Source: Mobula birostris (lineage: Eukaryota). Taken from it: a stretch of 64,000 nt of DNA. The DNA is taken from positions 44,801,130-44,865,129 of the forward strand of contig NC_092375.1 of the NCBI RefSeq assembly GCF_030028105.1. The letters are read 5' to 3'. Position numbers and translations under genes: made by a program. Positions 1 through 64,000 of this stretch are shown one piece after another; position 1 is the stretch's first letter, and every line of letters starts with the position of its first letter. Under the pieces are notes generated by a model. It saw nothing but the letters and a program-made list of their open reading frames with translations. It was not told the DNA's origin and searched no databases.

Positions 1-660
1 GTTCACCGATGACACGTCAGTGCTGAGGCTCACCACCAACAACAATGAGACGGCCTAGAGCAGAGGGTGAAGAGCTCAAGGCCTGGTGCCAGACAAATAG
101 CCTCTTCCTTAATGTCAGCAAGACTAAGGAGTTAGTCATCAGCTTCAGGAGAACTCGCATCCCATCACAACACCCTTTACATCGGTGACACAGCAGTGGA
201 AACAGCAAGCAGTTTCCAACTTCTGAGAGTTCACATCTCACGTAACCTCTCATTGTCCCAGGACATGAAAGCTCACCAGTTCCTCTACTTTCTGAACAGG
301 CTGAAGAGAGCTGGACTGTGTCCATCTATACTCACGCCATACGACAGATGCACAGTAAGAGCACGCTGACAAGCTGCCTCACTATTTGGTACGGTGCCTG
401 CACTACAACGGACTGGAAGGCTCTACAACAGCCAGTCAAAAGCGCCCAAAGCATCACTGGCACCAGTATACTCGCAATCAAGGACATGTATGCAGAAAGG
501 TGCCAGAAAAGGGCCAGTGACATCGTGAAGGATCCCACTCACCCTGTTCTTTGTCCCATTCCCATCAGGGAGGAGTCTAAGTAACACCCACACCAGGACC
601 ACCAGGTTCAAGAACAGTTACTTTCTCAAAGCAGTAAGACTGATCAACACTTGCACCCAC
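1..660 (+). mobile_element. Rex1/Babar-type LINE, degraded RT C-terminus and 3' end
   Basis: Translates to (K)[30 protein letters not shown] and AQSITG..CQKRASDIVKDPTHP; contains stops and frameshifts. Confidence 0.8.
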
Positions 661-1423
661 TAACTCCACCATCACATTATCATTTCCTGTCAGTCACTTT
701 TTCTACAGTCTAGCATCACTTTATAGGCATATAATCTAAGCGTACAATCTACCTTTTGTACCTATATTTACTGTATTTTTAATTATTATTGTGTTCCTCA
801 TCTTTTGTGGTTTTTTTGTGCCACGTAGGGTCCAAAATAACAATTATTTCATTCTCCTTTACACATGTACAGGAAATTACATTAACCAATCTTGAACATA
901 GCTATACCACTAATAAAAGTTAATTAGTATTTGATGTATTCCCAGTCTGTAAATAAATTAGAAGTGATGAATAAAAAGAAAACTAGAATAATTGCAAGAG
1001 ATTTCAACTACCTGAAATTAATTGTTAGAAGCACTGGCCAAAGAGCTAGGGGAAATCAAGTTCCTACAATAATTATAGGGCTCCTTTTCACCAGAAGACC
1101 AACAACTCTTTCAACTTGCGCAATCACCCCATTAGCAACTTAAACATCTTTGCTATCACAGGCCTTCCTTAACATGCATTCCTCCCCTCCCTCTGTCTGC
1201 ATCGTAAAGCCTTGTTCTCTAACTCTGTCCTGGTGTGATGAAAGGTCTTGACTGGAATATTGATTCTATTTTCATTTCTACACAGACGTTCCTTGTCTTG
1301 GTGAATATTATCAGTTTTTTTTTGCTTTTTTAATGTAAGAATTCTGGATGATTCACTATTGGATCACGCCACAGAGAATGAGGAGAAAACAGAAGTGAAA
1401 GTAAGTGAACATTTCAGCAATAG

Positions 1424-1701
1424 CAACACACACAAAATGCCAGAGGAACCCAGCAGCCCAGGCAGCACCTATGGAAAAAAGTACGGTCGACGTTTCGGGC
1501 CGAAACTCTTCAGCAGGACTTGAGAGAAAAAGTGGAGGAGTAGTTTTAAAAAGGTGGGGGGGGGGATGGGGGAGGAAGAGGTCATCCCTCCCCCTTCAGG
1601 TTTCACCTGTCACCTGGTGTTTCTCCCTCCCCTACCCCCACCTTTTAAAATCTATTCCTCAACTCAGATTTCCAGGATCTGCAGATTTTCTCTTGTTTGT
1701 G
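1424..1701 (-). mobile_element. PLE terminal-repeat-derived insertion with degenerate hammerhead motif
   Basis: Shares the caacacacacaaaatgc..gtcgacgtttcgggccg..caggact block with the PLE copies. Flanked by ATTTCAGCAATAG (1411-1423) and ATTTAAGCAATAG (1702-1714). Confidence 0.75.
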
Positions 1702-1749
1702 ATTTAAGCAATAGTGTCATTGTAAGCCCTTTAAGATAATTATGGAGGA

Positions 1750-3400
1750 CATAGGCAAGATAAAGACTGGAGAATACACAAGGCTGAGGGGATAAGAATA
1801 GAACCAGGTCGTAAACATGTAAAATATTATTAGCAAAGAATGAGATAGCACAACAATGGGGAGTATTTAAATTAGTCCAGGAAAATATACACTACTTGAA
1901 AAAACACGAGAAGAAACTATATTTCAATGAAGCACCACTGATGAATAAAGATGCAAGAGGAAATAAATTAGCAGATGGAAAGAGTCAAATTATATACATG
2001 AGCAGCAGGGAAGGGCATGACAAAACATCAGGAGAGAATTTTTAAAAAATCAATTAGGATGACAAAACAACAGCAAGGATTAAATTGTCAACAGATAAAA
2101 ATTCTAACAGTAGAAGATTCTCCAACATCAATAAATAAAGTTGCAATACCAATGAGACCCTTCCTTTGGTGTTTATCAGGGAAGATGATCAGCCAAAAAT
2201 GACATCAACACACAAGATTAAAATTACATAACTACATTTAAAATAAAAAGAGAAACATTAAATAAATTAGTCAAATAAAGAGAATCAAAGCCATAATCTG
2301 AACGGATTACTCTACTGTGTAAAAGGAATCCAGGGAACAGTTACCACAGCATAATTACACAAGTATAACCATTAGTTTAAAAAAGAGGGCCTAAACACTA
2401 GCTCGACTAATGTGATATTTGAAAACGGAAGTAGAGAAGGTCCAGGGAACAATAGTCCTATTAGCTTAATTTCAGTGATAGGCAAAGTCATGGAATTCCT
2501 TTGGAAGAACATTGAGGTGAAAGAATGATGATGATAGCTGGTTCTTTGCTTACAGGATCAGGAGGGAAAACTCTGTCACTGCAGGACTTTTCTTCTTGCA
2601 TGTGCTGCGTAGGTTTATAGTGAGGATTGGTGCGCGTAGACCGATTCCGCTCCTTCGGCTGGGGGACATTCCACAATGGCACAGCCAGCTGCGATGACTT
2701 TGGCAACCACAAGGCTGTAGGTTGAGTATTGGAGTTTTCCTTCTCCTAGACAGACTGCCTGGCAAGGCTAACAAGTCCCATCTACCTGGATTCGGAATCA
2801 AGAGTTGTCCTTCTCCTAGGCTGGCTGCCAACCAAGGCTGATGAGCCCAGCCAGTTATACCGCTGGACACTCTGTCACGCCATGACATGGCAAACTCAGT
2901 AAGAACAGGGACACCAGGTGAAAGCGTTGCTATGGACACAGTAGTTTAGGAGGGGCTGTACACCAGTAACCTCCTGCATGGCAACCTAAACAGTGGACCT
3001 GTGGCAATCACTAAACCTGGAAAGCAGAGACTACGGAAGATGCTTCACCTTCCTTAAGTGAGCAGGACATCCAGCCCAGGATTCACCCATCAGTGCTAAT
3101 TTCACAGCAGAGAATTAGACTCTACCTCAATGGATTCATTGAAAATGTAAACGAAGAGGAGGCTGCCACAGTCGTGTATTATCTAGATCTCCAATAGCTT
3201 CTGAAATGGTTCTACATTGAAACTAAAAAAGTAGTGCATGTGGCATTAGGGGGATATGAAGCAAATAGATAAAGGGTAAAAGGTAGAGGAAGACAAGACA
3301 GTGAGTGTTTTGACTTTGGAGTCATAAATATAATTGTTAAGTTCAGTGATGACACAACGCTATTGAGCTTAAGTCCCAGGTAAGGAGTGTAGCAGGATAT
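1750..3400 (+). mobile_element. Old CR1-type LINE fragments, interrupted by a probable RTE-derived element near 2530-2930
   Basis: Degenerate 'PGNxRPISLxSVIGKVME' near 2440-2495 and 'VVYLD' near 3170. Heavily decayed; boundaries approximate. Confidence 0.45.
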
Positions 3401-4499
3401 AAACCATCTTGCAAAGTAGGCATATAATTGGCACAAGTGAATTTCTACACATAGAGTCATAGAAAAATACAGCACAGAAACAGTCCCTTTGGCCCATCTA
3501 GTCCATGCCGACCCATTTAATCTGCCTAGTCCCATCGACCTGTACCTGTACCATAGCCCTCCATTGCTCTGCCATCCATATACGACTCATTTTCATTTCC
3601 TACTGAAAGGGGACTACTGATTATTTGTGGAATTGACCAGGAGGAATGAACAGATTTTGCAATACAAATACTCAAATCATAATCTCTGTCAAAAAGTGAA
3701 CTAAGTTTATATATTTATTTACTTCTGGGGAGACATAAATAGAGAAGTTATGCTAAACGCATATTGAAACTTAGATTACATTTCGTGCTCTATATACAAG
3801 TCCAATTGGAAAATAAATCCCCAAAATTGACTAGCTGTGTCAAATGGCCTATTTCTGTGCTTTCGAATGCTAAAGGGAACATCTGTTTTTCAAATATATA
3901 CAAGGATTTTGAATCTAAGAAACTAAAATTATTCTAAGAAAGATTTTGCTCATTCAAAGCATACCTTCATTAATTCCATGTTCAACTAAAATTCAAAAGC
4001 TTATGAAAGATGAGATTGAATAAGAGAGAAAAACAATGGTGTTCGATGATCCTGATGCAATAGCGAGGACAATGAAAAGAAACAAAGAGGTGCATCTGCA
4101 AAGCTCTCAGCAGCTTTACAATTTGCCAAAGTACTTTATCACCAATTAAATACTTCTTTAGAACTTGATTGCATTTACAGAAAGAACTAAATTTCTTTTA
4201 ACTCGGATGTCAAAAGTAGATGAAGATAGATCCAAAGCAAACATTTGCAAATGCTGGAAATCCAAACTAAAATACAAAATGTTGGAAACATTAGGTAGTC
4301 AGACATCATCTGTGGAAAGAGAAGCAGTTAACTTTTCCAAGTCAAAGATCCTTCATTATAACTGGGAAAGTGTGAAAACAATTGAGATGGAACTCTGTTT
4401 TAGATGTTGTGAGATTTCTCCACAGGCAGACCCAAAAAAGAGGGAGAATAATGAAGGAGGAAAAAATATTGGATCTGTTGAAATAGCTGCACTTGTTAC

Positions 4500-4913
4500 C
4501 TGATGTGAGGATGCGAAGGGTTGTTATTCCAGACTGACGACTTCCTTGGCAAACCCATTCATTCTGGGGACTCAGGATCCATTCGTCCACTTTGCAGAAG
4601 TAAACGCCACTGTCACTGGCTGCGGGATACCATATGATCAGCTTGTAGTTATTGTTGGAAACTTTTGCACTTTGGAATTTTAACTTCTGAAGATTTGTCT
4701 GGAAGCTGCTGTGGTACTGAAGGATGTTATTGCGATCAGTTTGCAGGAGCTTCTCCAGTGGGGCCTTGAAATCATTCTCATTTTGGAAGTACCATGCAAC
4801 TGAAAACTGTGAATGGGCCTGTGTCTGATTGATAATATTGCATTCCAGTTCAAGAACAACATTGTCAGTGATCGACACAGTTTTGTTACCATCGGAAACC
4901 TGTAGATTTGCAT
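4500..4913 (-). CDS. igsf3-like: Ig V-set domain 7 exon
   Basis: Acceptor TTTTGCAG|, donor |GTAACA, 414 nt. [29 protein letters not shown]. Confidence 0.9.
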
Positions 4914-7900
4914 CTGCAAAACCAACAAAAGACAAAAAAATCAGTGAAGCTTGACTTGCAGTAGTAGAAACTACACTGCATGTTGGGGTTAAATTTAAAG
5001 AGAATATAAATAAGTTAAAACACAATTATCTTCAGGGTTCAACTACAAGAACAGCTTTGAAAATCCTTACATAGACAATAGAATAGTACAGCACAAGAAC
5101 AGGCCATTCAGCCCACGATGTCTATGCTGAACATGATGCCAAATTAAACTAACCCCATCTGCCTACACATGATTCATACCATTCCATTCCCTGCACATTC
5201 CTATGCCTGTCTAAATGCCTCTTAAACATTGCTATGGCATCTACTGACAACACTTCAATTGGTAACTCATCCAATTAGGAAAATAATTAACTTCGGCATA
5301 AAAGGGAAATTTTCTGAATACTAGGATTTATCTTAGAAAGTCAGCTTAAAAGAACACTGCTATGATATCTCTAGCTTTAAGTTAGAAATCTAGTACAGTA
5401 CTTTCCAGACCAGTCAAGCATTAACCATGAGAATCACTAAAGATAAAGGATCATTCCTCTTGAATTTATGCTTATATTTTTCTCTTCTGAGGTCAGGAGT
5501 ACAATTTTCTCCTAGTTAGAGGGAAAGAAACCATGCATAGTCTTAAAATCAGAGACATCAGTTTAAGTCAAGAGAAATTTACTAAAAACTTGCTTACCTG
5601 GTGTATGTACTTGAACATACGTTAATGCTGAAGCAGCCTCCCCCACTTGATACCAAACATAATTGGGGTCCAAAAGCCATTCTGTGACACTGCAATAGTA
5701 ATTCCCTTCATCGGTTACATCAGCTTTCTCTATAATTAATTTGTAAAGATCATTTGAAGGCTTCTCAATCCGGAACTTCATCCTCTTTTGATCATTTGTA
5801 CGCAACTCACCATAGTACTGAATGATATTATTGCGATTAATGTTCAGAAGAGCTTCCCCTTTTTCTCCCTGTGACTTACTGAAGAACCAGGTAACGGAGA
5901 ACTGAGAATCATTCTGTGTTTGAGCAAAAATTCTACAATCGATCTCAATGATGTTACTAATCCTCTTTTGTATCCTTGCAACTTGCTTCTCCAGTTGCAA
6001 GAGGCTTACTACAAAAATAGAAAATATTATATCAATATAAATTTCTTTATATTTCTTTGCACCATTTTAGCTCATGGCAAATCACAATAAAATAAATTCA
6101 TATTGTTCCAGTTGCAAAACAGAGAAGAGCAATAATAAGTTTTCAACTTATCAGGGTATAAACCTAGGACAAAGACTAATCACAATCGGTAATAACAGAG
6201 GAGACAGGAAGCTAGTTATTCTGTTTCGCTGACGATTCAATGATAGGGACCATTCCAATCATTGCAGTTGAAATCATTAGATTATAAAGAAAGAACCAAA
6301 TATGAAAAAATTCTATTATTTTATCTTTTATTTGGAATAATAAAAGACCAAGAATTAGTAAGCGTCATTTACAAAAATTGAAAAAGGATGGAGGTCTTGT
6401 TTTGCCTAATTTTAGAATGTATTATTGGGCTGTTAATCTGCGATATATGTCTTTTTGGTTATACTGGGTTGATAAGACCGATCGGCCAATTTGGGTAGAT
6501 CTGGAACTAAAAGTTGTAAAACAGTTTTATTTAACTTTGTTATTGGGGGCTCCTTTACCTATGCAATTAGGTAAAGTTCTTAATTTAAACTTATATCCTG
6601 TGATTAAGAACTCCTTACAAACTTGGCTCCAGTTCCGCAATTCTTTTAATCTTACAAAATTTAAACTTTGTAGTTTAATTTACTGAAATTACTTTTTTAA
6701 GCCTTCTTTGAGTGATCCAATTTTTCTACTTTGGAAAAATAAAGGTATTAATTCTTTTTTGGATTTGTTTAAACAAGATAGATTGATGTCCTTTGAACAA
6801 TTAACTGATAAATATTCTCTTTCATATTCACACTTTTTGCAATACCTTCAAGTTAGACATTTTTTACAAAAATATTTAAATAATTTCCCTTACATATTGG
6901 AGGCTGACCTGTTAGATACTATTATGAGTATGAATCCTTTGATTAAGGGGTCTATTGGAAGAATTTATAATTTATTATTACAATGGGATAAGCGTCCTTT
7001 GTCTAAGATTAAACAGGATTGGAAAAGGAACTTAATTTGACTTCTATGACGGAGGATTGGATGCGGATATTGAAGTTGGTTAACTCTTCTTCAATTTGTG
7101 CTAGCCATTCATTGATTCAATTTAAGATTGTACATTGTTATCATTTGACAAAGGAGAGACTTTCTAAAATTTTTCCTAATGTTGATAGTCATTGTGATAG
7201 ATATAAAACTGAGATAGCTACACTGACACATATGTTTTGGTCTTGTTCTATATTGGAACAGTTCTGGAAATCGGTTTTCTCAACAATTTCTAAAGCACTT
7301 AAAATTAATTTACAACCTAATAAATTAACTGTGCTTTTTGGAATAATTCCTCAAAATATTCATGGTATTTCTGTGTCTGACCAACATGTTATTGCATTTG
7401 TTACATTGATAGCTAGGAGGGCCATTTTGTTGAAGTGGAAGGATACATCAGCTCCCACTTTGTCACAATGGTTCTCTCAAGTGATGCTATGTCTTAGTTT
7501 GGAGAAAATTAGAAGTCGAACCTTTGAACCTTTATTTGATTTTGAGAAAAGATGGGGCTCATTTGCTCGTTATTATCATTTGAGTTAATTGATATAATTT
7601 TTCCATGATCTAATTGTAAACTCTTTTAGTGTATTTTCTTTTCTTGCTGGCGGTTTTATGTTTATTTTTAGAAGCTTTTTGTATGACGCATGGCTCCGGG
7701 GTTGTACAGCTAATGGGTTCTCTTTTTTTTTCACGTTCCTGCTTAGTAGGTTTTTGTTGTTATCACAAAATTTTGTTTTCAATCTTTAAGATGATGGTTT
7801 TTTTTTGAGGCATTGTAAGTGTTGTTACTTCGATGTACTCATGTTATTTTTCCTATATATATACAATAAAAAGATTTGAAAAGAAAGAAAAAATCTGGCA

Positions 7901-10900
7901 AACTGGACCTTAATGCAGATCACAGAGAGTCTTGTCATCTATTGCACTGATCTAGAATTATCAATCATGCTCACATCGTGCAACTCTGCCATGGATGGTC
8001 CCAAGCCCGACTGCCAAAGGAGGAGGGTTGGACGTGGGAAGAGCAACCCCATCCCATAAAAACCCAGAACTACATAAACACCAACAGAAGCTCTAAAGAC
8101 CTCATCCCTGGAAATGGAAGGATCTTTGAAGATGGGCTACCACTGGGCACAACTTGAAATTCTGGCCCAGAATAGAGCACTCTGGCGAGCAGCTGTCAGC
8201 AATCAGTGCACCAGCAGGGGTGATGGGGGCTCACATTGTGCAGTATCATTATACAGTATAATTTTCAAATTCTATTTCTGTTACTTGCAATAAATAGTAA
8301 GCTAGACTATGAACAACGTAAAGACTGAAAACAACCATTACCTTACCTGGGGGTCTAACTATCACTTGCAGGATATTTGACGTTGCACTAGCTTTCATGA
8401 CCCATTGATCTGCATGGGGCCTTTGCCATAATTCTGCATTACATAAAAACTTCCCAGCTTCCAGCTCGCTGGCTCTAGAGACACGCAGCCGGACAGAATT
8501 GGATGCTGTTTTTGTTACTATCATTTTCCCTTTGAAATTCACTCCCTCCTCTCCCCACGTAATCGCAGTGTCACGGTTGAAAGTAACAAGGTGGAAGCTG
8601 TCATTCGAATTAGTAGGTTGGAATTTCCAGGATATGGTTGTTGGCAGATGACTGAGGCTTAAAGGCCGAATTATACACTGGAGTTCAAATGTACCATAAT
8701 ATGTTGCAGTTGGTGTGCGGGTCACAGCAGTAACTTTAAAGATGCTACCTGTAAACATTAAAAAAGATAAATTATTGGAGATGTTGAAAACACTTAGTGG
8801 ATCCTAAACTGAACTGGTCCAAAGTAAAGCAGGTGCTTCCAAAGTGGACAATAACTGTTTAAGATACCATGACATTGGTTTCCTTGGTTCAGAACTTACT
8901 GAAGCAGCAAGCCACCCTACCTGACCAGTGAAGAGAGGCCCCACTACCTCGTGCAGATTTTGAAAAGTCAATCTGCCAAGAAAATATGACGATGACCCTG
9001 GTGCTCAGCCAATGCTGGTAACTCAACAAATGCCATGACTACATGAGGAATTCTGCAGATGCTGGAAATTCAAGCAACACACATCAAAGTTGCTGGTGAA
9101 CGCAGCAGGCCAGGCAGATCTATAGGAAGAGGTACAGCCGATGTTTCGGGCCGAGACCCTTATGCCGTGACTGAAGTTTTGAGAACAAGCCCTTCCAACA
9201 AAAACACTGAAGCGATTTTGACTGCAGCAACAAACAATCCACCTAGCGTATTCAGTGGGTGGAGCACCAGTGGGGGGAGGGGGTTTGCGTGGAATGCATT
9301 GTTGATGTTTCACATTGAAACCCTGGATCAGGACTAAAAGCAAAGGGAGAAGATAGCTATTAGAAGGAGGAGAGGGGGAGGGATGAGAAGCTTTGACGGC
9401 CTGGTTGTTGATCTAAACTTATGGCTTAACCAACCATTAAAGCAGCAAAAAAATTGCATTCCAAATAAAACAGTAATCAAGAGTTTATTTTTAAAGCTAT
9501 TAAAATATGATTTACTGAAAACATAAAAGCATTTAAAAAGATTTAAAATACCTCAAACAATTTAAGAAAATAATACCCTTTTCTTCATCCCTCGCTGCTG
9601 TTCTCATTGAAATCAGAGGGATCTCCGTGTCAGGTCCAACCTGGTGTAGATGTACAGGTTGGATTCTGCAGAACAAGTGCTGAGATTTGCCAATCTACTC
9701 ACTCCTTGTGTCGACATACAATCAGTGACAACAGTTTGCAGTGTTTGCACTAATTTTCTTCAAAATTTTACACTTCCTGGTACTTGCCACACAAGATCAA
9801 ACCCATTGTAAATTAGATGTTTGAAATAGGTTTCTGATTTTGATGTTATTTTTCCTGCTAGTGGTTTAATTTAACATCTTTTCTAAATAAATCAATAATT
9901 TCTGTAACACAGGACAAGATACATCACAAAGTGAATCTCCCATTTTAACCATAGCTGAATGAGCGCATGGGGATGCAGAAACTTTAATCAATGAATTCTG
10001 CAATTTCACCCCAACAAACTTTCACTTCCTTAACTGAGTAATTACCTGTTAAAATGCACATAAAGCCTAATAAAGATTTTTTCTGTGTTAAAAAATGTAT
10101 TATTCATTTTCTACCAACAATATCAATTACTTAACCTGATTTCCCAAAGCTAGTGAAATTCTTATTTTTCAGTGTAGCACCGTCTGCCTCAGCCACATAC
10201 AAATTTTACCCAATTAAAAAAAGCATTCTAGGCCCAGCTGAAAGCCCAGCAATTCATTTTGTTATAATCAACTATCATAGATATGAGATACGGAATTGCT
10301 TACCAAGAGATTTAATAGCCACTGCCTTATCACTGCTTTCGTACTCTCCAATTAAACGCCAGTTTTGGTTGGACTTTACTTCCCACTCCGTAACTTTGCA
10401 AGAATACAGTCCTTCATCTGAAGTGCGTGCATTATAAATTCCCAAAGTGAAAACACCCGATCCCACTCTTGCCATCCTGACGTCACCATGAATGAGGTGC
10501 TCACGATAGGGTTCTGCAGCAACTTGAACACCATTCCTGTTCATTTCGATTATGTCACTCTTTATGTTCTGTTTGTTTCTGAACTGCCAAACAATAGAGA
10601 GCTGGCCATGGCCTGCTGCTTCTGAATGAATATTGCAGGCAAACTGAAGAAAGGCACCCTCCAAAATTTCAGTGGTATTACTGGTGATCGCCACATTAAG
10701 ATTGGCTTCTGTGAAAGAACAGAGGATGATGCTAATGTTTGCAGTACTTCAGACAATGAATACTCGATAGAGTAAAACAAATCCCAAGATTTTATTGAAA
10801 ATGTTAGATAACATAAAGATCAAAATATTACTTACTTTATCACTGATATATCACCAACATCCAATTTATAATAAAATACATACATTTGTGTCTCTTTTAC

Positions 10901-13900
10901 TGTTACTCAGGTATTGAATAACAGTTCAATAAATAGGTGAAGGAGGATTAAGAACAACAGTAAAGAAGGCATCAGGTATCTCTCCCATTGATGAATTATC
11001 ACACCCTCTCCATGAACTGTTTGTTCTTCTGCCATCAGGCAAACATTACTGGAGCATCAAAACTAAAACCACAAGGCTACTAAACAGCTTCCTCCCACAG
11101 GCAGTTAGACTGCTAAATAGCTGCTCCACCTGACTCTGCTTTGGACACTTTTAACTTGCACTGGACACTTATAACTTGATTTTAACTGACATGTGGCTGT
11201 TCTGTTTTACTATTTATTGTTATGTTTATTATTTAGTGTTGCGTTTGTTATGTTATGATTGCACTGCTCCTGGGAAACGCTGTCTCATTCTGCCCTGCAG
11301 AGCTGATGTACGGGCAGAATGACAATAAAGTTTTTTTTTGAATTGAATTGAATTGAATAAACATTTTACCATCTACCAAAGAACACAAGATGTTGTTATA
11401 CTGTATATTTCAACTTTGTAGAAATTCTAAAGATTGCCAAAAGTGTAACTTTATTTCCACAGTCTGCATTAAAGCCAGGTAGCACTGAATAGATGTTGGT
11501 CTCTCCCTGTTGGACCCCTGTACATCTGCGTAATAATTGTCACAACCCCTGTTGTGACATGCCGCTGGTTTATTAAAGGAGAGCAGCAGCAATTTATCTT
11601 TAGTGGTTTGTACTTCTCAAAGTGAGAGAAAGTAAAAAATCATCTTATACATGTCCACCAACCTTTCATGGTCCCAGAAAACAATCAAGAAAGCCCATCA
11701 ACTGCCTCTGCTTTCTGAGGAGGCTGAAGAGAGCTCAACTGTGCACATCAATACTCATGGCCTTCTACAGATGCACAGTAGAGAGCATCCTAGCATGTTG
11801 CATCATAATACGGCATGGAAACCGTACTGCAGCTGACAGGAGGGCCCTACATCGAGTAATTAAAACTGCCCAATGCACCAGCGTCACCAGCCTACCCACC
11901 ATCAAGGACATATATACAGAAGGATGTCAGGAACATCATGAGGGATGCAAACAACAGGAATTCTGCAGATGCTGGAAATTCAAGCAACACACATCAAAGT
12001 TGCCGGTGAATGCAGCAGGCCAGGCAGCATCTCTAGGAAGAGGTACAGTCGACGTTTCAGGCCGAGACCCTTCGTCAGGACTAACAGCTAACAACTAACA
12101 GTTAGTCCTGACAAAGGGTCTCGGCCTGAAACTTCGACTGTACCTCTTCCTAGAGATGCTGCCTGGCCTGCTGCGTTCACCAGCAACTTTGATGTGTGTT
12201 ACATCATGAAGGATTCCATGCACCCTGCTTATGGACTGTTCGTCCGACTCCCATCAGGGAGATGGCTATGTAGCATCCACGCACCAGACAGAAAAACAAT
12301 TACTTTCCCATGCAGCAAGGCTGATCAATATCTCCACTCACTAACCCACCCCTCCACACTCCCACCACCACTATTTCATCATTTCCTGTCAGAGTCCCCC
12401 TATGTGCAAACACTGCTGTTCCTATGTCACTTTATGGACATACAATTAATCTATATATAAGCTATTAATGTACATTAATTATGTTTTTGTTACTGTTTGC
12501 TTTCTCTTACTGTGTTTTTTGTGCTGCATCAAATCACTTCATTCTCCTTTACGCTTGTGTCATGGCACATACATTAAGTAATCTTGAAATGCTATCAAAT
12601 ACTCCCAACTGAGCTTTGAGTGAATTAAGTCCAATTTTAAGGCTTTTTCAGTAGACCCTTAACTCTAACCTTATCAAATCATCAGCTGTGAGAACCCAAG
12701 AACATCGAGCAATTTTTCTTTTTGCCTCATTGGGCAAGGTGGATGCATAATCCATTGCTTCTATATGGTCATTGACTGGAGATCTTATTAGGATCAAGAT
12801 GTGTTTTTTCTTATACTGTATCCTAATCACTACAAAAATAAGAAAAACGATGTTAATTTCCATGCTTCATACCTGGCCGTTGAACAGTGATTTCAATCTC
12901 TTTGGACTTCTTGGAAGAGAACGCTCCTGACGCGGCTGCCTCACTCTCCTCCACGAGGCAGTGATATTTCCCACTGTCATCCACTTGAACCTGATAAAGT
13001 TTCAGAACGTATTCCCCTTCAGTTTTCTTTCTGACAGCCACCATTCCAGAATTTTCTCTCGTTCCATATTCTCCATGAAAAGACAGAACTGCATTTGGTC
13101 CAATACGAACCATCTCATTATTGTTCAAGAACCAGGTCACTGAGAAGAAACGCTGTGCAGTATTCTGAGCTTCAACTGTACAGGCTATTTCCAGTGAGCC
13201 TCCTACATTAATATTGACATTGGCTGCTTTAATTAGAACAAGAAACTCTTTACCTGCAAGGAAATTAAATGAATGCGGGTTAGTATATTGAATGTGGCCA
13301 AAAGCAAAGTGAGTAAATTTGCCATAACTTTAGTTTGATGGAAGACCAACATTTCACTGCCAAATTTGAGTATGGTGAAAATGGGACCAAATGTAACCAA
13401 CATAAGCATTCAGAGTCATGGTTTATGGTGTTCCATGGACCAGAAAGAACGGGACTATTTGTAGCCCATGATGTGCAAAAGGGTCAGAAACAGGCTCTTT
13501 GGCCCATCATGTCCATGCCAGCTATCAAACACTGCCAATAATAATCCCATTTACCAGCACTCCTTGAAGCATTCTGGATTAGTTTTAGAAGGAATGATGG
13601 AGACTATTAAGGTATATAAAACTTTACTGGGGTCCACAGGGACTCTTATTAGCTCATACAGGTGCCTCTTCATAAATAAGTTCTGTTGCATTTCAGTCAC
13701 TTCTAGTCCACAGATAAATTCAAATTAATCCAATACTCATCGTTGTTTGACTAGAAATAGTGAGGTATTATAAGCAGCATATTTTAATCATAGAGGGGGA
13801 GAACAGAACTTGGAGACAGACTTAGGGATCAAAAAGGCAAAGAAGGAATGGATGCAAATTTTAAACATTGCAATCTTCTGTCATCTCTCCCATCAAAATG

Positions 13901-16900
13901 TAAAGACCATCAGCAGCTCAATATTGGCAGCTATCCAATCTGAGTTAATAAGTGCGTATATAAAGCTTACTTTTGAAAGGTGTAGCCTGGAGCTTAAATG
14001 TTATAGCACTTTAAAAATTCAGTGTACTCCTTCTGGTTAAACCAGAAAGTACCATTGAAGATGAAACTGATCACAGCAGCAGCTGAAGTCTGCTGAGGTT
14101 TAATAGCAGTGAATCACACTCCATTAATATAATACTTGTGTTTCATCAAAGGTCAGAGTCTCTAACTTCAACAGATAATCTACATCCAAGACCACTTCCT
14201 CTATAATTAACCTGTCTGATGCATTGTTGTTCCTTATGATCTTCAGCCACTCCCATTATTAGTCAGAGTCACTGCAAGCTGGTCGCTGGTTGCTACCCAA
14301 AGGAGCAATTCAGCCACAAGCAGGGAACAATAGGAAATGTTTAGAATGTAGTTTAATAAATATAAAAATATAGTTAATGATGTCAACAAGGTCTTTAACG
14401 TAACTGCTCATGGCTGCTTATACTGGTCTCCAGAATGACATCCAATACAACTAACATATATACATTCTTGTTTATGACCTGCTTTGTTGTAATTTAGCAA
14501 AAAATCAAAGCAGAAAGCTTTGACTGAACTGATAAATGTTGCTGCCTGTCCAGGTGACCAATTCATGTTTTCAAATAACACAAATTTCTGATTCATGTTA
14601 TTTGAAAAAGAAAAATTTTTTGGAAAAAGCTGATGGCGATTTGGTGTAAGAACTGCAGGGCAGGTATCAGTATAAATAATCAGGTACTAATGAGGTTAGT
14701 AAAACCATGCACCAAGACACTCTTCTGTAAATCCTCAAAGATATCCAAGGATTGGTGAAGCATCATATCATACTGAATATGATACAAGGATCTGATCTGA
14801 AAAACAGAGACTCTATGAGTGTGTTTCTTGAGTTGCTAACCACTTCATGATGGACTACCATTGTGAATCAGTATGTAAGGCTGCACATAATTGATCCCTG
14901 ATGCCTTTAGCTCTGTTCAAATATCATTGTCGAACAGCCAGAGGGTTGTCCTTTTATTTCCAGAATCTAGCTTTTGTGGGTAGGTAGGAAACAACAAAGT
15001 AAGGTCAGTTTCCTCTTGGGTAGCTACAAATTCAATAGGAATTGATCCTGAGATGAACATACTCTCTGAAAAAGAACTAAAAGGGAGAAACATCTAGTGG
15101 AGAGTCTTGGAAGAAATAAAACAAATAAGAAGGAATGAGAGAAATTAGGAGATAGTAGTTGGGGGGAGGTGGGTTCAGAGGTGATGGTATATGGGGTAGA
15201 TCCATATTCTTGGTGCAGGAAGGTTAGGAAGCTCAAACAGGGCTTATAAATGTTGCACCAACCCCCAGATGCAATTTAAGCTGGTGTAGCTTGAAGATAC
15301 TCTGGGTTTTATATTCCGCAGCCAAACCTGACTTCTTGCCCTGTAAGTGAGTGCGGCCCCCATTAGAGGGATCAGTAGTGCCGGTATCTCACCAGAATCT
15401 ACTAATAACCCTATTCCGAGATTTATGAGAAATATAATTGCTTTCCTTATATGGCCTGAGCTTGAACTTCTCACAGATTTTCATCCTGGTGTCAAAATTT
15501 TCTTCCAGTGATGAATTTTGAGTTAATAACTGAAAATGAACTGAGACTTGGTAGTCATAAAATCTTTCACAGTATGATTTTACCATGCTGAGATCATATT
15601 GGAACATCATTATGTGCTGCAAAGAGTTTAACCACACAGGTTTATCTAGCACTTTACAAAACTGTAGTTGTAAAAGGAAATGATCCTTACCCATGCTTTT
15701 AACATTCACTGTGCTATTTTTGGTTTGTTTTTCAGTCAGTGCCTGCCAGGTCTTGTCTGGGTCTTGGATCCACTCTATACTGCGGCAGTAAAACTGCCCC
15801 TGCTCGGACATCTGCAGCTTGTGGATAGTGAGCCTGTACGAAGTGGCCCCAACCTTGTCCAGTCGCACATCTCCCTGTGCCCATCTTTGCTTATATAATT
15901 CTCCAGCACTTAGGACGAAATCTCTTGTCAGAGAGATAACTCTGATATTCTGACCATCTTTCTGTAGGTACCATGAGACGGACACATGTGTGTGGTACGT
16001 TGTTTCTTTAGATACTTCACAGACCAGTTCCAAAGGATCACCTTCTACTTTATTTATGACTTGAGGTACCAATGTTGCACTGAGCGTGTCTGGAATAACT
16101 ATAAAAATACATGTTTTAGCATGGTTTGCAGACTCCACACCGAGTAGACAAAGTTCACATACAATAATTCAGCAGTTCCATGATCTTCTCTCTCTCACTT
16201 AGAGACATTGATAAACCAGCCAGTTTTTCCATTCTGTAAATTCCTAAATTGGACATGAATCCTACCCCTGGAATTCTGAGGATTCAGAATGTGTGTGAGG
16301 GGGAAGATGATGGGAGACGATGGGAGATGATGGGAGATGATGGGAAAGTGTGTGCTCTGGTTGAATAGTACACCAATGCTGTTGAGCTAAATTTTCCACT
16401 AATGCCATTCAGGAAAAGAAACCAGCTGACACCAATTTGCTTGACCTGGAGCTTTCCTCAGCAGGTCCACTGAACTACGAATGAATGTTTCAGGAAACCT
16501 ATGACAGCCTTCTCAGGTTTCTGATAATGCTCTTAACTGCAAACAATTTCTTACAATTCCCATTAAATTCAAGCACACAGCATTTGGTGTGGCAATTTCA
16601 GACAACTTCCACTCCAACCTGGGAACAAGGAAACTAAGAGACCTCAGCAACAAAGAAAATGCTGGAGGAACTGAGCAAGTCAGGCAGCTTCTGGGTGTTT
16701 GTGGGTGGGGACGGAGAATAGGCAGCTGATGTCTTAAGTCAAGGCTCTTCATCTGGACTGAGAGTTAGAGGGGAGACAGACAGTATGAAGGGGTGGAGCG
16801 CGAGCTGGCAAGTGATAGATGGATTCAGTTGAGGAAGGGTGATAGGCAGATGGAGGAGGAAAGAGTAGAAATAATGCCTGAGGTTGGGAAGAGTTAACTA

Positions 16901-19900
16901 GAAGCGGCAAAGGGCTTCAGGTGACAGAATCTAGTGAGAAAGGAAAGTGGAGCAGGGAGTCAAACTCGGTAGGTGCGGTGTTGATATAGGAATAGTGAGG
17001 GGAAGGGGACCCTGTGAGATGGAGTTGGTGATAGAAAGGAAAGTAACAGGATAATTTGGAGACTGGGGTGGGTGTAAGAAGAACTGGGTAGATCTGGAGA
17101 AGAGAGATAATGGATGTGGGGGGAGGGGGAGGAATGTTTATCAGAATTTGGCAACTTCAACTTTCATGCCATTTAGATGTAGACTACCAGACAGAATATG
17201 TAGGAGGGTTAGGGCGGTAGGCGAGCAGCAGTCAGTAAGTCTCCTAGCCAGTTAGAAAATAGAAGAGAAGGAAGAAGATTGCAGAAGATCTACCAACAAG
17301 AATATAGATCAGGATTTCCCAACCTTTTTTAATGCAATGGACCCCTAATATTAACCGAGGGGGTTCATGGGCCCCAGGCTGGGAACCCCTGATGTAGAAA
17401 ATATAGCATTTCTAAAATAGGAGACTGATGCCAAAGAACTGGTGAATTGCAAGCACTATTACTCTGTCCTTAAAAATTAAAGAATCAATACATTAGAAGC
17501 TGACCAGCCTAACGTTGGTAGTAGATAAACTTCGAGATGTTGGAAGCAATTGGGTTAAAAATAAAATCCAGAATGGATTCTTAACAGAAGATAGCACTTG
17601 ACTTCAAATCTTTGGACAGAAGTGTGGTACGGATAGTGTGGCTATCCTTGTGTAAGTGGAGTTTCTAAAAAAATTTATTAAAGTCCCACAGATAAGATTG
17701 AAAGGGAAGCAGCTACATGGATATGAAATTGAGTCAGCTGTAAAAAAAACAGAAAGTAAAAGTCAAATGTTACTTTTCAGAATGGAGGGACGTAGGTAAT
17801 GGATCTCCCAGCATTCAGAGTTGGAACCATTGTTTTGTTGGTATCTATAATGACCTGGCCTGGGGTATAATGAATGTAAATAAAATGTAGAATTTTGCAG
17901 TTATACTCCATATCAATAACACAAAACATTTGTTCAAAGATGAGGATAAGGGCAAACTGGTGAAATAGCAAATAAAATTCAAAGGGGAGAATTATGAATT
18001 GAATCACGTGGTAGAATAAATGAGGAGGGTCAATGTTAATTAGGAGTCACAGTTTAAAAAGGAATGCTTGGAGAGGACACCAGTGAATGCTTGTGCATTG
18101 ATTTCAGTAGGGTGCTAGGAATGGCATACAAGATCCTGACCTGGGAGATGGATTAATAAGATGGAATATGGACCTTGGATATGGGAAATAAGTAAACATC
18201 TATCATAAAAGATCCCCATCACCCAGGACATGCCCTCTTCTCATTGTTGCTGTCAAGGAGGAAGTACAGAAGCATGAGGGCACACACTCAGTGATTCAGG
18301 AACAGTTTCTTCCACGCCACCATCAGATTTCTGAATGACCCATGTACACTACCTCACTCTATTTTTCCCTCCTTTTTTGAAATTACTTATTTAATTTTTA
18401 AATATATTTCTTATTTGAATTTATAGTTTTTATTTTTATGTATTGCACTGTACTGCTGCTGCAAAACAACAAATTTCATGACACATACCAGTGATATTAA
18501 ACCTGATTTTGATTCTGTCCTTGAAAATTCCAGATACTTGGCTTCTTGATTCCCTGAGGAAGGTCCATGGTGCAGTATGTCTCAACCAGTCTCTGGACTT
18601 GGAACTATATCACTAGTCCATCAGCGTTTCTGGGTCTAATTTCCTCCCTAACAGGATTGTAGGAGCACTTTCAGCAGGAGAAATGAAATGGTTCAGGATC
18701 AAAATTTTCTTATGGGCAATTGGGATTGGAAATAAGTTCCTAACTTGTCAACAACACCCAGAATCCAGAAAAAAGAAAATAAAAATGATGAACTGCCTCT
18801 TCATGAAGTGCATATTTGTGCTGAAGTATTACAGAAGTGTCATCGACGATTGACGTTATTGATGTGGCCCCAAGTCAGCATGAAACGTTTAGTCAGTACA
18901 TGGAGGACCACACTCAGTGTTCCAAAATGCAGAGCATGCCTAACCTTATTACTGATCATTTTTCAGACTTACAAAATAAAAGTGAATGGTGCTTGTAGAT
19001 CACAAGCAAGAGAAAATCTGCAGATGCTGGAAATCCAGAGCAACACACACAAAGTGCTGGAGGAACTCAGCAGGCCAGGCAGCATCTATGGAAAAGAGTA
19101 CAGTCGACGTTTTGGGCCGAGACACTTCATCAGGACTGGAGAAAAAAAGATGGGGAATCAGAGTTAGAAGATCGGGGGAAGGGAGGAAGAAATAAAAGGT
19201 AGTAGGCGATAGGTGAAACTGGGAGAGGGGACAGGTGAAGTAAAGAGCTGGGAAGTCAAATGGTGAAAGAGCTAAAGGGCTGGAGAAGGTCTGATGTCCA
19301 GAAAGGAACAGAGAACTTTGAGGCCTTCCTGATGGGGGAATGGAGGTGTATAGGATCTTGTCATTCATATTGAATGTAAGATGACCAGGGACAAAGGACT
19401 TGAAATCATTGAAAAGATCAAGATCATGTGAAATGTCATGGTTGTAGCTAGGAAGGGACTGAACCAGTGGGTATAAAACAGAGACAAGGTACGCAGATAT
19501 AAGTTTGGTGGGGCAGAAACAAGCAGGCAGGTTTGTGCATCTTGAGTAGGAGGTTGAAACCGGAGATGCGGGGTGAGGGAACTATGAGGTTTGTGGCAAT
19601 GGATGGGAGATCACCAGAGTTAATGAGGTCAGTGATGGTGTGGGAGACAATGGCCTGGTGCTCCTTAGTGGGGTCCTGTTCGAGGGGTGAGTAAAAGTAG
19701 CTGTCTGACAGTTGTTGCCCGGCCTCAGCAGAATAGGGGTAGGTCAGTCTGCCGGACCACTACAGCACCCCCCTTATCTGCAGGTTTGATGGTGAGGCGC
19801 AGGTAGATGTTGCCTCATGCAATGGTCTTTCTAGTCTATTATCCCTGGGGTTTAATCCTACTGAGGCGTTTACCATCACTCACTGGGACAAGGAGAGTTG

Positions 19901-22900
19901 CAATCAACAATGAAGGTTAATCCTATTCTTATTTTGCTTGAGATGTTTACTTATTTGATTTAGTGATCAGTGAATGTGCTTGTTTTTTCCTACATTTCCG
20001 CAGAACTCATAAATAAATCATACTTCCTTATTAGCAACTGACCTGCATTTTACATGATGTATTGCTTCTTGCTTAGTGGGATTTAAAACATTTAATAGAT
20101 TACCCAGTGTTGCACTTTAACATGCTGACAGTTTTTATAATAGTAAATTGTGCCTTGTTATGAAGCTCTGATTTAAAAGTTCTGATTTACAGATTATAAG
20201 CACATTCACAGATGATGCCTGACCTGCTGAGTGTTCTTCAGCATTTACCATTTAATTTCATTATGAAATATTGGGCTTCATGCTTTTTTAAATTCTGTAC
20301 ATGAGAACATTTCATGGAGTGTATTGCAGTTGGTGTTTAAAACAATGTTTATAACCCCATATTATTTGCATTAAAATAGGATTTGTTATGATGTGCTAAA
20401 ATTTGGATTTCTTTTATTTCAGTTATACATTGATGTATAGTTAATTAGCGGCAAATGTCTTGCTGAATGGGATGGTTATTTATAGTACAGCTGGAGAGAA
20501 AGTAGAACTCACCTGTCAAATTCACGAATGCACTATAGGTTCCCCAGTATATACTGTCGGTGTTGGGAGTGTAACACTCGTACTGTCCTTCATCAGTTTT
20601 CTGCAGATTAGTTATGTGTAACTGCGCAGAGTCACTTCCGATTCTCTCTATGTAGATCTCCTTAGCCGCCACTCTGTCTTTGTACAAGGCATAAGTGTAG
20701 TCGGAATCTTGAGTGCTGATAATTTGGATTTGAAATTTAGGTTTATTTGGAAGGGTGATAGACCACTCAAAGTTCTGCTCTTGAGACTGCTGCGTTCCGC
20801 TCACAGTGCACTGAATCGTTATGTGACGTCCTTCAGCTCGAATTAGGGGTCCTTCCTGTAATTTCACCAGCCTTTGAGCAGTGCACAGATCTGTACCAAG
20901 AAATAAACGAGAGGTAACTCAGCTCATTTCTTCTCAAAATTTGACAAAATCTTTCAAAGTAGAATTTTATTCTAATAAGCAAGAGAATGAATTATCCGAT
21001 ACAGTTTGATATAATTGTTACTTTGAATAAGTTCTGAAACAATTAAATGAACTCAAGTCCAAACAATCAGGAATAACCTCTCTGACCCCCAGCCCCTCAC
21101 TTGTGTATTGCCTCCCCCCACTCCCCTCCCCCAACCAACCAGCTCTTGCTCCAGCCCTTCCTTCTTCCTTTTTATATTGGCTATCTGCTTCCAGTCCTGA
21201 TGAAGGGTCTCAACCCAAAATGTCAACTGTCCATTTCCCCCCCATAGGCGTTGCCTGACACACCAAGTTCTTCCACCTGCAAGAGAGAATCTGCAGATGC
21301 TGGAAATCCAAGCAACACAAAATGCTGGAGGAACTCAGCAGGCCAGGCAGCATCCATGGGAAAAAGCACAGTCGACGTCTCGGCCCATTGATGCTGCTTG
21401 GCCTGTTGCGTTCCTCAGCGTTTTGTGTGTGTTGTTTGGAGTTCCTCCACCTTCCCTGTTTTGATCCAGATTTCCAGCATCTGTAGACTCTCGTAAGTGC
21501 ACAATTTATTTTATTGCTGATCACTAAATATTCACCTGTGCAGTGGTATTGTTGAGCACCGAACAAAGATTAACTTAAACAACAGGAATTCTGCAGATGC
21601 TGGAAATTCAAGCAACACACATCAAAGTTGCTGGTGAATGCAGCAGGCCAGGCAGCATCTCTAGGAAGAGGTGCAGTCGACGTTTCAGGCCGAGACCCCT
21701 CGTCAGGACAGACGTTTCAGACCGAGACCCTTCGTCAGGACGAAGGGTCTTGGCCTGAAATTTCGACTGTACCTCTTCCTAGAGATGCTGCCTGGCCTGC
21801 TGCGTTCACCAGCAACTCTCATGTGTGTTGCAAAGATTAACTTAAACTGGACTGAAAAATTCTTATTTCATAACAGCTATGTTTAAGCAAGCATTAGAAT
21901 ATGGTGACAAATAATTTTGCTATTTGAGTAGACTGGAGAAATTGAGTTTGTTTCAGACACTGGAGAAATATGGGACAAGTCTTACATAATGAAAATACAG
22001 AGAAATTGAAGGGGTGGTAACAGGGATACAGGTAAAAGAAATACTGACTACATGAGGAAAAATGTCTTGCGTTACAAGTGATTAGGTTTTACAATCAACT
22101 GCACAAGGTAGTGAATAATGAGTCAATAGTACTTGTTGAAAGGGAATTGCACAAGTACATTATAGATTAAGAATTATGGTGATATAAGAATGATAAGGGA
22201 AACAAAAGTACTTGGGATTCTTTTCAAAAGTCCTGCTCAGATTGATGAAGTGAATAGACCTCTTTTGTGCTACACTATGCACCCGTATGATTTCATCATA
22301 TGCTGTGATAACAAAATCTTTCAATTTGTGTATTGGAAAATTGACCAATGGCTGTTAAAAATTGGCCTAGCCTGAAACATTAGCTGTTTACTCTTTCCTA
22401 TAGATGCTACTGGCCTGTTGAGTTCCTCCAGCATTTTGTGAAGTGTTTTAACTGATGTACAAAAAAAATCACAGAAGGGAATTTTGTCAACCAGTTGTTG
22501 GAAACTGCAGATATGATATGGAGGACATCTTGTGTTTGTGGCTAAACTTGCCAGCTGGCTGATTCAGGGTTTACTAAGGACTCTTACTGAGTAGATCGGG
22601 GTGAGGCAACTGATTGACCTATTATGTGTAAAACGTGCTGAAACTGGAATTTCCTGCCACAAGAGCAGACTGACTGACACATTGATTAACCTTAGGAGAG
22701 GAAGTGGCTGTCAAGAAGCTGACACTCATTGGCTGAAGTGATAGAAAAGTCTTAAATGGTTATATTGCTGAGGTCAAAAATTTATAAAGAAATTGATGGA
22801 AAATTATATCACAACATTCAGGGATAGACTAATTAAAACTTGGCAATAATCAGTATCGTTTAAAGTATGGTAGCAAAATGTCAAATGTACTTTTATTCAT

Positions 22901-25900
22901 ACATAGCCCTGATTTTTCCTTCCTTGAAACAGATTTACTGGATAAACATCACGCACACAGAAGCATCGTATGCAGGTAAATGATAGCATTTATTAAGTGA
23001 AATTCAAGTTGAATTATTTAGAATTAAATTGACATTGATAGGTTTGGGGAAAAAGCATTGCACTTTCCTCAATGGTCTGCTGATCTCAGGTGGAGGCAAG
23101 GTTGCAGAAGTCTTGCAGCTGAGGTTTAGCATCTGATCTGTCTTTTGAGTGGTACACTTAGAAACCACTTCCCACTCCAGCAACTGTCAGCTTAATGAGT
23201 AACTGCACCAACTACATTTAGCAGAAATTGAAGCAAAGTTCTGTCAATCATTAACACAAGAGATTCTGCAGATACTGGAAATCCAGAGCAACAGACACAA
23301 AAGGCTGGAAGAACTCAGCAGGTCAGGTATCATCCACGGAAAGGAATAAACAGTTGGTGTTTTTGGCTGAGACCCTTTCATCAGGACTGGAAAGGAAGGG
23401 GTCAAAGCCAAAATAAAAAGGTGGAGGGCGAGGGGGGAGGAATACCAGGTAAGTGGTGATAGGTGAAGTCAGGTGGATGGGGGGAGGGGAATGAAATGAG
23501 AAGCTGGGAGGTGAGAGGTAGAGAAGGTAAAGGGCTGAAGAAGGAATCTAATAGGCGAGGAGAGTGGACCATGGGAGAAAGAGACAGAGAAGAGGCACCA
23601 GCGGGAGGTGATAAGCAGATGAGAATTAGAAAAGAGGTAAGGGGGAGCCAGAGTGGGGAATGGGAGGTGCTGGGGGGAAACTACCAGAAGTCAGCAAAAT
23701 CAGTGTCCATGCCATCAGATTGGACGCTATTCAGATGGAATATAAGGTGTTGCTCTTCTAACTTGAGATTGGTCTCACTGTGGCAGTAGATGAAGCCATG
23801 GGCCAGCACGCTGGAATGGGAAAGGGGATTGGAATTAAGATGGTTGGCCACTGGGAAATCTTCCTTGATGTGGATGGAGCAAAGGTGCTCAGCAAAGCGG
23901 TCCCCTAATTTATGTCAGGTCTGATATAGAGGAGGCCACATTGGGAGGCTGAATTCTGTCAGTCATTGCTGTCATTCAATTGTTTCTCATCAAGAGATAA
24001 TTGTATAGAATTAAGTAATTTAATAAGCATATAAAATTTTCAAACTAAAATGTGTATATTAAAGTGAATCTAGCTGATATAAAATCAACAGTGTTTATTA
24101 AATAAAGAATGAAAAAAAACTACATACATTTTATCAAGCACATAAATGGTGTCAATGTTAACATACCAGCCAAGTCTAACATGAAGATAGAAGCCAGAAA
24201 CAAAGCCTATCCCTGCCCCAGCTGGAATGACAGAGCTCCACCACTGGCCTCAGTACCACGTCCCGTGGTGGTGGGAGGTCAGATGTTCCACCATCTAACC
24301 TTGGGCACATTCTGGTTGGTGCCCTGCGCTGACCCTCAAAGGGGACCTCACCACCCATTCTCCTCTGAACTGTCAATAGAAGATAAACATCTTTCGTCCT
24401 TGTGTAATGAAGGGAGAATGGTACAACTAAAAGCACCAGCAATAAAACTCTATGTTTAAAAGAAAGAACCCAAGCCAATCTCAAGATTTTCAAAACCAAT
24501 CTGGCAATTTGAATAACACAGAAATTTTTCAGGAGTATCTTAGGCTATCAATTTTAACTGAATTGCTGTGTATCAAATGCATTTGATGAAGAGTGAGGAG
24601 GATAATTTATATAAACTCCTTTGATATTTAATAAATGAACAGTGTTAGAAACCCAGTCGTTATACAGATTGGAGTCTAGAGCCCACTGGCACTCTAAGTT
24701 ATTATGAGCCTCATCATTATGAACTCATTGAGCCAGCTGCTCACCTTTTTCTGAGTTCAGTCCTGGGATGTTTGATTGATAAGGTTCATTTGCTACAGGG
24801 GGATGTTCATTCCTCTGAGCTCTCTCTTCTGCTTTCTGGTAAATTTACTCTATACATTATGGAATAGCAATCTTAAATATTACCTCTATAAGAAACAAGA
24901 ACATGTGTCAACCATATGTTCCTTTAGCCTGCTTTGCCAATTAATACTATCATAGCTGTTAAGATCCTGATTTCAGCAATACCTTCCTGCCAGTTCCTAA
25001 TAATCTTTGGCTCCCCTGTGTTCAAAGATCTGCCAGTCTCAGTCTTGAAGTACATTTCAGCAACTCTGCCACCTCAGCTCTCAGGGAAGGGTTTCCAAAG
25101 ACCCACAAGCCTTGGAGAAAAATAAAATCCTCCTTGTCTGTCTTAAGTGGTGACTCTTCATTTTGAAACGGAGCTCCCAATACACCAATGATAGGAGCAT
25201 CCAATCAGTACCTGTCGCATCAGCACCTTTCAGAATCGTGTACGTTTCATTATTAGCTATCATTCTTCTAAACTGACAAGTACACACCCATACTGCTCAA
25301 CCTTTCTGTGTACAACAGCTCTTTCTCTGTACAGCCTTTAAATTCTGTTTAACCGAAGAGAACAGAACAAATGGTGAGATGTGGTCTCGTCAATCTGCTG
25401 CTCAGTAGCAGTAAGATTTCCCTAAACTTATATTCCATTCTGCTTGTAACAAAAACCAATGTAACCCTATCCTTCCTAATTGTTGTAATCTGCTAACTTT
25501 CTGTACAAGGTGAGCTAGACCTAATGTGCAGCTGCAGTGAGTGAACAATGCTTCTCAATAGTTTCTACCAACGTGGATAACCTTCAAATTCCCCACTATT
25601 ATACCTCATTTACTAGATTTGTCCCTCCCACTTAACCTGCCTATATCCCTTTGTGTACCCTTCTGTGCTCTCCTCACAATTTGCTTTCCCACCTTGATTT
25701 CAAAGAGTTGTACACTAAAATGACACAGGAGGCAGGAGGGAGAAGGGATTTTAAATTTTAATGACATGAACTACGACCCCACACCAAGACATACGTACCT
25801 GATACACTTGTTAGCCAATCTCATTCACCACAGTCTGCTCCTCATCCATGACCTTTCACCCCAATGTCCCACTTGCTGCCTTCCTGGTTAATGTGATCCT

Positions 25901-28900
25901 TTCTGAATAAACAATAAAATCAAGCATCACCTGGAAACTGAAGGGCACCACCACCCAAATGCCGGAATCCTTCTCAGGTACTAGTTCAACGAGTAGAGGG
26001 AGTTTATCCACACTGATATGTCATATTTTTTCCATTAATCTTTGAAGGATCAAGTTGTCTTCACTGACATTTGCCCAGCTCCCTCCCAATTAGAATAATC
26101 TCCTATTCTAAATATTCAGCCTGACTGATTGACCATTAACACAGATTCAAACAACTAAAACATCCTTTTGATAACCTAATGGCATAGTCCTGAGCATAAT
26201 TTCAATGTCTGCAGATCTCCTCAACAGTGAGTTGGATAGCAAATTATTTCATGGAAACATAGGAGAAATTATAGATTAAGTTTAATACAGAAGTACAGTA
26301 TGTGACATGATCAATTTTGATAGGAAGAATAAGGAGAAGCAATATACCCTCAGTGTCACTTTATTAGGTACACCTGTACACCTGCTCATTAATGCAAATA
26401 TCTGATCAGCCAATCATGTGGCAGCAACTCAATGCAAAAGCATGTAGACCTGGTCAAAAGATTCAGTTGTTGTTCAAACCAAACATCATAATGGGGACGA
26501 AATGTGATCTAGAGACTTTTACTGTAAAATGATTATTGGCACCAGACAGGGAGGTTTGGAGTATCTCAGAAAATGCTGATCTCCTGAGATTTTCACACAT
26601 AACATTCTCTAGAGTTTACAGACAATGGTGCAGAAAATCTAAAAACATCCAATGATTGGCAGTTCTGTGGGTGAAAATGACTTGTTAATGAGAGAGGTCA
26701 GAGGAGAATGGCCAGACTGGTAGAAACTGACAGGAAGTAGACAGTAACTCAGATAACTACAACAGTGGTGTGCAGAAGACCATCTCTGAATGTACAACAC
26801 ATTGAGCCATGAGGTGCAGCAGAAGACAATAAACATACACTCAATGGCCACTTTATTAGGTACAGGAGGTACATAATAAAGCGGCCACTGTATGTAGATC
26901 AAACCTTACAATTTCAAATGGGGCACAGGAACAGAGACTTCTGGAATGTTACACACAAAACTGTGAAGATGGTAGGCGAAAAGAAGGAGGTAATTACAAA
27001 GACATAAAACTCATTTGCTCTTTAAATATTTGTTTTCTACATGCTGTCTTGACCATGATTGTTCTTGGCAAATTTTTCTACAGAACTGGCTTGCCATTGC
27101 CTTCTTCTGGGCGGTGTCTTTACAAGATGGGCGATGTCGACCATTATCAATACTCTTTAGAAACAATGTGCCTGGCATCAGTGGTCACATAACCACGACG
27201 TGATATGACCAGCTGCTCATACAAACATCCCCTGCTGCTTCCAAAGCTTCTCTTGATCCTGAACGAGGGGCTTAAGCAGGTGCTACACCTTGTTCAAAGG
27301 TAAGCTGCAGGCTGGTGGAGGGAAGGAGAATCTTACACCTCCTTTGGTAAAGATGCATCCCCACCCAGTCACCCATTAAGTTTTGGTACAGAATATAAAA
27401 TCAAGGAAGTTATGTTAAGCATTTATAAAAATATTTGGCTGGTCCCCCACTAAGACTGAATATTTAATGCAGGATGGCTGGCAAGTCTTAGAAAATGCAT
27501 ATAGCAGTTTTGGCATTCTTAACAGACCAGAGACCAGTTACAGGAAAATTTAATTTTGATGTTCAAAGCTTTGATAGGCCTTAATAGCTCCCAGTGGCAG
27601 AGTGTTCAAAACCAAAGGGTATGGATTTAATTCTAGAAATCAGAAACTATGAAACCATATTTAGAAAATGTAGCTTAACTGAGAATCTCCGAAAGAGTTA
27701 GTACAACACGATAGGCTGATGGGTTAGTATCCATACATTATCATTTTATGCTCGATAAGCACTCATAACTCTTATTACAAGCTCTGCTTTCAGCTGTGGC
27801 AACACAGCACCAGAAGGTGAGGTGTCTTAACTATCAAACTAGAAGTACTGGCAAAATAGCATGGGGTACGGCCATTTCTCAAGTTAAACGGTGCATTCCT
27901 GGAAAATGTTCCCTGAAGTGGAATTCTGTAAATCAATAAGGCTGAACAGAACACATAAGGGATATTTTGGTACAGAGTATTGCCATGGGCAGAGAATGGT
28001 GCATTATTTGCTATAGTGAAAGATAGATCTGTAAATCAAAGGCTCACTTCTCAAAGAATGAATGGCATTTGAGCAAAAATTCATAAATCAAACTCTTTCA
28101 TGTTGAGGAAAGCCTACAACAGTTGGAAAGCAGCTTTCACAGAGTACATTGACATCAAAGTAACTATGGTGTGGAACTATAGAGTTGTTCTAATTCTAAA
28201 TTTTGTAGAAAGTGATCATTCAATGGAGCTTTGGCATTATCCCTTCAAATATTTTTAAAAGTAGCCTTGTGCATCAAAAAAATTTCTTAATGTAAAACAG
28301 AGCTGCCATAGGGATTATTGTTAACTGAATTTGTTTAAATTTTTATCTAATTTCATTTCTTCTTAAAGTACCATGGAACATTTTAGGTATTAAACATATA
28401 TACAGTAAGTGCAACTTTCTGTTACATTGATTAGCACAGTTTAATGCTTCCACAATTAGTAGAAATATTGCATATGACATTCAGCACTTCTTGCTGAGAT
28501 GGAAATTTTATAAATTGTGCCAGTAATTTTTAACTTTTCAATGTGAGTGATCTATTCCTTCCTGACATTTGTACTTTGGCATAAAAAAAAGTTTTATGGA
28601 ACTGCTCCATCTAAATTTTAATACAGTATTAAAGTTGTCTTAGTTTCTTTTTGGGGTCTTTCGAATGTTATTGTCTCCGAAGAGAAGTTTGCAAGAGAAA
28701 ACATGCTTGAGAATTCTGCCACAGGTTGAATTTTACAGGAAACATGGTAGAAAGATGAGAATAATAAAAAAAAATCATGAGGAATTCTGATGGTGTGAAT
28801 AAGGATTAATTATTTTCTCTTGTTTGGGAAGAACAGCAAAGAATCTTCAATTTCAAATTGTCAATTGCCATTGAGGATGGCTGGTGAATCGATTTTTGCA

Positions 28901-31900
28901 CTGAATACAAATGACCATAAGCCGTGGTCCACAAATGACGTGGCCAAGTGGTTAAGGCGTTCATCTAGTGATCTGAAGGTCGCTAGTTCGAGCCTCAGCT
29001 GCGGCAGCATGTTTGTGTCCTTGAGCAAGGCACTTAACCACACATTGCTCTAGTGTCTGTGCGAGGAATGGCGCCCTACACAGACTTTCAATCTGCACCT
29101 TGTAAGGCATGAAAGTGCCCGATGCAGGCCTCATGGTCTGAGTTGACGTTCCCTCCCTAAGTCGAATGTGCTATGGAACATTGGGAAAATATGTGAAGGA
29201 GATGATAGAGATACATGGAGGGTTGTGTGGATGGGAGTGCAGAGACTGTTGTGATTGGTAAGTGGGACTGGTACTGGTTTGATGGCACTCTCCCTGTGCC
29301 AAATGAATAGACCATGAAACTGGTGCATCTTGCTCCTCTGCTCACCACCTGCAAACTGTAGGTGTCTGTGTCTGTCAGGTCCCAGCGGCATCTTCCTAGT
29401 CCTTGGGAGGGTGGGGGGAAGATTGTCTAGCTGAGCCTAGGGCAGTATTGTTGGTTGCCAATGGCTCACCAATTTATTTCAAAGCCTGCTAATCCCAGTT
29501 CTTCAATAAAATGGTTTTAATAAACATCATAGTGAGCTGGCTCCCTGCAGTCTCTTTAAATGGCATTGATTTAGCTGTTAAGCCCTGAGAAAACTGGCAG
29601 CAGTCTGCTGTCAGGCTCCGAAGAATTTTGTAATGATCACTGACATCCCTGTTTGCATTTGTCGAATGTAAATTCCATGCTTGCATTTGGAATGCAAATA
29701 CAGGAACCTTCAGCAATGCAGGTTGGACTATTGCTTACTCGATAACATGCAGTGTGTGGACATCCACCCTCTGTGTGGGACACTTCAACTTTTACCTCAG
29801 GAGTGTCAAGTGGGACAGGGCCAATGAGAAAGTGCAAACATGAGGAAATCTGCAGATGCTGGAAATTCAAGCAACACACACAAAATGTTGGTGGAACGCA
29901 GCAGGCCAGACAACATTTATAGGAAGAAGCACAGTCGACGTTACGGGCTGAGACCCTTTGTCAGGACTAACTGAAGGAAGAGATAGTAAGAGATTTGATA
30001 GAGGGTGGGAGAGGGGGAGATCCGAAATGATAGGAGAAGACAGGAGGGGGAGGGATAAAGTGAAAAGCTGGAAAGTTGATTGGTAAAAGGGATACAAGGC
30101 TGGAGAAGGCAGAGGATCATGGGATGGGAGGCCTAGGGAGAAAGAAAGGGGAAGGGGAACCCAGAGGAAGATGGAGAGCAGGCAAGGAGTTATTGTGAGA
30201 GGGACAGAGAGAGAAAGAGAGAGAGAGAAAAAAAAGGGAAATAAATAAATAAATAAGGGATGGGCTAAAAAGGGGAGGAGGGACATTAACGGAAGTTAGA
30301 GAAGTCAGTGTTCATGCCACCAGGTTGGAGGCTACCCAGATGGAATATAAGGTGTTGTTCCTCCAACCTGAGTGTGGCCTCATCTTGACAGTAGAGGAGG
30401 CCGTGGGTAGACATATCAGAATGGGAATGGGCTGTGGAAAAAAAAGTGTGGCCACAGGGAGATCCTGCTTTCTCTGGCGGACAGAGCACAGGAGTTCAAC
30501 AAAACGGTCTCCCAGTCTGCGTCGGGTCTCACCAATATATAGAAGGCCGCACTGTGAGCACCGGACGCAGTATATCTCCCCAGTCGACTCACAGGTGAAG
30601 TGTCGCCTCACCTGGAAGGACTGTCTGGGGCCCTTAATAGTGGTGAGGAAGGAAGTGTAAGGGCATAAGGAGCACTTGTTCCACTTACAAGGATATGTGC
30701 CGGGAGGGAGATCAGTAGGAAGGGATGGGGGCGCCTCTGGGTCCAACATATAATTCTCCGTAACTTCTGCCACCTCCAACGGGATCCTGCCACCAAGCAC
30801 ATCTTCCCCCCCCCCCCGGCTTTTCACTGGGATCACTCCCTACACGACCCCCTTGTCCATTCATTCCCCCCAGCCCTCCAAGTTCACTCCAACAACTCCA
30901 GCCCAGACATGCTGCAAACGTCCTGCCCCAGCGAGACTCCAGTCACACCCCAAAAATGCATCAGTGGCATTCAGGCCTGGTGACCAACCAAAATACAAGA
31001 GGACCAGGTAACTTACCGGAAAGCCATCTCACATGCGAAGTGGCAATTCCTGACCAAACCTGAATCATTGAAGAATGCTTGACATTTGCGGTAGGGCACA
31101 ATGCTATCACCTTCTACAAAGTGAAACCAAGTGACATAGGTGATAACGACAACAGGGCTTCACTCCCAGATGAGCTCAGTGCCTTCTATGTTCACTTTGA
31201 CTGTCAAAACACAGAGTCACTTTCGCAAACTCCCACAGCCCCCGATGACCTTGTGATTTCAGTCTCTGAAGCTGACCTGAGAGCATCCTTCAGGAGGGTG
31301 AACCTACGGAAAGTATCCGGCCCAGACAGGGTACCTGGCCAAGTACTAAGGCCTGTATTGATCAACTGGCTGAAGTGTTCACTGAGATCTTTAACCACTC
31401 ACATTATCAGTCTGAGGTACGTAGCTGTTTAAAAGAGGCCTCGGTTATACGGGTGCCTAAGAAGAATGTGGTAAGCTGCCTCAGTGACTATCATCCAGTA
31501 GCACTTACATCCACAGTGATGAAGTGCTTCGAGAGATTGGTGATGAAACACACCAACTGTCACCGGAGAAGTGACTTGAACCTCCTCTAATTTGCCTACT
31601 GGAGCAACAGAACAAGACGCCTACCATGTCTTTGGCTCTTCACTCAAACCTGGAACATCTAGACAGCGAAGATGCATACATCAGGATGCTCTTCATTGAC
31701 TATTGCTCAGCATTCAATACTAACATCCCCTCAAAACCAATCAATAAGCTTCAAGATCTCAATGCTTGGTTGTATAACTGGATCCCCAGGACTCTCACTT
31801 GCAGACCCAGTCTGTTCAGACTGGCAACATCACAAGGTTGTGTGTTAACCCCTTTGCTCTTCATACATTATAGCAATGACTGTGAAGCTAAGCACAGCTC

Positions 31901-34900
31901 CAAAGCCATATTTAAGTTTGTTGACGATAGCGCTGCCATTGGCTGAATCAAAAGGTGGTGACGAACCAGCATATAGGAAGCAGATTGAAAATCTGGCTGA
32001 GAGGTGCCACAGCAAAAACCTCTCACTCAATGTCATCAAGACCAATGAGATAGTTATTGGCTTCAGGAACAGGAAACTGGAGGTCCAAGAGTGAGTCCTC
32101 ATCGAAAGATCAGAGGTGGAAGGAATTAGCAACTTCAAGGATTTTATCCTTTCTGAGGGTCTGTCCTGGGTCTAGTAGGGCAGCAATTCTACTGTCTTAG
32201 GAGTTAGCAAAGACTCAGCATGTCATCTAAACCTTTGACAAGCCCTACAGATATGTGATGGAGAGTACATTTACTGGTTGCATCATGGCCTGGTATGGGA
32301 ACATCAATGCTCCTGAACAGAAAATCCTACTAAAAGTAGTGGACACAACCCAGTTCATCCTGGTTAAAGCCCTCCCCACTACTGAGCACATCTTCATGGA
32401 GTGCTATTGCAGGAAAGCAACATCCATCATCAAGGACCCACACCATTCAGGCCATGCTGTCTTCTCACTGCTGCCAGCAGGACGGTAGAGTTGCCTCAGG
32501 ACTCACAGCACTGGGTTGCAGACGAGTTATTACCCCTCAACCATCAAGCTCTTAAACCAGAGGGGATAACTTCACTCGCCCCATCACTGAACTGTTCCCA
32601 CAATCTATGGACTCAGTTCAAGGACACTTCATCTCATGTTCTCCATACTTATTTATTATTATTACCTTTTATTTTTTTTCCTCGGCCCAAGCTGGAAAAA
32701 TCTGAGCCACAGGCATAGCCAAGCACACCCATTTCTCAATTGTTAGGAAGTGTCGGATTATTCTAGTGGTATTTAGTATTGTGGCTTTCTGGAGATTTAT
32801 ATACATCTCCAGAAAGCCACAATACTACATAGCAATGTTTATTTACAAAAATATTACCATGTAGGCCTAATTGCTTAATGCTATTACTATGCGACAATGT
32901 ATACCTTGTTAATGATATCACTATTGCAACAATGTACTGTATATCTTGTTCATGTTCCATAGTCTTTCAATTTTCTCGATTAATTCAGCATATTTCTGGT
33001 GTTTTTCACTTTTTGATTTCTGTATGTTATGTCTGTTTGGAACGGCTCTATCTATTATGTAGTTCTTGTTTATCCTGAAATATTATATCTGGATGGTTAT
33101 TATGGATTGTCCTATCTGTAATAATGGATAAGTTGTAATATAATTTTTGGACTCCGACTCTAAATCTGGATCAGGCTTGTATGGTGTGGTGTCTCTTATG
33201 AATTTGTGTTTTAAAGCAACATTTTAGTGAATGATGCTTGCCACTTGATTGTGCCTGTGTAAGTCATCAGATTGAGTTAAACTACTACAGGATCCTGTAA
33301 CGTGTTGGATTGTTTCTGGTTTCTCTTGGCACTTTCATAAATTTGTTGGTCTTCCATTAGATAGTTTTGATAATGTTTTGTGTTAATCACTTGGTTCTGC
33401 ATTGCTCTACCATATCCGTAGTGTTCCTGTCCCATAATATCTGCAGTGCATTCCATGCTGACCACTGCATGTTGGACTTGCGGTCAAAGGTGTTTTATTT
33501 GAAAGTACTCTTCAAAAGAACAGATATTGGAGCAATATCCTCAGACTGGGACATTGTGTGGTAACAGCAAAAAGGCGACAGGTGGGACCTTTACACATAG
33601 TGACCTTGGTCCACACATCGCCTAATACAGCCTCATGTGAAGGTGGTCATCAGGATGAGCACAACGTTGCAACACTTTTTCTGAGATACAATCAATGCAA
33701 TCAATAGGCTGTAATTTTCATTTCAGAGTTGAGCCTTTCAACCACCCGTATGACTTGGCCTTCTCGCGGTGTGAACTAAAGTCTCAGAGGTGCAGGACAA
33801 TTGTGGTGTGGCAAGTACAGGCCGAAGGAAGGCAGCAGCACCCAGGCCTGAGAGCAGAGAACGAACCAACGTTTGGCCATTGCTGGAGTGGACTTGGAGG
33901 TGATTCAATGTGACAGAACCAAGGTGAGGCAGAGAATCAGAACCAGGTTTAATATCACAGGCGTATGTTGTGAAATTTGTTGTGATATGGCAATAGTACA
34001 TCACAATGCATAATAATAGACACTGAAAATTACAGTGTATAAATGTATTTAAAAGTTAAATTAATTAGAGAAAAAAAGTAGTGGTGTAGTGTTCACGGGT
34101 TCAATTCAGAAATCTGATGGCAGAAGGGAAGAAGGTATTCCTGAAACATTGATCGTGTGCCTTCAGGCTCCTGTACCTCCTCCCTGATTGTTGCAGTGAG
34201 AAGAGAGCATGTCCTAGCTGATGGGGGTCCTTAATGACAGATGCTGCCTTTTTGTGGCATTGCTCCTTGAAGATGTCCTGGGTGCTAGGGAGGCTAGTGG
34301 CTGTGGTGAGCTGATTGAGTTCACAGCTTTCTGCAGCTCATTTCAATCTTGTGTAGTGCCTCCCACCCCGCCCCCATACCAGATGGTGATGCTGCCAGTT
34401 AGAATGCTCTCCACAGTACAAATGTAGAAATTTGCAGTTGTCATTAGTGATATATCAAATCTCCAAAAACTATAGAAACATAGCTAATGCTGTGCCTTCT
34501 TTGTAACTGCATCTATATGTTGGGCCTAGGAGAGATCCTCAGAGATGCTGACACCCAAGAACTTGATCTTTCTCAGTCTTTCCACTTCTGATCCGTTGAT
34601 GAGGAGTGGTGTGTGTTCCCTCGTCTTACCCTTTCTGAAGTCCACAATCAATTCTTTGGTCTCACTGACACTGAGTGCAGGGTTGTTCTGCAAAAACACT
34701 CATCCAGCTGATCTAACATGCTCCTGTATGCCTTCTCTTCACCATCTTAAATTCTGCCAGCAATAGTTGTGTCACTGGCAAATTTATAGATGGTATTTGA
34801 GCTGTGCCTAGCCAGACAGTTATAGGTGTAGAGAGAGTGGAACAGTGGGCCAAGCACACATCCTTGAGGTGCACCAGTGTGATTATTAGCAAGGTAAATT

Positions 34901-37900
34901 TGTTATTTCCGATCTGCCCAGACTGTGGTCTTCCGGTGAGGAAACTGAGGATCCATTTGCAGAGTGAGGTTGAGAGCTGCAGGTTTTGGAGCTTTGTAGG
35001 AATGACTGGTTAAATGCTGAGCTGTAGTCAATAAACAGCAGCCTGATGCAAGTATTAATATTGTCCAGATGATCCAAGGCCATGTGAAGAGCAAATGAGA
35101 TTGTATCCGCTGTAGACCTATTGTGGCAATAAGCACATTGCAGTGGGCCCAGGTCCTTGAATAGGAAGGAACTGATTCTAGCCATGACCAACCTCTCAAA
35201 GCTCTTCATCACCAAGGATGTACTGCAAGTGCTACAGTTGTTAAGGTCTACTCTTACTGGACACTGGCATGATTGTTGTCCTTATGAAGCAGAGCTGAGG
35301 TGGTGTAGCCCAGGTCTGGGCCTGAGAGCGAGGAGAGATCTGCTGTTTAGACAAATTAAGCACCGTCCAGATTGGAAAGGAGTGGTATGGGTCGAATTGA
35401 GGCAGTGGGGCCCAGGCCCAACAGCGTATTGAAGCAGCAGGGCCCAGGCCAAGAGTGAGGAATGAGGTGAGGTAAGGCCAATTTAAGTGCCAGGCCAGAT
35501 TGAGTAGGTCAGGGTATCAGGCCGGAGGAGAGGGATAGGCTGTCATTCAGCTCACTGCTCTCTGAGGTGTACTCGTCCCTGCACTGAACTGCGGCTGGGG
35601 CCTGCAACTAACAGGCTCCTGGACCGGCTGCAGTGACGACTGTCTTCACAGCTGTGGATTCACTTTCATGAATTTCAGTTCTGAATGTTATTTGCTTACT
35701 TCGTTGTTTGTATGATTTCTTTTCTCTGCATGTTGGGAGTTTAATGAGTTTCTTTCTTTTGTGGCTGCGTGTAAGGAAATGAATCTCAAGGTTGTACATA
35801 GTATACATACTTCGATAATAAATGTACTTTGAACCTTAAAAGAAAAGAATGGCTGTAAAAGTTTCTATCTTATCATTGACACAACTGTATCATCTTATAA
35901 TTATTAAATATAGTTAGATTAATGGAACATCTCTATCAGCAGTAACAAAATAGTTTGTGGTTTAAGACAGTTGCAAGAAAGATGAACAATTAATGCTGCC
36001 TACCTCTTTTTCAACCACAATGCTGTTTCTGACATCAGGCGATGACTCAGACATCTGACATGCCTCCAATCTACTCCAAAGCCCCTGCCCTTGAGCTTAT
36101 AACACCTCACTGTGAACAATAGAAGTGATCCTTACTTATTCTGCAGAGAAACCCCAACCTTTGATCTGGCTCCACAGTAGAGCGGTCAGGATCCTGAAAC
36201 TCGCTGAGGACTTATTTTGTGACTGCATGCCTTCCTCTACCCTAATGCAAGTTTTAATAACATCCATTCTTGGTTGCATACCATGAATCTTTGCAATGCC
36301 AAGTTGTCAAGAAAGTGTAAGAGATGTAGACCTGCCTTCAATACTTTAAAAAAAAGTGAAGGAGATGGTCATGGACCCCACTGAACTTCTGATCCATTTT
36401 CTTGTGTTATGCTGTCATGGACTTGTTTTTAGCTTGACATTTACCATAACGAACTATACCACCGATACAAACACACTAGTTACTGTTTGTCCAATATATT
36501 CAACAAATCCATAGATAACATAATTGAAATTACTTTCAACCATTGCTTTGGTAACACCAACCAATCATAGTTTTACTAATGTCATGATACTAATTTAGTT
36601 GTCCTGAAGCAGAAAACTTATTAGAACGATGGCTATTGTCTGTACTTCAAAATTATATCATAACCTTGAAATTGCTCTCCATGGATTCTCTGTACAGTAT
36701 TCATGTTACAGAACACAGAACATTACAGCACAGTACAGACCCTTCAGCCAGCTGTTGTGCCGACCTTTTAACCTGTTCTAAGATCAATCTAACTTATCCT
36801 CCTACGTAGCCCTCCATTTTTATGTCAGAACCTTTAATCAATTTTGGTTCCTACTGCGATTATCATAGCACTCCTATTGCTTGCCTATCAAGCAAGCAGC
36901 TACCTGGCTGGTTAGTGGGATATGCAGTCCTAGTTAAGCATGATTGTGGAAATTGCAGCAAAGTAAGAGTTAAGAGCATGAGACCTAACAGAGCACAGGC
37001 ACTTTGTACAGGCTTTCTCTGAAGGCAACAAGTCAAGATGATAAGATAACTGAGACAGTACCCAGGCTGAATATGGCCCTTGAAAGCCGACCTCTTACAC
37101 AGCCTTTCTGTTCAAGCCTGGGAACCCAGATCACTAAGCAAACCAAGACAGATGAAGACGCAAATAAAGGATTCTAGCACTTACTATTGCACAATTATAT
37201 TATTAATTCTAGTATTATTGGCCTGTAATATGTGGATTTAATTAGTTACTAACACCTAAAATATGTATTATGATTGGTACTTAAGAATTGCACAAAATTT
37301 CTATTGGATAAATATTTGTAAATAACTAATACATTTCTGTTTAAAAATTGTATTCTTTTGTTCAAACTTCAGAGCAGTGTGGTAACAGGGGAAGTACTGT
37401 TCTCCTTGTGCACAAGTAAATACAGTGTGATTGAGGAACCTGTGCAAGTTGTCAGTGTCCAGTTCATCAGCAACAACAGATGACCTATAATCCCAAGGAA
37501 TTGAAGTGGCACCTTTAAAGTCAAACTGGTTGTTATCTTCCAAAATGTGATTGATTCTGAAATAGTTCCTACAGACTTAAAGGAAAGAAATGTAACCTGG
37601 CTATTTAGGAATGGTGGGAGAGAGGAACGAGAACTACAGACTAGTAAGTCATGACTCTATAGTAAACTGAATAGCCTGTTATTATGGCAGGGCTCTGTTG
37701 GCCAGCAGGAACTAGTCTACAAATTAGTGGATTCAATTACCCAAGGACAGGGGAAGCAGACAAACCAATTGTCTTTTTTTCCCCCCATTTTGTGGATTCT
37801 GAACTGATTCTTCCTCTGGGATAAACCAATCAGAGCAACTGAATGTGACACAAGGAGCATCAGGTAACCTGCTAAACTGGAGACCACTCTCAGACAAGTA

Positions 37901-40900
37901 TCTATTTTTTTGTAAAATGCCAGACCTGCTAAAGAGGCAATCTGTAATCTCATTATAATCTATCTGGGTCACCTAGTTTAACTGGTTTGGATCAGTCAGA
38001 GTTGAAAGACACATGCACCAGGTTGGAGGTGGGGCAGAACCATGAAACAATGTTGGTTATTGCCCTGGACTAGAACCAGAAAGGTGACTCAGGCAGGTGA
38101 GGTGACCTTGAGCCAATGGGATGGAGATCCTCCAGTTCAACAGATGAGGAACACTCTAGGAGTCAGGAGCTCCAAATACATAGCAGCGACAACCCTCCAG
38201 CAACCAGAGACCAACCTTTGCAGATAAGGAGGACACATTGGACACATGGAGATCGGGACTATAAGGAACGCCTGGCCAGTGTACTCATTTCCTGGGTAAT
38301 ACCTTCTATCTTCATTGACTGCTATTGGAGGGTCAGGGATTCTAGTGGTCGTGTACGCAAGTAGTCAGTTTGTGAACCCATGCGCTTTTTAGTTGTGACA
38401 ATAAAAATTATTTGGTGGTAAATACAGATTTTTTGTGCCTCACTGATTATTACTACAAGGGGTGATTTGTGTAACAGAATATTGGCGTCCCTGCTGGGGA
38501 CTCAAGGATAAATCTCTTTGTTCAGCGGGAAACTCGAGTTGGTCCACGTGGTGAGGTACGGAGAGATCTGGAGCTGGGTAGTTAGTGGGAACTAACCCAG
38601 GATGAGGAATTCAGGAAATTCTGTAAATCCGAAGGACTTGGGATGTTTTGATTGAAGGAGATACCTCCAGAAATACATGTTGGGGAACCAGCCACAATAT
38701 GAGGAGTTTGTTGGTCACCCTGGCTGTGAATGGAAAACTGCTGGAGATGCCCCTTGTAAATTTGCCCAAGGGAAGTAATCAGGCTGGAAGTTTAAACTAT
38801 TACAAACACCAGTGGCAGTTTGCTGCCACACATACAGAATGCAGGAGGAACTCAGCAGGCCAAAGAGTACAGTCAACCTTCTGGGCTGAGACCCTTCATC
38901 AGAACTGGAGAAAAAAGATGAGGAGTCAGTGTAAGAAGGTGGGGGGGAGGGGTGAAGTGAAGAGCTGGGAAGTTGATTGGTGAAAGAGTTACAGGGCTGG
39001 AGAAGGGGAAATCTGATAGGAGAGGACAGAAGGCCATGGAAGAAAGGGAAAGGGAAGGAGCACCAGAGGGAGGAGATGGGCGGGTAAAAGATAAAGTGAG
39101 AGAGGGAATGAGGAATGGTGAAGGGGGTGCATTACTGGAAGTTTGAGGAAACGATGCTCATGCCATCAGGTTGGAGACTACCCAGATAGAATATGAGGTG
39201 TCGTTCCTCCAACCAGAGTGTGGCCTCATTGCGGCAGTAGAGGAGGCCATGTTGGAATGGGAATGGGAAGTGGAATTAAAATGGGTTGCCACTGGGATAT
39301 CCTGCTTTTTCTGGCAGATGCAGTCTCCCAATCTACATCGGGTCTTACTGATATACAGGAGGCCACACCATGAGCACCAGATACAGTAGATGACCCAAAT
39401 AGACTCATAGGTGAAGTGTCGCCTCAACCGGAAAGACTATTTGGGGCCCTGAATTGTAGGGAGGGAAGAGGTGCACGGACAGGTGTAGCACTTGTTCTGC
39501 TTGCAAGGATACGTGCCAGGAGGGAGATTGGTGGAGAGGGACAAATGGACAAAGGAGTTGTGTAGGAAGCGATCCCTGCGGAAAGCAGAAAGTGCGGAGA
39601 AGGGGGAGGGAGGGAAGGATGAGTTTGGTGGTGGGATCCCATTGGCAATGACATAAGTTCTGGAGAATTATGTGCTGGATGCAGAGGCTAGTGTTGTGGT
39701 AGGCGAGGACAAGAGGAAGCCTATCCCTGGTGAGGTGGTGAGAGGATGGGGCAAAGGCAGATGTTGACAAAATGGAAGCGATGCAGTTGATGGCAGTGTT
39801 GATAGTGGAGGAAGAGAACCCCTTTTCTTTGAAGAAGGAGTACATCTTCTCCAACCTGATGGCATGAATGTCGATTTCTCGAACTTCTGGTAATTGCCTC
39901 TACACCTTTTCCGCCATTCCCAATTCCTATTTCCCTCTCTCACTTTATCTCCTTATCTGTCCATCACCTCCCTCTGGTGCTCCTCCCCCTGTTCTTGCTT
40001 CCATGGCCTTCTGTCCTCTCCTATCAGATTCCCCCTCCTCCAGCACTTTATCTCTTTCACCAGTCGACTTCCTATCTGTTCACTCCTTCTCTCCTTCCTC
40101 CCCTTCCCAGTTTCACCCATCACTTTGTGTTTCTTCCTCCCCTCCCCCCACCTTCTAACTCTGACTCCTCATCTTTTATTTCTTTAGTCTTGATGAAGGG
40201 TCTCAGCCCTAAATGTCAACTGTACTCCTTTCCAAAGATGTTACCTGGCCTGCTGAGTTCCACCAACACATTTTGTGAATTGCTTGGATTTCCAGCATCT
40301 GCAGATTTTCTCTTGTTTGTGATTGTAGCAGTTGGCTGTTTAATTGAAGATATGATAGGATTCAGCGGCCTCAATGACTACAGACCAGTGGCATTGACCT
40401 CCCACATCATGAAGACCCTGGAGAGACTTGTTCTGGAGCTGCTCCGGCCTATGGTCAGGCCACACTTAGATCCCCTCCAGTTCGCCTACCAGCCCCGACT
40501 AGGAGTTGAGGATGCCATCGTCTTCCTGCTGAACTGTGTCTACGTCTTCCTGCTGAACTGTGTCTACACCCACCTGGACAAGCCAGCGAGCACTGTGAGC
40601 GTCATGTTTTTTGACTTCTCCAGTGCGTTCAACACCATCCTCCCTGCTCTGCTGGGGGAGAAGCTGACAGCGATGCAGGAAGATGCTTCCCTGGTGTCAT
40701 GGATTCTTGATTACCTGACTGGCAGACCACAGTACGTGTGCTTGCAACACTGTGTGTCCGACAGAGTGATCAGCAGCACTGGGGCCCCACAGGGGACTAT
40801 CTTCTCTCCTTTTCTCTTCACCATTTACACCTCGGACTTCAACTACTGCACAGAGTCTTGTCATCTTCAGAAGTTTTCTGATGACTCTGTCATAGTTGGA

Positions 40901-43900
40901 TGCATCAGCAAGGGAGATGAGGCTTAGTACAGGGCTACGGTAGGAAACTTTGTCACATGGTGTGAGCAGAATTATCTGCAGCTTAATGTGAAAAAAACTA
41001 AGGAGCTGGTGGTAGACCTGAGGAGAGCTAAGGTACCGGTGACCCCTGTTTCCAGCCAGGGGGTCAGTGTGAACATGATGGAGGATTACAAATACCTGGG
41101 GATACGAATTGACAATAAACTGGACTGGTCAAAGAACACTGAGGCTGTCTACAAGAAGGGCCAGAGCCGTCTCTATTTCCTGAGGAGACTGAGGTCCTTT
41201 AACATCTGCCGGACGATGCTGAGGATGTTCTACGAGTCTGTGGTGGCCAGAGCTATTATGTTTGCTGTTGTGTGCTGGGGCAGCAGGCTGAGGGTAGCAG
41301 ACACCAACAGAATCAACAAACTCATTCGTAAGGCTAGTGATGTTGTGGGGATGGAACTGGACTCTCTCACAGTGGTGTCTGAAAAGAGGATGCTGTCCAA
41401 GTTGCATGCCATCTTGGTCAATGTCTCCCATCCACTGCATAATGCACTGGTTGGGCACAGGAGTACATTCAGCCAGAGACTCATTCCACCGAGATGCAGC
41501 ACAGAGCGTCATAGGAAGTCATTCCTGCCTGTGGCCATCAAACTTTACAACCCCTCCCTTGGAGGGTCAGACACCCTGAGCCAATAGGCTGGCCCTGGAC
41601 TTATTTCATAATTTACTGGCATAACTTACATATTCCTATGTAACTATTTATGGTTCTTTTACTATTTATTATTTATGAAGCAACTGTAACGAAAACCAAT
41701 TTCCCCTGGGATTAATAAAGTATGACTATGACTATTAGGACAGAGTGGTAAAGCAGAATGGCACAGATGAGAAACGGAAAACGAATGTCGGCATAAAGCA
41801 GAAGCTGGGGCTTGGTGAGATAGGTTACAACAGGAAATCGTAGAATAACAGCAAAAAGCAGAAGCCGAGGGAGAGAGGTTAGAAAACGAACAGAAAAAGA
41901 GAACATAAGGAGGTTAGAAAGAGAACATAAAAGGCTCCAAAAGAAGGTAGAAACCTTCAGAGAAATAGTTACTGATTTACAGGGTTGGAGAGATATGGAC
42001 TTGATTCATATAAACCAATTTCAGTTGAAGTGCGAGAAATTACTTAAAGAAAAAGTGGAAGCAGCTGAACGATGAAGAAAGAAAAAATGGAAACAAGTGG
42101 AAGCAGCTGAACGATGAAGTGGAAGGATTAAGGAAACAGTGTGGTGATTTAAAGACGGCTTTGAATGTGATTCGGAAATCAGCACAGGAAAGAAAGAGTA
42201 ACACTCTCGATCATGCGGTGTTTAAAAGCAGATACAAAATCTACAGGACCAATTTGCTGCACAGTGAGAAACAGTGTGTGCTTTTGATCTGAACGAGGAG
42301 AGGAAGGTATTGATAGCCATGATATATCAGATGAAGCTACTAGGTACGGTCACGAAGCACCATTTCCCGAGGAACTCTCACCGACACACTCCCAACAGGA
42401 GCCGGTACTATTGTCTGCATGAATGGCGCCCCTAGTTACTATCAGAGATGGGACGGGGGGAGTCGGGGAGGAAATCAAAATCAGAACACCATACTGTACA
42501 GGGGTAGCAGCATGTGCAGGTAATTTTTTTATCTAACTGAAATGACGGTGCCCTGAATGGCACCTACAACAAAACAATTATTTACTCACCTTCTTCAGAG
42601 ACAACTAAACAGGGAGTGATTTTAAGCCAGCCAAAAATAGAAGGAAAAGAGGAATATTGGAATAAGTGGGAGCAGGTTATGCCTCAGGGGTAGCAATGGC
42701 CAACACCCTAGGTATAGTAGAATTTTTTAAAAACAGATACAGCCCCTCCAGCAAAAAGCACTGGATATTACTGGAAAACATTATCAAGATCAGGTACAAA
42801 CTGATCAGATTGGTCGAGATGCATCCTTGGTAACTCTGGATGCAGTTAAATTTCTGAAGCCCCTTCAAGACACAACAAATCTGATTATTGACTTCATGTC
42901 TAATGAAAGGCATAAAACTGAGATCTGTGGTACATATGCTAGTTGGTTGCTTACCATGACTGGCACCGATTTATTACAACTTCATGCACATGAAGTACCA
43001 AATTGGGTATCAGATGAGCAGCTAAAAGAATGGATTGGAGAAAGGGCACCATTGTGTCATTTTAGAAGCCTTACAAAAATCAACAGGGTACTGGGTACCT
43101 GTGATAAAGGTAAAGGAAGGTTTTATGTCAGAGCGGTATTCCACATTCCCTGACATGAAAATAATTCAACCTACCCTTTAAAAAGGGTTCACACCATTGG
43201 TAAATACCATGAGAAATCATGGATATCCTTAAGTAACCCACCAACACATGCTATTGTTATGAATGGTACTGGGAAAGGGATAGATTTAATAAGATGCCAT
43301 CAAGGGGGAGGACCATTGGTCTTGTCCAGAAGAAATGACAAAGCAGAAGCTTACAAATTGTGGTTTCAGTACTTATGAAAATTGTTCATTGTCTATTTTG
43401 CTTGTGAATAATCAATCTTACAATATGTATTGTTGGGACAGACATATTATATAGTAACAGCAGTCGCAGGTTATACCAAGGGATGGAAACATGCCCTTTG
43501 GAAAGTCACAATGTCGCCATAGGGAATGTGATGTTAGATCTGGCCTTCGGAGGACCAACTTTGCCTCAGACAGCAGGAGACACAGTAATGACGGAGAATT
43601 TCAAGATCCAACACACTGATACAGATGAATATCTGTGAGACAACATTGTTACAGAGTTGCCACCAATTCCTCACTTAACTGCAGACTGGACATGTGTTGT
43701 GGAAGAGGCAAGGGAGATAATCCATCAATGGACTAACCACATTAAAGAAATTAAAACACCAGCTGTTATTATGAAATATTGAGTGACCCAGGCTTTTGGA
43801 GTAAGCTTTGGAACTGGGGAACAAATGTTCAATTACATCCGTGGGTGAGAATAGTATCACATGCTGCTGTAATACTAATTTTATATAACCTGATACTTGT

Positions 43901-46900
43901 AATGCTTAATGTACACCAACTGAAAAGGTGGAAGCCTGAAACAATGAAAAAAATAGAGGATGATATTTTTATGAAACAGCAGAGACGACTGTCAGTATAA
44001 AGTACGTGAATTTGGTGAGTAAATGTTAGTTTTATTTATAGAATGTAAGGGTTCCATGGCAGTCCTACAGGCAGTCAACTGAATGAGAGGAGGATAATGA
44101 TCCTAGGATAAATATCCTTGGATCAAGAGGAGGGAGATGTTGGCCAGAAGGAACTGCAGTCTACAAATTGGTGGATTTGATGAATCAAGGGCAGGAGAAG
44201 CAAACAAAGTAATTGCCTTTGTTTCCTTCCATTTTGTGGATTCTGAACTGATTCTTGCTCTGGGATAAACCAATCAGAGCAACTGAATGTGGACACAAGG
44301 AGCAGCAGGTAATGACCTGCTAAACCAGAGACCATTCTCAGATGAGTAGCTATATATTATGTAAAATACCAGACCTACCAAAGAAGCAATCTGTAATCTT
44401 GTTAGACTCTGTCTGGGCTGCCTTGTTTAACCGGTTTAAACCAGTCAGAGCTGGAACACACAAGGCTGGGGTGGGGGGGCGGTGGCAGTGAGGGAGGTAG
44501 GGCAGGGGCAGAATCATGAGACAATGTTGGACTAGAAACAGTAAGAAGGTGTCCCAGGTAGGTGAGGTGACCTTGAGCCAATGGGAAGGAGATCCACCAG
44601 TTCAACTGATGAGGAACACTCTAAGGGTCAGGAGCTCTGAATGCAAAGAGCCGATAACTCTCCAGCAACCAAAGACCAACCATCATGGATAAGGAGGACT
44701 GCATGGACACATGGAGATCGGGACCATGAGGAACGCCTGGTCAACATAGACTCCTTTCCTGGGTAATATCTTTTCTCTTCATTGACTGTTATTAGGGGGT
44801 CAAGGATTCCAGTGGGGTGCACACAGGTAGTTAGTGTGTGAACTCAGGTGCATTTTATTTGAGACAATAAAAGTTACTTGGTCTGTGCATCAGATTATTA
44901 TTACAAGAGGTGATTCTTGTAACAACTCTTTGAAGGTAAAAGTACGATCAGGCAGCGTTAATGTAAATCACGAAAAGGTAAATAATTTTCAACAATCAGT
45001 TAACAAATAATCTGAGGTTGCATTTAATGGAATAGCTTAGACTTTCAGAAAGCCTTCCAAAGGATATCACTCAAGAGATTATTTAACAAAATGAAAGTAC
45101 ATTAGATTAGTATTAATGAACTAGCACAGTCTGAAGATTGGTCAGTATAACTGAAGTCCCAGTTGGTCACAATCTATATCAATAACTTCAATGATTCTTT
45201 TTAGTGTAATGCATGCAGATTTACTGACAAAAATCAATGTGGATCTGAAGGATCTTGACAGGCTATGTGAATGGGTGACTAGATAACAGAATCAGAATCA
45301 GGTTTATTATCACCAGCATGTGTCACAAAATTTGTTAACTTAGCAGCAGCAGTTCAATACAATACATAATACAGAAGAAAAATAAATAAATAAAAGTATA
45401 TGTATATTGAATAGATTAAAAATTGTGCAAAAACCAAAATAATATATATTTAAAAAGTGAGGTAGTGTTCACAGGTTCAATGTCCATTTAGGAATTGGAT
45501 GACAGAGGGGAAGAAGCTATTCCTGAATCGCTGAGTGTGTACCTTCAGGCTTCTGTGTCTCCTACCTGATGGTAACAGTGAGAATAGGGCATGCCCAGGG
45601 TGCTGGGGGTCCTTAATAATGGACGCTGCCTTTCTGAGACACCGTTCCTTGAAGATATCCTGGGTACTTTGTGAGCTCGTACCAAGGACGTAGCCCACTA
45701 AATTTATGACTCTCTGCAGCTTCTTTCGGTCCTGTGCAGTAGCGCCCCATTCCACCCCGCCCCCACCCCATCCATACCAGACAGGATGTAGCCTGTCAGA
45801 ATACTCTCCACTGTACATCTATAGAAGCTTTTGGGTGTTTTTGTTGACATACCAAATCTCTTCAAACTCCTAACGAAGTATAGTCACTGTCTTGCCTTCT
45901 TTATCACTGCATTGATATTTTGGGAACAGGTTATATCCTCAGAGATCTTGACACCCAGGAAATTGGAGCTGCTCACTCTCTCCACTTCTGATTCCTTATT
46001 GAGGATTAGTGTGTGTTCCTTCATCTTACCCTTCCTGAAGTCCACAATCAGCTCTTTCGTCTTACTGACATTGAGTGCAAGGTTATTGCTGCAATACGAT
46101 TCCACTAGTTGGTATATCTCACTCCTGTACGCCCTCTTGTCTCCATCTGAGATTCTACCAGCAATGGTTGTATCATTAGCAAGTTTACAGATGGTATTTG
46201 AGTTATGCCTAGCCACACAGTCATGGGTATACAGACAGTAGAGCAGTGGGCTAAGTACACAGTCCTGAGGTGCCCCAATGTTGATCGTCAGTGAGGAGGA
46301 CATATTATCGCCAATCCGCATAGATTGTGGTCTCCCGGTTAGGAAGTTGAGGATCCAATTGCAGAGGGAGGTACAGAGGTCCAGGTTCTGTAACTTATCA
46401 ATCAGAATTGTGGGAACTATGGTGTTAAAAGCCAAGCTATAGTCGATGAACAGCATCCTGACATAGGTGTTTGTATTGTCCAGATCGTCTAAGGCCCTGT
46501 GAAGAGCCATTGAGATTGTGCCTGCCGTTGACCAATTGTGGTGATAGTCAAATTGCAGTGGGTCCAGGTCCTTGCTGAGGCAGGAGTTCAGTCTAGTCAT
46601 GACCAACCTCTTAAAGCATTTCATCACTGTCGATGTGAGTGCTATACAGATGGAACACAATGCAGAAAAATGTGAAAGAATTTGCTTTGGTAAAACAAAT
46701 GAAGGAAATTAGTACTCTTAAAATCAATTTAGACAGCCCTCAGGTTTGATTATTATTTCATTTCACTGCATTTATGGGAAATAAATTTAATATGGAGTAG
46801 CCATCACACATGAGACACCGCAGGGTCTTGACAGGGTAGAGTCTTTTCTATTTAGTAGGATTTCACTATAACACATTTAGCTAAGGAAGCACAATTATAT

Positions 46901-49900
46901 TTCATTGCTGAAAGGATAACGGTAGTAAGGTTTGGTTCCCTAATGAAAACCTTTATCAGAGACAATATACTGTATATTTTTATATAATAAAATATGCATT
47001 GACAGAAGTAACTTTGCAGATACCATTTACTAAACAAATATTGCTACCACTATGTTTTAGTTGAATTGCCAGGTGCACTGGAAGGAAAAAAATATTAAAA
47101 TAATATTACTGGGAAAAGAATGACCAGTGAAGTCATTGGGCCCATTAGAGAAAACAGGGGCAATCTGTACACGAGGACAGAAGATATAGGTGAGATCCTG
47201 AATCAATATTTTTCAACTGTATTCACAAAGGAAATAGTTGGAGAATTCGGTGAAGGGATAGGTGAGAACATAGTGCAGATTTTCATAAATAGACAAGATG
47301 TTCTTAATGCCTTTGCAGACTTAAAGATGGATGACCTTGAAAACATTTTGAAGGACACCTTCAAAAGGCAATGACTCAAAAAAGCGGCATCCATCTTTAA
47401 AGACCTCCATCACCCTGGACATAACCTCTTCTCATTGCTACCATGAAAGAGAAGGTACAAGAGCCTGAAGATGCAAATTCAACATTTCAGGAACAGCATC
47501 TTCCCCTTCACCATCAGACTTCTGAATGGACAATGAACCCATGATTACTACCTCAGTATTTTCCCTCTTTTTCTGCACTACTTATTTAATTTAATTATAT
47601 ATATATACTTACTGTAATTTATAGCTTTCATTATTATGTATTGCAAAGTACCGCTGCCGCAAAACAACAAATTTCACAACTTATGCGAATGATATTAAAC
47701 CTGATTCTGATTGTGATAAATCCCTAGAACCATCTCGCGTCTTTTCCTCTGACCACCTAGCGTTCTGCTGATAGAGCTCAGAGTAGAACACCTCTTTCAC
47801 AAATTGACTATACAAATGCTATTGTGTAGTAATCAGAACTAATTGGGGTACTTTAATCACAGTTATAAGGATGTTGATATTTGTTTGCTTACCCTACCAC
47901 TGGAGGATTTTACACAGGCATCATTACTAATATCACCCGCCCCCCCCCCCCACTCCTGTGTTTTGATGCACCCACTCTATGTGGTCCATGTCAAAAAAGG
48001 ATTGAGGAGGGCAATAGTCATTACTGCCTGATAGACCATGAAACTTGTTTAGGGTTAAAGGTCCTGATCTTCAAACATTGTCTTCCTCAGATAGCCAGAC
48101 GCTGTGTTGACACACCAGAAGCAACGCAGCATTATCAGCAAATTTCATCATTAATGTGTGCTTTTGTTGAGAGCTGTCTCTCAAGATAAAGTGTGCATTT
48201 TCCACACTTTCCAGGATTTGTTGCAAATCTTTACTGTTGGAGGACAGAGCTGTACTTTGGGGTAGGTTGGTACAGCATCAAGATTTTTCAGATATTAAAG
48301 AGATTTCTCAGGCTTAGTAAACAAGACTTGAATATCCAAGCAGAGCGTGCACACTGTGACTCAAGCAACACACGCAAAATGCTGGTGGAACACAGCAGGC
48401 CAGGCAGCATCTATAGGAAGAAATACAGTCAACTCAAAGTTGGAGCACTGGCAATCAAGGATCAATGTCTTTTTATTCCATGGATTTACTCTGCTCCAAT
48501 GGGAAGTTAGCTGAAGGTTAGGTTCAATAGCAATGCCATGAGAACGACTACAAAATACTGGGCCAATGACAAAACTTGCTGACCAAGAACCTGCACTGAG
48601 ATTACATCTGCTATAATGCATTGCTTAAATTCACAGCTTGAAATGCCATCGAGAAGCAGATGCTACATGGAGGTAAATAGATGTAAGCATTCAATCGGAG
48701 AAGAAAATTCCACAAGGAAGCAGTCTTTATCATAAGAACACAAAGATGAAGACATCATACTGCAATATAATGTCGCTGAATATTATGAAATAGTCTGTTC
48801 TACCCAAAGGAAAAATACAATAACGATAGAGCAAGTACAACAATGTTTCAGCAGAATGGGACAAAGCACAAGAGACTACAAATGTTGGAAACTAGAGCAG
48901 AGTCCTGCTGGAGGGTCTTCACCCAAAAATGTTGACCATCCCTCAGGTGCTGCCTGATCTGCTGATTTCAATCAGATCAGGAGGGATGCTCTGTTAGATG
49001 CAATTTTGCAGACTGGGCCTATAGGCTCTTGAGTTTAAAATAATGGGAGACAATCTTGTTAAAAAGTATATTCAGGGGTTGTCAGATGACATACAGGGAT
49101 AATGTTTTCCTTGGGTCTGTTGTCTACAACCAGGAGTCACTGTCACAAAATATAGGCCCCGCCATTCAGGACTGAGAGGGAAAAAAAAACCCTTCACTAG
49201 GGTAGTGAATCATTTCAATCCTCTGAGCCTGTGGCGGCTCAGTCAAAAGTCTATTCAAAACCAAAGATCAATAGATTTTTGGACATTAAGAGAATCGATG
49301 GATTAGTGCAGCGAGGAGGCACTTAAGTAAAAGGTTAGCCGTAATGTTACTGAATAGAGGAGCCAGAATGAGGAGCCAAATAACTTCTATTTCTAATTAA
49401 ATGATTTAAATTCATGAGACCTAATCCATAAATAATTACTGTTAGATCTTTGACTGCATACCTAGATGTCATGGATGTAGATAACAAACATTTTCAAAAC
49501 CATTTCATTCAAAATGATCTGTTGCAGTGATTAGAGTAGCTGTTGTGAATTAACAGACATACTGATCACTGTAGGGAAAATATTGTTTTGCCAGGTTAAA
49601 GGAAGACTAAAATTTATCCAAGTCTACACAACCACAATAACATTGTGAATTTTGGATCAGATTGGCAAGCCTGAGAGAGCCACACTAATTTTTCAGAGCA
49701 CTAGTGTGAAATTCAGAACAAGATTTAGAACTGCATTTCTAAAGAAATTCTGACTAACTGCTGGGTCTTTTACCATGTTTCTCTGTCGGTTGTTGTTGTC
49801 ACACTTGCTAAATTGTTTCCACAATTTTCAGGTTTTATTTGCAATAGCAAATGTTTAATAACATAGCGCCTGGGATACATGGTCACTGTCACCTATCACA

Positions 49901-50515
49901 TATTTTGTTCTGGGAAGCTCGTTTGAATGAAGTGGGATAATTCAAACGACTGCTGCCAGTGTAACTCCGAGGGAAGAGTGCCCATGCTACAGCACATAAT
50001 TAAAGACTGGCACTGCAGTGTTAACTGCAATTCTACTTTCTCAGAAACGTGTGAAAGAGCACAAGGTACTGCATCACAGAACATTTCCAAAAGTGACGAG
50101 GCCTATATTTATATCTCAATTATTTTTGCTGAAACATTACATAAAGTACAATTGTGCCTTGAAGTAGTTCATGCAGTGTAAATACCGAAACATGAAAGGC
50201 ATTATGCAAATCCAAGCCCGTCTTTCTCTGAATGTTAACAATTACCATGATAAGAAGATTTTACTTTTTTTTTGCAACTGCTCTCTGATTTAGAATCGTT
50301 AATTGAACACTTCCAAAAAGGTGCGGCTTTCAGCGTCGTCATTTTCAGGCAAAGCTGAATCTCGGTGTGACATTTGGCCATATGGAAAACAGGATCACCA
50401 AATCCACACGGCAAATAAGTTACAACTAGAGAGCTCACTACTCACCAAATCGGAGAATCAAATAAAACAAAAGGAATGCTCCAATCTTCACAAATGTCAG
50501 TCGGGGCTGCTCCAT
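4500..50515 (-). CDS. igsf3-like: EWI-family Ig-superfamily membrane protein (IGSF3-like / CD101-like); 8 coding exons in window, 3' end missing
   Basis: Exons 50446-50515, 20513-20890, 15691-16098, 12873-13253, 10304-10708, 8347-8748, 5598-6008 and 4500-4913 all have GT..AG boundaries with phase-1 introns and join into 2869 nt of open frame. They encode a signal peptide plus seven V-set domains with paired Cys and the EWI motif (EWIQDPD). IGSF3 versus CD101 orthology cannot be settled by eye. Confidence 0.9.
5598..6008 (-). CDS. igsf3-like: Ig V-set domain 6 exon
   Basis: Acceptor TTTTTGTAG|, donor |GTAAGC, 411 nt. [32 protein letters not shown]. Confidence 0.92.
6306..7890 (+). mobile_element. 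L1/Tx1-clade LINE, 5'-truncated ORF2 C-terminus and 3' UTR
   Basis: [57 protein letters not shown] spread over ORFs 6378-7588; AATAAA plus A-rich tail at 7866-7892. Confidence 0.85.
7985..8225 (+). mobile_element. Internally deleted RTE-like retroposon fragment
   Basis: 3' part reads [22 protein letters not shown], typical of RTE ORF C-termini. Confidence 0.5.
8347..8748 (-). CDS. igsf3-like: Ig V-set domain 5 exon
   Basis: Acceptor GTTTACAG|, donor |GTAAGG, 402 nt. [46 protein letters not shown]. Confidence 0.92.
9042..9400 (-). mobile_element. PLE terminal-repeat fragment(s), degenerate hammerhead
   Basis: gaggaattctgcagatgctgg..caacacacatcaaag..gtttcgggccgagaccct block, interrupted by about 150 nt of unrelated sequence. 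Confidence 0.65.
10304..10708 (-). CDS. igsf3-like: Ig V-set domain 4 exon
   Basis: Acceptor CTTTCACAG|, donor |GTAAGC, 405 nt. [29 protein letters not shown]. Confidence 0.92.
10960..11358 (+). mobile_element. LINE 3' end with (GAATT)n tail
   Basis: [30 protein letters not shown]-type C-terminus, AATAAA, then GAATT repeats. Confidence 0.7.
11947..12200. mobile_element. Fold-back (inverted-repeat) PLE-derived mini-element no. 1
   Basis: About 11977-12083 is inverted relative to 12103-12200. Flanked by ACATCATGAGGGAT (11933-11946) and ACATCATGAAGGAT (12201-12214). Confidence 0.85.
12046..12083 (-). ncRNA. Minimal type I hammerhead ribozyme motif (intact core)
   Basis: Minus strand TAGTC-CTGACGA-AGG(GTCTCGG)CCT-GAAA-CG-TC/GACTG: stem I, CUGANGA, stem II, GAAA, palindromic ACGU in place of stem III, GUC cleavage triplet. 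Activity untested. Confidence 0.75.
12873..13253 (-). CDS. igsf3-like: Ig V-set domain 3 exon
   Basis: Acceptor CCTTGCAG|, donor |GTATGA, 381 nt. [33 protein letters not shown]. Confidence 0.92.
15691..16098 (-). CDS. igsf3-like: Ig V-set domain 2 exon (contains EWI motif)
   Basis: Acceptor TTTTATAG|, donor |GTAAGG, 408 nt. [41 protein letters not shown]. Confidence 0.93.
16304..16345. repeat. (GATGATGGGA)n short tandem repeat, about 4 copies
   Basis: Seen directly. Confidence 0.8.
16640..17215 (-). mobile_element. Old PLE 3' remnant
   Basis: Diverged terminal-repeat block at 16650-16760, purine-rich UTR, and 'atgccatttagatgtagactacc' matching the PLE ORF end at 30312-30340. Confidence 0.55.
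17310..17391. mobile_element. 82-bp hAT-type MITE
   Basis: TIRs CAGGATTTCCCAACC / GGCTGGGAACCCCTG; 8-bp flanks ATATAGAT / ATGTAGAA (6 of 8 match). Confidence 0.6.
17420..18160 (+). mobile_element. Old CR1-type LINE RT fragments
   Basis: Degenerate 'SEWRDVxNGSPQxSELEPLFLLVSIxDL' near 17780-17860. Confidence 0.5.
18195..18515 (+). mobile_element. LINE 3' end with (ATTCTG)-type tail
   Basis: [24 protein letters not shown]..[18 protein letters not shown]; ends taaacctgattttgattctg. Confidence 0.75.
19000..19830 (-). mobile_element. Internally deleted PLE (terminal repeat plus RT N-terminal remnant)
   Basis: Hammerhead-type block at 19101-19138 (G12 mutated). Minus strand near 19530-19560 reads [10 protein letters not shown], resembling the PLE RT motif FYLLPKIHKP. 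Confidence 0.7.
20513..20890 (-). CDS. igsf3-like: Ig V-set domain 1 exon
   Basis: Acceptor TTGGTACAG|, donor |GTGAGT, 378 nt. [41 protein letters not shown] matches the N-terminal domain of IGSF3/CD101/IGSF8. Confidence 0.93.
21190..21495. mobile_element. Two adjacent PLE terminal-repeat fragments, including a fold-back lacking the ribozyme core
   Basis: Degenerate plus-strand motif CAGTCCTGATGAAGGGTCTCAACCCAAAATGTCAACTG (21192-21229); about 21283-21380 is inverted relative to 21390-21490. Confidence 0.7.
21581..21830. mobile_element. Fold-back PLE-derived mini-element no. 2
   Basis: Inverted arms meet at GTC-AG-GAC near 21733-21741. Flanked by a perfect 17-bp direct repeat CAAAGATTAACTTAAAC (21564-21580, 21831-21847). 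Confidence 0.87.
21674..21741 (-). ncRNA. Two tandem minimal hammerhead cores
   Basis: Minus strand GTC-CTGACGA-AGGGTCTCGGTCT-GAAACGTC-T-GTC-CTGACGA-GGGGTCTCGGCCT-GAAACGTC-GACTG. Confidence 0.65.
23255..23945 (-). mobile_element. PLE 3' remnant (GIY-YIG C-terminus plus terminal repeat)
   Basis: Collinear with 29850-30550; hammerhead block degenerate near 23350-23390. Confidence 0.75.
26343..26896 (+). mobile_element. Tc1/mariner non-autonomous derivative
   Basis: TIR (TA)CACTCAGTGGCCACTTTATTAGGTAC-like at about 26344 and 26837, inverted at about 26867-26895. Internal [17 protein letters not shown] resembles a Tc1 transposase N-terminus. Confidence 0.75.
27040..27376 (-). mobile_element. Unclassified non-autonomous retroposon
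   Basis: Recognised only as a recurrent chondrichthyan-type repeat; no coding signature seen. Confidence 0.35.
28938..29159 (+). mobile_element. tRNA-derived SINE
   Basis: A box TGGCCAAGTGG, B box GTTCGAGCC; second copy inverted at 57499-57728. Confidence 0.8.
29840..30860 (-). mobile_element. Penelope-like element (Neptune-type), GIY-YIG endonuclease C-terminus plus terminal repeat
   Basis: [48 protein letters not shown] (Cys knuckle followed by GIY-YIG). Degenerate hammerhead at 29932-29968. Confidence 0.88.
31085..32640 (+). mobile_element. Decayed Rex1/Babar-type LINE ORF2
   Basis: [52 protein letters not shown]; many frameshifts. Confidence 0.85.
32780..33570 (-). mobile_element. R4/Dong-like (R2-group) non-LTR retrotransposon remnant: Zn knuckle plus REL endonuclease
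   Basis: Minus strand: [11 protein letters not shown]; [27 protein letters not shown]; YKPDPDLE; [21 protein letters not shown]. Contains stops and frameshifts. Confidence 0.75.
33930..35250 (-). mobile_element. Decayed Rex1/Babar-type LINE
   Basis: [34 protein letters not shown]; ATTCTG-type tail at about 33935. Confidence 0.85.
37696..38476 (+). repeat. 5' LTR
   Basis: Aligns by eye to 44138-44924 and more distantly to 58975-59781. Confidence 0.85.
38826..40324 (-). mobile_element. PLE inserted into the ERV gag, with inverted terminal repeats
   Basis: GIY-YIG remnant ([24 protein letters not shown]) at 39158-39430. About 38826-39175 is inverted relative to 39849-40322. Flanks GTGGCAGTTTGCTG (38812-38825) / GTAGCAGTTGGCTG (40325-40338). 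Confidence 0.85.
40361..41735 (+). mobile_element. Young 5'-truncated Rex1/Babar-type LINE (RT domain nearly intact)
   Basis: [52 protein letters not shown]. One TAG at 40925-40927, frame continues to 41587. AATAAA plus (ATGACT)n tail; TAGGA on both flanks. Confidence 0.92.
42600..44000 (+). pseudogene. env: env pseudogene, class I fusion protein with Mononegavirales-F-like layout
   Basis: RRKR (42639-42650) then [23 protein letters not shown]; heptad-like [39 protein letters not shown]; C-x8-C-x11-C-x7-C (43295-43385, one 1-nt frameshift); FWSKLWNWG; TM-like [21 protein letters not shown]. Confidence 0.75.
44138..44924 (+). repeat. 3' LTR
   Basis: Preceded by a PPT (44123-44137); ends TGTAACA. 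Confidence 0.85.
45290..46650 (-). mobile_element. Rex1/Babar-type LINE, decayed
   Basis: [55 protein letters not shown]; ATTCTG tail at about 45290. Confidence 0.88.
47100..47712 (+). mobile_element. CR1 tether fragment followed by a LINE 3' end
   Basis: [27 protein letters not shown]; then [19 protein letters not shown]; tail taaacctgattctgatt. Confidence 0.7.
50446..50515 (-). CDS. igsf3-like: Coding exon 1: signal peptide [23 protein letters not shown]
   Basis: ATG at 50515 in good Kozak context (GCGATGG), 23 codons plus 1 nt, donor G|GTGAGT. Splices in frame to give ...[19 protein letters not shown]. Too short for the ORF track. Confidence 0.8.
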
Positions 50516-51450
50516 CGCACTCCGAACTCAGGCGGCTGTCTGACCCGCACTCAGCTGCAAAGGAAGTTTCAGAAACAACTGGCAAAGTCTGTTAACCACG
50601 AGTATGAGCGGTAGTTCCATGTAAACATTTTAAAACCACCGAGGACCCGCAGTACTGAAATTCACCGAGGAACTCATTAGTTCCTCCAAATATGTTGTGC
50701 CCAAGAAATCAGGTACTAAATAAATAAGGGGACCATCCTTGAGGTGTGAATTGTGTGGTCACACTTGTCCTCCTTAAAACTTAAGCGCTTCTGAAGGCGG
50801 GGGAGGTCACTATCACGGTGATCACGGTGGCCGTGGTTCTAATGGGCAGATGTCAAAGGATCTAGATATTTGATAACATAGGGTTGGCTGTCTGGTTTGA
50901 TAGGTTTACGGCGGGGAGTGTAAGTCAGTACTAATGTGAGCAATCACCTCCGGTGGGAGATTGAGTAACGTGTGTGGTGGGGGGAGGGAGGGTAATGCTT
51001 GTGTGAGTGTGTGTGTAAGAGGCGTGAGAGTGCACAAACGGTGTACGTGAGATGGAGGGATGTACAGTTTGCTGGAGAAGAGGAAGTGAACAGTGAATGA
51101 TCGGAGGGGCGGAGTGAACACTGCGCTTGTGTCGGGGAAGGAACAGGCGTTTTGAGGCGATGGAAACAGAAATACAGACGATTCCCCCCCCCCCCCCCTG
51201 CAGCCCATGTGCAGTACTGTGCGAAAGTCTTAGGCGCATATAGCCTGGGAGGCGGAAGATTTTTGCACAATACTGTATTTGTCAACATGGAACGGTGAGC
51301 AAGTTTGTAAACCTGGCGGGAGCAAAGGAGGTTGGGAATGGCGGGGGTGGAGCGCCGTGGGAAGGGTGTGGACAGGTAGCAGAGAAGAAATGCCGGGGGC
51401 GCTGGGTAGAGCCAGTGCAGACAATGTCAACAATTGGTTATTGATCATTA
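50516..51450 (-). promoter_or_regulatory. Probable promoter / 5' region of the Ig gene
   Basis: Directly upstream of the ATG exon. GC- and CpG-richer than its flanks, with a GC box GGGGCGGAG (51106-51114), ETS/PU.1-like GAAGAGGAAGTGAA (51077-51090) and a RUNX-like TGTGGT near 50754. A possible acceptor at 50555-50556 would imply an additional non-coding first exon. Confidence 0.5.
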
Positions 51451-53759
51451 CAGAATGTCTCTCTAGTGCTTCTGCTCCTTCTCCCTCACTCCCTTCCCCT
51501 TTTCCCAAACAGGATTCCCCTCTCCCTGCCCCCTTCCGACTCACAGTCTATAATAGAGACCCAACTCAGAATCAGTCTTATCATCACCCTCAGCAGTACA
51601 GTGCAATACATAAAATTACTACAGTACTGTACAAAGGTCTTCCGGCATCCTAGCGATAGGTGCACAGTACTGTCAAAAATAATGTTCAATTGGAAAGTAC
51701 CTGTATTCATGTTACTAATGCAGAAAAGTAATAAATAAGTTTTGAACATGGAAAAAGGTCGCAGTCCTTGACAGGGACATGATCAGATAAAGCAAATCCC
51801 AAAACTAAAAGCGAGATGTTGGAAGGGTCTTAGGAGGGTGGTCTAGGAAGGGAAAAGCAGAACTTGGGGATTAGAGCTCTTACCCGACAGGAAGGAAGAA
51901 TGTATTTGGGAATGAAAAATGTATAAAAAGCTACGAAGGAATACAAAACTCAGGAGGGACTTTGTTGGGCTGGAGGATGCAGAAGAGAGCTGAAAGGGCA
52001 ATGTAGGTGGAAATGAAAGTCAAGGATCAAGAGAGTGATGAGCCAGAGAGAAGGCTGGATGCCTGGAATAGAGCAGTGTTCAAAGAGCTGTGTATGGAGG
52101 TCTCAGTATTGGAATGGGAGATTTCCAGAGATGCATTGAAGTTACGGGGGAGGAAATCAATTTCCTTAGATGTGAAATGGAAATGGAGGCAACAATTAGC
52201 TCTAAAACATTATTCAATCTACGTCTAATTTACATTCACACAATTATCAGGGACAGATACAAACTTGCAAGGGTTGTGGGAGAGGCTGAAATTAATGACT
52301 TCAGAACTTTGAAATTTAAACCGTCCGACAAATTACATCTTCAACAGCTTATCCAAACACAAGTACTGACTTCCATTTATTTCACCCAATCTACCGTCTC
52401 CAAAATTAGACTAATTTCTTTTTGCAGTTCTGACGAAAGATTTTTATTTCAGCCTGAAACATTAGCTCTTTTCATTCCATACTTTCTGTGTGATTTACAA
52501 GGCAATCTGACTTGTTGAGTACTTGCTGACACTCAGAGCAGCCTCATTCCCTCACATACCTGATTGTAACTCACTCCCTCATGCATCAGTTAACATCCCA
52601 GCCACCCCCAACTCCCCCACTGCCCGTTGTACATGAGCATTATTTACAGGAATCAATGAACCTACCCAGCCGTAAGTCCTTGATATGGGAGGATCCCAGA
52701 AACTCCCTGTGTCGGATGTGCAGGCAGACTCCACACGGAGAGAACCGGAGGTCAGAATCCAATCAGGATGCTGAAGTTATGAGTTAGTTGCACCGCATGA
52801 AGCACCACTCTGCTGTTACTGTCACCGCTGATGAGTGCTTGCAGTATTTTTATCTCAACATTTACCCATTTAAGGCAAAATAGATTATTGTTCTGTACAG
52901 TGTAGGACTAAAGTCTTTCTCTGTCCTCTACATTTAAAGTAGGCCAGTAATATGATTATCACAAGTTATGCAAGAGTTCTGATAAGGGATTTTTTAATGT
53001 AAATGATAATAAACCAGACTTCCCTAATCTGTAGTGAAATGTTTTTACACATGGTTGGAAGATTACAGCAAACATAATGGAACAGCTGACTCTGGAATCT
53101 CCTTCTGCAAGCTAAGCTATATGCAAAACTCATGACCATTTGGCTAACAATCCCAAAAATGATCAGTTCACCTTCTTCCTGACCACAGTAACTTGTGATT
53201 GAAATGTAACTTTATGATAAAAAACCTATTGCCACAAACAATGGAAACAGCAGCTGTACCTTTGCATTATGTTACTGTCCCAATCCCCACTCCTGGCTTG
53301 AGCAAACAGTACCTTGGTTCTCTTCCCCCATTCCTTTCTGGTACCTTTGCCTGTGTTTGATATGATTTTAATGGGGTACATTTTGAGTAAGGCAATGAAG
53401 ACTTTAAAATGTATCTATCATCTACTTTCAGTGGTTGAAACCAAACTAAATGCCTGCCGGGCTCGTGTGCAGATAACTCCTGTTCATCAGTATTTCCTTT
53501 TGTTTGTAAGACAAAGCTCAGACGCAAGGAGGGTATTGAAGATATTAGCTCTGTGGATTATCAAAAAAAAAACTACAAAAGGTCAGGCACCTGACTCTCC
53601 TCGCCCTCACTGTCATGCAGCTGTTCTGCTGTCACAGTCAGTACATGCAAGAACAGCTTTTCTAGCACAATATGGGATGTTGCACTTTTTTGTCAAGCTC
53701 TGAATTGTGCCCAGAATTTATTTTTTAAAAACAACAGTCTAAGCTGTAGGTACAGTCAG

Positions 53760-53900
53760 CCACCTTTCCTGCAGGTGTTACTGCAGCTTCAGAAATTTGT
53801 GTGCTGGAAGTGCATCTTTCACTTCCTGTTGAGAGTATTTCAGAACTACAGGACGAAAGCCTTCCCCTGATTATCAGTGGCCCACCACAGTATTTTGAAA
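53760..53900. promoter_or_regulatory. Candidate haematopoietic enhancer (EICE + E-box + RUNX)
   Basis: TTTCACTTCC (53817-53826; GGAAGTGAAA on minus, an exact ETS-IRF composite), CAGGTG (53772-53777) and ACCACA (53884-53889), in non-repetitive-looking DNA about 3.3 kb upstream of the ATG. Motif evidence only. Confidence 0.35.
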
Positions 53901-54564
53901 TATGCATTGCACGCAAGTCACAGCCTCAGCGTGGTTTAGAAGGGCATCTCTGACAAGCTGCCGGACTCCTGGGAGGGAAAGAAAAAGACTTGATGAGGGG
54001 CTGTCTGTCACTGCATGTTTTGAGCTGGTTCACGACACAAAGGTGGTTCAAAGGTATTCCCTGACACAACAGCATCTAGTGTGTTGCATGACCTGCTTGA
54101 TCATGGTCTGTTTCTCCTTTTCCTTCTAGTAAATCAGAAAGAGAGATTCCACAGGAAAACCCAGTGGTGATTAGGGTGAAGGGCCAGAACAACCAGAACA
54201 AATGATGAAAGAATGCAAAAGGTGAAAACCCAAATATCGGTAAAACAAGGAAGTGGGATTGAAAAATTGAATATGCTTCCTCCCTTGATTGCAATCTTTA
54301 CATAGTTTAGCTGTCATTGCTTGGCAACCTTAGAAAATTATAAAGGCATGATTACAAAGGCCTACTAACTTAGTCCACCAGCATTACTTAATCATTTTCT
54401 GCCATTCACCTTACATACAGTGCTACTGTCACTTTATGTATATATAATCAATCTAAAGTATGTATATAAGCTTGATTGATGTATTTATTTGGGGTGTTTT
54501 TTATTATTGTGCTCTTTTTCTTATTTTTTTGTGCAGCATCAGATCTGGAGTGACAATTATTTCA

Positions 54565-54752
54565 GGCCAAGCAGCATCTGTAGGAAGAGGTGCAGTCGAC
54601 GTTTCAGGCCGAGACCCTTCGTCAGGACGAAGGGTCTCGGCCTGAAACGTCGACTGCACCTCTTCCTACAGATGCTGCTTGGCCTGCTGCGTTCACCAGC
54701 AACTTTGATGTGTGTTGCTTGAATTTCCAGCATCTGCAGAATTCCTGTTTTT
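54565..54752. mobile_element. Fold-back PLE-derived mini-element no. 3 (perfect 61-bp arms)
   Basis: 54563-54623 is the exact reverse complement of 54626-54686, spacer AG. Direct repeat TGACAATTATTTCA at 54551-54564 and 54753-54766. Confidence 0.9.
54594..54628 (-). ncRNA. Minimal type I hammerhead motif (intact core, 3-bp stem I)
   Basis: Minus strand GTC-CTGACGA-AGG(GTCTCGG)CCT-GAAA-CG-TC/GACTG. Confidence 0.7.
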
Positions 54753-55199
54753 TGACAATTATTTCATTCTCCTTTGTACTTGAATACTGGAAATGACATT
54801 AAACAATCTTGAATCTTGACTTTATATCTGCATCGTATGTGTTAGAAAATTGTGTGCTGGAGAGTTTTGGCTAGTAATTAATCTTCACATTTGGTTCTCT
54901 TTTGTTTAAGGCAGGATTTTCCCATGTCGGCAGAAATTAAAGTCGGACAAGAGTTTGGTATAAACATGGATGGAAATACAGTGCGATGGATGTCGTGTCT
55001 ACTTTCAATTCCCACCACTTGATCATGTTTCAATTCAGATAGGAGTTTATGGAGAGGCTTCCTGAATTTGAAATGCAAGAGAAGATTAATATCTCGGATT
55101 GGCTGCTTGTATGTAGTTTTGTTCGCCAAGCCAGGAGGTTGGGTCACAATCGTTTCATCACGAGTCAAGGTGACATCGTTAGTGCACAACTGAGTATTG

Positions 55200-55760
55200 T
55201 TTCTGCGGAGTGCTCGCGCTTATGTTGGTCTGACTCATTGCTCTGATTGGTTGGCTTTTGCACTGGCACCGCTGGGTTCCAGCCAACCAGATAGCTGGGT
55301 AATCTTAACTAGCCCGTATCCCTGGCTATTGGTCATTGTGAGCTTTGGTTTCTAAGGCGTCGGCAGCTCACCCCTTGGCCCCAATCCCACAGACGCATAG
55401 GTTTGTAAATTGTGTCCAGTTCAATACGCTTGTTAATGGAGTCTTCTGTTGAGAACCAAAGTTCTAAGAACTCTCTTGATTTCTTGTTTTGTGCTTCTGC
55501 CAGAATTTCTGAAGCTCCAGATGAACTTGTGTCCTTCTTCATCTTTATGTACTGAGATGAGTGAGAGAAGATTGGGATTTTTTACGGCTAGCTGATGTTC
55601 ATGTAGTCTCGTGGATAGTTTTCTCCCCTTCTGTGCTACATAGTGTTTGGGGCAGTCTCCACATTTGTTTGGTATAGTATGTTTCTTTTCTCCATGTGAG
55701 ATGGTGGATCTTGAGGTGAGCCTTCTGATGGTCATGTAGAAATGCTGCATAATAAAAGGC
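55200..55760 (-). mobile_element. Penelope-like element (Poseidon-type) GIY-YIG remnant
   Basis: KCGDCPKHYVAQKGRKLSTRLHEHQLAVK..SLISVHKDEEGHKF / REFLELWFS..SINKRIELDTIY. Confidence 0.8.
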
Positions 55761-55779
55761 CTTCATCCACCAAGCCTGT

Positions 55780-56035
55780 GCTAACTATTAACCACCCATT
55801 TACCCTAATCCTACATGAATTCCAAATTTTTCTTCTCCACACATTTTCATCAACTCCGCCTCAGATTCTATCACTCAGCTATAACTAGGGCCAATTTGCC
55901 ATGACCAGTAAATGTATCAGCAAGCATGGCTTTGATATGTGTGAGGAAACTGTGATGACTAGTGGAACCAAGTGAAGTCACATGGAGACCGTGTAAACTT
56001 CACACATACAGCACCTAAGGTCAGGATTGAACTTG
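55780..56035 (-). mobile_element. HE1-like (V-SINE) fragment, cut by the adjacent LINE
   Basis: Reverse of 'GTTCAATCCTGACCTTAGGTGCTGTATGTGTGAAGTTTACACGGTCTCCATGTGAC', resembling the HE1 head and V-domain. A weaker copy lies near 52600-52810. Confidence 0.6.
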
Positions 56036-56700
56036 GATAGTCATACTTTATTGATCCCGGGGAAATTGGTTTTCGTTACAGTTGCACCATAAATAATTAA
56101 ATAGTAATAAAACCATAAATAGTTAAATAGTAATATGTAAATTATGCCAGGAAATAAGTCCAGGACCAGCCTATTGGCTCAGGGTGTCTGACCCTCCAAG
56201 GGAGGAGTTGTAAAGTTTGATGACCACAGGCAGGAATGACTTCCTATGACGCTCTGTGTTGCATCTCGGTGGAATGAGTCTCTGGCTGAATGTACTCCTG
56301 TGCCCAACCAGTACATTATGCAGTACATGGGAGACATTGACCAAGATGGCATGCAACTTGGACAGCATCCCCTTTTCAGACACCACTGTGAGAGAGTCCA
56401 GTTCCATCCCCACAACATCACTGACCTTACGAATGAGTTTGTTGATTCCGTTGGTGTCTGCTACCCTCAGCCTGCTGCCCCAGCACACAACAGCAAACAT
56501 GATAGCACTGACCACCACAGACTCGTAGAACATCCTCAGCATCGTCCGGCAGATGTTAAAGGACCTCAGTCTCCTCAGCAAATAGAGATGGCTCTGACCC
56601 TTCTTGTAGACAGCCTCAGTGTTCTTTGACCAGTCCAGTTTATTATCAATTCATATCCCCAGGTATTTGTAATCCTCCACCATGTCCACACTGACCCCCT
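56036..56700 (-). mobile_element. Young Rex1/Babar-type LINE 3' end, same subfamily as 40361-41735
   Basis: C-terminal protein and 3' UTR nearly identical to 41060-41735. Confidence 0.92.
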
Positions 56701-57498
56701 GGATCTCAAGCTCTGAGGTAGCGGCTTTACCACCAAATATCGGAAATCTGAAATGAAAACAATAAATGCTGGAAGAACACAGCAGATCAGGCAACATCTG
56801 TGGAACATAAAACTGAGCTAAAGTTTCAGACTGAAGCCCCTTTTCAGAACTGGGGAAGTCAGAAAACAAATTAATGTTAAGTTACAAAGAAAGTGGGGAA
56901 ACGATGAGTGCGAAAATGTCTCCAGGGTGCTTTCTTTGATCCTTAACCACGGTTTCTCCTCTACCATGTCTGGCATGTTATCCCCTCTATCCACAGCCAA
57001 GTTAAAGATTGGAGTTCCCTGATACTTGCTTTCCACCCACCAGCCCCCGCATTTAGTGGATCATCCATCATAATTTCCACCACTTTCAACAAGGTTCCAT
57101 AACCATACACATCTGAATTCGATAAGGAGAGGAGACTGCCTGGTCAACTTATCCTTCCTCACCAACCACTCCCTTTCTTGCAACACTTTCTTGTGCAACC
57201 ACAGGAGATGAAGTACTTACCCTTGTACCTTTTTCCCTTCCCATTATCCAGAAACCCAAACAGTCTTTCCTGATGAAACAGCAACTCATTTGCACTTCTT
57301 CTCAATCTAGTACGTTGCATTCAATGCTTACTTTGGATTTTCGTCTCAATAATGGAAAAATCCAATACAGCTTGTGCAATTGATCAGAAAATTATCAGAA
57401 TACAATCTGCAGAAGCATGACAGTAGTGTAGCAGTTACAATAATGCTATTATGGTAAGATGGTGCTGATAAGTAGTGACTTTGTGTGCAGCTCCAATG

Positions 57499-57728
57499 GG
57501 GAGAGGGAAGGAACATTGACTCAGACCATGGGAGGCCTGCGTTGGGCATTTTCATGACTTACAAGGTGCAGACTGGAAGTCTGTGTGGGGCGCCACTCCT
57601 CGCACAGACACTAGAGCAATGTGTGGTTAAGAGCCTTGCTCAAGGACACAAACACGCTGCCTCAGCTGAGGCTTGAATATTGACCTTCAGGTCATTAGAC
57701 GAATGCCCTAACCACTTGGCCACGTGCC
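57499..57728 (-). mobile_element. tRNA-derived SINE (second copy)
   Basis: Reverse complement aligns to 28938-29159. Confidence 0.8.
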
Positions 57729-57944
57729 CAACACAAATAGGAATAATCAGATATTCCTGTTTAGGACTACTAAGCTGAAATCCACAGTCATAGCATGTAC
57801 TTCATTTTAAGATGTTTAAAAAAATCTATCAATACTCAAAATCAGATTTGGGTTGTGAATGTAGCTTCTCTTTAAGGAAACCAAAGTGGGTACAGCACAC
57901 TTGTCTACTGGTACGATTGAAATGCAGATGCCTTAGACCCTCAC

Positions 57945-58974
57945 TCCCAACTATCCTACTGGCAAATGTACAGTCTCAGGAATGTAAAACTGAAGCCCTC
58001 AGAACAAGATTGCTGTACAAGAGGGATATTAGGGACTGCTGTGTACTTTGCTTCATGGAAACTTGGCTATTCCCCCACATTTTGATACAGCACTGCAACC
58101 CAATGGTTTCACCATTCTCTGCAAAATACAGGTCAGCTTAGAATTATAAGTGTAGAGGAAGTGGAGTATACTTCATGATTAACTCATTGTAGTGCACAGA
58201 CATAGCAGTTCTGTCTCAATTCTGCTCATCTGACCTAGAACATCTAGCAGTCAAATGTTATACTATCTATCTGCTGAGGGAGTTTCCACCATCATCCTGG
58301 TAGCAGTGTACAGTCCACCTCAGCCAAAGTTGGGCTGGCACTGGAGAAGCAGGCACAAAACAGTGCACCCTTACGCCTTCATTGTGGGGGATTTGAACTA
58401 GTCCAGCTCGAAGAAGTCTCTGAACAACTACCACCAATGAGGAGTCAACACACGACCACTGTTATACCACCATCAAGAAGACTTACCATGCCATCCCATG
58501 CCCTGACTTTGCAAAGTTTGATCACCTGCTGAATCCCTACTCCCAGCATATAGGCAAAGACTAAGGACCGCAGCACAGTGGTGAGGGTGACAAAGGTATG
58601 GTCAAGGGAGGTGGAGGAGTGCTTATCGGACTGCTTTGAGTTGGTGGACTGGACAATATTCAGGGATTTATTTTCAAATCTGAATAAATACACCATAGTA
58701 GTCAACGACTTCATCAATACCTGTATAGATGAGCGTGTGCCTTTGAGAACATACCAGACATACCCAAACCAAAAGCCTTGGATGAGCCAGAAGATTCATA
58801 GTCTGCTGAGGGCTAGATCTGTGGCATTCAAGTTCAGTGATGCAGAACTATACAAGAAGTCCAGGTACAAGCTATGGAAGGCTATTTTAAGATCCAAAAA
58901 TCAATTCTGATTGAGGTTAGAGATGGAATTGGATGCATGCCAGCTCTGGCTCTGGCAGAATTTGCAGACCATTA
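57945..58974 (+). mobile_element. Rex1/Babar-type LINE, AP-endonuclease/tether region, cut by an LTR
   Basis: LPTILLANVQS..RDIRDCCVLCFMETWL; DCFELVDW..YPNQKPW; ends at LWQNLQTI, where the LTR begins. Confidence 0.85.
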
Positions 58975-61620
58975 TGTTAGCCAGAAAGAATTGCAGTCTG
59001 CAAATTGGTGAATCCGAATGAATCAAGGACAGTGGAAGAAGACAGACCAATTGTCTTTGTTCCTGCTATGTGCTTGGAGATGGAGGCTGCCATTTTGTGG
59101 AACTGTTTTACGTCCTCCATTTTGTGTGATGAAATTGCTTGGCTTGATCTGTGTTTTAAAGTAGACACAATGATGCCTCAGGTATCTGCTAAACTAAGGA
59201 TAATTTCAAAATAAGAAGTTATTTGTGAGGTGTTCTTTGGTTGGATATAACATGCAGGTTTGTCAATGTTGGTCTGTGTGATTAAAGCTGAGAACAAAGA
59301 TCCATAAATTTCCACTTGTCACTTGCTGGGAAGAAGGCAATAAATGGATGCTGGCCTAGAGCAGAGCTAATAAAAAGCTGTTAAAATTCAGACGCATGAT
59401 CTACAGCCAACAGCACTGGAATGCAATATTTGAATTGATAAGAAATGAATATAAAAGCAGCCTCTTCAACTTTGCTGGCAGAGGTAGCTGTGTAGGAGAA
59501 CAACCATCGCAGATGTGAGGTGCTCCGTGGACACATGGAAGTTTAAAACGGGACTAGGAGAAACAAGTGGACAGCAGCAGAAATTCCGTTTTAACTGGTG
59601 ATATCTTGTTCTGTTCTTTGACTGTTCGTGGAAGGACAGGAAAACTTAGTTGGTGTGCACACAAGATATTTAGTGTATGAATTCACATACTTGTTAGTTT
59701 AGACAATAAATGTACTTATTGGTAAATACAGATCTCCCTGTGCCTCTCTGATCATTATTTCAAGGAGTGATACTTGTAACAGTATTGACAACTCTGGGTG
59801 GACTCAAGTTCAAATCTCTCCATCAACAGAAGGCTCGAGTCAGACCACGTGAGTGAGAAACAGGGGCTGGGTAGTTTGTTAGTACAAACGCAGGATGAGG
59901 AATTCAGGGAATTCTGCAAGTCCAGAGGACTTGGATTGATCTGAGGGAATTCCTCCGGAAGTACATGTTGGGGAAATGGACACAATATGGGGTGTATGCT
60001 GGACACACCAACAGTGAAGGCAGCAAAGCACTTTTTAAAATTGCCAAAGGAAAATTGTCAGACAAGGAATTTAAGCAGCTACTGAAGCCAGTAACAGTGG
60101 CCTGCCTCACTGAGGATTTCAAAGGATATTGGCAAAAAGCTGATGCCAATTGAGATAGATTACAACAGGAAATGCCCCAATATCAGCGAGACACTAGGGT
60201 AGAGCAGGAGAGATTAGAGAAGGAGGTAGAAACACTCAAAGGAAAAGTTATTGCTTTGCAGGGACAGAGAAGTATAGATTTGGTGCATATGAACCAATTT
60301 CAGCCAAAGTGCAAGAAATTGGTTAAATAAATGAGTAAAAGGGAAGAAGAAACTAATTTACCTAAGAGGCAGGTGGAGGAGTTAAAGAAACAGTGCGGTG
60401 GTTTAAAAGCAGCTATAAATGTGATACAGAAATCAGTTTCCGAAAAGAGAAATAAGATTAGTGATCATACAAAGTTGCAGGACCAAGTTGCTTCAGAGAA
60501 AGGAGTAATATGTGCTTTTGGATCTGAAAGAGGGAAGGAGCATTAATATACAGATATTGATTGGCATGATTTAGCAAATAAGGTGACCAGATCTTGCCAT
60601 AAAGAGCCTCTATCCCAGGGCAATCAAAAAGAGCCTGTCTCCCCTAGTTACTATCAGAGAGGGAAGAGCCAGGGCAGGAAATTAAAACCAGAATATAACA
60701 TACACTACACCGTTCGAAGTTCAGTGAGTTAGAGATATGGCTAAGAGTATTGGGACATACAGTATATGCCCGGGAATGTCCTTGGAAACCGTTCCAAGGA
60801 ATTAGTTACCAGAAAGCAATATATGGACTAAAAGGTGCTGAACAAAAAACATTGAGTATAATGAGCTTGCATGCGAACATACGCTGTGCTTTTCCAGAAG
60901 CAATATGCTGGGGGAAACAAATGAGTAGTTAAAGAATGCGATACTGACAATTATGGGTAACAACAGTGAGGACCCAAAAGATGAGTTACGTAAATGTTAC
61001 CAGAAGAAAGGAGAACACACCGGTGCATTTGCGTCCCATCTGTGGATGGTGTTCCAAGGGTTGTATGGAACAATATTAGATCACACTCATTTAGAGCCAC
61101 AACCCACAAATAGATGGTTAAGAACATTAGTGTCTCATAGCACCGACAAATCTAAAAAAATGTTGAAACTGTTTGATCTCAGTGACCCAACACATACTTA
61201 GGAAAATGTTTAGAGCATGGGAGAAGGAAGTGCAGGAGCTGGGTTTTACCTTTAGGAATTCTCCAGAGGCAGATAAAATGTTTCCCTTTCAAGAAATTAC
61301 ACGGGATATTGGGTAGGAAAAAGTGGGTCAGGACAGAAGGCAGCAGAGAGATTGTAGAAGGGAAGTAACACTGCGCTGGAATGTGCCTTCGCCCAGTCAG
61401 AGAAGCTGTTGTCAGGGCAGTTGGCGCTCAGGTCTGCTGTTTCAGATGTGCTCATATGGGTCATGAAACCAAGAAATGTGCAGTGGACAGTTCATTAAAT
61501 TTAAATCCTACCAAAATCAGAGATGGAGTTTCAAAAGGGTCAGAATATGTTAGAATTTTGGTTAATGTGGGGATTTCATGCTTTAAACTTGTTAAATGTC
61601 ATTTAGTTGTGCATGATGAA
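58975..61620 (+). mobile_element. gag: Second, related ERV/LTR copy: 5' LTR (58975-59781), PBS, decayed gag with CCHC knuckle
   Basis: TGTTAG...TGTAACA LTR; PBS-like TGACAACTCTGGGTGGAC; coiled-coil region collinear with 42000-42500; CFRCAHMGHETKKC (CX2CX4HX4C). No pol, env or 3' LTR recognised downstream. Confidence 0.78.
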
Positions 61621-61816
61621 TAACTTTCAACATTTATTTGTTTTAAAGTCTTAGAGTAATGCATTTCCTCAATGTTATTGGATTGTTACTGAATATTTTG
61701 AAAATGTTTTAAACTTCAGGAACAAGAGATTTTCTGGAATGGTTTAAAGTGTAAATAGCTTGTGTGTTTTAATTGTGTAAAATGTGGCCACGTGTGAGTT
61801 CACTTGAAAGTGTGTG

Positions 61817-61829
61817 TGAGTGAGAGAGT

Positions 61830-61871
<42 letters not shown>
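61817..61871. repeat. Compound (GA)n(GACA)n microsatellite
   Basis: Seen directly. Confidence 0.9.
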
Positions 61872-61872
<1 letters not shown>

Positions 61873-62437
61873 CTTGGTTCTTTGCAAAATTTATAAAAGT
61901 TTTTCATGGTGGCAATTAACTGTTCTAAGTTTTGCATTTACTTGCAGAAGATTTTGAAGGAAAAACAGAGCAAGCATGGAGTTTTGAGTTTTGTTTTGTT
62001 TGTGTTTCTTTGTTTTCTGTGGAATTGGTTTGAGGAGAACACAGACTCCACACTGGCCTCGTGTAATCTGGGTTGGGAATGAAATTTGTTCATCTCTATT
62101 CCAGATATGACATGCCCACATTTCAAAGGGAAATGGGCACTCATGGAAATTACATGTTGGTAGACAGTTAAATTTTGCATTTGACTTTAACATTTTGAGA
62201 AGATTTGAATATTTGGGGAGCAATTCTATAAGTTGCTTTTACTAAAAAAACTGCTTCTTTTTATAGAATACAAAATATGTTGCTCCAGACTTTTGACGTA
62301 TTGATTTTGAGTTTGATATCCCTTGGAAAAATAGGTTTGAAGCAAACAATGTTTTGTTATGTAAAGTGCAGATGTAAGTTTAATTTAAATATTGGACTGG
62401 TCCAAACAACATTTCAATATTTCAACTACTACTGGAT

Positions 62438-63373
62438 TGTCATGGTCCGGTCCGTGAAGTCCGCATTCCGGTTCATGGTCCGGTCCGTGGACTCAGGACT
62501 CTGGGTCTTCCAGCTGTCCCTTGTTTGAATTAATCATAGGCACCTGATTCCCATCTTTGGACTTGCAATATAAGTAGCCTTGGGATTGAGTGTGGGCTGC
62601 TGGTTTGTCTTGTCAGTCCCCCTTGGAGCAACCTGCTGATGGAAGGCTAGTGAAACCATTTGTGATCTCCAGGCCTGGTTGGAGGACCACTGCTTCATGG
62701 AGCCTTGTTGCCACTTGTTGGAGTGGTCTTTGTGGTATGGATTTGGCTGTTTCCTGGGCCAGCTGAGTGGCTACCAGCCACTTCAAGCTAGGTAGGGATC
62801 TGGCTGTTTCCATAGCCAGCTGAGGTTTCTGGCCAAACTGAGACTCAGAGCTTCCCTGGAGCAGAGATGGCACTGTCTGTTGTTCTTTGGTGTTTGTCTC
62901 TCTTTGTCCTTGCCTCTGTGGGGTAAGCCAGGCTGTTTTGCTGTTGCCCTGTAGGGGGATCCTTGTCTTGTCCTTGCCTCCGTGGGGTAAGCCAGGCTGT
63001 TTTGCCGTTGCCCTGCGGGGGGATCTGCCTTGTCTTGTCCTTGTCTCTGTGGGGTGAGCCAGGCCATTTTGCCCTTGCCCTGTGGGGGGACCTGTCTTCT
63101 CTTTGCCTCTGTTGAGTAAGTCCAATTGTCCTGCTGTTACCTGATGGAGAGACCTGTCCCACCTTGGTATAGAGATGAAGTTGAGTCCTGGCTTGTCGTA
63201 GGATAAGTCCTGGCTCTATATCTATGTTCTGTCCTGTCTCATGTTTGTGTTGTGTTAAAGATGAGTCCTGGCTTGTCGAAGGATAAGTCCTGGCTCTATG
63301 TTGATGTTCATTTCCTAATCTGTCTCTCAGCTTCAGTCTCTGAGTTATCAGCCTCTGTATTTCAAGATGAAGA
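62438..63373 (+). mobile_element. LTR-like sequence with internal degenerate tandem repeats
   Basis: Begins TGTCATGGTCCGG; TATA-like AATATAAG near 62567; about 63-67-bp repeats x3-4 (62909-63160) and an 80-bp-period duplication (63183/63263). Right end not seen. Confidence 0.4.
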
Positions 63374-64000
63374 CCCCAAGCCTCGACGATCCCGCGGCCA
63401 AGCTCCAAGAACCCGAGCCTCGACGATCCCGCGGCCAAGCTCCAAGAACCCGAGCCTCGACGATCCCGCGGCCAAGCTCCAAGAACCCGAGCCTCGACGA
63501 TCCCGCGGCCAAGCTCCAAGAACCCGAGCCTCGACGATCCCGCGGCCAAGCTCCAAGAACCCGAGCCTCGACGATCCCGCGGCCAAGCTCCAAGAACCCG
63601 AGCCTCGACGATCCCGCGGCCAAGCTCCAAGAACCCGAGCCTCGACGATCCCGCGGCCAAGCTCCAAGAACCCGAGCCTCGACGATCCCGCGGCCAAGCT
63701 CCAAGAACCCGAGCCTCGACGATCCCGCGGCCAAGCTCCAAGAACCCGAGCCTCGACGATCCCGCGGCCAAGCTCCAAGAACCCGAGCCTCGACGATCCC
63801 GCGGCCAAGCTCCAAGAACCCGAGCCTCGACGATCCCGCGGCCAAGCTCCAAGAACCCGAGCCTCGACGATCCCGCGGCCAAGCTCCAAGAACCCGAGCC
63901 TCGACGATCCCGCGGCCAAGCTCCAAGAACCCGAGCCTCGACGATCCCGCGGCCAAGCTCCAAGAACCCGAGCCTCGACGATCCCGCGGCCAAGCTCCAA
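63374..64000. repeat. 37-bp minisatellite, about 17 near-identical copies, runs off the window
   Basis: Unit AAGCTCCAAGAACCCGAGCCTCGACGATCCCGCGGCC. Confidence 0.97.

Follow-up and report, generated by a model that had tools for sequence, protein, structure and literature searches.

Short two-armed insertions of a hammerhead-bearing Penelope-like terminal repeat in Mobula birostris and their probable origin at each integration

A 64,000-nucleotide stretch of the Mobula birostris genome (NC_092375.1, positions 44,801,130 to 44,865,129; here called the window) holds short insertions in which a sequence is followed by its own inverted copy, raising the question of whether a hairpin unit spread as such or whether each hairpin was made anew where it stands. 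A preliminary description of this DNA favored the first answer and saw in shared end points and shared variants the mark of a mobilised non-autonomous unit, MITE-like in shape but retrotransposed. To judge from their sequence, the insertions consist of terminal-repeat copies set head to head; the repeat carries a hammerhead and belongs to a Neptune-type Penelope-like element (PLE). It is quite probable that each arose independently at its own integration and not from a hairpin master.

Anatomy of the hairpin insertions

Element positions are counted from the first G of the hammerhead GTCC, window position 12081 on the minus strand (+1), and the predicted cleavage site falls directly after +31. 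The four insertions in question are as follows.

11947..12200, copy 1: tailed arm, spacer and tail-less inverted arm
21581..21830, copy 2: tailed arm, extra A, 31-nt repeat and tail-less inverted arm
54565..54752, copy 3: short arm (+66..+1) followed by long tailed arm (+6..+134)
1424..1701, copy 4: older subfamily, more complex than a plain hairpin

In copy 1, the tailed arm (11947-12085, +135..-4, element sense on the minus strand) is followed by a 13-nt spacer carrying a repeated CTAAC and by the tail-less inverted arm (12099-12200, -6..+96); the insertion lies within a LINE 3' fragment, between the halves of a 14-bp target-site duplication (TSD) with one mismatch (11933-11946 / 12201-12214). 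The tailed arm of copy 2 runs from +133 to +1 and ends in one additional A, after which +31..+1 is duplicated as a 31-nt repeat at 21711-21741 and the tail-less inverted arm (+6..+97/98) is joined through GAC microhomology. Its 17-bp TSD is exact (21564-21580 / 21831-21847) but has 4 nt in common with the element on the left and 1 nt on the right, and without the left microhomology it measures 13 bp. Copy 3, within a LINE 3' tail, has the same GAC junction as copy 2 and an exact 14-bp TSD (54551-54564 / 54753-54766). Its arms show no difference over 61 nt, while those of copy 1 differ at 5 of 102 sites and those of copy 2 at 8 of 93. In copy 4, a tail-less arm (+99) runs into upstream body and is followed by an inverted body piece and by the tail alone (+102..+138), all within a 13-bp TSD with one mismatch. 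The hairpin insertions sit within introns of a ray gene.

These observations bear out the preliminary description on the 14- to 17-bp direct repeats at copies 1 to 3 and on their turn-around near the 5' edge of the hammerhead, all three pivots lying at about +1. Its statement that they consist only of terminal sequence plus an inverted copy is accurate for the arms and omits the copy 1 spacer and the 32-nt duplication of copy 2; the insert at 1424-1701 is PLE-derived and has its 13-bp TSD, as stated, but is not a simple hairpin. MITEs have inverted repeats that reach both termini, a short TSD of fixed length and uniform copies. The comparison with MITEs is not sustained: here the inverted repeats fail to reach one of the two termini, where copies 1 and 2 have 35-39 additional nt and copy 3 has 68, the TSDs measure 13-17 bp, and three copies have three internal structures.

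It is extremely improbable that the hairpins are fold-back artefacts of assembly or sequencing. Palindromes are difficult to sequence and contigs break at them, and no public contig among those listed crosses a copy 1 junction and includes 31 nt to either side of it. Against this stand the TSDs at both ends, the uninterrupted paralogues (window 402-670 and 783-896) of the LINE fragments split by copies 1 and 3, the arm differences of up to 8 in 93, and the recurrence of the layout in old diverged copies. In a chance control, a repeat of at least 11 nt with at most one mismatch lay near both ends in 7 of 3000 random coordinate pairs.

The parent element and its hammerhead

The window contains further copies of the terminal repeat, and a hammerhead within copy 1.

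29834..30878, minus strand: longer copy, terminal repeat joined to a GIY-YIG endonuclease with a CX4CxxC linker
23253..23953, minus strand: single-armed tailed copy, 0.7 kb, with an endonuclease remnant
38826..40324: long-armed two-armed insert, laid out as the short hairpins are
21279..21439: fifth hairpin (copy 5), older subfamily, pivot +19/+48
9041..9161, minus strand: single-armed short copy, +131..+10, without inverted arm
48867..48970: diverged relative, an inverted tail-like piece and then sense terminal repeat from -1
12047..12082, minus strand: minimal type I hammerhead, the sole intact one found in the window

At 29834-30737, 38826-39857 and 23253-23953, the frame linked to the repeat shows 54-83% identity with ray protein P0005, which connects the terminal repeat with a C-terminal endonuclease of the GIY-YIG type whose motif contains two cysteines; the frame of 29834..30878 is 83% identical to a Mobula hypostoma protein. 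Pfam gave no match for the two degraded frames tested. A CX4CxxC motif lies upstream of GIY-YIG in the 30312-30839 frame and in P0005, P0006 and P0008, and, as described in PMC8557442, a CX2-5CxxC motif in this place belongs to Neptune and Nematis, Penelope and Poseidon being without it. By this linker, the parent appears to be a Neptune-type element, although the motif alone also fits Nematis. Placement in the Poseidon clade was rejected because of this linker. The other features of endonuclease-bearing PLEs are also present, namely, an inverted truncated copy, a 30- to 40-bp tail on one end and a TSD of variable length.

The long-armed insert at 38826..40324 has a tail-less arm of about 1.0 kb (+98) that extends into the reverse-transcriptase thumb region, a tailed arm of about 0.48 kb and a 14-bp TSD with two mismatches. 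Copy 5, inserted in an older related terminal repeat, has a 13-bp TSD, 23253..23953 a 14-bp TSD, and 9041..9161, which was absent from the preliminary list, an 11-bp TSD, each with one mismatch. The TSD length distribution, proposed earlier as a check, therefore spans 11-17 bp over 8 inserts (11, 13, 13, 14, 14, 14, 14 and 17 bp); among the loci tried, no convincing TSD was found at 4.2k, 16.6k, 19k, 22.4k, 29.8k, 48.4k or 48.9k. At 29834..30878, the upstream 0.14 kb is inverted; a candidate TSD at 32042 was dropped, the site being inside the frame of another LINE. The tail-like piece of 48867..48970 was read by eye and falls below the alignment threshold.

The hammerhead motif consists of a 4-bp helix I, CUGACGA, helix II, GAAA, a palindromic ACGU and GUC. 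A descriptor search of both strands of the window returned this motif as its one match (12082, minus) and found none in 50 shuffles. An Rfam search gave no hammerhead family at an E value of 1 or below, and its only matches were sub-threshold ones to microRNA precursors, as expected of any long hairpin. Metazoan PLE hammerheads as described in PMC4209133 are likewise minimal type I motifs with a short helix I, no helix III loop and palindromic positions 15.2-16.2; unlike them, the full predicted motif is kept in only one of the six arms of copies 1 to 3, and in a hairpin RNA the arms would pair with each other instead (predicted -147.5 kcal/mol for copy 3). The same source describes Schistosoma hammerhead pairs on opposite strands 100-700 bp apart and a Drosophila virilis intron whose end maps to helix I at its 5' end, where the ray pivot also lies. 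In the ray, this edge coincides with splice-acceptor-like and initiator-like sequence. A protein search with the terminal-repeat open frame gave one match among 4 candidates and does not bear on splice-acceptor use. Identity of the pivot with the cleavage site was rejected, the pivots lying 23-37 nt upstream of that site.

Ends, tail and pivot across the family

Among 24 aligned pieces from 18 loci, 11 have their 3' ends at +131..+139, 7 at +96..+99 and 6 elsewhere. Five of the seven ends at +96..+99 lie outside copies 1 and 2, all in older subfamilies, and this short-arm end is the known tail-less PLE end. All six two-armed TSD-flanked inserts (190-1500 bp) carry a tail of 35-39 nt on exactly one end, and the other end falls at +96 to about +102 in five of them. 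Single-armed copies also end at the pivot, both in the window and in public contigs; one TSD-flanked single-armed copy stops at +10.

The repeat is present in tens of thousands of public contigs per DNA run. These were aligned to one arm, and the counts that follow come from listings that cover 15 of 46 joints and 24 of 919 rows of loose ends; summed contig depth is not a copy number and was left unused as such. Among the rows listed for run X1, 131 contigs leave the arm at +1 for long dissimilar sequence (median 255 nt onward, agreement 0.32), close to the 144 that leave at the tail end, and 22 do so at +1 in run X10. In all three opposite-strand joints listed, one partner falls at -1..+2 and the second at +96, +66 or +43, the go-back joints listed from +1/-1 land at +34, +36, +38, +50 and +77, and a listed joint in run X5 (+96/+2) has a tail-only arm. 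For organisms B and C, a look for empty sites found no listed piece that runs across the flank junction and covers 31 nt to each side of it. As far as the RNA status of the runs can be guessed, there was no RNA run among the listed holders of the repeat, and pattern scans of metagenome contigs, viral contigs and prokaryotic genomes gave no matches.

Insertions of endonuclease-bearing PLEs have been described as an inverted 5'-truncated copy beside a terminal repeat, with a variable TSD, a 30- to 40-bp tail, often on one end only, and a head-to-head junction formed by a palindrome or short overlap (PMC8557442, PMC3846280). The ray inserts share the inverted copy, the one-sided tail, the short-overlap junction and the variable TSD, and for the most part they are ordinary examples of this published layout. 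They differ in that the hairpin arms comprise only the last 66-135 nt, without coding sequence, and in TSDs of 11-17 bp compared with the 8-10 bp given for rotifer PLEs in these sources. Non-LTR retrozymes, in the accounts of PMC7229834 and bioRxiv 10.64898/2026.07.22.740005, are similarly small, non-coding, hammerhead-bearing, PLE-related and dispersed, but they are head-to-tail tandems with circular RNAs, whereas the ray inserts are head-to-head and not tandem; among 13 tandem-repeat rows, only the 32-nt doublet of copy 2 touches the element.

Origin of the two arms

For the route by which each hairpin arose, we lean toward two-strand priming followed by microhomology joining. The GIY-YIG endonuclease would nick both target strands, at a spacing that the observed TSDs put at 11-17 bp. 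Reverse transcription would then proceed from both nicks at fixed RNA sites, about +133 for the tailed arm and about +97 for the tail-less one; the ends are observed, and the priming is modelled on a lizard element in vitro. To judge from the observed end positions, both cDNAs would tend to halt around the 5' boundary of hammerhead helix I (-4 to +2), with uncleaved RNA as template, and their ends would anneal through 2-3 nt of microhomology, at times after short re-copying, and be filled in, a chemistry we infer from the observed junction anatomy. Survival of one cDNA would give a single-armed copy. L1 twin priming likewise involves two nicks, two primers and an inverted piece joined by microhomology within one TSD, its arms spanning adjacent parts of one RNA. 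In contrast, the arms of copies 1, 2, 3 and 5 and of 38826-40324 overlap in sequence, and thus the same stretch was copied twice.

The closest model for such priming is the Anolis carolinensis element PAc, whose protein cleaves and extends both strands, uses uncleaved RNA and has two adjacent internal start sites that define the tail (PMC11167929). The ray inserts share with PAc a hammerhead near the 5' edge of the repeat and, by the route proposed here, would resemble it in these respects also. However, PAc is a Poseidon element and the ray element Neptune-type by its CX4CxxC linker, the putative inner start site in the ray falls within a stem-loop that is rich in GU instead of AC and folds no better than shuffles, and the young ray subfamily is without a start codon in the hammerhead core. 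Counting against two-strand priming, this in vitro system yielded no two-armed inserts, and none are derived in the account cited.

Alternatively, one cDNA or an antisense template could fold at the 5' edge and be copied back, an origin we consider unlikely. An antisense template has been proposed for rotifer Penelope, self-priming has been proposed for palindromic head-to-head junctions (PMC3846280), and the copy 3 arms are identical over their 61 nt, including a rare +59 variant that is not among the listed variants of at least 1%; copy 3 fits fold-back and two cDNAs from one RNA equally well. Yet fold-back would leave junction loops of 1-2 nt. In the copy 2/3 junction, no more than 2 nt separate GAC from the GTC with which it must pair, so that this junction is predicted to be too tight for fold-back, and a forced alternative with a 4-nt loop comes to +1.5 kcal/mol. 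Moreover, the inverted arm ends at +96 to about +102 in five of six inserts, resembling a start site, and copy 4 and the X5 joint have a tail-only arm, which is not a fold-back product. The arms of copy 2 disagree at +37 and +71, where the variants are common in the family (27% and 33%, respectively), a pattern expected of two templates.

The G-to-T change that the preliminary description noted near the cleavage site of the second arms is present at +29 in the short arms of copies 1 (12133) and 2 (21762), the latter with an additional C-to-T at +28. The +29 T is absent from the listed variants of at least 1% in all 4 public runs, a frequency that applies only to contigs in which the site is countable and may miss short arms of the copy 2/3 type, because variants at 12055 and beyond are unlisted although they must exist. 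If transversions are taken to occur at 0.3-1% per site, only 0.01-0.09 cases of chance sharing are expected among 7 arms. The change is thus real and rare and unlikely to have arisen twice by chance; it may reflect local gene conversion or a common source. Both this sharing and the matching arms of copies 1 and 2 (3/133 and 5/91 differences), somewhat closer than arms within one copy, tell against independent origin by the two-strand route.

One way of accommodating them is a later gene conversion between the short arms of independently inserted copies 1 and 2, which we offer as a tentative addition to two-strand priming. At both +29 and +37, the copy 2 short arm agrees with copy 1 and not with the long arm of copy 2; still, the short arms differ from each other at 5 of 91 sites, and a tract boundary cannot be shown from two sequences. 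The two copies lie 9.6 kb apart and are oriented alike.

A mobilised hairpin RNA, of which copies 1 and 2 would be sister products that had their junctions altered afterwards, seems improbable. Here a Neptune-type enzyme would reverse-transcribe an RNA that combines a tailed arm with an inverted arm whose ribozyme is dead (+29 T); the single-stranded tail would serve as start site, the loop would be remodelled in each round, and a palindromic non-autonomous element would spread, all of which we regard as doubtful. The two copies have rare +29 T in their short arms and +71 A in their long arms, are nearly equal in total length and have slightly closer matching arms, and a 31-nt loss between two GAC motifs could turn the copy 1 junction into that of copies 2 and 3. 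On the other hand, copy 3 has the copy 2 junction without the copy 2 variants, differing in short-arm end and at +29, +49 and +59, and the junction therefore arose more than once. The long arms of copies 1 and 2 differ at +37, no carried-over source flank lies beside any TSD, and none of the three listed opposite-strand joints matches the copy 1 or the copy 2/3 junction, a weak point with 15 of 46 joints listed.

The claim of a shared end for copies 1 and 2 is correct for the short arms (+96 and +97/98), but their junctions differ, and no pair of the three hairpins shares junction, both ends and arm-specific variants together. The end points fail to support a mobilised hairpin because the whole family uses both, hairpin or not; from the earlier argument there remain the rare +29 change and a PLE-derived, retrotransposed, TSD-flanked origin other than random truncation. 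Overall, independent origin at each integration, with two-strand priming as the favored route, accounts best for these inserts.

Since this is a published PLE layout found in a ray, its interest is modest. A hairpin master, if true, would be a retrotransposed palindromic element, and a literature search for PLE hairpin families, covering text outside subscription papers and Repbase, found no counterpart, although figures and supplements beyond its scope may show the same layouts. According to PMC8557442 and PMC11167929, it is still unsettled how PLEs come to have inverted arms and tails on one side only. Each short two-armed insert retains its two start sites together with its stop site and joint; counted across the genome, such inserts could discriminate between two-strand priming and fold-back and could tell whether the stop corresponds to the 5' end of the RNA, to a splice acceptor or to the ribozyme helix.

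Hairpin insertions of a Neptune-type element

The three hairpins of the preliminary description are as it described them, flanked by target-site duplications (TSDs) and derived from a Penelope-like element (PLE). In this myliobatiform ray they represent short insertions, each with two arms, of a PLE of the Neptune type. We call the tailed arm the long arm, the tail-less inverted arm the short arm and the turn-around between them the pivot. The terminal repeat is numbered from +1 (window 12081, minus strand), with the predicted hammerhead cut after +31. Six two-armed, TSD-flanked inserts lie in the window.

Two-armed, TSD-flanked inserts
11947-12200: copy 1, hairpin; TSD 14 bp, 1 mismatch; pivot -4/-6
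21581-21830: copy 2, hairpin; TSD 17 bp; pivot +1/+6
54565-54752: copy 3, hairpin; TSD 14 bp; pivot +1/+6
1424-1701: copy 4, PLE-derived, not a simple hairpin; TSD 13 bp, 1 mismatch
21279-21439: older hairpin
38826-40324: 1.5-kb insert

As a chance control, 3000 random coordinate pairs were put to a looser TSD test, and only 7 passed. Copies 1 and 3 break LINE fragments, and uninterrupted paralogues of both occur elsewhere in the window. A hammerhead descriptor found one intact motif, in the long arm of copy 1, and 0 in 50 shuffles; hammerhead families were absent from the matches of an Rfam search of the window. In longer PLE copies the terminal repeat is connected with a frame for a GIY-YIG endonuclease, which matches proteins assigned to Mobula hypostoma and Hypanus sabinus at up to 83% identity. 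Upstream of this nuclease the ray element carries a CX4CxxC motif, a type which one account gives to Neptune and Nematis and denies to Penelope/Poseidon (PMC8557442), and we assign the element to the Neptune type by this motif and not by tree.

The hairpins differ from MITEs in having asymmetric ends and long, variable TSDs, and from non-LTR retrozymes in lacking tandem units, and both identities were rejected on these grounds. No retrotransposed hairpin family was described in the literature searched, mostly without subscription papers.

The window is rich in LINE and PLE fragments and also holds minus-strand exons with immunoglobulin domains (4342-20918; V-set/I-set in 2 of 2 tested), which resemble IGSF3. 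Copy 1 lies between such exons, so its hairpin is expected in pre-mRNA. A separate, unrelated short palindrome (26833-26899) looks like the termini of miniature elements of the Tc1 type. A 37-bp tandem array (63370-64000; 17 copies, 99% identity) continues past the window end beside a 67-bp array (62904-63120), and two LINE pieces of 552 nt each (41056-41607 and 56151-56702; 96% identity) lie 14.5 kb apart in opposite orientation.

Outer ends and pivots across the family

Shared outer ends and a shared pivot had been read as marks of a hairpin unit, and both proved to be used family-wide. In the window, 24 pieces from 18 loci were aligned; their ends fall at +131..+139 (11), at +96..+99 (7) or elsewhere (6), and five of the seven at +96..+99 belong to older copies, not to copies 1 and 2. 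The two end classes are separated by the tail, a stretch of 35-39 nt, which is present at one end alone in all six two-armed inserts; the opposite end lies at +96 to about +102 in five of them. PLE tails are often found on just one end, according to two reports (PMC8557442; PMC3846280), and the Anolis PLE tail was shown to span the gap between two reverse-transcription start sites (PMC11167929). The short arm of copy 3 ends at window 12016 (+66), a position used by three of the joints listed, and this is possibly a third priming site.

A single-armed copy (9041-9161) with its own 11-bp TSD stops at +10. Contigs of four public runs (37,593, 84,546, 17,508 and 5,399) were placed on one arm together with the flank to its left, and the survey listed 15 of the 46 joints, 12 of the 86 rows with inserted letters and 24 of the 919 rows for loose ends. 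In run X1, which may be the same sample as the window source, 131 contigs depart from the arm at +1, continuing into long sequences unlike one another, against 144 at the tail end; in run X10 the counts are 22 and 22. Each of the four runs has loose ends at -1, part of which run on into upstream sequence of an older subfamily. Among the 15 of 46 joints listed, three link opposite strands; they lead from -1, +1 or +2 on one side to +66, +43 or +96 on the opposite one, with both sides taken as right-hand ends because the alternative leaves <20 letters. Pivots lie elsewhere in two older, longer inserts (upstream body) and in the older hairpin (+19/+48).

One X10 contig with an opposite-strand joint from +43 to +1 (window 12039 / 12081) has depth 1673 in this run, guessed to be RNA, and 0 in each of the others; it could stem from an expressed locus or be an artefact of the library. 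Run X5 has three single-contig joints from host LINE to the element tail region, 25-35 nt left of the copy 1 site (window 11914-11986), which probably reflect separate insertions in paralogues of that LINE.

The stop near +1 and a proposed route of assembly

The stop site +1 coincides with the 5' edge of helix I and resembles an initiator. A pyrimidine tract and AG lie just before +2 in 7 of 7 listed copies crossing the pivot (29955-30010 and six others), resembling by sequence a splice acceptor; the AG also belongs to helix I, and its conservation is no proof of a splicing role. One X5 loose-end consensus carries a branch-point-like motif upstream. An intron of Drosophila virilis Penelope ends at the same helix I edge (PMC4209133). 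Since copies 1-3 lack exon-like sequence past +1, an RNA 5' end seems the likeliest cause of the stop. The loose-end consensus at +1 begins with C in X1 and X10, both of the runs listing it, as cap copying would give. One frame (11948-12085, minus) is open through the entire terminal repeat, 46 codons without a start codon; an STARD3NL isoform model of Mobula hypostoma includes it and departs near the tail-less end.

The sequences show TSDs, outer ends of two classes, an inner end that falls at -4..+2 and a hammerhead core kept uncut; in copies 2 and 3 the arms meet at a GAC microhomology, and copies 1 and 2 contain short stretches that were copied again. In vitro, a PLE protein is reported to cleave the two strands and extend each of them, with two internal start sites and an uncleaved RNA template (PMC11167929). 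Both nicks would prime, each at its own start site, both cDNAs would halt near +1, and their ends would anneal and be filled in. At the copy 2/3 joint the GTC that pairs with GAC is only two bases from it; a loop within one molecule would be too tight, and this speaks for the annealing of two separate cDNAs. Tail-only arms, seen in copy 4 and at the +96/+2 joint, are consistent with two primers on one RNA, the discordant arms of copy 2 with two RNAs, and the identical arms of copy 3 with the two-cDNA or a fold-back route alike. The longest endonuclease-bearing copy has an inverted, adjacent upstream segment (30735-30878), resembling single-RNA twin priming.

In the copy 1 spacer (12086-12098) the last five templated bases are repeated two further times, resembling re-priming at the template end or a templated repair insertion. 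A duplication in copy 2 (21710-21741) is exactly +1..+31 with one extra A before it, the piece that a hammerhead cut would free from RNA beginning at +1. It may record a template jump onto cleaved RNA, or may match by chance, because go-back joints starting at +1/-1 land instead at +34, +36, +38, +50 and +77 among the 15 of 46 joints listed.

One hairpin source or independent assembly

On balance, the data point to each hairpin having been assembled separately as it integrated. The proposal of a mobilised hairpin unit holds as to PLE-derived, TSD-flanked insertions and is not supported as to a common master, no pair of copies looking master-derived. Copies 2 and 3 have the same junction, with differences in short-arm end (+97/98 vs +66) and at +29, +49 and +59. 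In copies 1 and 2 the short-arm end and T at +29 agree, and the junction and long-arm +37 differ. The +71 variant of both long arms and +37 C are not diagnostic, because in X1 they occur in about 1/3 and 27% of the family.

Against separate assembly stands the G-to-T change at +29, seen as described at both 12133 and 21762. None of the four runs lists it among variants reaching 1%, at a position that was countable for C-to-T (8.7% in X1), although an edge effect may mask it where a short arm is of the copy 2/3 type. With the transversion rates assumed, the expectation for two independent hits is 0.01-0.09. Copies 1 and 2 are also closer to each other in their matching arms (differences at 3/133 and 5/91 positions) than the two arms of one copy are (5/102 and 8/93). 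Weighing these by judgement, not computation, we regard gene conversion between these neighbours, 9.6 kb apart, as a tentative possibility, coincidence and a rare ribozyme-dead template lineage as equally doubtful, and a shared hairpin source as unlikely; that a hairpin with a ribozyme-dead arm propagates itself we consider quite improbable. By the features tested, the hairpins are canonical endonuclease-bearing PLE insertions, and the short ones are the small end of one insert series.

Follow-up and report, generated by a model that had tools for sequence, protein, structure and literature searches.

Retroviral fusogens were divided in 2024, with the foamy virus structures, into class Ia (orthoretroviruses) and class Ib (F-like) (PMC11468914), and four scenarios for the origin of retroviral Env were left open by Wang and Han (PMC7947760). 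The lokiretroviruses described in the latter paper carry an F-like Env with an RXKR site and without CX6CC, a tether plus RNase H and a coiled-coil region that precedes the capsid, and the retroviral family that we describe here shares these traits. Cartilaginous fishes were loki-negative in that screen, with six genomes unmarked, in agreement with the original prediction for this DNA, which did not count them among reported loki hosts. Foamy Env resembles the family Env in its F-like core, intertwined N- and C-subunits and long TM ectodomain (PMC11468914). Snakehead retrovirus (SnRV)-like endogenous elements resemble the family in being about 9–10 kb long with long LTRs, and CmiERV lineage I of the elephant shark (PMC4422223) likewise comes from a cartilaginous fish. 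SnRV itself differs in its accessory ORFs and in an Env tail of 136 residues (PMC12193657), that of the family being about 30 residues long. In the literature consulted, no member of the SnRV-like clade was found to be described with an F-type Env; one preprint may bear on SnRV Env (10.1101/2024.03.17.585361). Syncytins, percomORF and Seb-env (PMC12813294) are, like the ray gene discussed below, lone intact env ORFs in decayed proviruses that are conserved across species; unlike it, they are gamma-type with ISD and CX6CC. The locus studied here is probably best explained as a dead SnRV-like (class III, clade Huo) provirus with a predicted class Ib env, one intact env paralog elsewhere in the genome having likely been co-opted by rays. 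The literature consulted, mostly open-access, contains no earlier report of this family or gene.

The window, meaning the whole 64,000-nt stretch of the Mobula birostris genome that was analyzed, contains an old provirus at 37696–44924 with two LTRs, a tRNA-Asn-type primer site (PBS) and a PPT. Its features are as follows:

37696–38476, plus strand: 5′ LTR with TG...CA ends, K2P 0.186 to the 3′ LTR
38483–38500, plus strand: PBS of tRNA-Asn type, decayed in this copy, with a match over the first 11 bases
38501–38824, plus strand: leader and start of gag, 81% identical to the matching part of the C5 copy
38825–41735, no strand assigned: later, non-viral SINE/LINE insertions, including a non-LTR RT fragment (RVT_1 and ALKBH8_N matches)
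41741–42486, plus strand: broken 5′ gag remnant with a coiled-coil region, 69–81% identical to the gag regions of copies C5, C6 and C8
42486–42496, plus strand: internal deletion junction with ~6 kb lost, its flanks matching sites ~6.5 kb apart in copies C5 and C8
42496–44000, plus strand: broken env remnant, 76–82% identical in DNA to family copies
44125–44137, plus strand: PPT adjoining the 3′ LTR, the same tract being present in the C8 copy
44138–44924, plus strand: 3′ LTR with TG...CA ends, pairing with the 5′ LTR

The LTR pair is 77% identical across 818 columns, the 5′ LTR is 73–82% identical to LTRs of other family copies, and the target duplication is 4 bp long with one mismatch. In the L034 paralog, 17 of the 18 PBS bases equal the 3′ end of a host tRNA, and ARAGORN assigned two of three tRNA loci with that 3′ end to Asn(GTT) and one to Lys. 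The SINE/LINE block has an inverted copy (94%) at 56037–56702, and the gag remnant gave nothing in Pfam but weak coiled-coil matches. The deletion at about 42490 removed most of gag, all of pro-pol and the first ~220–250 env codons; no LTR-type Pol match was found within the window. The LTR-PBS-gag-pol-env-PPT-LTR anatomy, the target-site duplication and a zinc knuckle were all found, pol in paralogs only. The window element is a dead, internally deleted endogenous retrovirus (Retroviridae), and this copy can itself make no viral product. A two-LTR element with a broken env had been predicted originally, and every motif named there is present; the env is more damaged than was stated, and the ~6-kb deletion had been missed.

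The env remnant retains, in order, an F2-like end, a furin site, a fusion peptide, a heptad repeat and a Cys-rich beta domain, followed by a second heptad, a Trp-rich segment, a TM helix and a short tail. The furin site RRKR lies at 42639–42650 and precedes a stretch of 23 residues, the heptad-like stretch starts at 42731, FWSKLWNWG is found at 43794, the TM helix at about 43842–43907 and the stop codon at 43998–44000. The reading frame is interrupted by stops (42663, 43151 and 43636) and by frame breaks (near 42720, 43310, 43420, 43490 and 43770), all placed by comparison with one paralog, to which some of them may belong. The remnant is 35–48% identical in protein to an intact paralog and matches the family profile at E 4e-87. 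In the window a frame break interrupts the C-x8-C-x11-C-x7-C spacing, originally read after correcting one frameshift; the natural paralog with the intact frame has it whole (C508, C517, C529, C537).

At least 150 env matches occur in the M. birostris genome. A search of 1.84 billion proteins with the env profile returned 38 relatives only, and word-based protein searches only one and three. Among 20 homologs looked up, 19 were elasmobranch and one was from Bombina, none being labelled loki or viral; the family spans sharks, rays and one frog. These counts, together with the 92–93% identity of the intact paralog to two stingray proteins, bear out the chondrichthyan host suspected from the sequence. 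The intact paralog carries a single TM besides a short signal peptide, and the family Env differs from that of lokiretroviruses in having about 200 additional residues that form an N-terminal module. CX6CC is absent, as had been predicted, from the intact paralog and from 6/6 long relatives tested.

The fold was taken from the intact natural paralog and not from the window copy; the AF2 model reached pLDDT 67.9, with 137 of 470 residues below 50, an earlier model from 18 sequences having reached 31. In Foldseek, all 36 of the PDB matches listed were pneumo/paramyxovirus F proteins (best E 1.4e-11), with RSV, hPIV3 and hMPV F on top, in line with the F-like env originally proposed, at the level of a predicted structure. 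VIA gave Z 9.3–10.9 (hMPV F: Z 10.0, rmsd 6.9, 272 aligned); TM-scores were low, at 0.26–0.40. The top ESM Atlas feature match was a cluster with 21% PF00523 (0.95) and the second a cluster with 82% PF00523 (0.94), a result reproduced with a frog homolog. The suggested Pfam check did not recover Fusion_gly: neither it nor TLV_coat matched in window pieces, the intact paralog or 49 alignment members, and GP41 matched weakly (E 0.016–0.65) and only at the HR2/TM end. Baculo_F reached E 0.001 in one chimeric model, and PDB sequence searches with env gave nothing meaningful and no sequence-level match to F. From its modeled fold, the family envelope is predicted to belong to the class Ib fusogens of the paramyxovirus F type, with furin site, fusion peptide, HRA, beta domains, HRB and TM. 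A gamma-type Env was rejected on the lack of CX6CC and of a TLV_coat match and on the roughly 400 residues between furin site and TM. The ancestral virus would have been primed by tRNA-Asn and would have made Env from spliced RNA, to be cut by furin. Fusion would then be F-like, with the fusion peptide at the new N-terminus and two heptad repeats folding back to pack around a beta-rich core of some 400 residues, while receptor binding would fall to the variable N-terminal module.

Other family copies encode RT, a tether-like RNase H, a second RNase H and integrase, and a Gag zinc knuckle of the form CX2CX4HX4C. RT sequences were taken from paralogs C29 and C6, the window copy being without pol, and the proteins closest to them are Pols of frog and coelacanth (44–52%). 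In the RT tree, the family and gamma/epsilon-type ERVs form a clade supported at 100/99, with loki protein P0013 as sister; the subclade containing the family is supported at 80/88 only. The tree was built from hand-picked rows (39 of 120 Pol matches; 24 of 120 for the AU test) without SnRV, ERV-L or foamy RT, and its one loki representative, P0013, was recognized as such from the motifs that it has in common with the published loki set. When identities over 47 RT core residues were counted by hand, using the supplementary alignment of PMC7947760, SnRV scored 35, WDSV 25, Loki-Lch 21 and SFV 20. The RT falls inside the canonical retroviruses, SnRV being the best reference by hand count though outside the tree, and on that count the polymerase likely belongs with the snakehead-like (SnRV-like, class III, clade Huo) retroviruses.

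It is highly improbable that the family instead represents a lokiretrovirus lineage, the first in cartilaginous fishes. The F-like Env with its RXKR site, the dual RNase H, the coiled-coil region preceding the capsid (smc/spc7-gag in lokiretroviruses; PMC7947760) and the NYNRIN-like labels of the best Pol matches would all suit such an origin. A dual RNase H is common to all retroviruses, however, and the order RT_RNaseH then PF00075 in the paralogs, read as tether plus second RNase H, is not specific to loki. Moreover, the AU test rejected a clade of family plus loki (p = 0.00017), the RT lacks the loki motifs CPFGY and G(N/T)L..VDD, no sequence-level env match to loki was identified, and a loki RT query against the genome gave nothing above 51% over the query length (150 of 4525 candidates scored). 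Loki membership was rejected on RT placement and motifs; with it fell the loki-like identity of the original prediction, which had itself named an RT inside a standard clade as the contrary outcome.

Placement among the foamy-like ERVs (clade Tu, as for CmiFLERV) would bring an F-like Env that is already known (PMC11468914), and both the FFV Env match in BFVD (E 4.9e-5) and a PDB search scoring foamy RT close to MLV would fit; we nevertheless consider this assignment very unlikely. The RT shares 20 of 47 core residues with SFV (no foamy RT being in the tree), and no Foamy_virus_ENV match was found in Pfam. Foamy Gag is not known to carry a zinc knuckle, whereas the family Gag has one. The family Env is single-pass type I with a short signal peptide, its variable module lying N-terminal to the F2-like strand, and not a two-TM protein with the RBD inserted inside SU. 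Foamy membership was rejected on the RT core, the Gag knuckle and the single-TM Env.

The origin of the env is a separate matter. In BFVD the best structural matches were lispivirus glycoproteins (E 4e-13), and baculovirus F and the Envs of walleye epsilonretrovirus and foamy virus matched too; SnRV Env was not among the best 50. RSV, hMPV and hPIV3 F, lispivirus G, baculovirus/errantivirus F and walleye epsilonretrovirus Env share the predicted fold with the family at 8–16% identity. Because the same fold also matches proteins of these lispiviruses, baculoviruses, walleye epsilonretroviruses and foamy viruses (10–16% identity), it does not establish the independent paramyxo/pneumovirus capture proposed originally, and it is equally consistent with an old envelope type having been retained. 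A named paramyxovirus donor was rejected. It is possible, though short of probable, that an SnRV-like gag-pol was joined in elasmobranchs to an env from a loki, foamy-like, epsilon or negative-strand RNA virus, a reading that concerns env origin and is compatible with the preferred explanation. Among ERVs of anamniotes, Env swaps are frequent (10.1101/2021.11.23.469661; XtERV-S, PMC8278194), and those of class III in frogs carry a gamma-type Env. The best BFVD matches are the lispivirus glycoproteins, and, judged by eye, the Env published for Loki-Xtr has a similar F2-like strand and a similar Cys-Gly motif. Against this, none of the profile relatives looked up was labelled loki or viral, the identities are too low for naming a donor, and the range across sharks, rays and a frog would make any swap very old. 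Among viral_contigs no loki or SnRV genome was found, and metagenome_contigs yielded one short contig without env.

The intact paralog on contig C3 comprises 733 codons inside a dead provirus whose LTRs differ by K2P 0.25 and whose pol is in shreds. Its open frame of 741 codons is the sole full-length stop-free match among 133; about 11 nonsense changes would be expected under neutrality, with P(0) about 1e-5. Without gaps, the protein is identical at 677/733 positions to its Hypanus and at 680/733 to its Hemitrygon counterpart, both intact proteins with NCBI gene models. Run X13 differs from C3 at 47 of 1339 coding and 49 of 635 LTR positions (Fisher p = 1e-4), the coding part being twice as conserved as the LTR. 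Listed coding differences (n = 18, from a biased 40 of 444 rows) comprise 8 silent and 10 replacing changes. Judging from these comparisons, the gene has probably been kept intact across species under purifying selection; its 7–8% protein divergence suggests moderate, not strong, constraint. In run X20, guessed to be RNA (none of the listed runs is recorded as RNA), a 2875-nt contig covers the greater part of the ORF and stops 24 nt short of an AATAAA; 4 of its 8 gaps were located, all outside the ORF. Run X9 contained scattered pieces. The proposed transcript would be LTR-terminated.

C3 env is therefore likely a co-opted, syncytin-like host gene in rays, with a predicted role as a cell-surface fusogen or receptor-blocking protein. 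That it is a lucky survivor, or that the stingray proteins stem from separate recent insertions, seems unlikely. Orthology was inferred from identity, the contigs compared extending no further than the LTR with no host flank matched, the RNA is uncertain, and Hypanus has a second, partial copy (P0123), all of which would allow such a reading. However, other species match this copy at 92–97% despite the age of its LTRs, and its nearest genomic paralogs are 66–79% identical and broken. The long ORFs of the surrounding 60 kb included none that was recognized as a host exon.

An F-like Env together with an RT within the canonical retroviruses, in sharks, rays and a frog, breaks the class Ia/Ib split and makes the scenario of an ancestral F-type Env, later replaced, testable. 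We offer tentatively, as a rather doubtful joint reading, that F-type Env was ancestral to retroviruses and later replaced by gamma-type, class Ib Env being kept in foamy, loki, walleye epsilon and SnRV-like lineages, and that C3 is the first F-type syncytin-like gene, in live-bearing myliobatiform rays, acting possibly in uterus or embryo. In C3, live-bearing rays offer a specific gene that may be a domesticated fusogen, and one with a new type of fold. Env surveys requiring ISD/CX6CC motifs miss the entire F-like class; the survey of PMC12813294 required the CKS17 motif, and the C3 gene is longer than any of its 26 Hypanus sabinus ORFs (1035–1980 bp).

The envelope remnant in the window lies in a two-LTR element, and the motifs named for it in the original prediction are present in the sequence. 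The LTRs are as follows.

37696-38476, 5' LTR, TG...CA ends
44138-44924, 3' LTR, TG...CA ends

The pair is 77% identical (K2P 0.186). The provirus also carries a PPT and a PBS and is flanked by a 4-bp target duplication in which one position differs; a target duplication was likewise found at a second copy, C5. A deletion at ~42490 took the whole of pol together with most of gag and the beginning of env. What is left of env is interrupted by three in-frame stops and loses its frame at several points, and LINE/SINE pieces (2.9 kb) are later insertions. The window copy is dead. Its age, which is uncertain, would be ~40 My at the mammalian rate in PMC7947760 and as much as ten times that at the rate which PMC4422223 assumes for sharks.

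An intact env paralog, which served as the source of the fold model, lies elsewhere in the genome within a provirus whose LTRs differ by K2P 0.25 and whose pol is reduced to scraps.

G000:C3:127239527-127241749 (L031:7528-9750), minus strand, intact env paralog, open frame of 741 codons, giving 733 residues when read from the first Met

Its Env would comprise a signal peptide, a variable N-terminal module, an F2-like strand, a furin site and a fusion peptide, followed by HRA, a Cys-rich beta domain, HRB, a Trp-rich segment, one TM helix and a short tail, an anatomy from which membrane fusion is a putative function. A candidate splice acceptor precedes env in this copy. At the PBS of a different paralog of the family (L034), 17 of 18 bases match the end of a host tRNA that ARAGORN calls Asn in two of three loci, and the ancestral retrovirus may have been primed by tRNA-Asn. 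About 94 of 100 listed tRNA-Asn 3'-end matches are spread along contig C33 (~19-43 Mb), forming a large dispersed tRNA array.

Searches with the env sequence against Pfam and PDB were blank, and a profile search across 1.84 billion proteins retrieved 38 relatives. Nineteen of them, and P0201 from a separate search, were looked up; these 20 belong to Heterodontus, Scyliorhinus, Mustelus, Chiloscyllium, Pristiophorus, Heptranchias, Rhinoraja and the frog Bombina. The predicted paralog ectodomain (49 sequences; pLDDT 67.9, pTM 0.54) was submitted to the structure search that had been proposed, and the listed PDB matches were all RSV, hMPV, hPIV3, henipavirus or related F (E to 1.4e-11; Z 9.3-10.9 over 260-340 residues). 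TM-scores against F structures were low (0.26-0.40), as is expected of a monomer model that lies between conformations. The ESM Atlas result agrees with an F-type fold. In BFVD the best matches were lispivirus G and baculovirus F, and those listed include walleye epidermal hyperplasia virus Env (E 7e-9), WDSV Env and feline foamy Env. Since foamy Env is described as F-like in the available part of PMC11468914 and the fold as widespread in section 9 of PMC12583693, these matches together indicate that the fold is F-type and that its donor is not nameable. The F-type reading of the window env was right as judged from the predicted model, and the feature is real. The walleye epsilonretrovirus Envs (WEHV-1, WDSV; BFVD rows 18 and 33) match the F-type model, which suggests that epsilon Env may also be class Ib.

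A 140-residue env query against the 4.0-Gb genome returned 454 candidates, and all 150 of those scored matched. Long pol matches occurred in five of ten neighbourhoods examined (C5, C6a, C8, C19, C29), with ORFs for RVT_1, RT_RNaseH, a second RNase_H, integrase and a C-terminal SH3-like domain; Gag of the family has a CX2CX4HX4C knuckle. Identity between the C29 RT and those of C5, C8 and C19 is 70-84% where the pieces align best and 49-58% across frame-broken stretches. C5 also resembles the window copy, with 74-82% identity over LTR, leader, gag and env. LTR pairs across the family range from K2P 0.06 to 0.25, so its activity was prolonged. A truncated second member of this group (window 58974-61500) retains LTR pieces, a gag remnant and a decayed PBS at 59786, with no pol or env matches. 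C17 (~35-83 Mb) holds dozens of broken, nearly identical env copies, likely spread by segmental duplication, and a host-like ORF of 646 codons adjoins one of them (locus L050).

The loki label did not survive the RT phylogeny. Pol of the family finds its best matches, at 44-52% identity, in frog and coelacanth proteins that have dual RNase H, and the family RT is only 35% identical to Leuciscus P0013, which bears motifs of the loki RTs in the available supplement of PMC7947760. In a 41-row tree in which P0013 was the sole loki and SnRV, ERV-L and foamy rows were lacking, the family fell within a 100/99 clade of gamma/epsilon-type ERVs with P0013 outside, and constraining family and loki together was rejected (AU p=0.00017). 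A hand count over a 47-residue RT core gave identities of 35 for SnRV, 25 for WDSV, 21 for Loki-Lch and 20 for SFV. A loki RT query of the M. birostris genome found no close match among the 150 of 4525 candidates that were scored (best 49-51% over ~60 residues). SnRV-like ERVs are described in elephant shark in the available text of PMC4422223, PMC4977317 and PMC6001957. The family is likely SnRV-like, with a predicted class Ib envelope, and widespread in elasmobranchs.

It is likely that rays hold a domesticated copy of this env family, and we consider co-option of the C3 env as a host gene in rays quite probable. Of the 133 matches that its C-terminal 291 residues give, it alone is full-length and stop-free; the next best carry 2-10 stops at 66-77% identity. 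Hypanus sabinus and Hemitrygon akajei each have an intact 745-residue protein, aligning with it gaplessly at 92.4% and 92.8% identity, respectively, and ~11 nonsense changes would be expected under neutral decay. The stretch occurs in sequencing runs of eight organisms; sequence comparison covered 4 of 24 runs, and in X13 the coding pieces differ at 47/1339 sites vs. 49/635 for the LTR piece (p=1e-4). Against co-option, no host flank matched around the insertion, and a biased sample of listed coding differences holds 8 silent and 10 replacing changes. Transcription is likewise a guess: one contig from X20, a run only guessed to be RNA, spans 6538-9414 and stops near AATAAA in the 3' LTR. Hypanus sabinus P0123 is a second near-copy of the intact env gene, partial at 319 residues; its contig equals that of P0001 in length, and it is probably a local duplicate.

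Lokiretroviruses are treated in the available parts of PMC7947760, PMC9040795, PMC8922424, PMC12440569 and 10.1101/2023.10.26.564294. The doubt raised over chondrichthyan loki hosts was borne out, as the accessible PMC7947760 screen includes six such genomes with no positive marks. Surveys of anamniote env describe gamma-type Env only, in the text available (10.1101/2021.11.23.469661, PMC12813294); further related literature, available in part, includes PMC8278194, PMC12193657 and PMC11521997. In literature outside most subscription papers, we found no report that SnRV-like ERVs carry an F-type Env, nor any of the C3 env gene of rays.

Three full-length env homologs of 675 residues in Bombina bombina (P0197, P0199, P0200) and one of 739 residues in the bamboo shark Chiloscyllium punctatum (P0169, UniRef label Ig-like) are possibly young ERVs or further co-options; their N-terminal modules vary among lineages. 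Gene models P0170, P0186 and P0190 fuse env-family pieces to ankyrin ion channel, fbxo15 and Niban-like proteins, through either exonisation or annotation read-through. Finally, a GC-rich tandem array of a 37-base unit (~99% identical) occupies 63259-64000 and continues past the window end.
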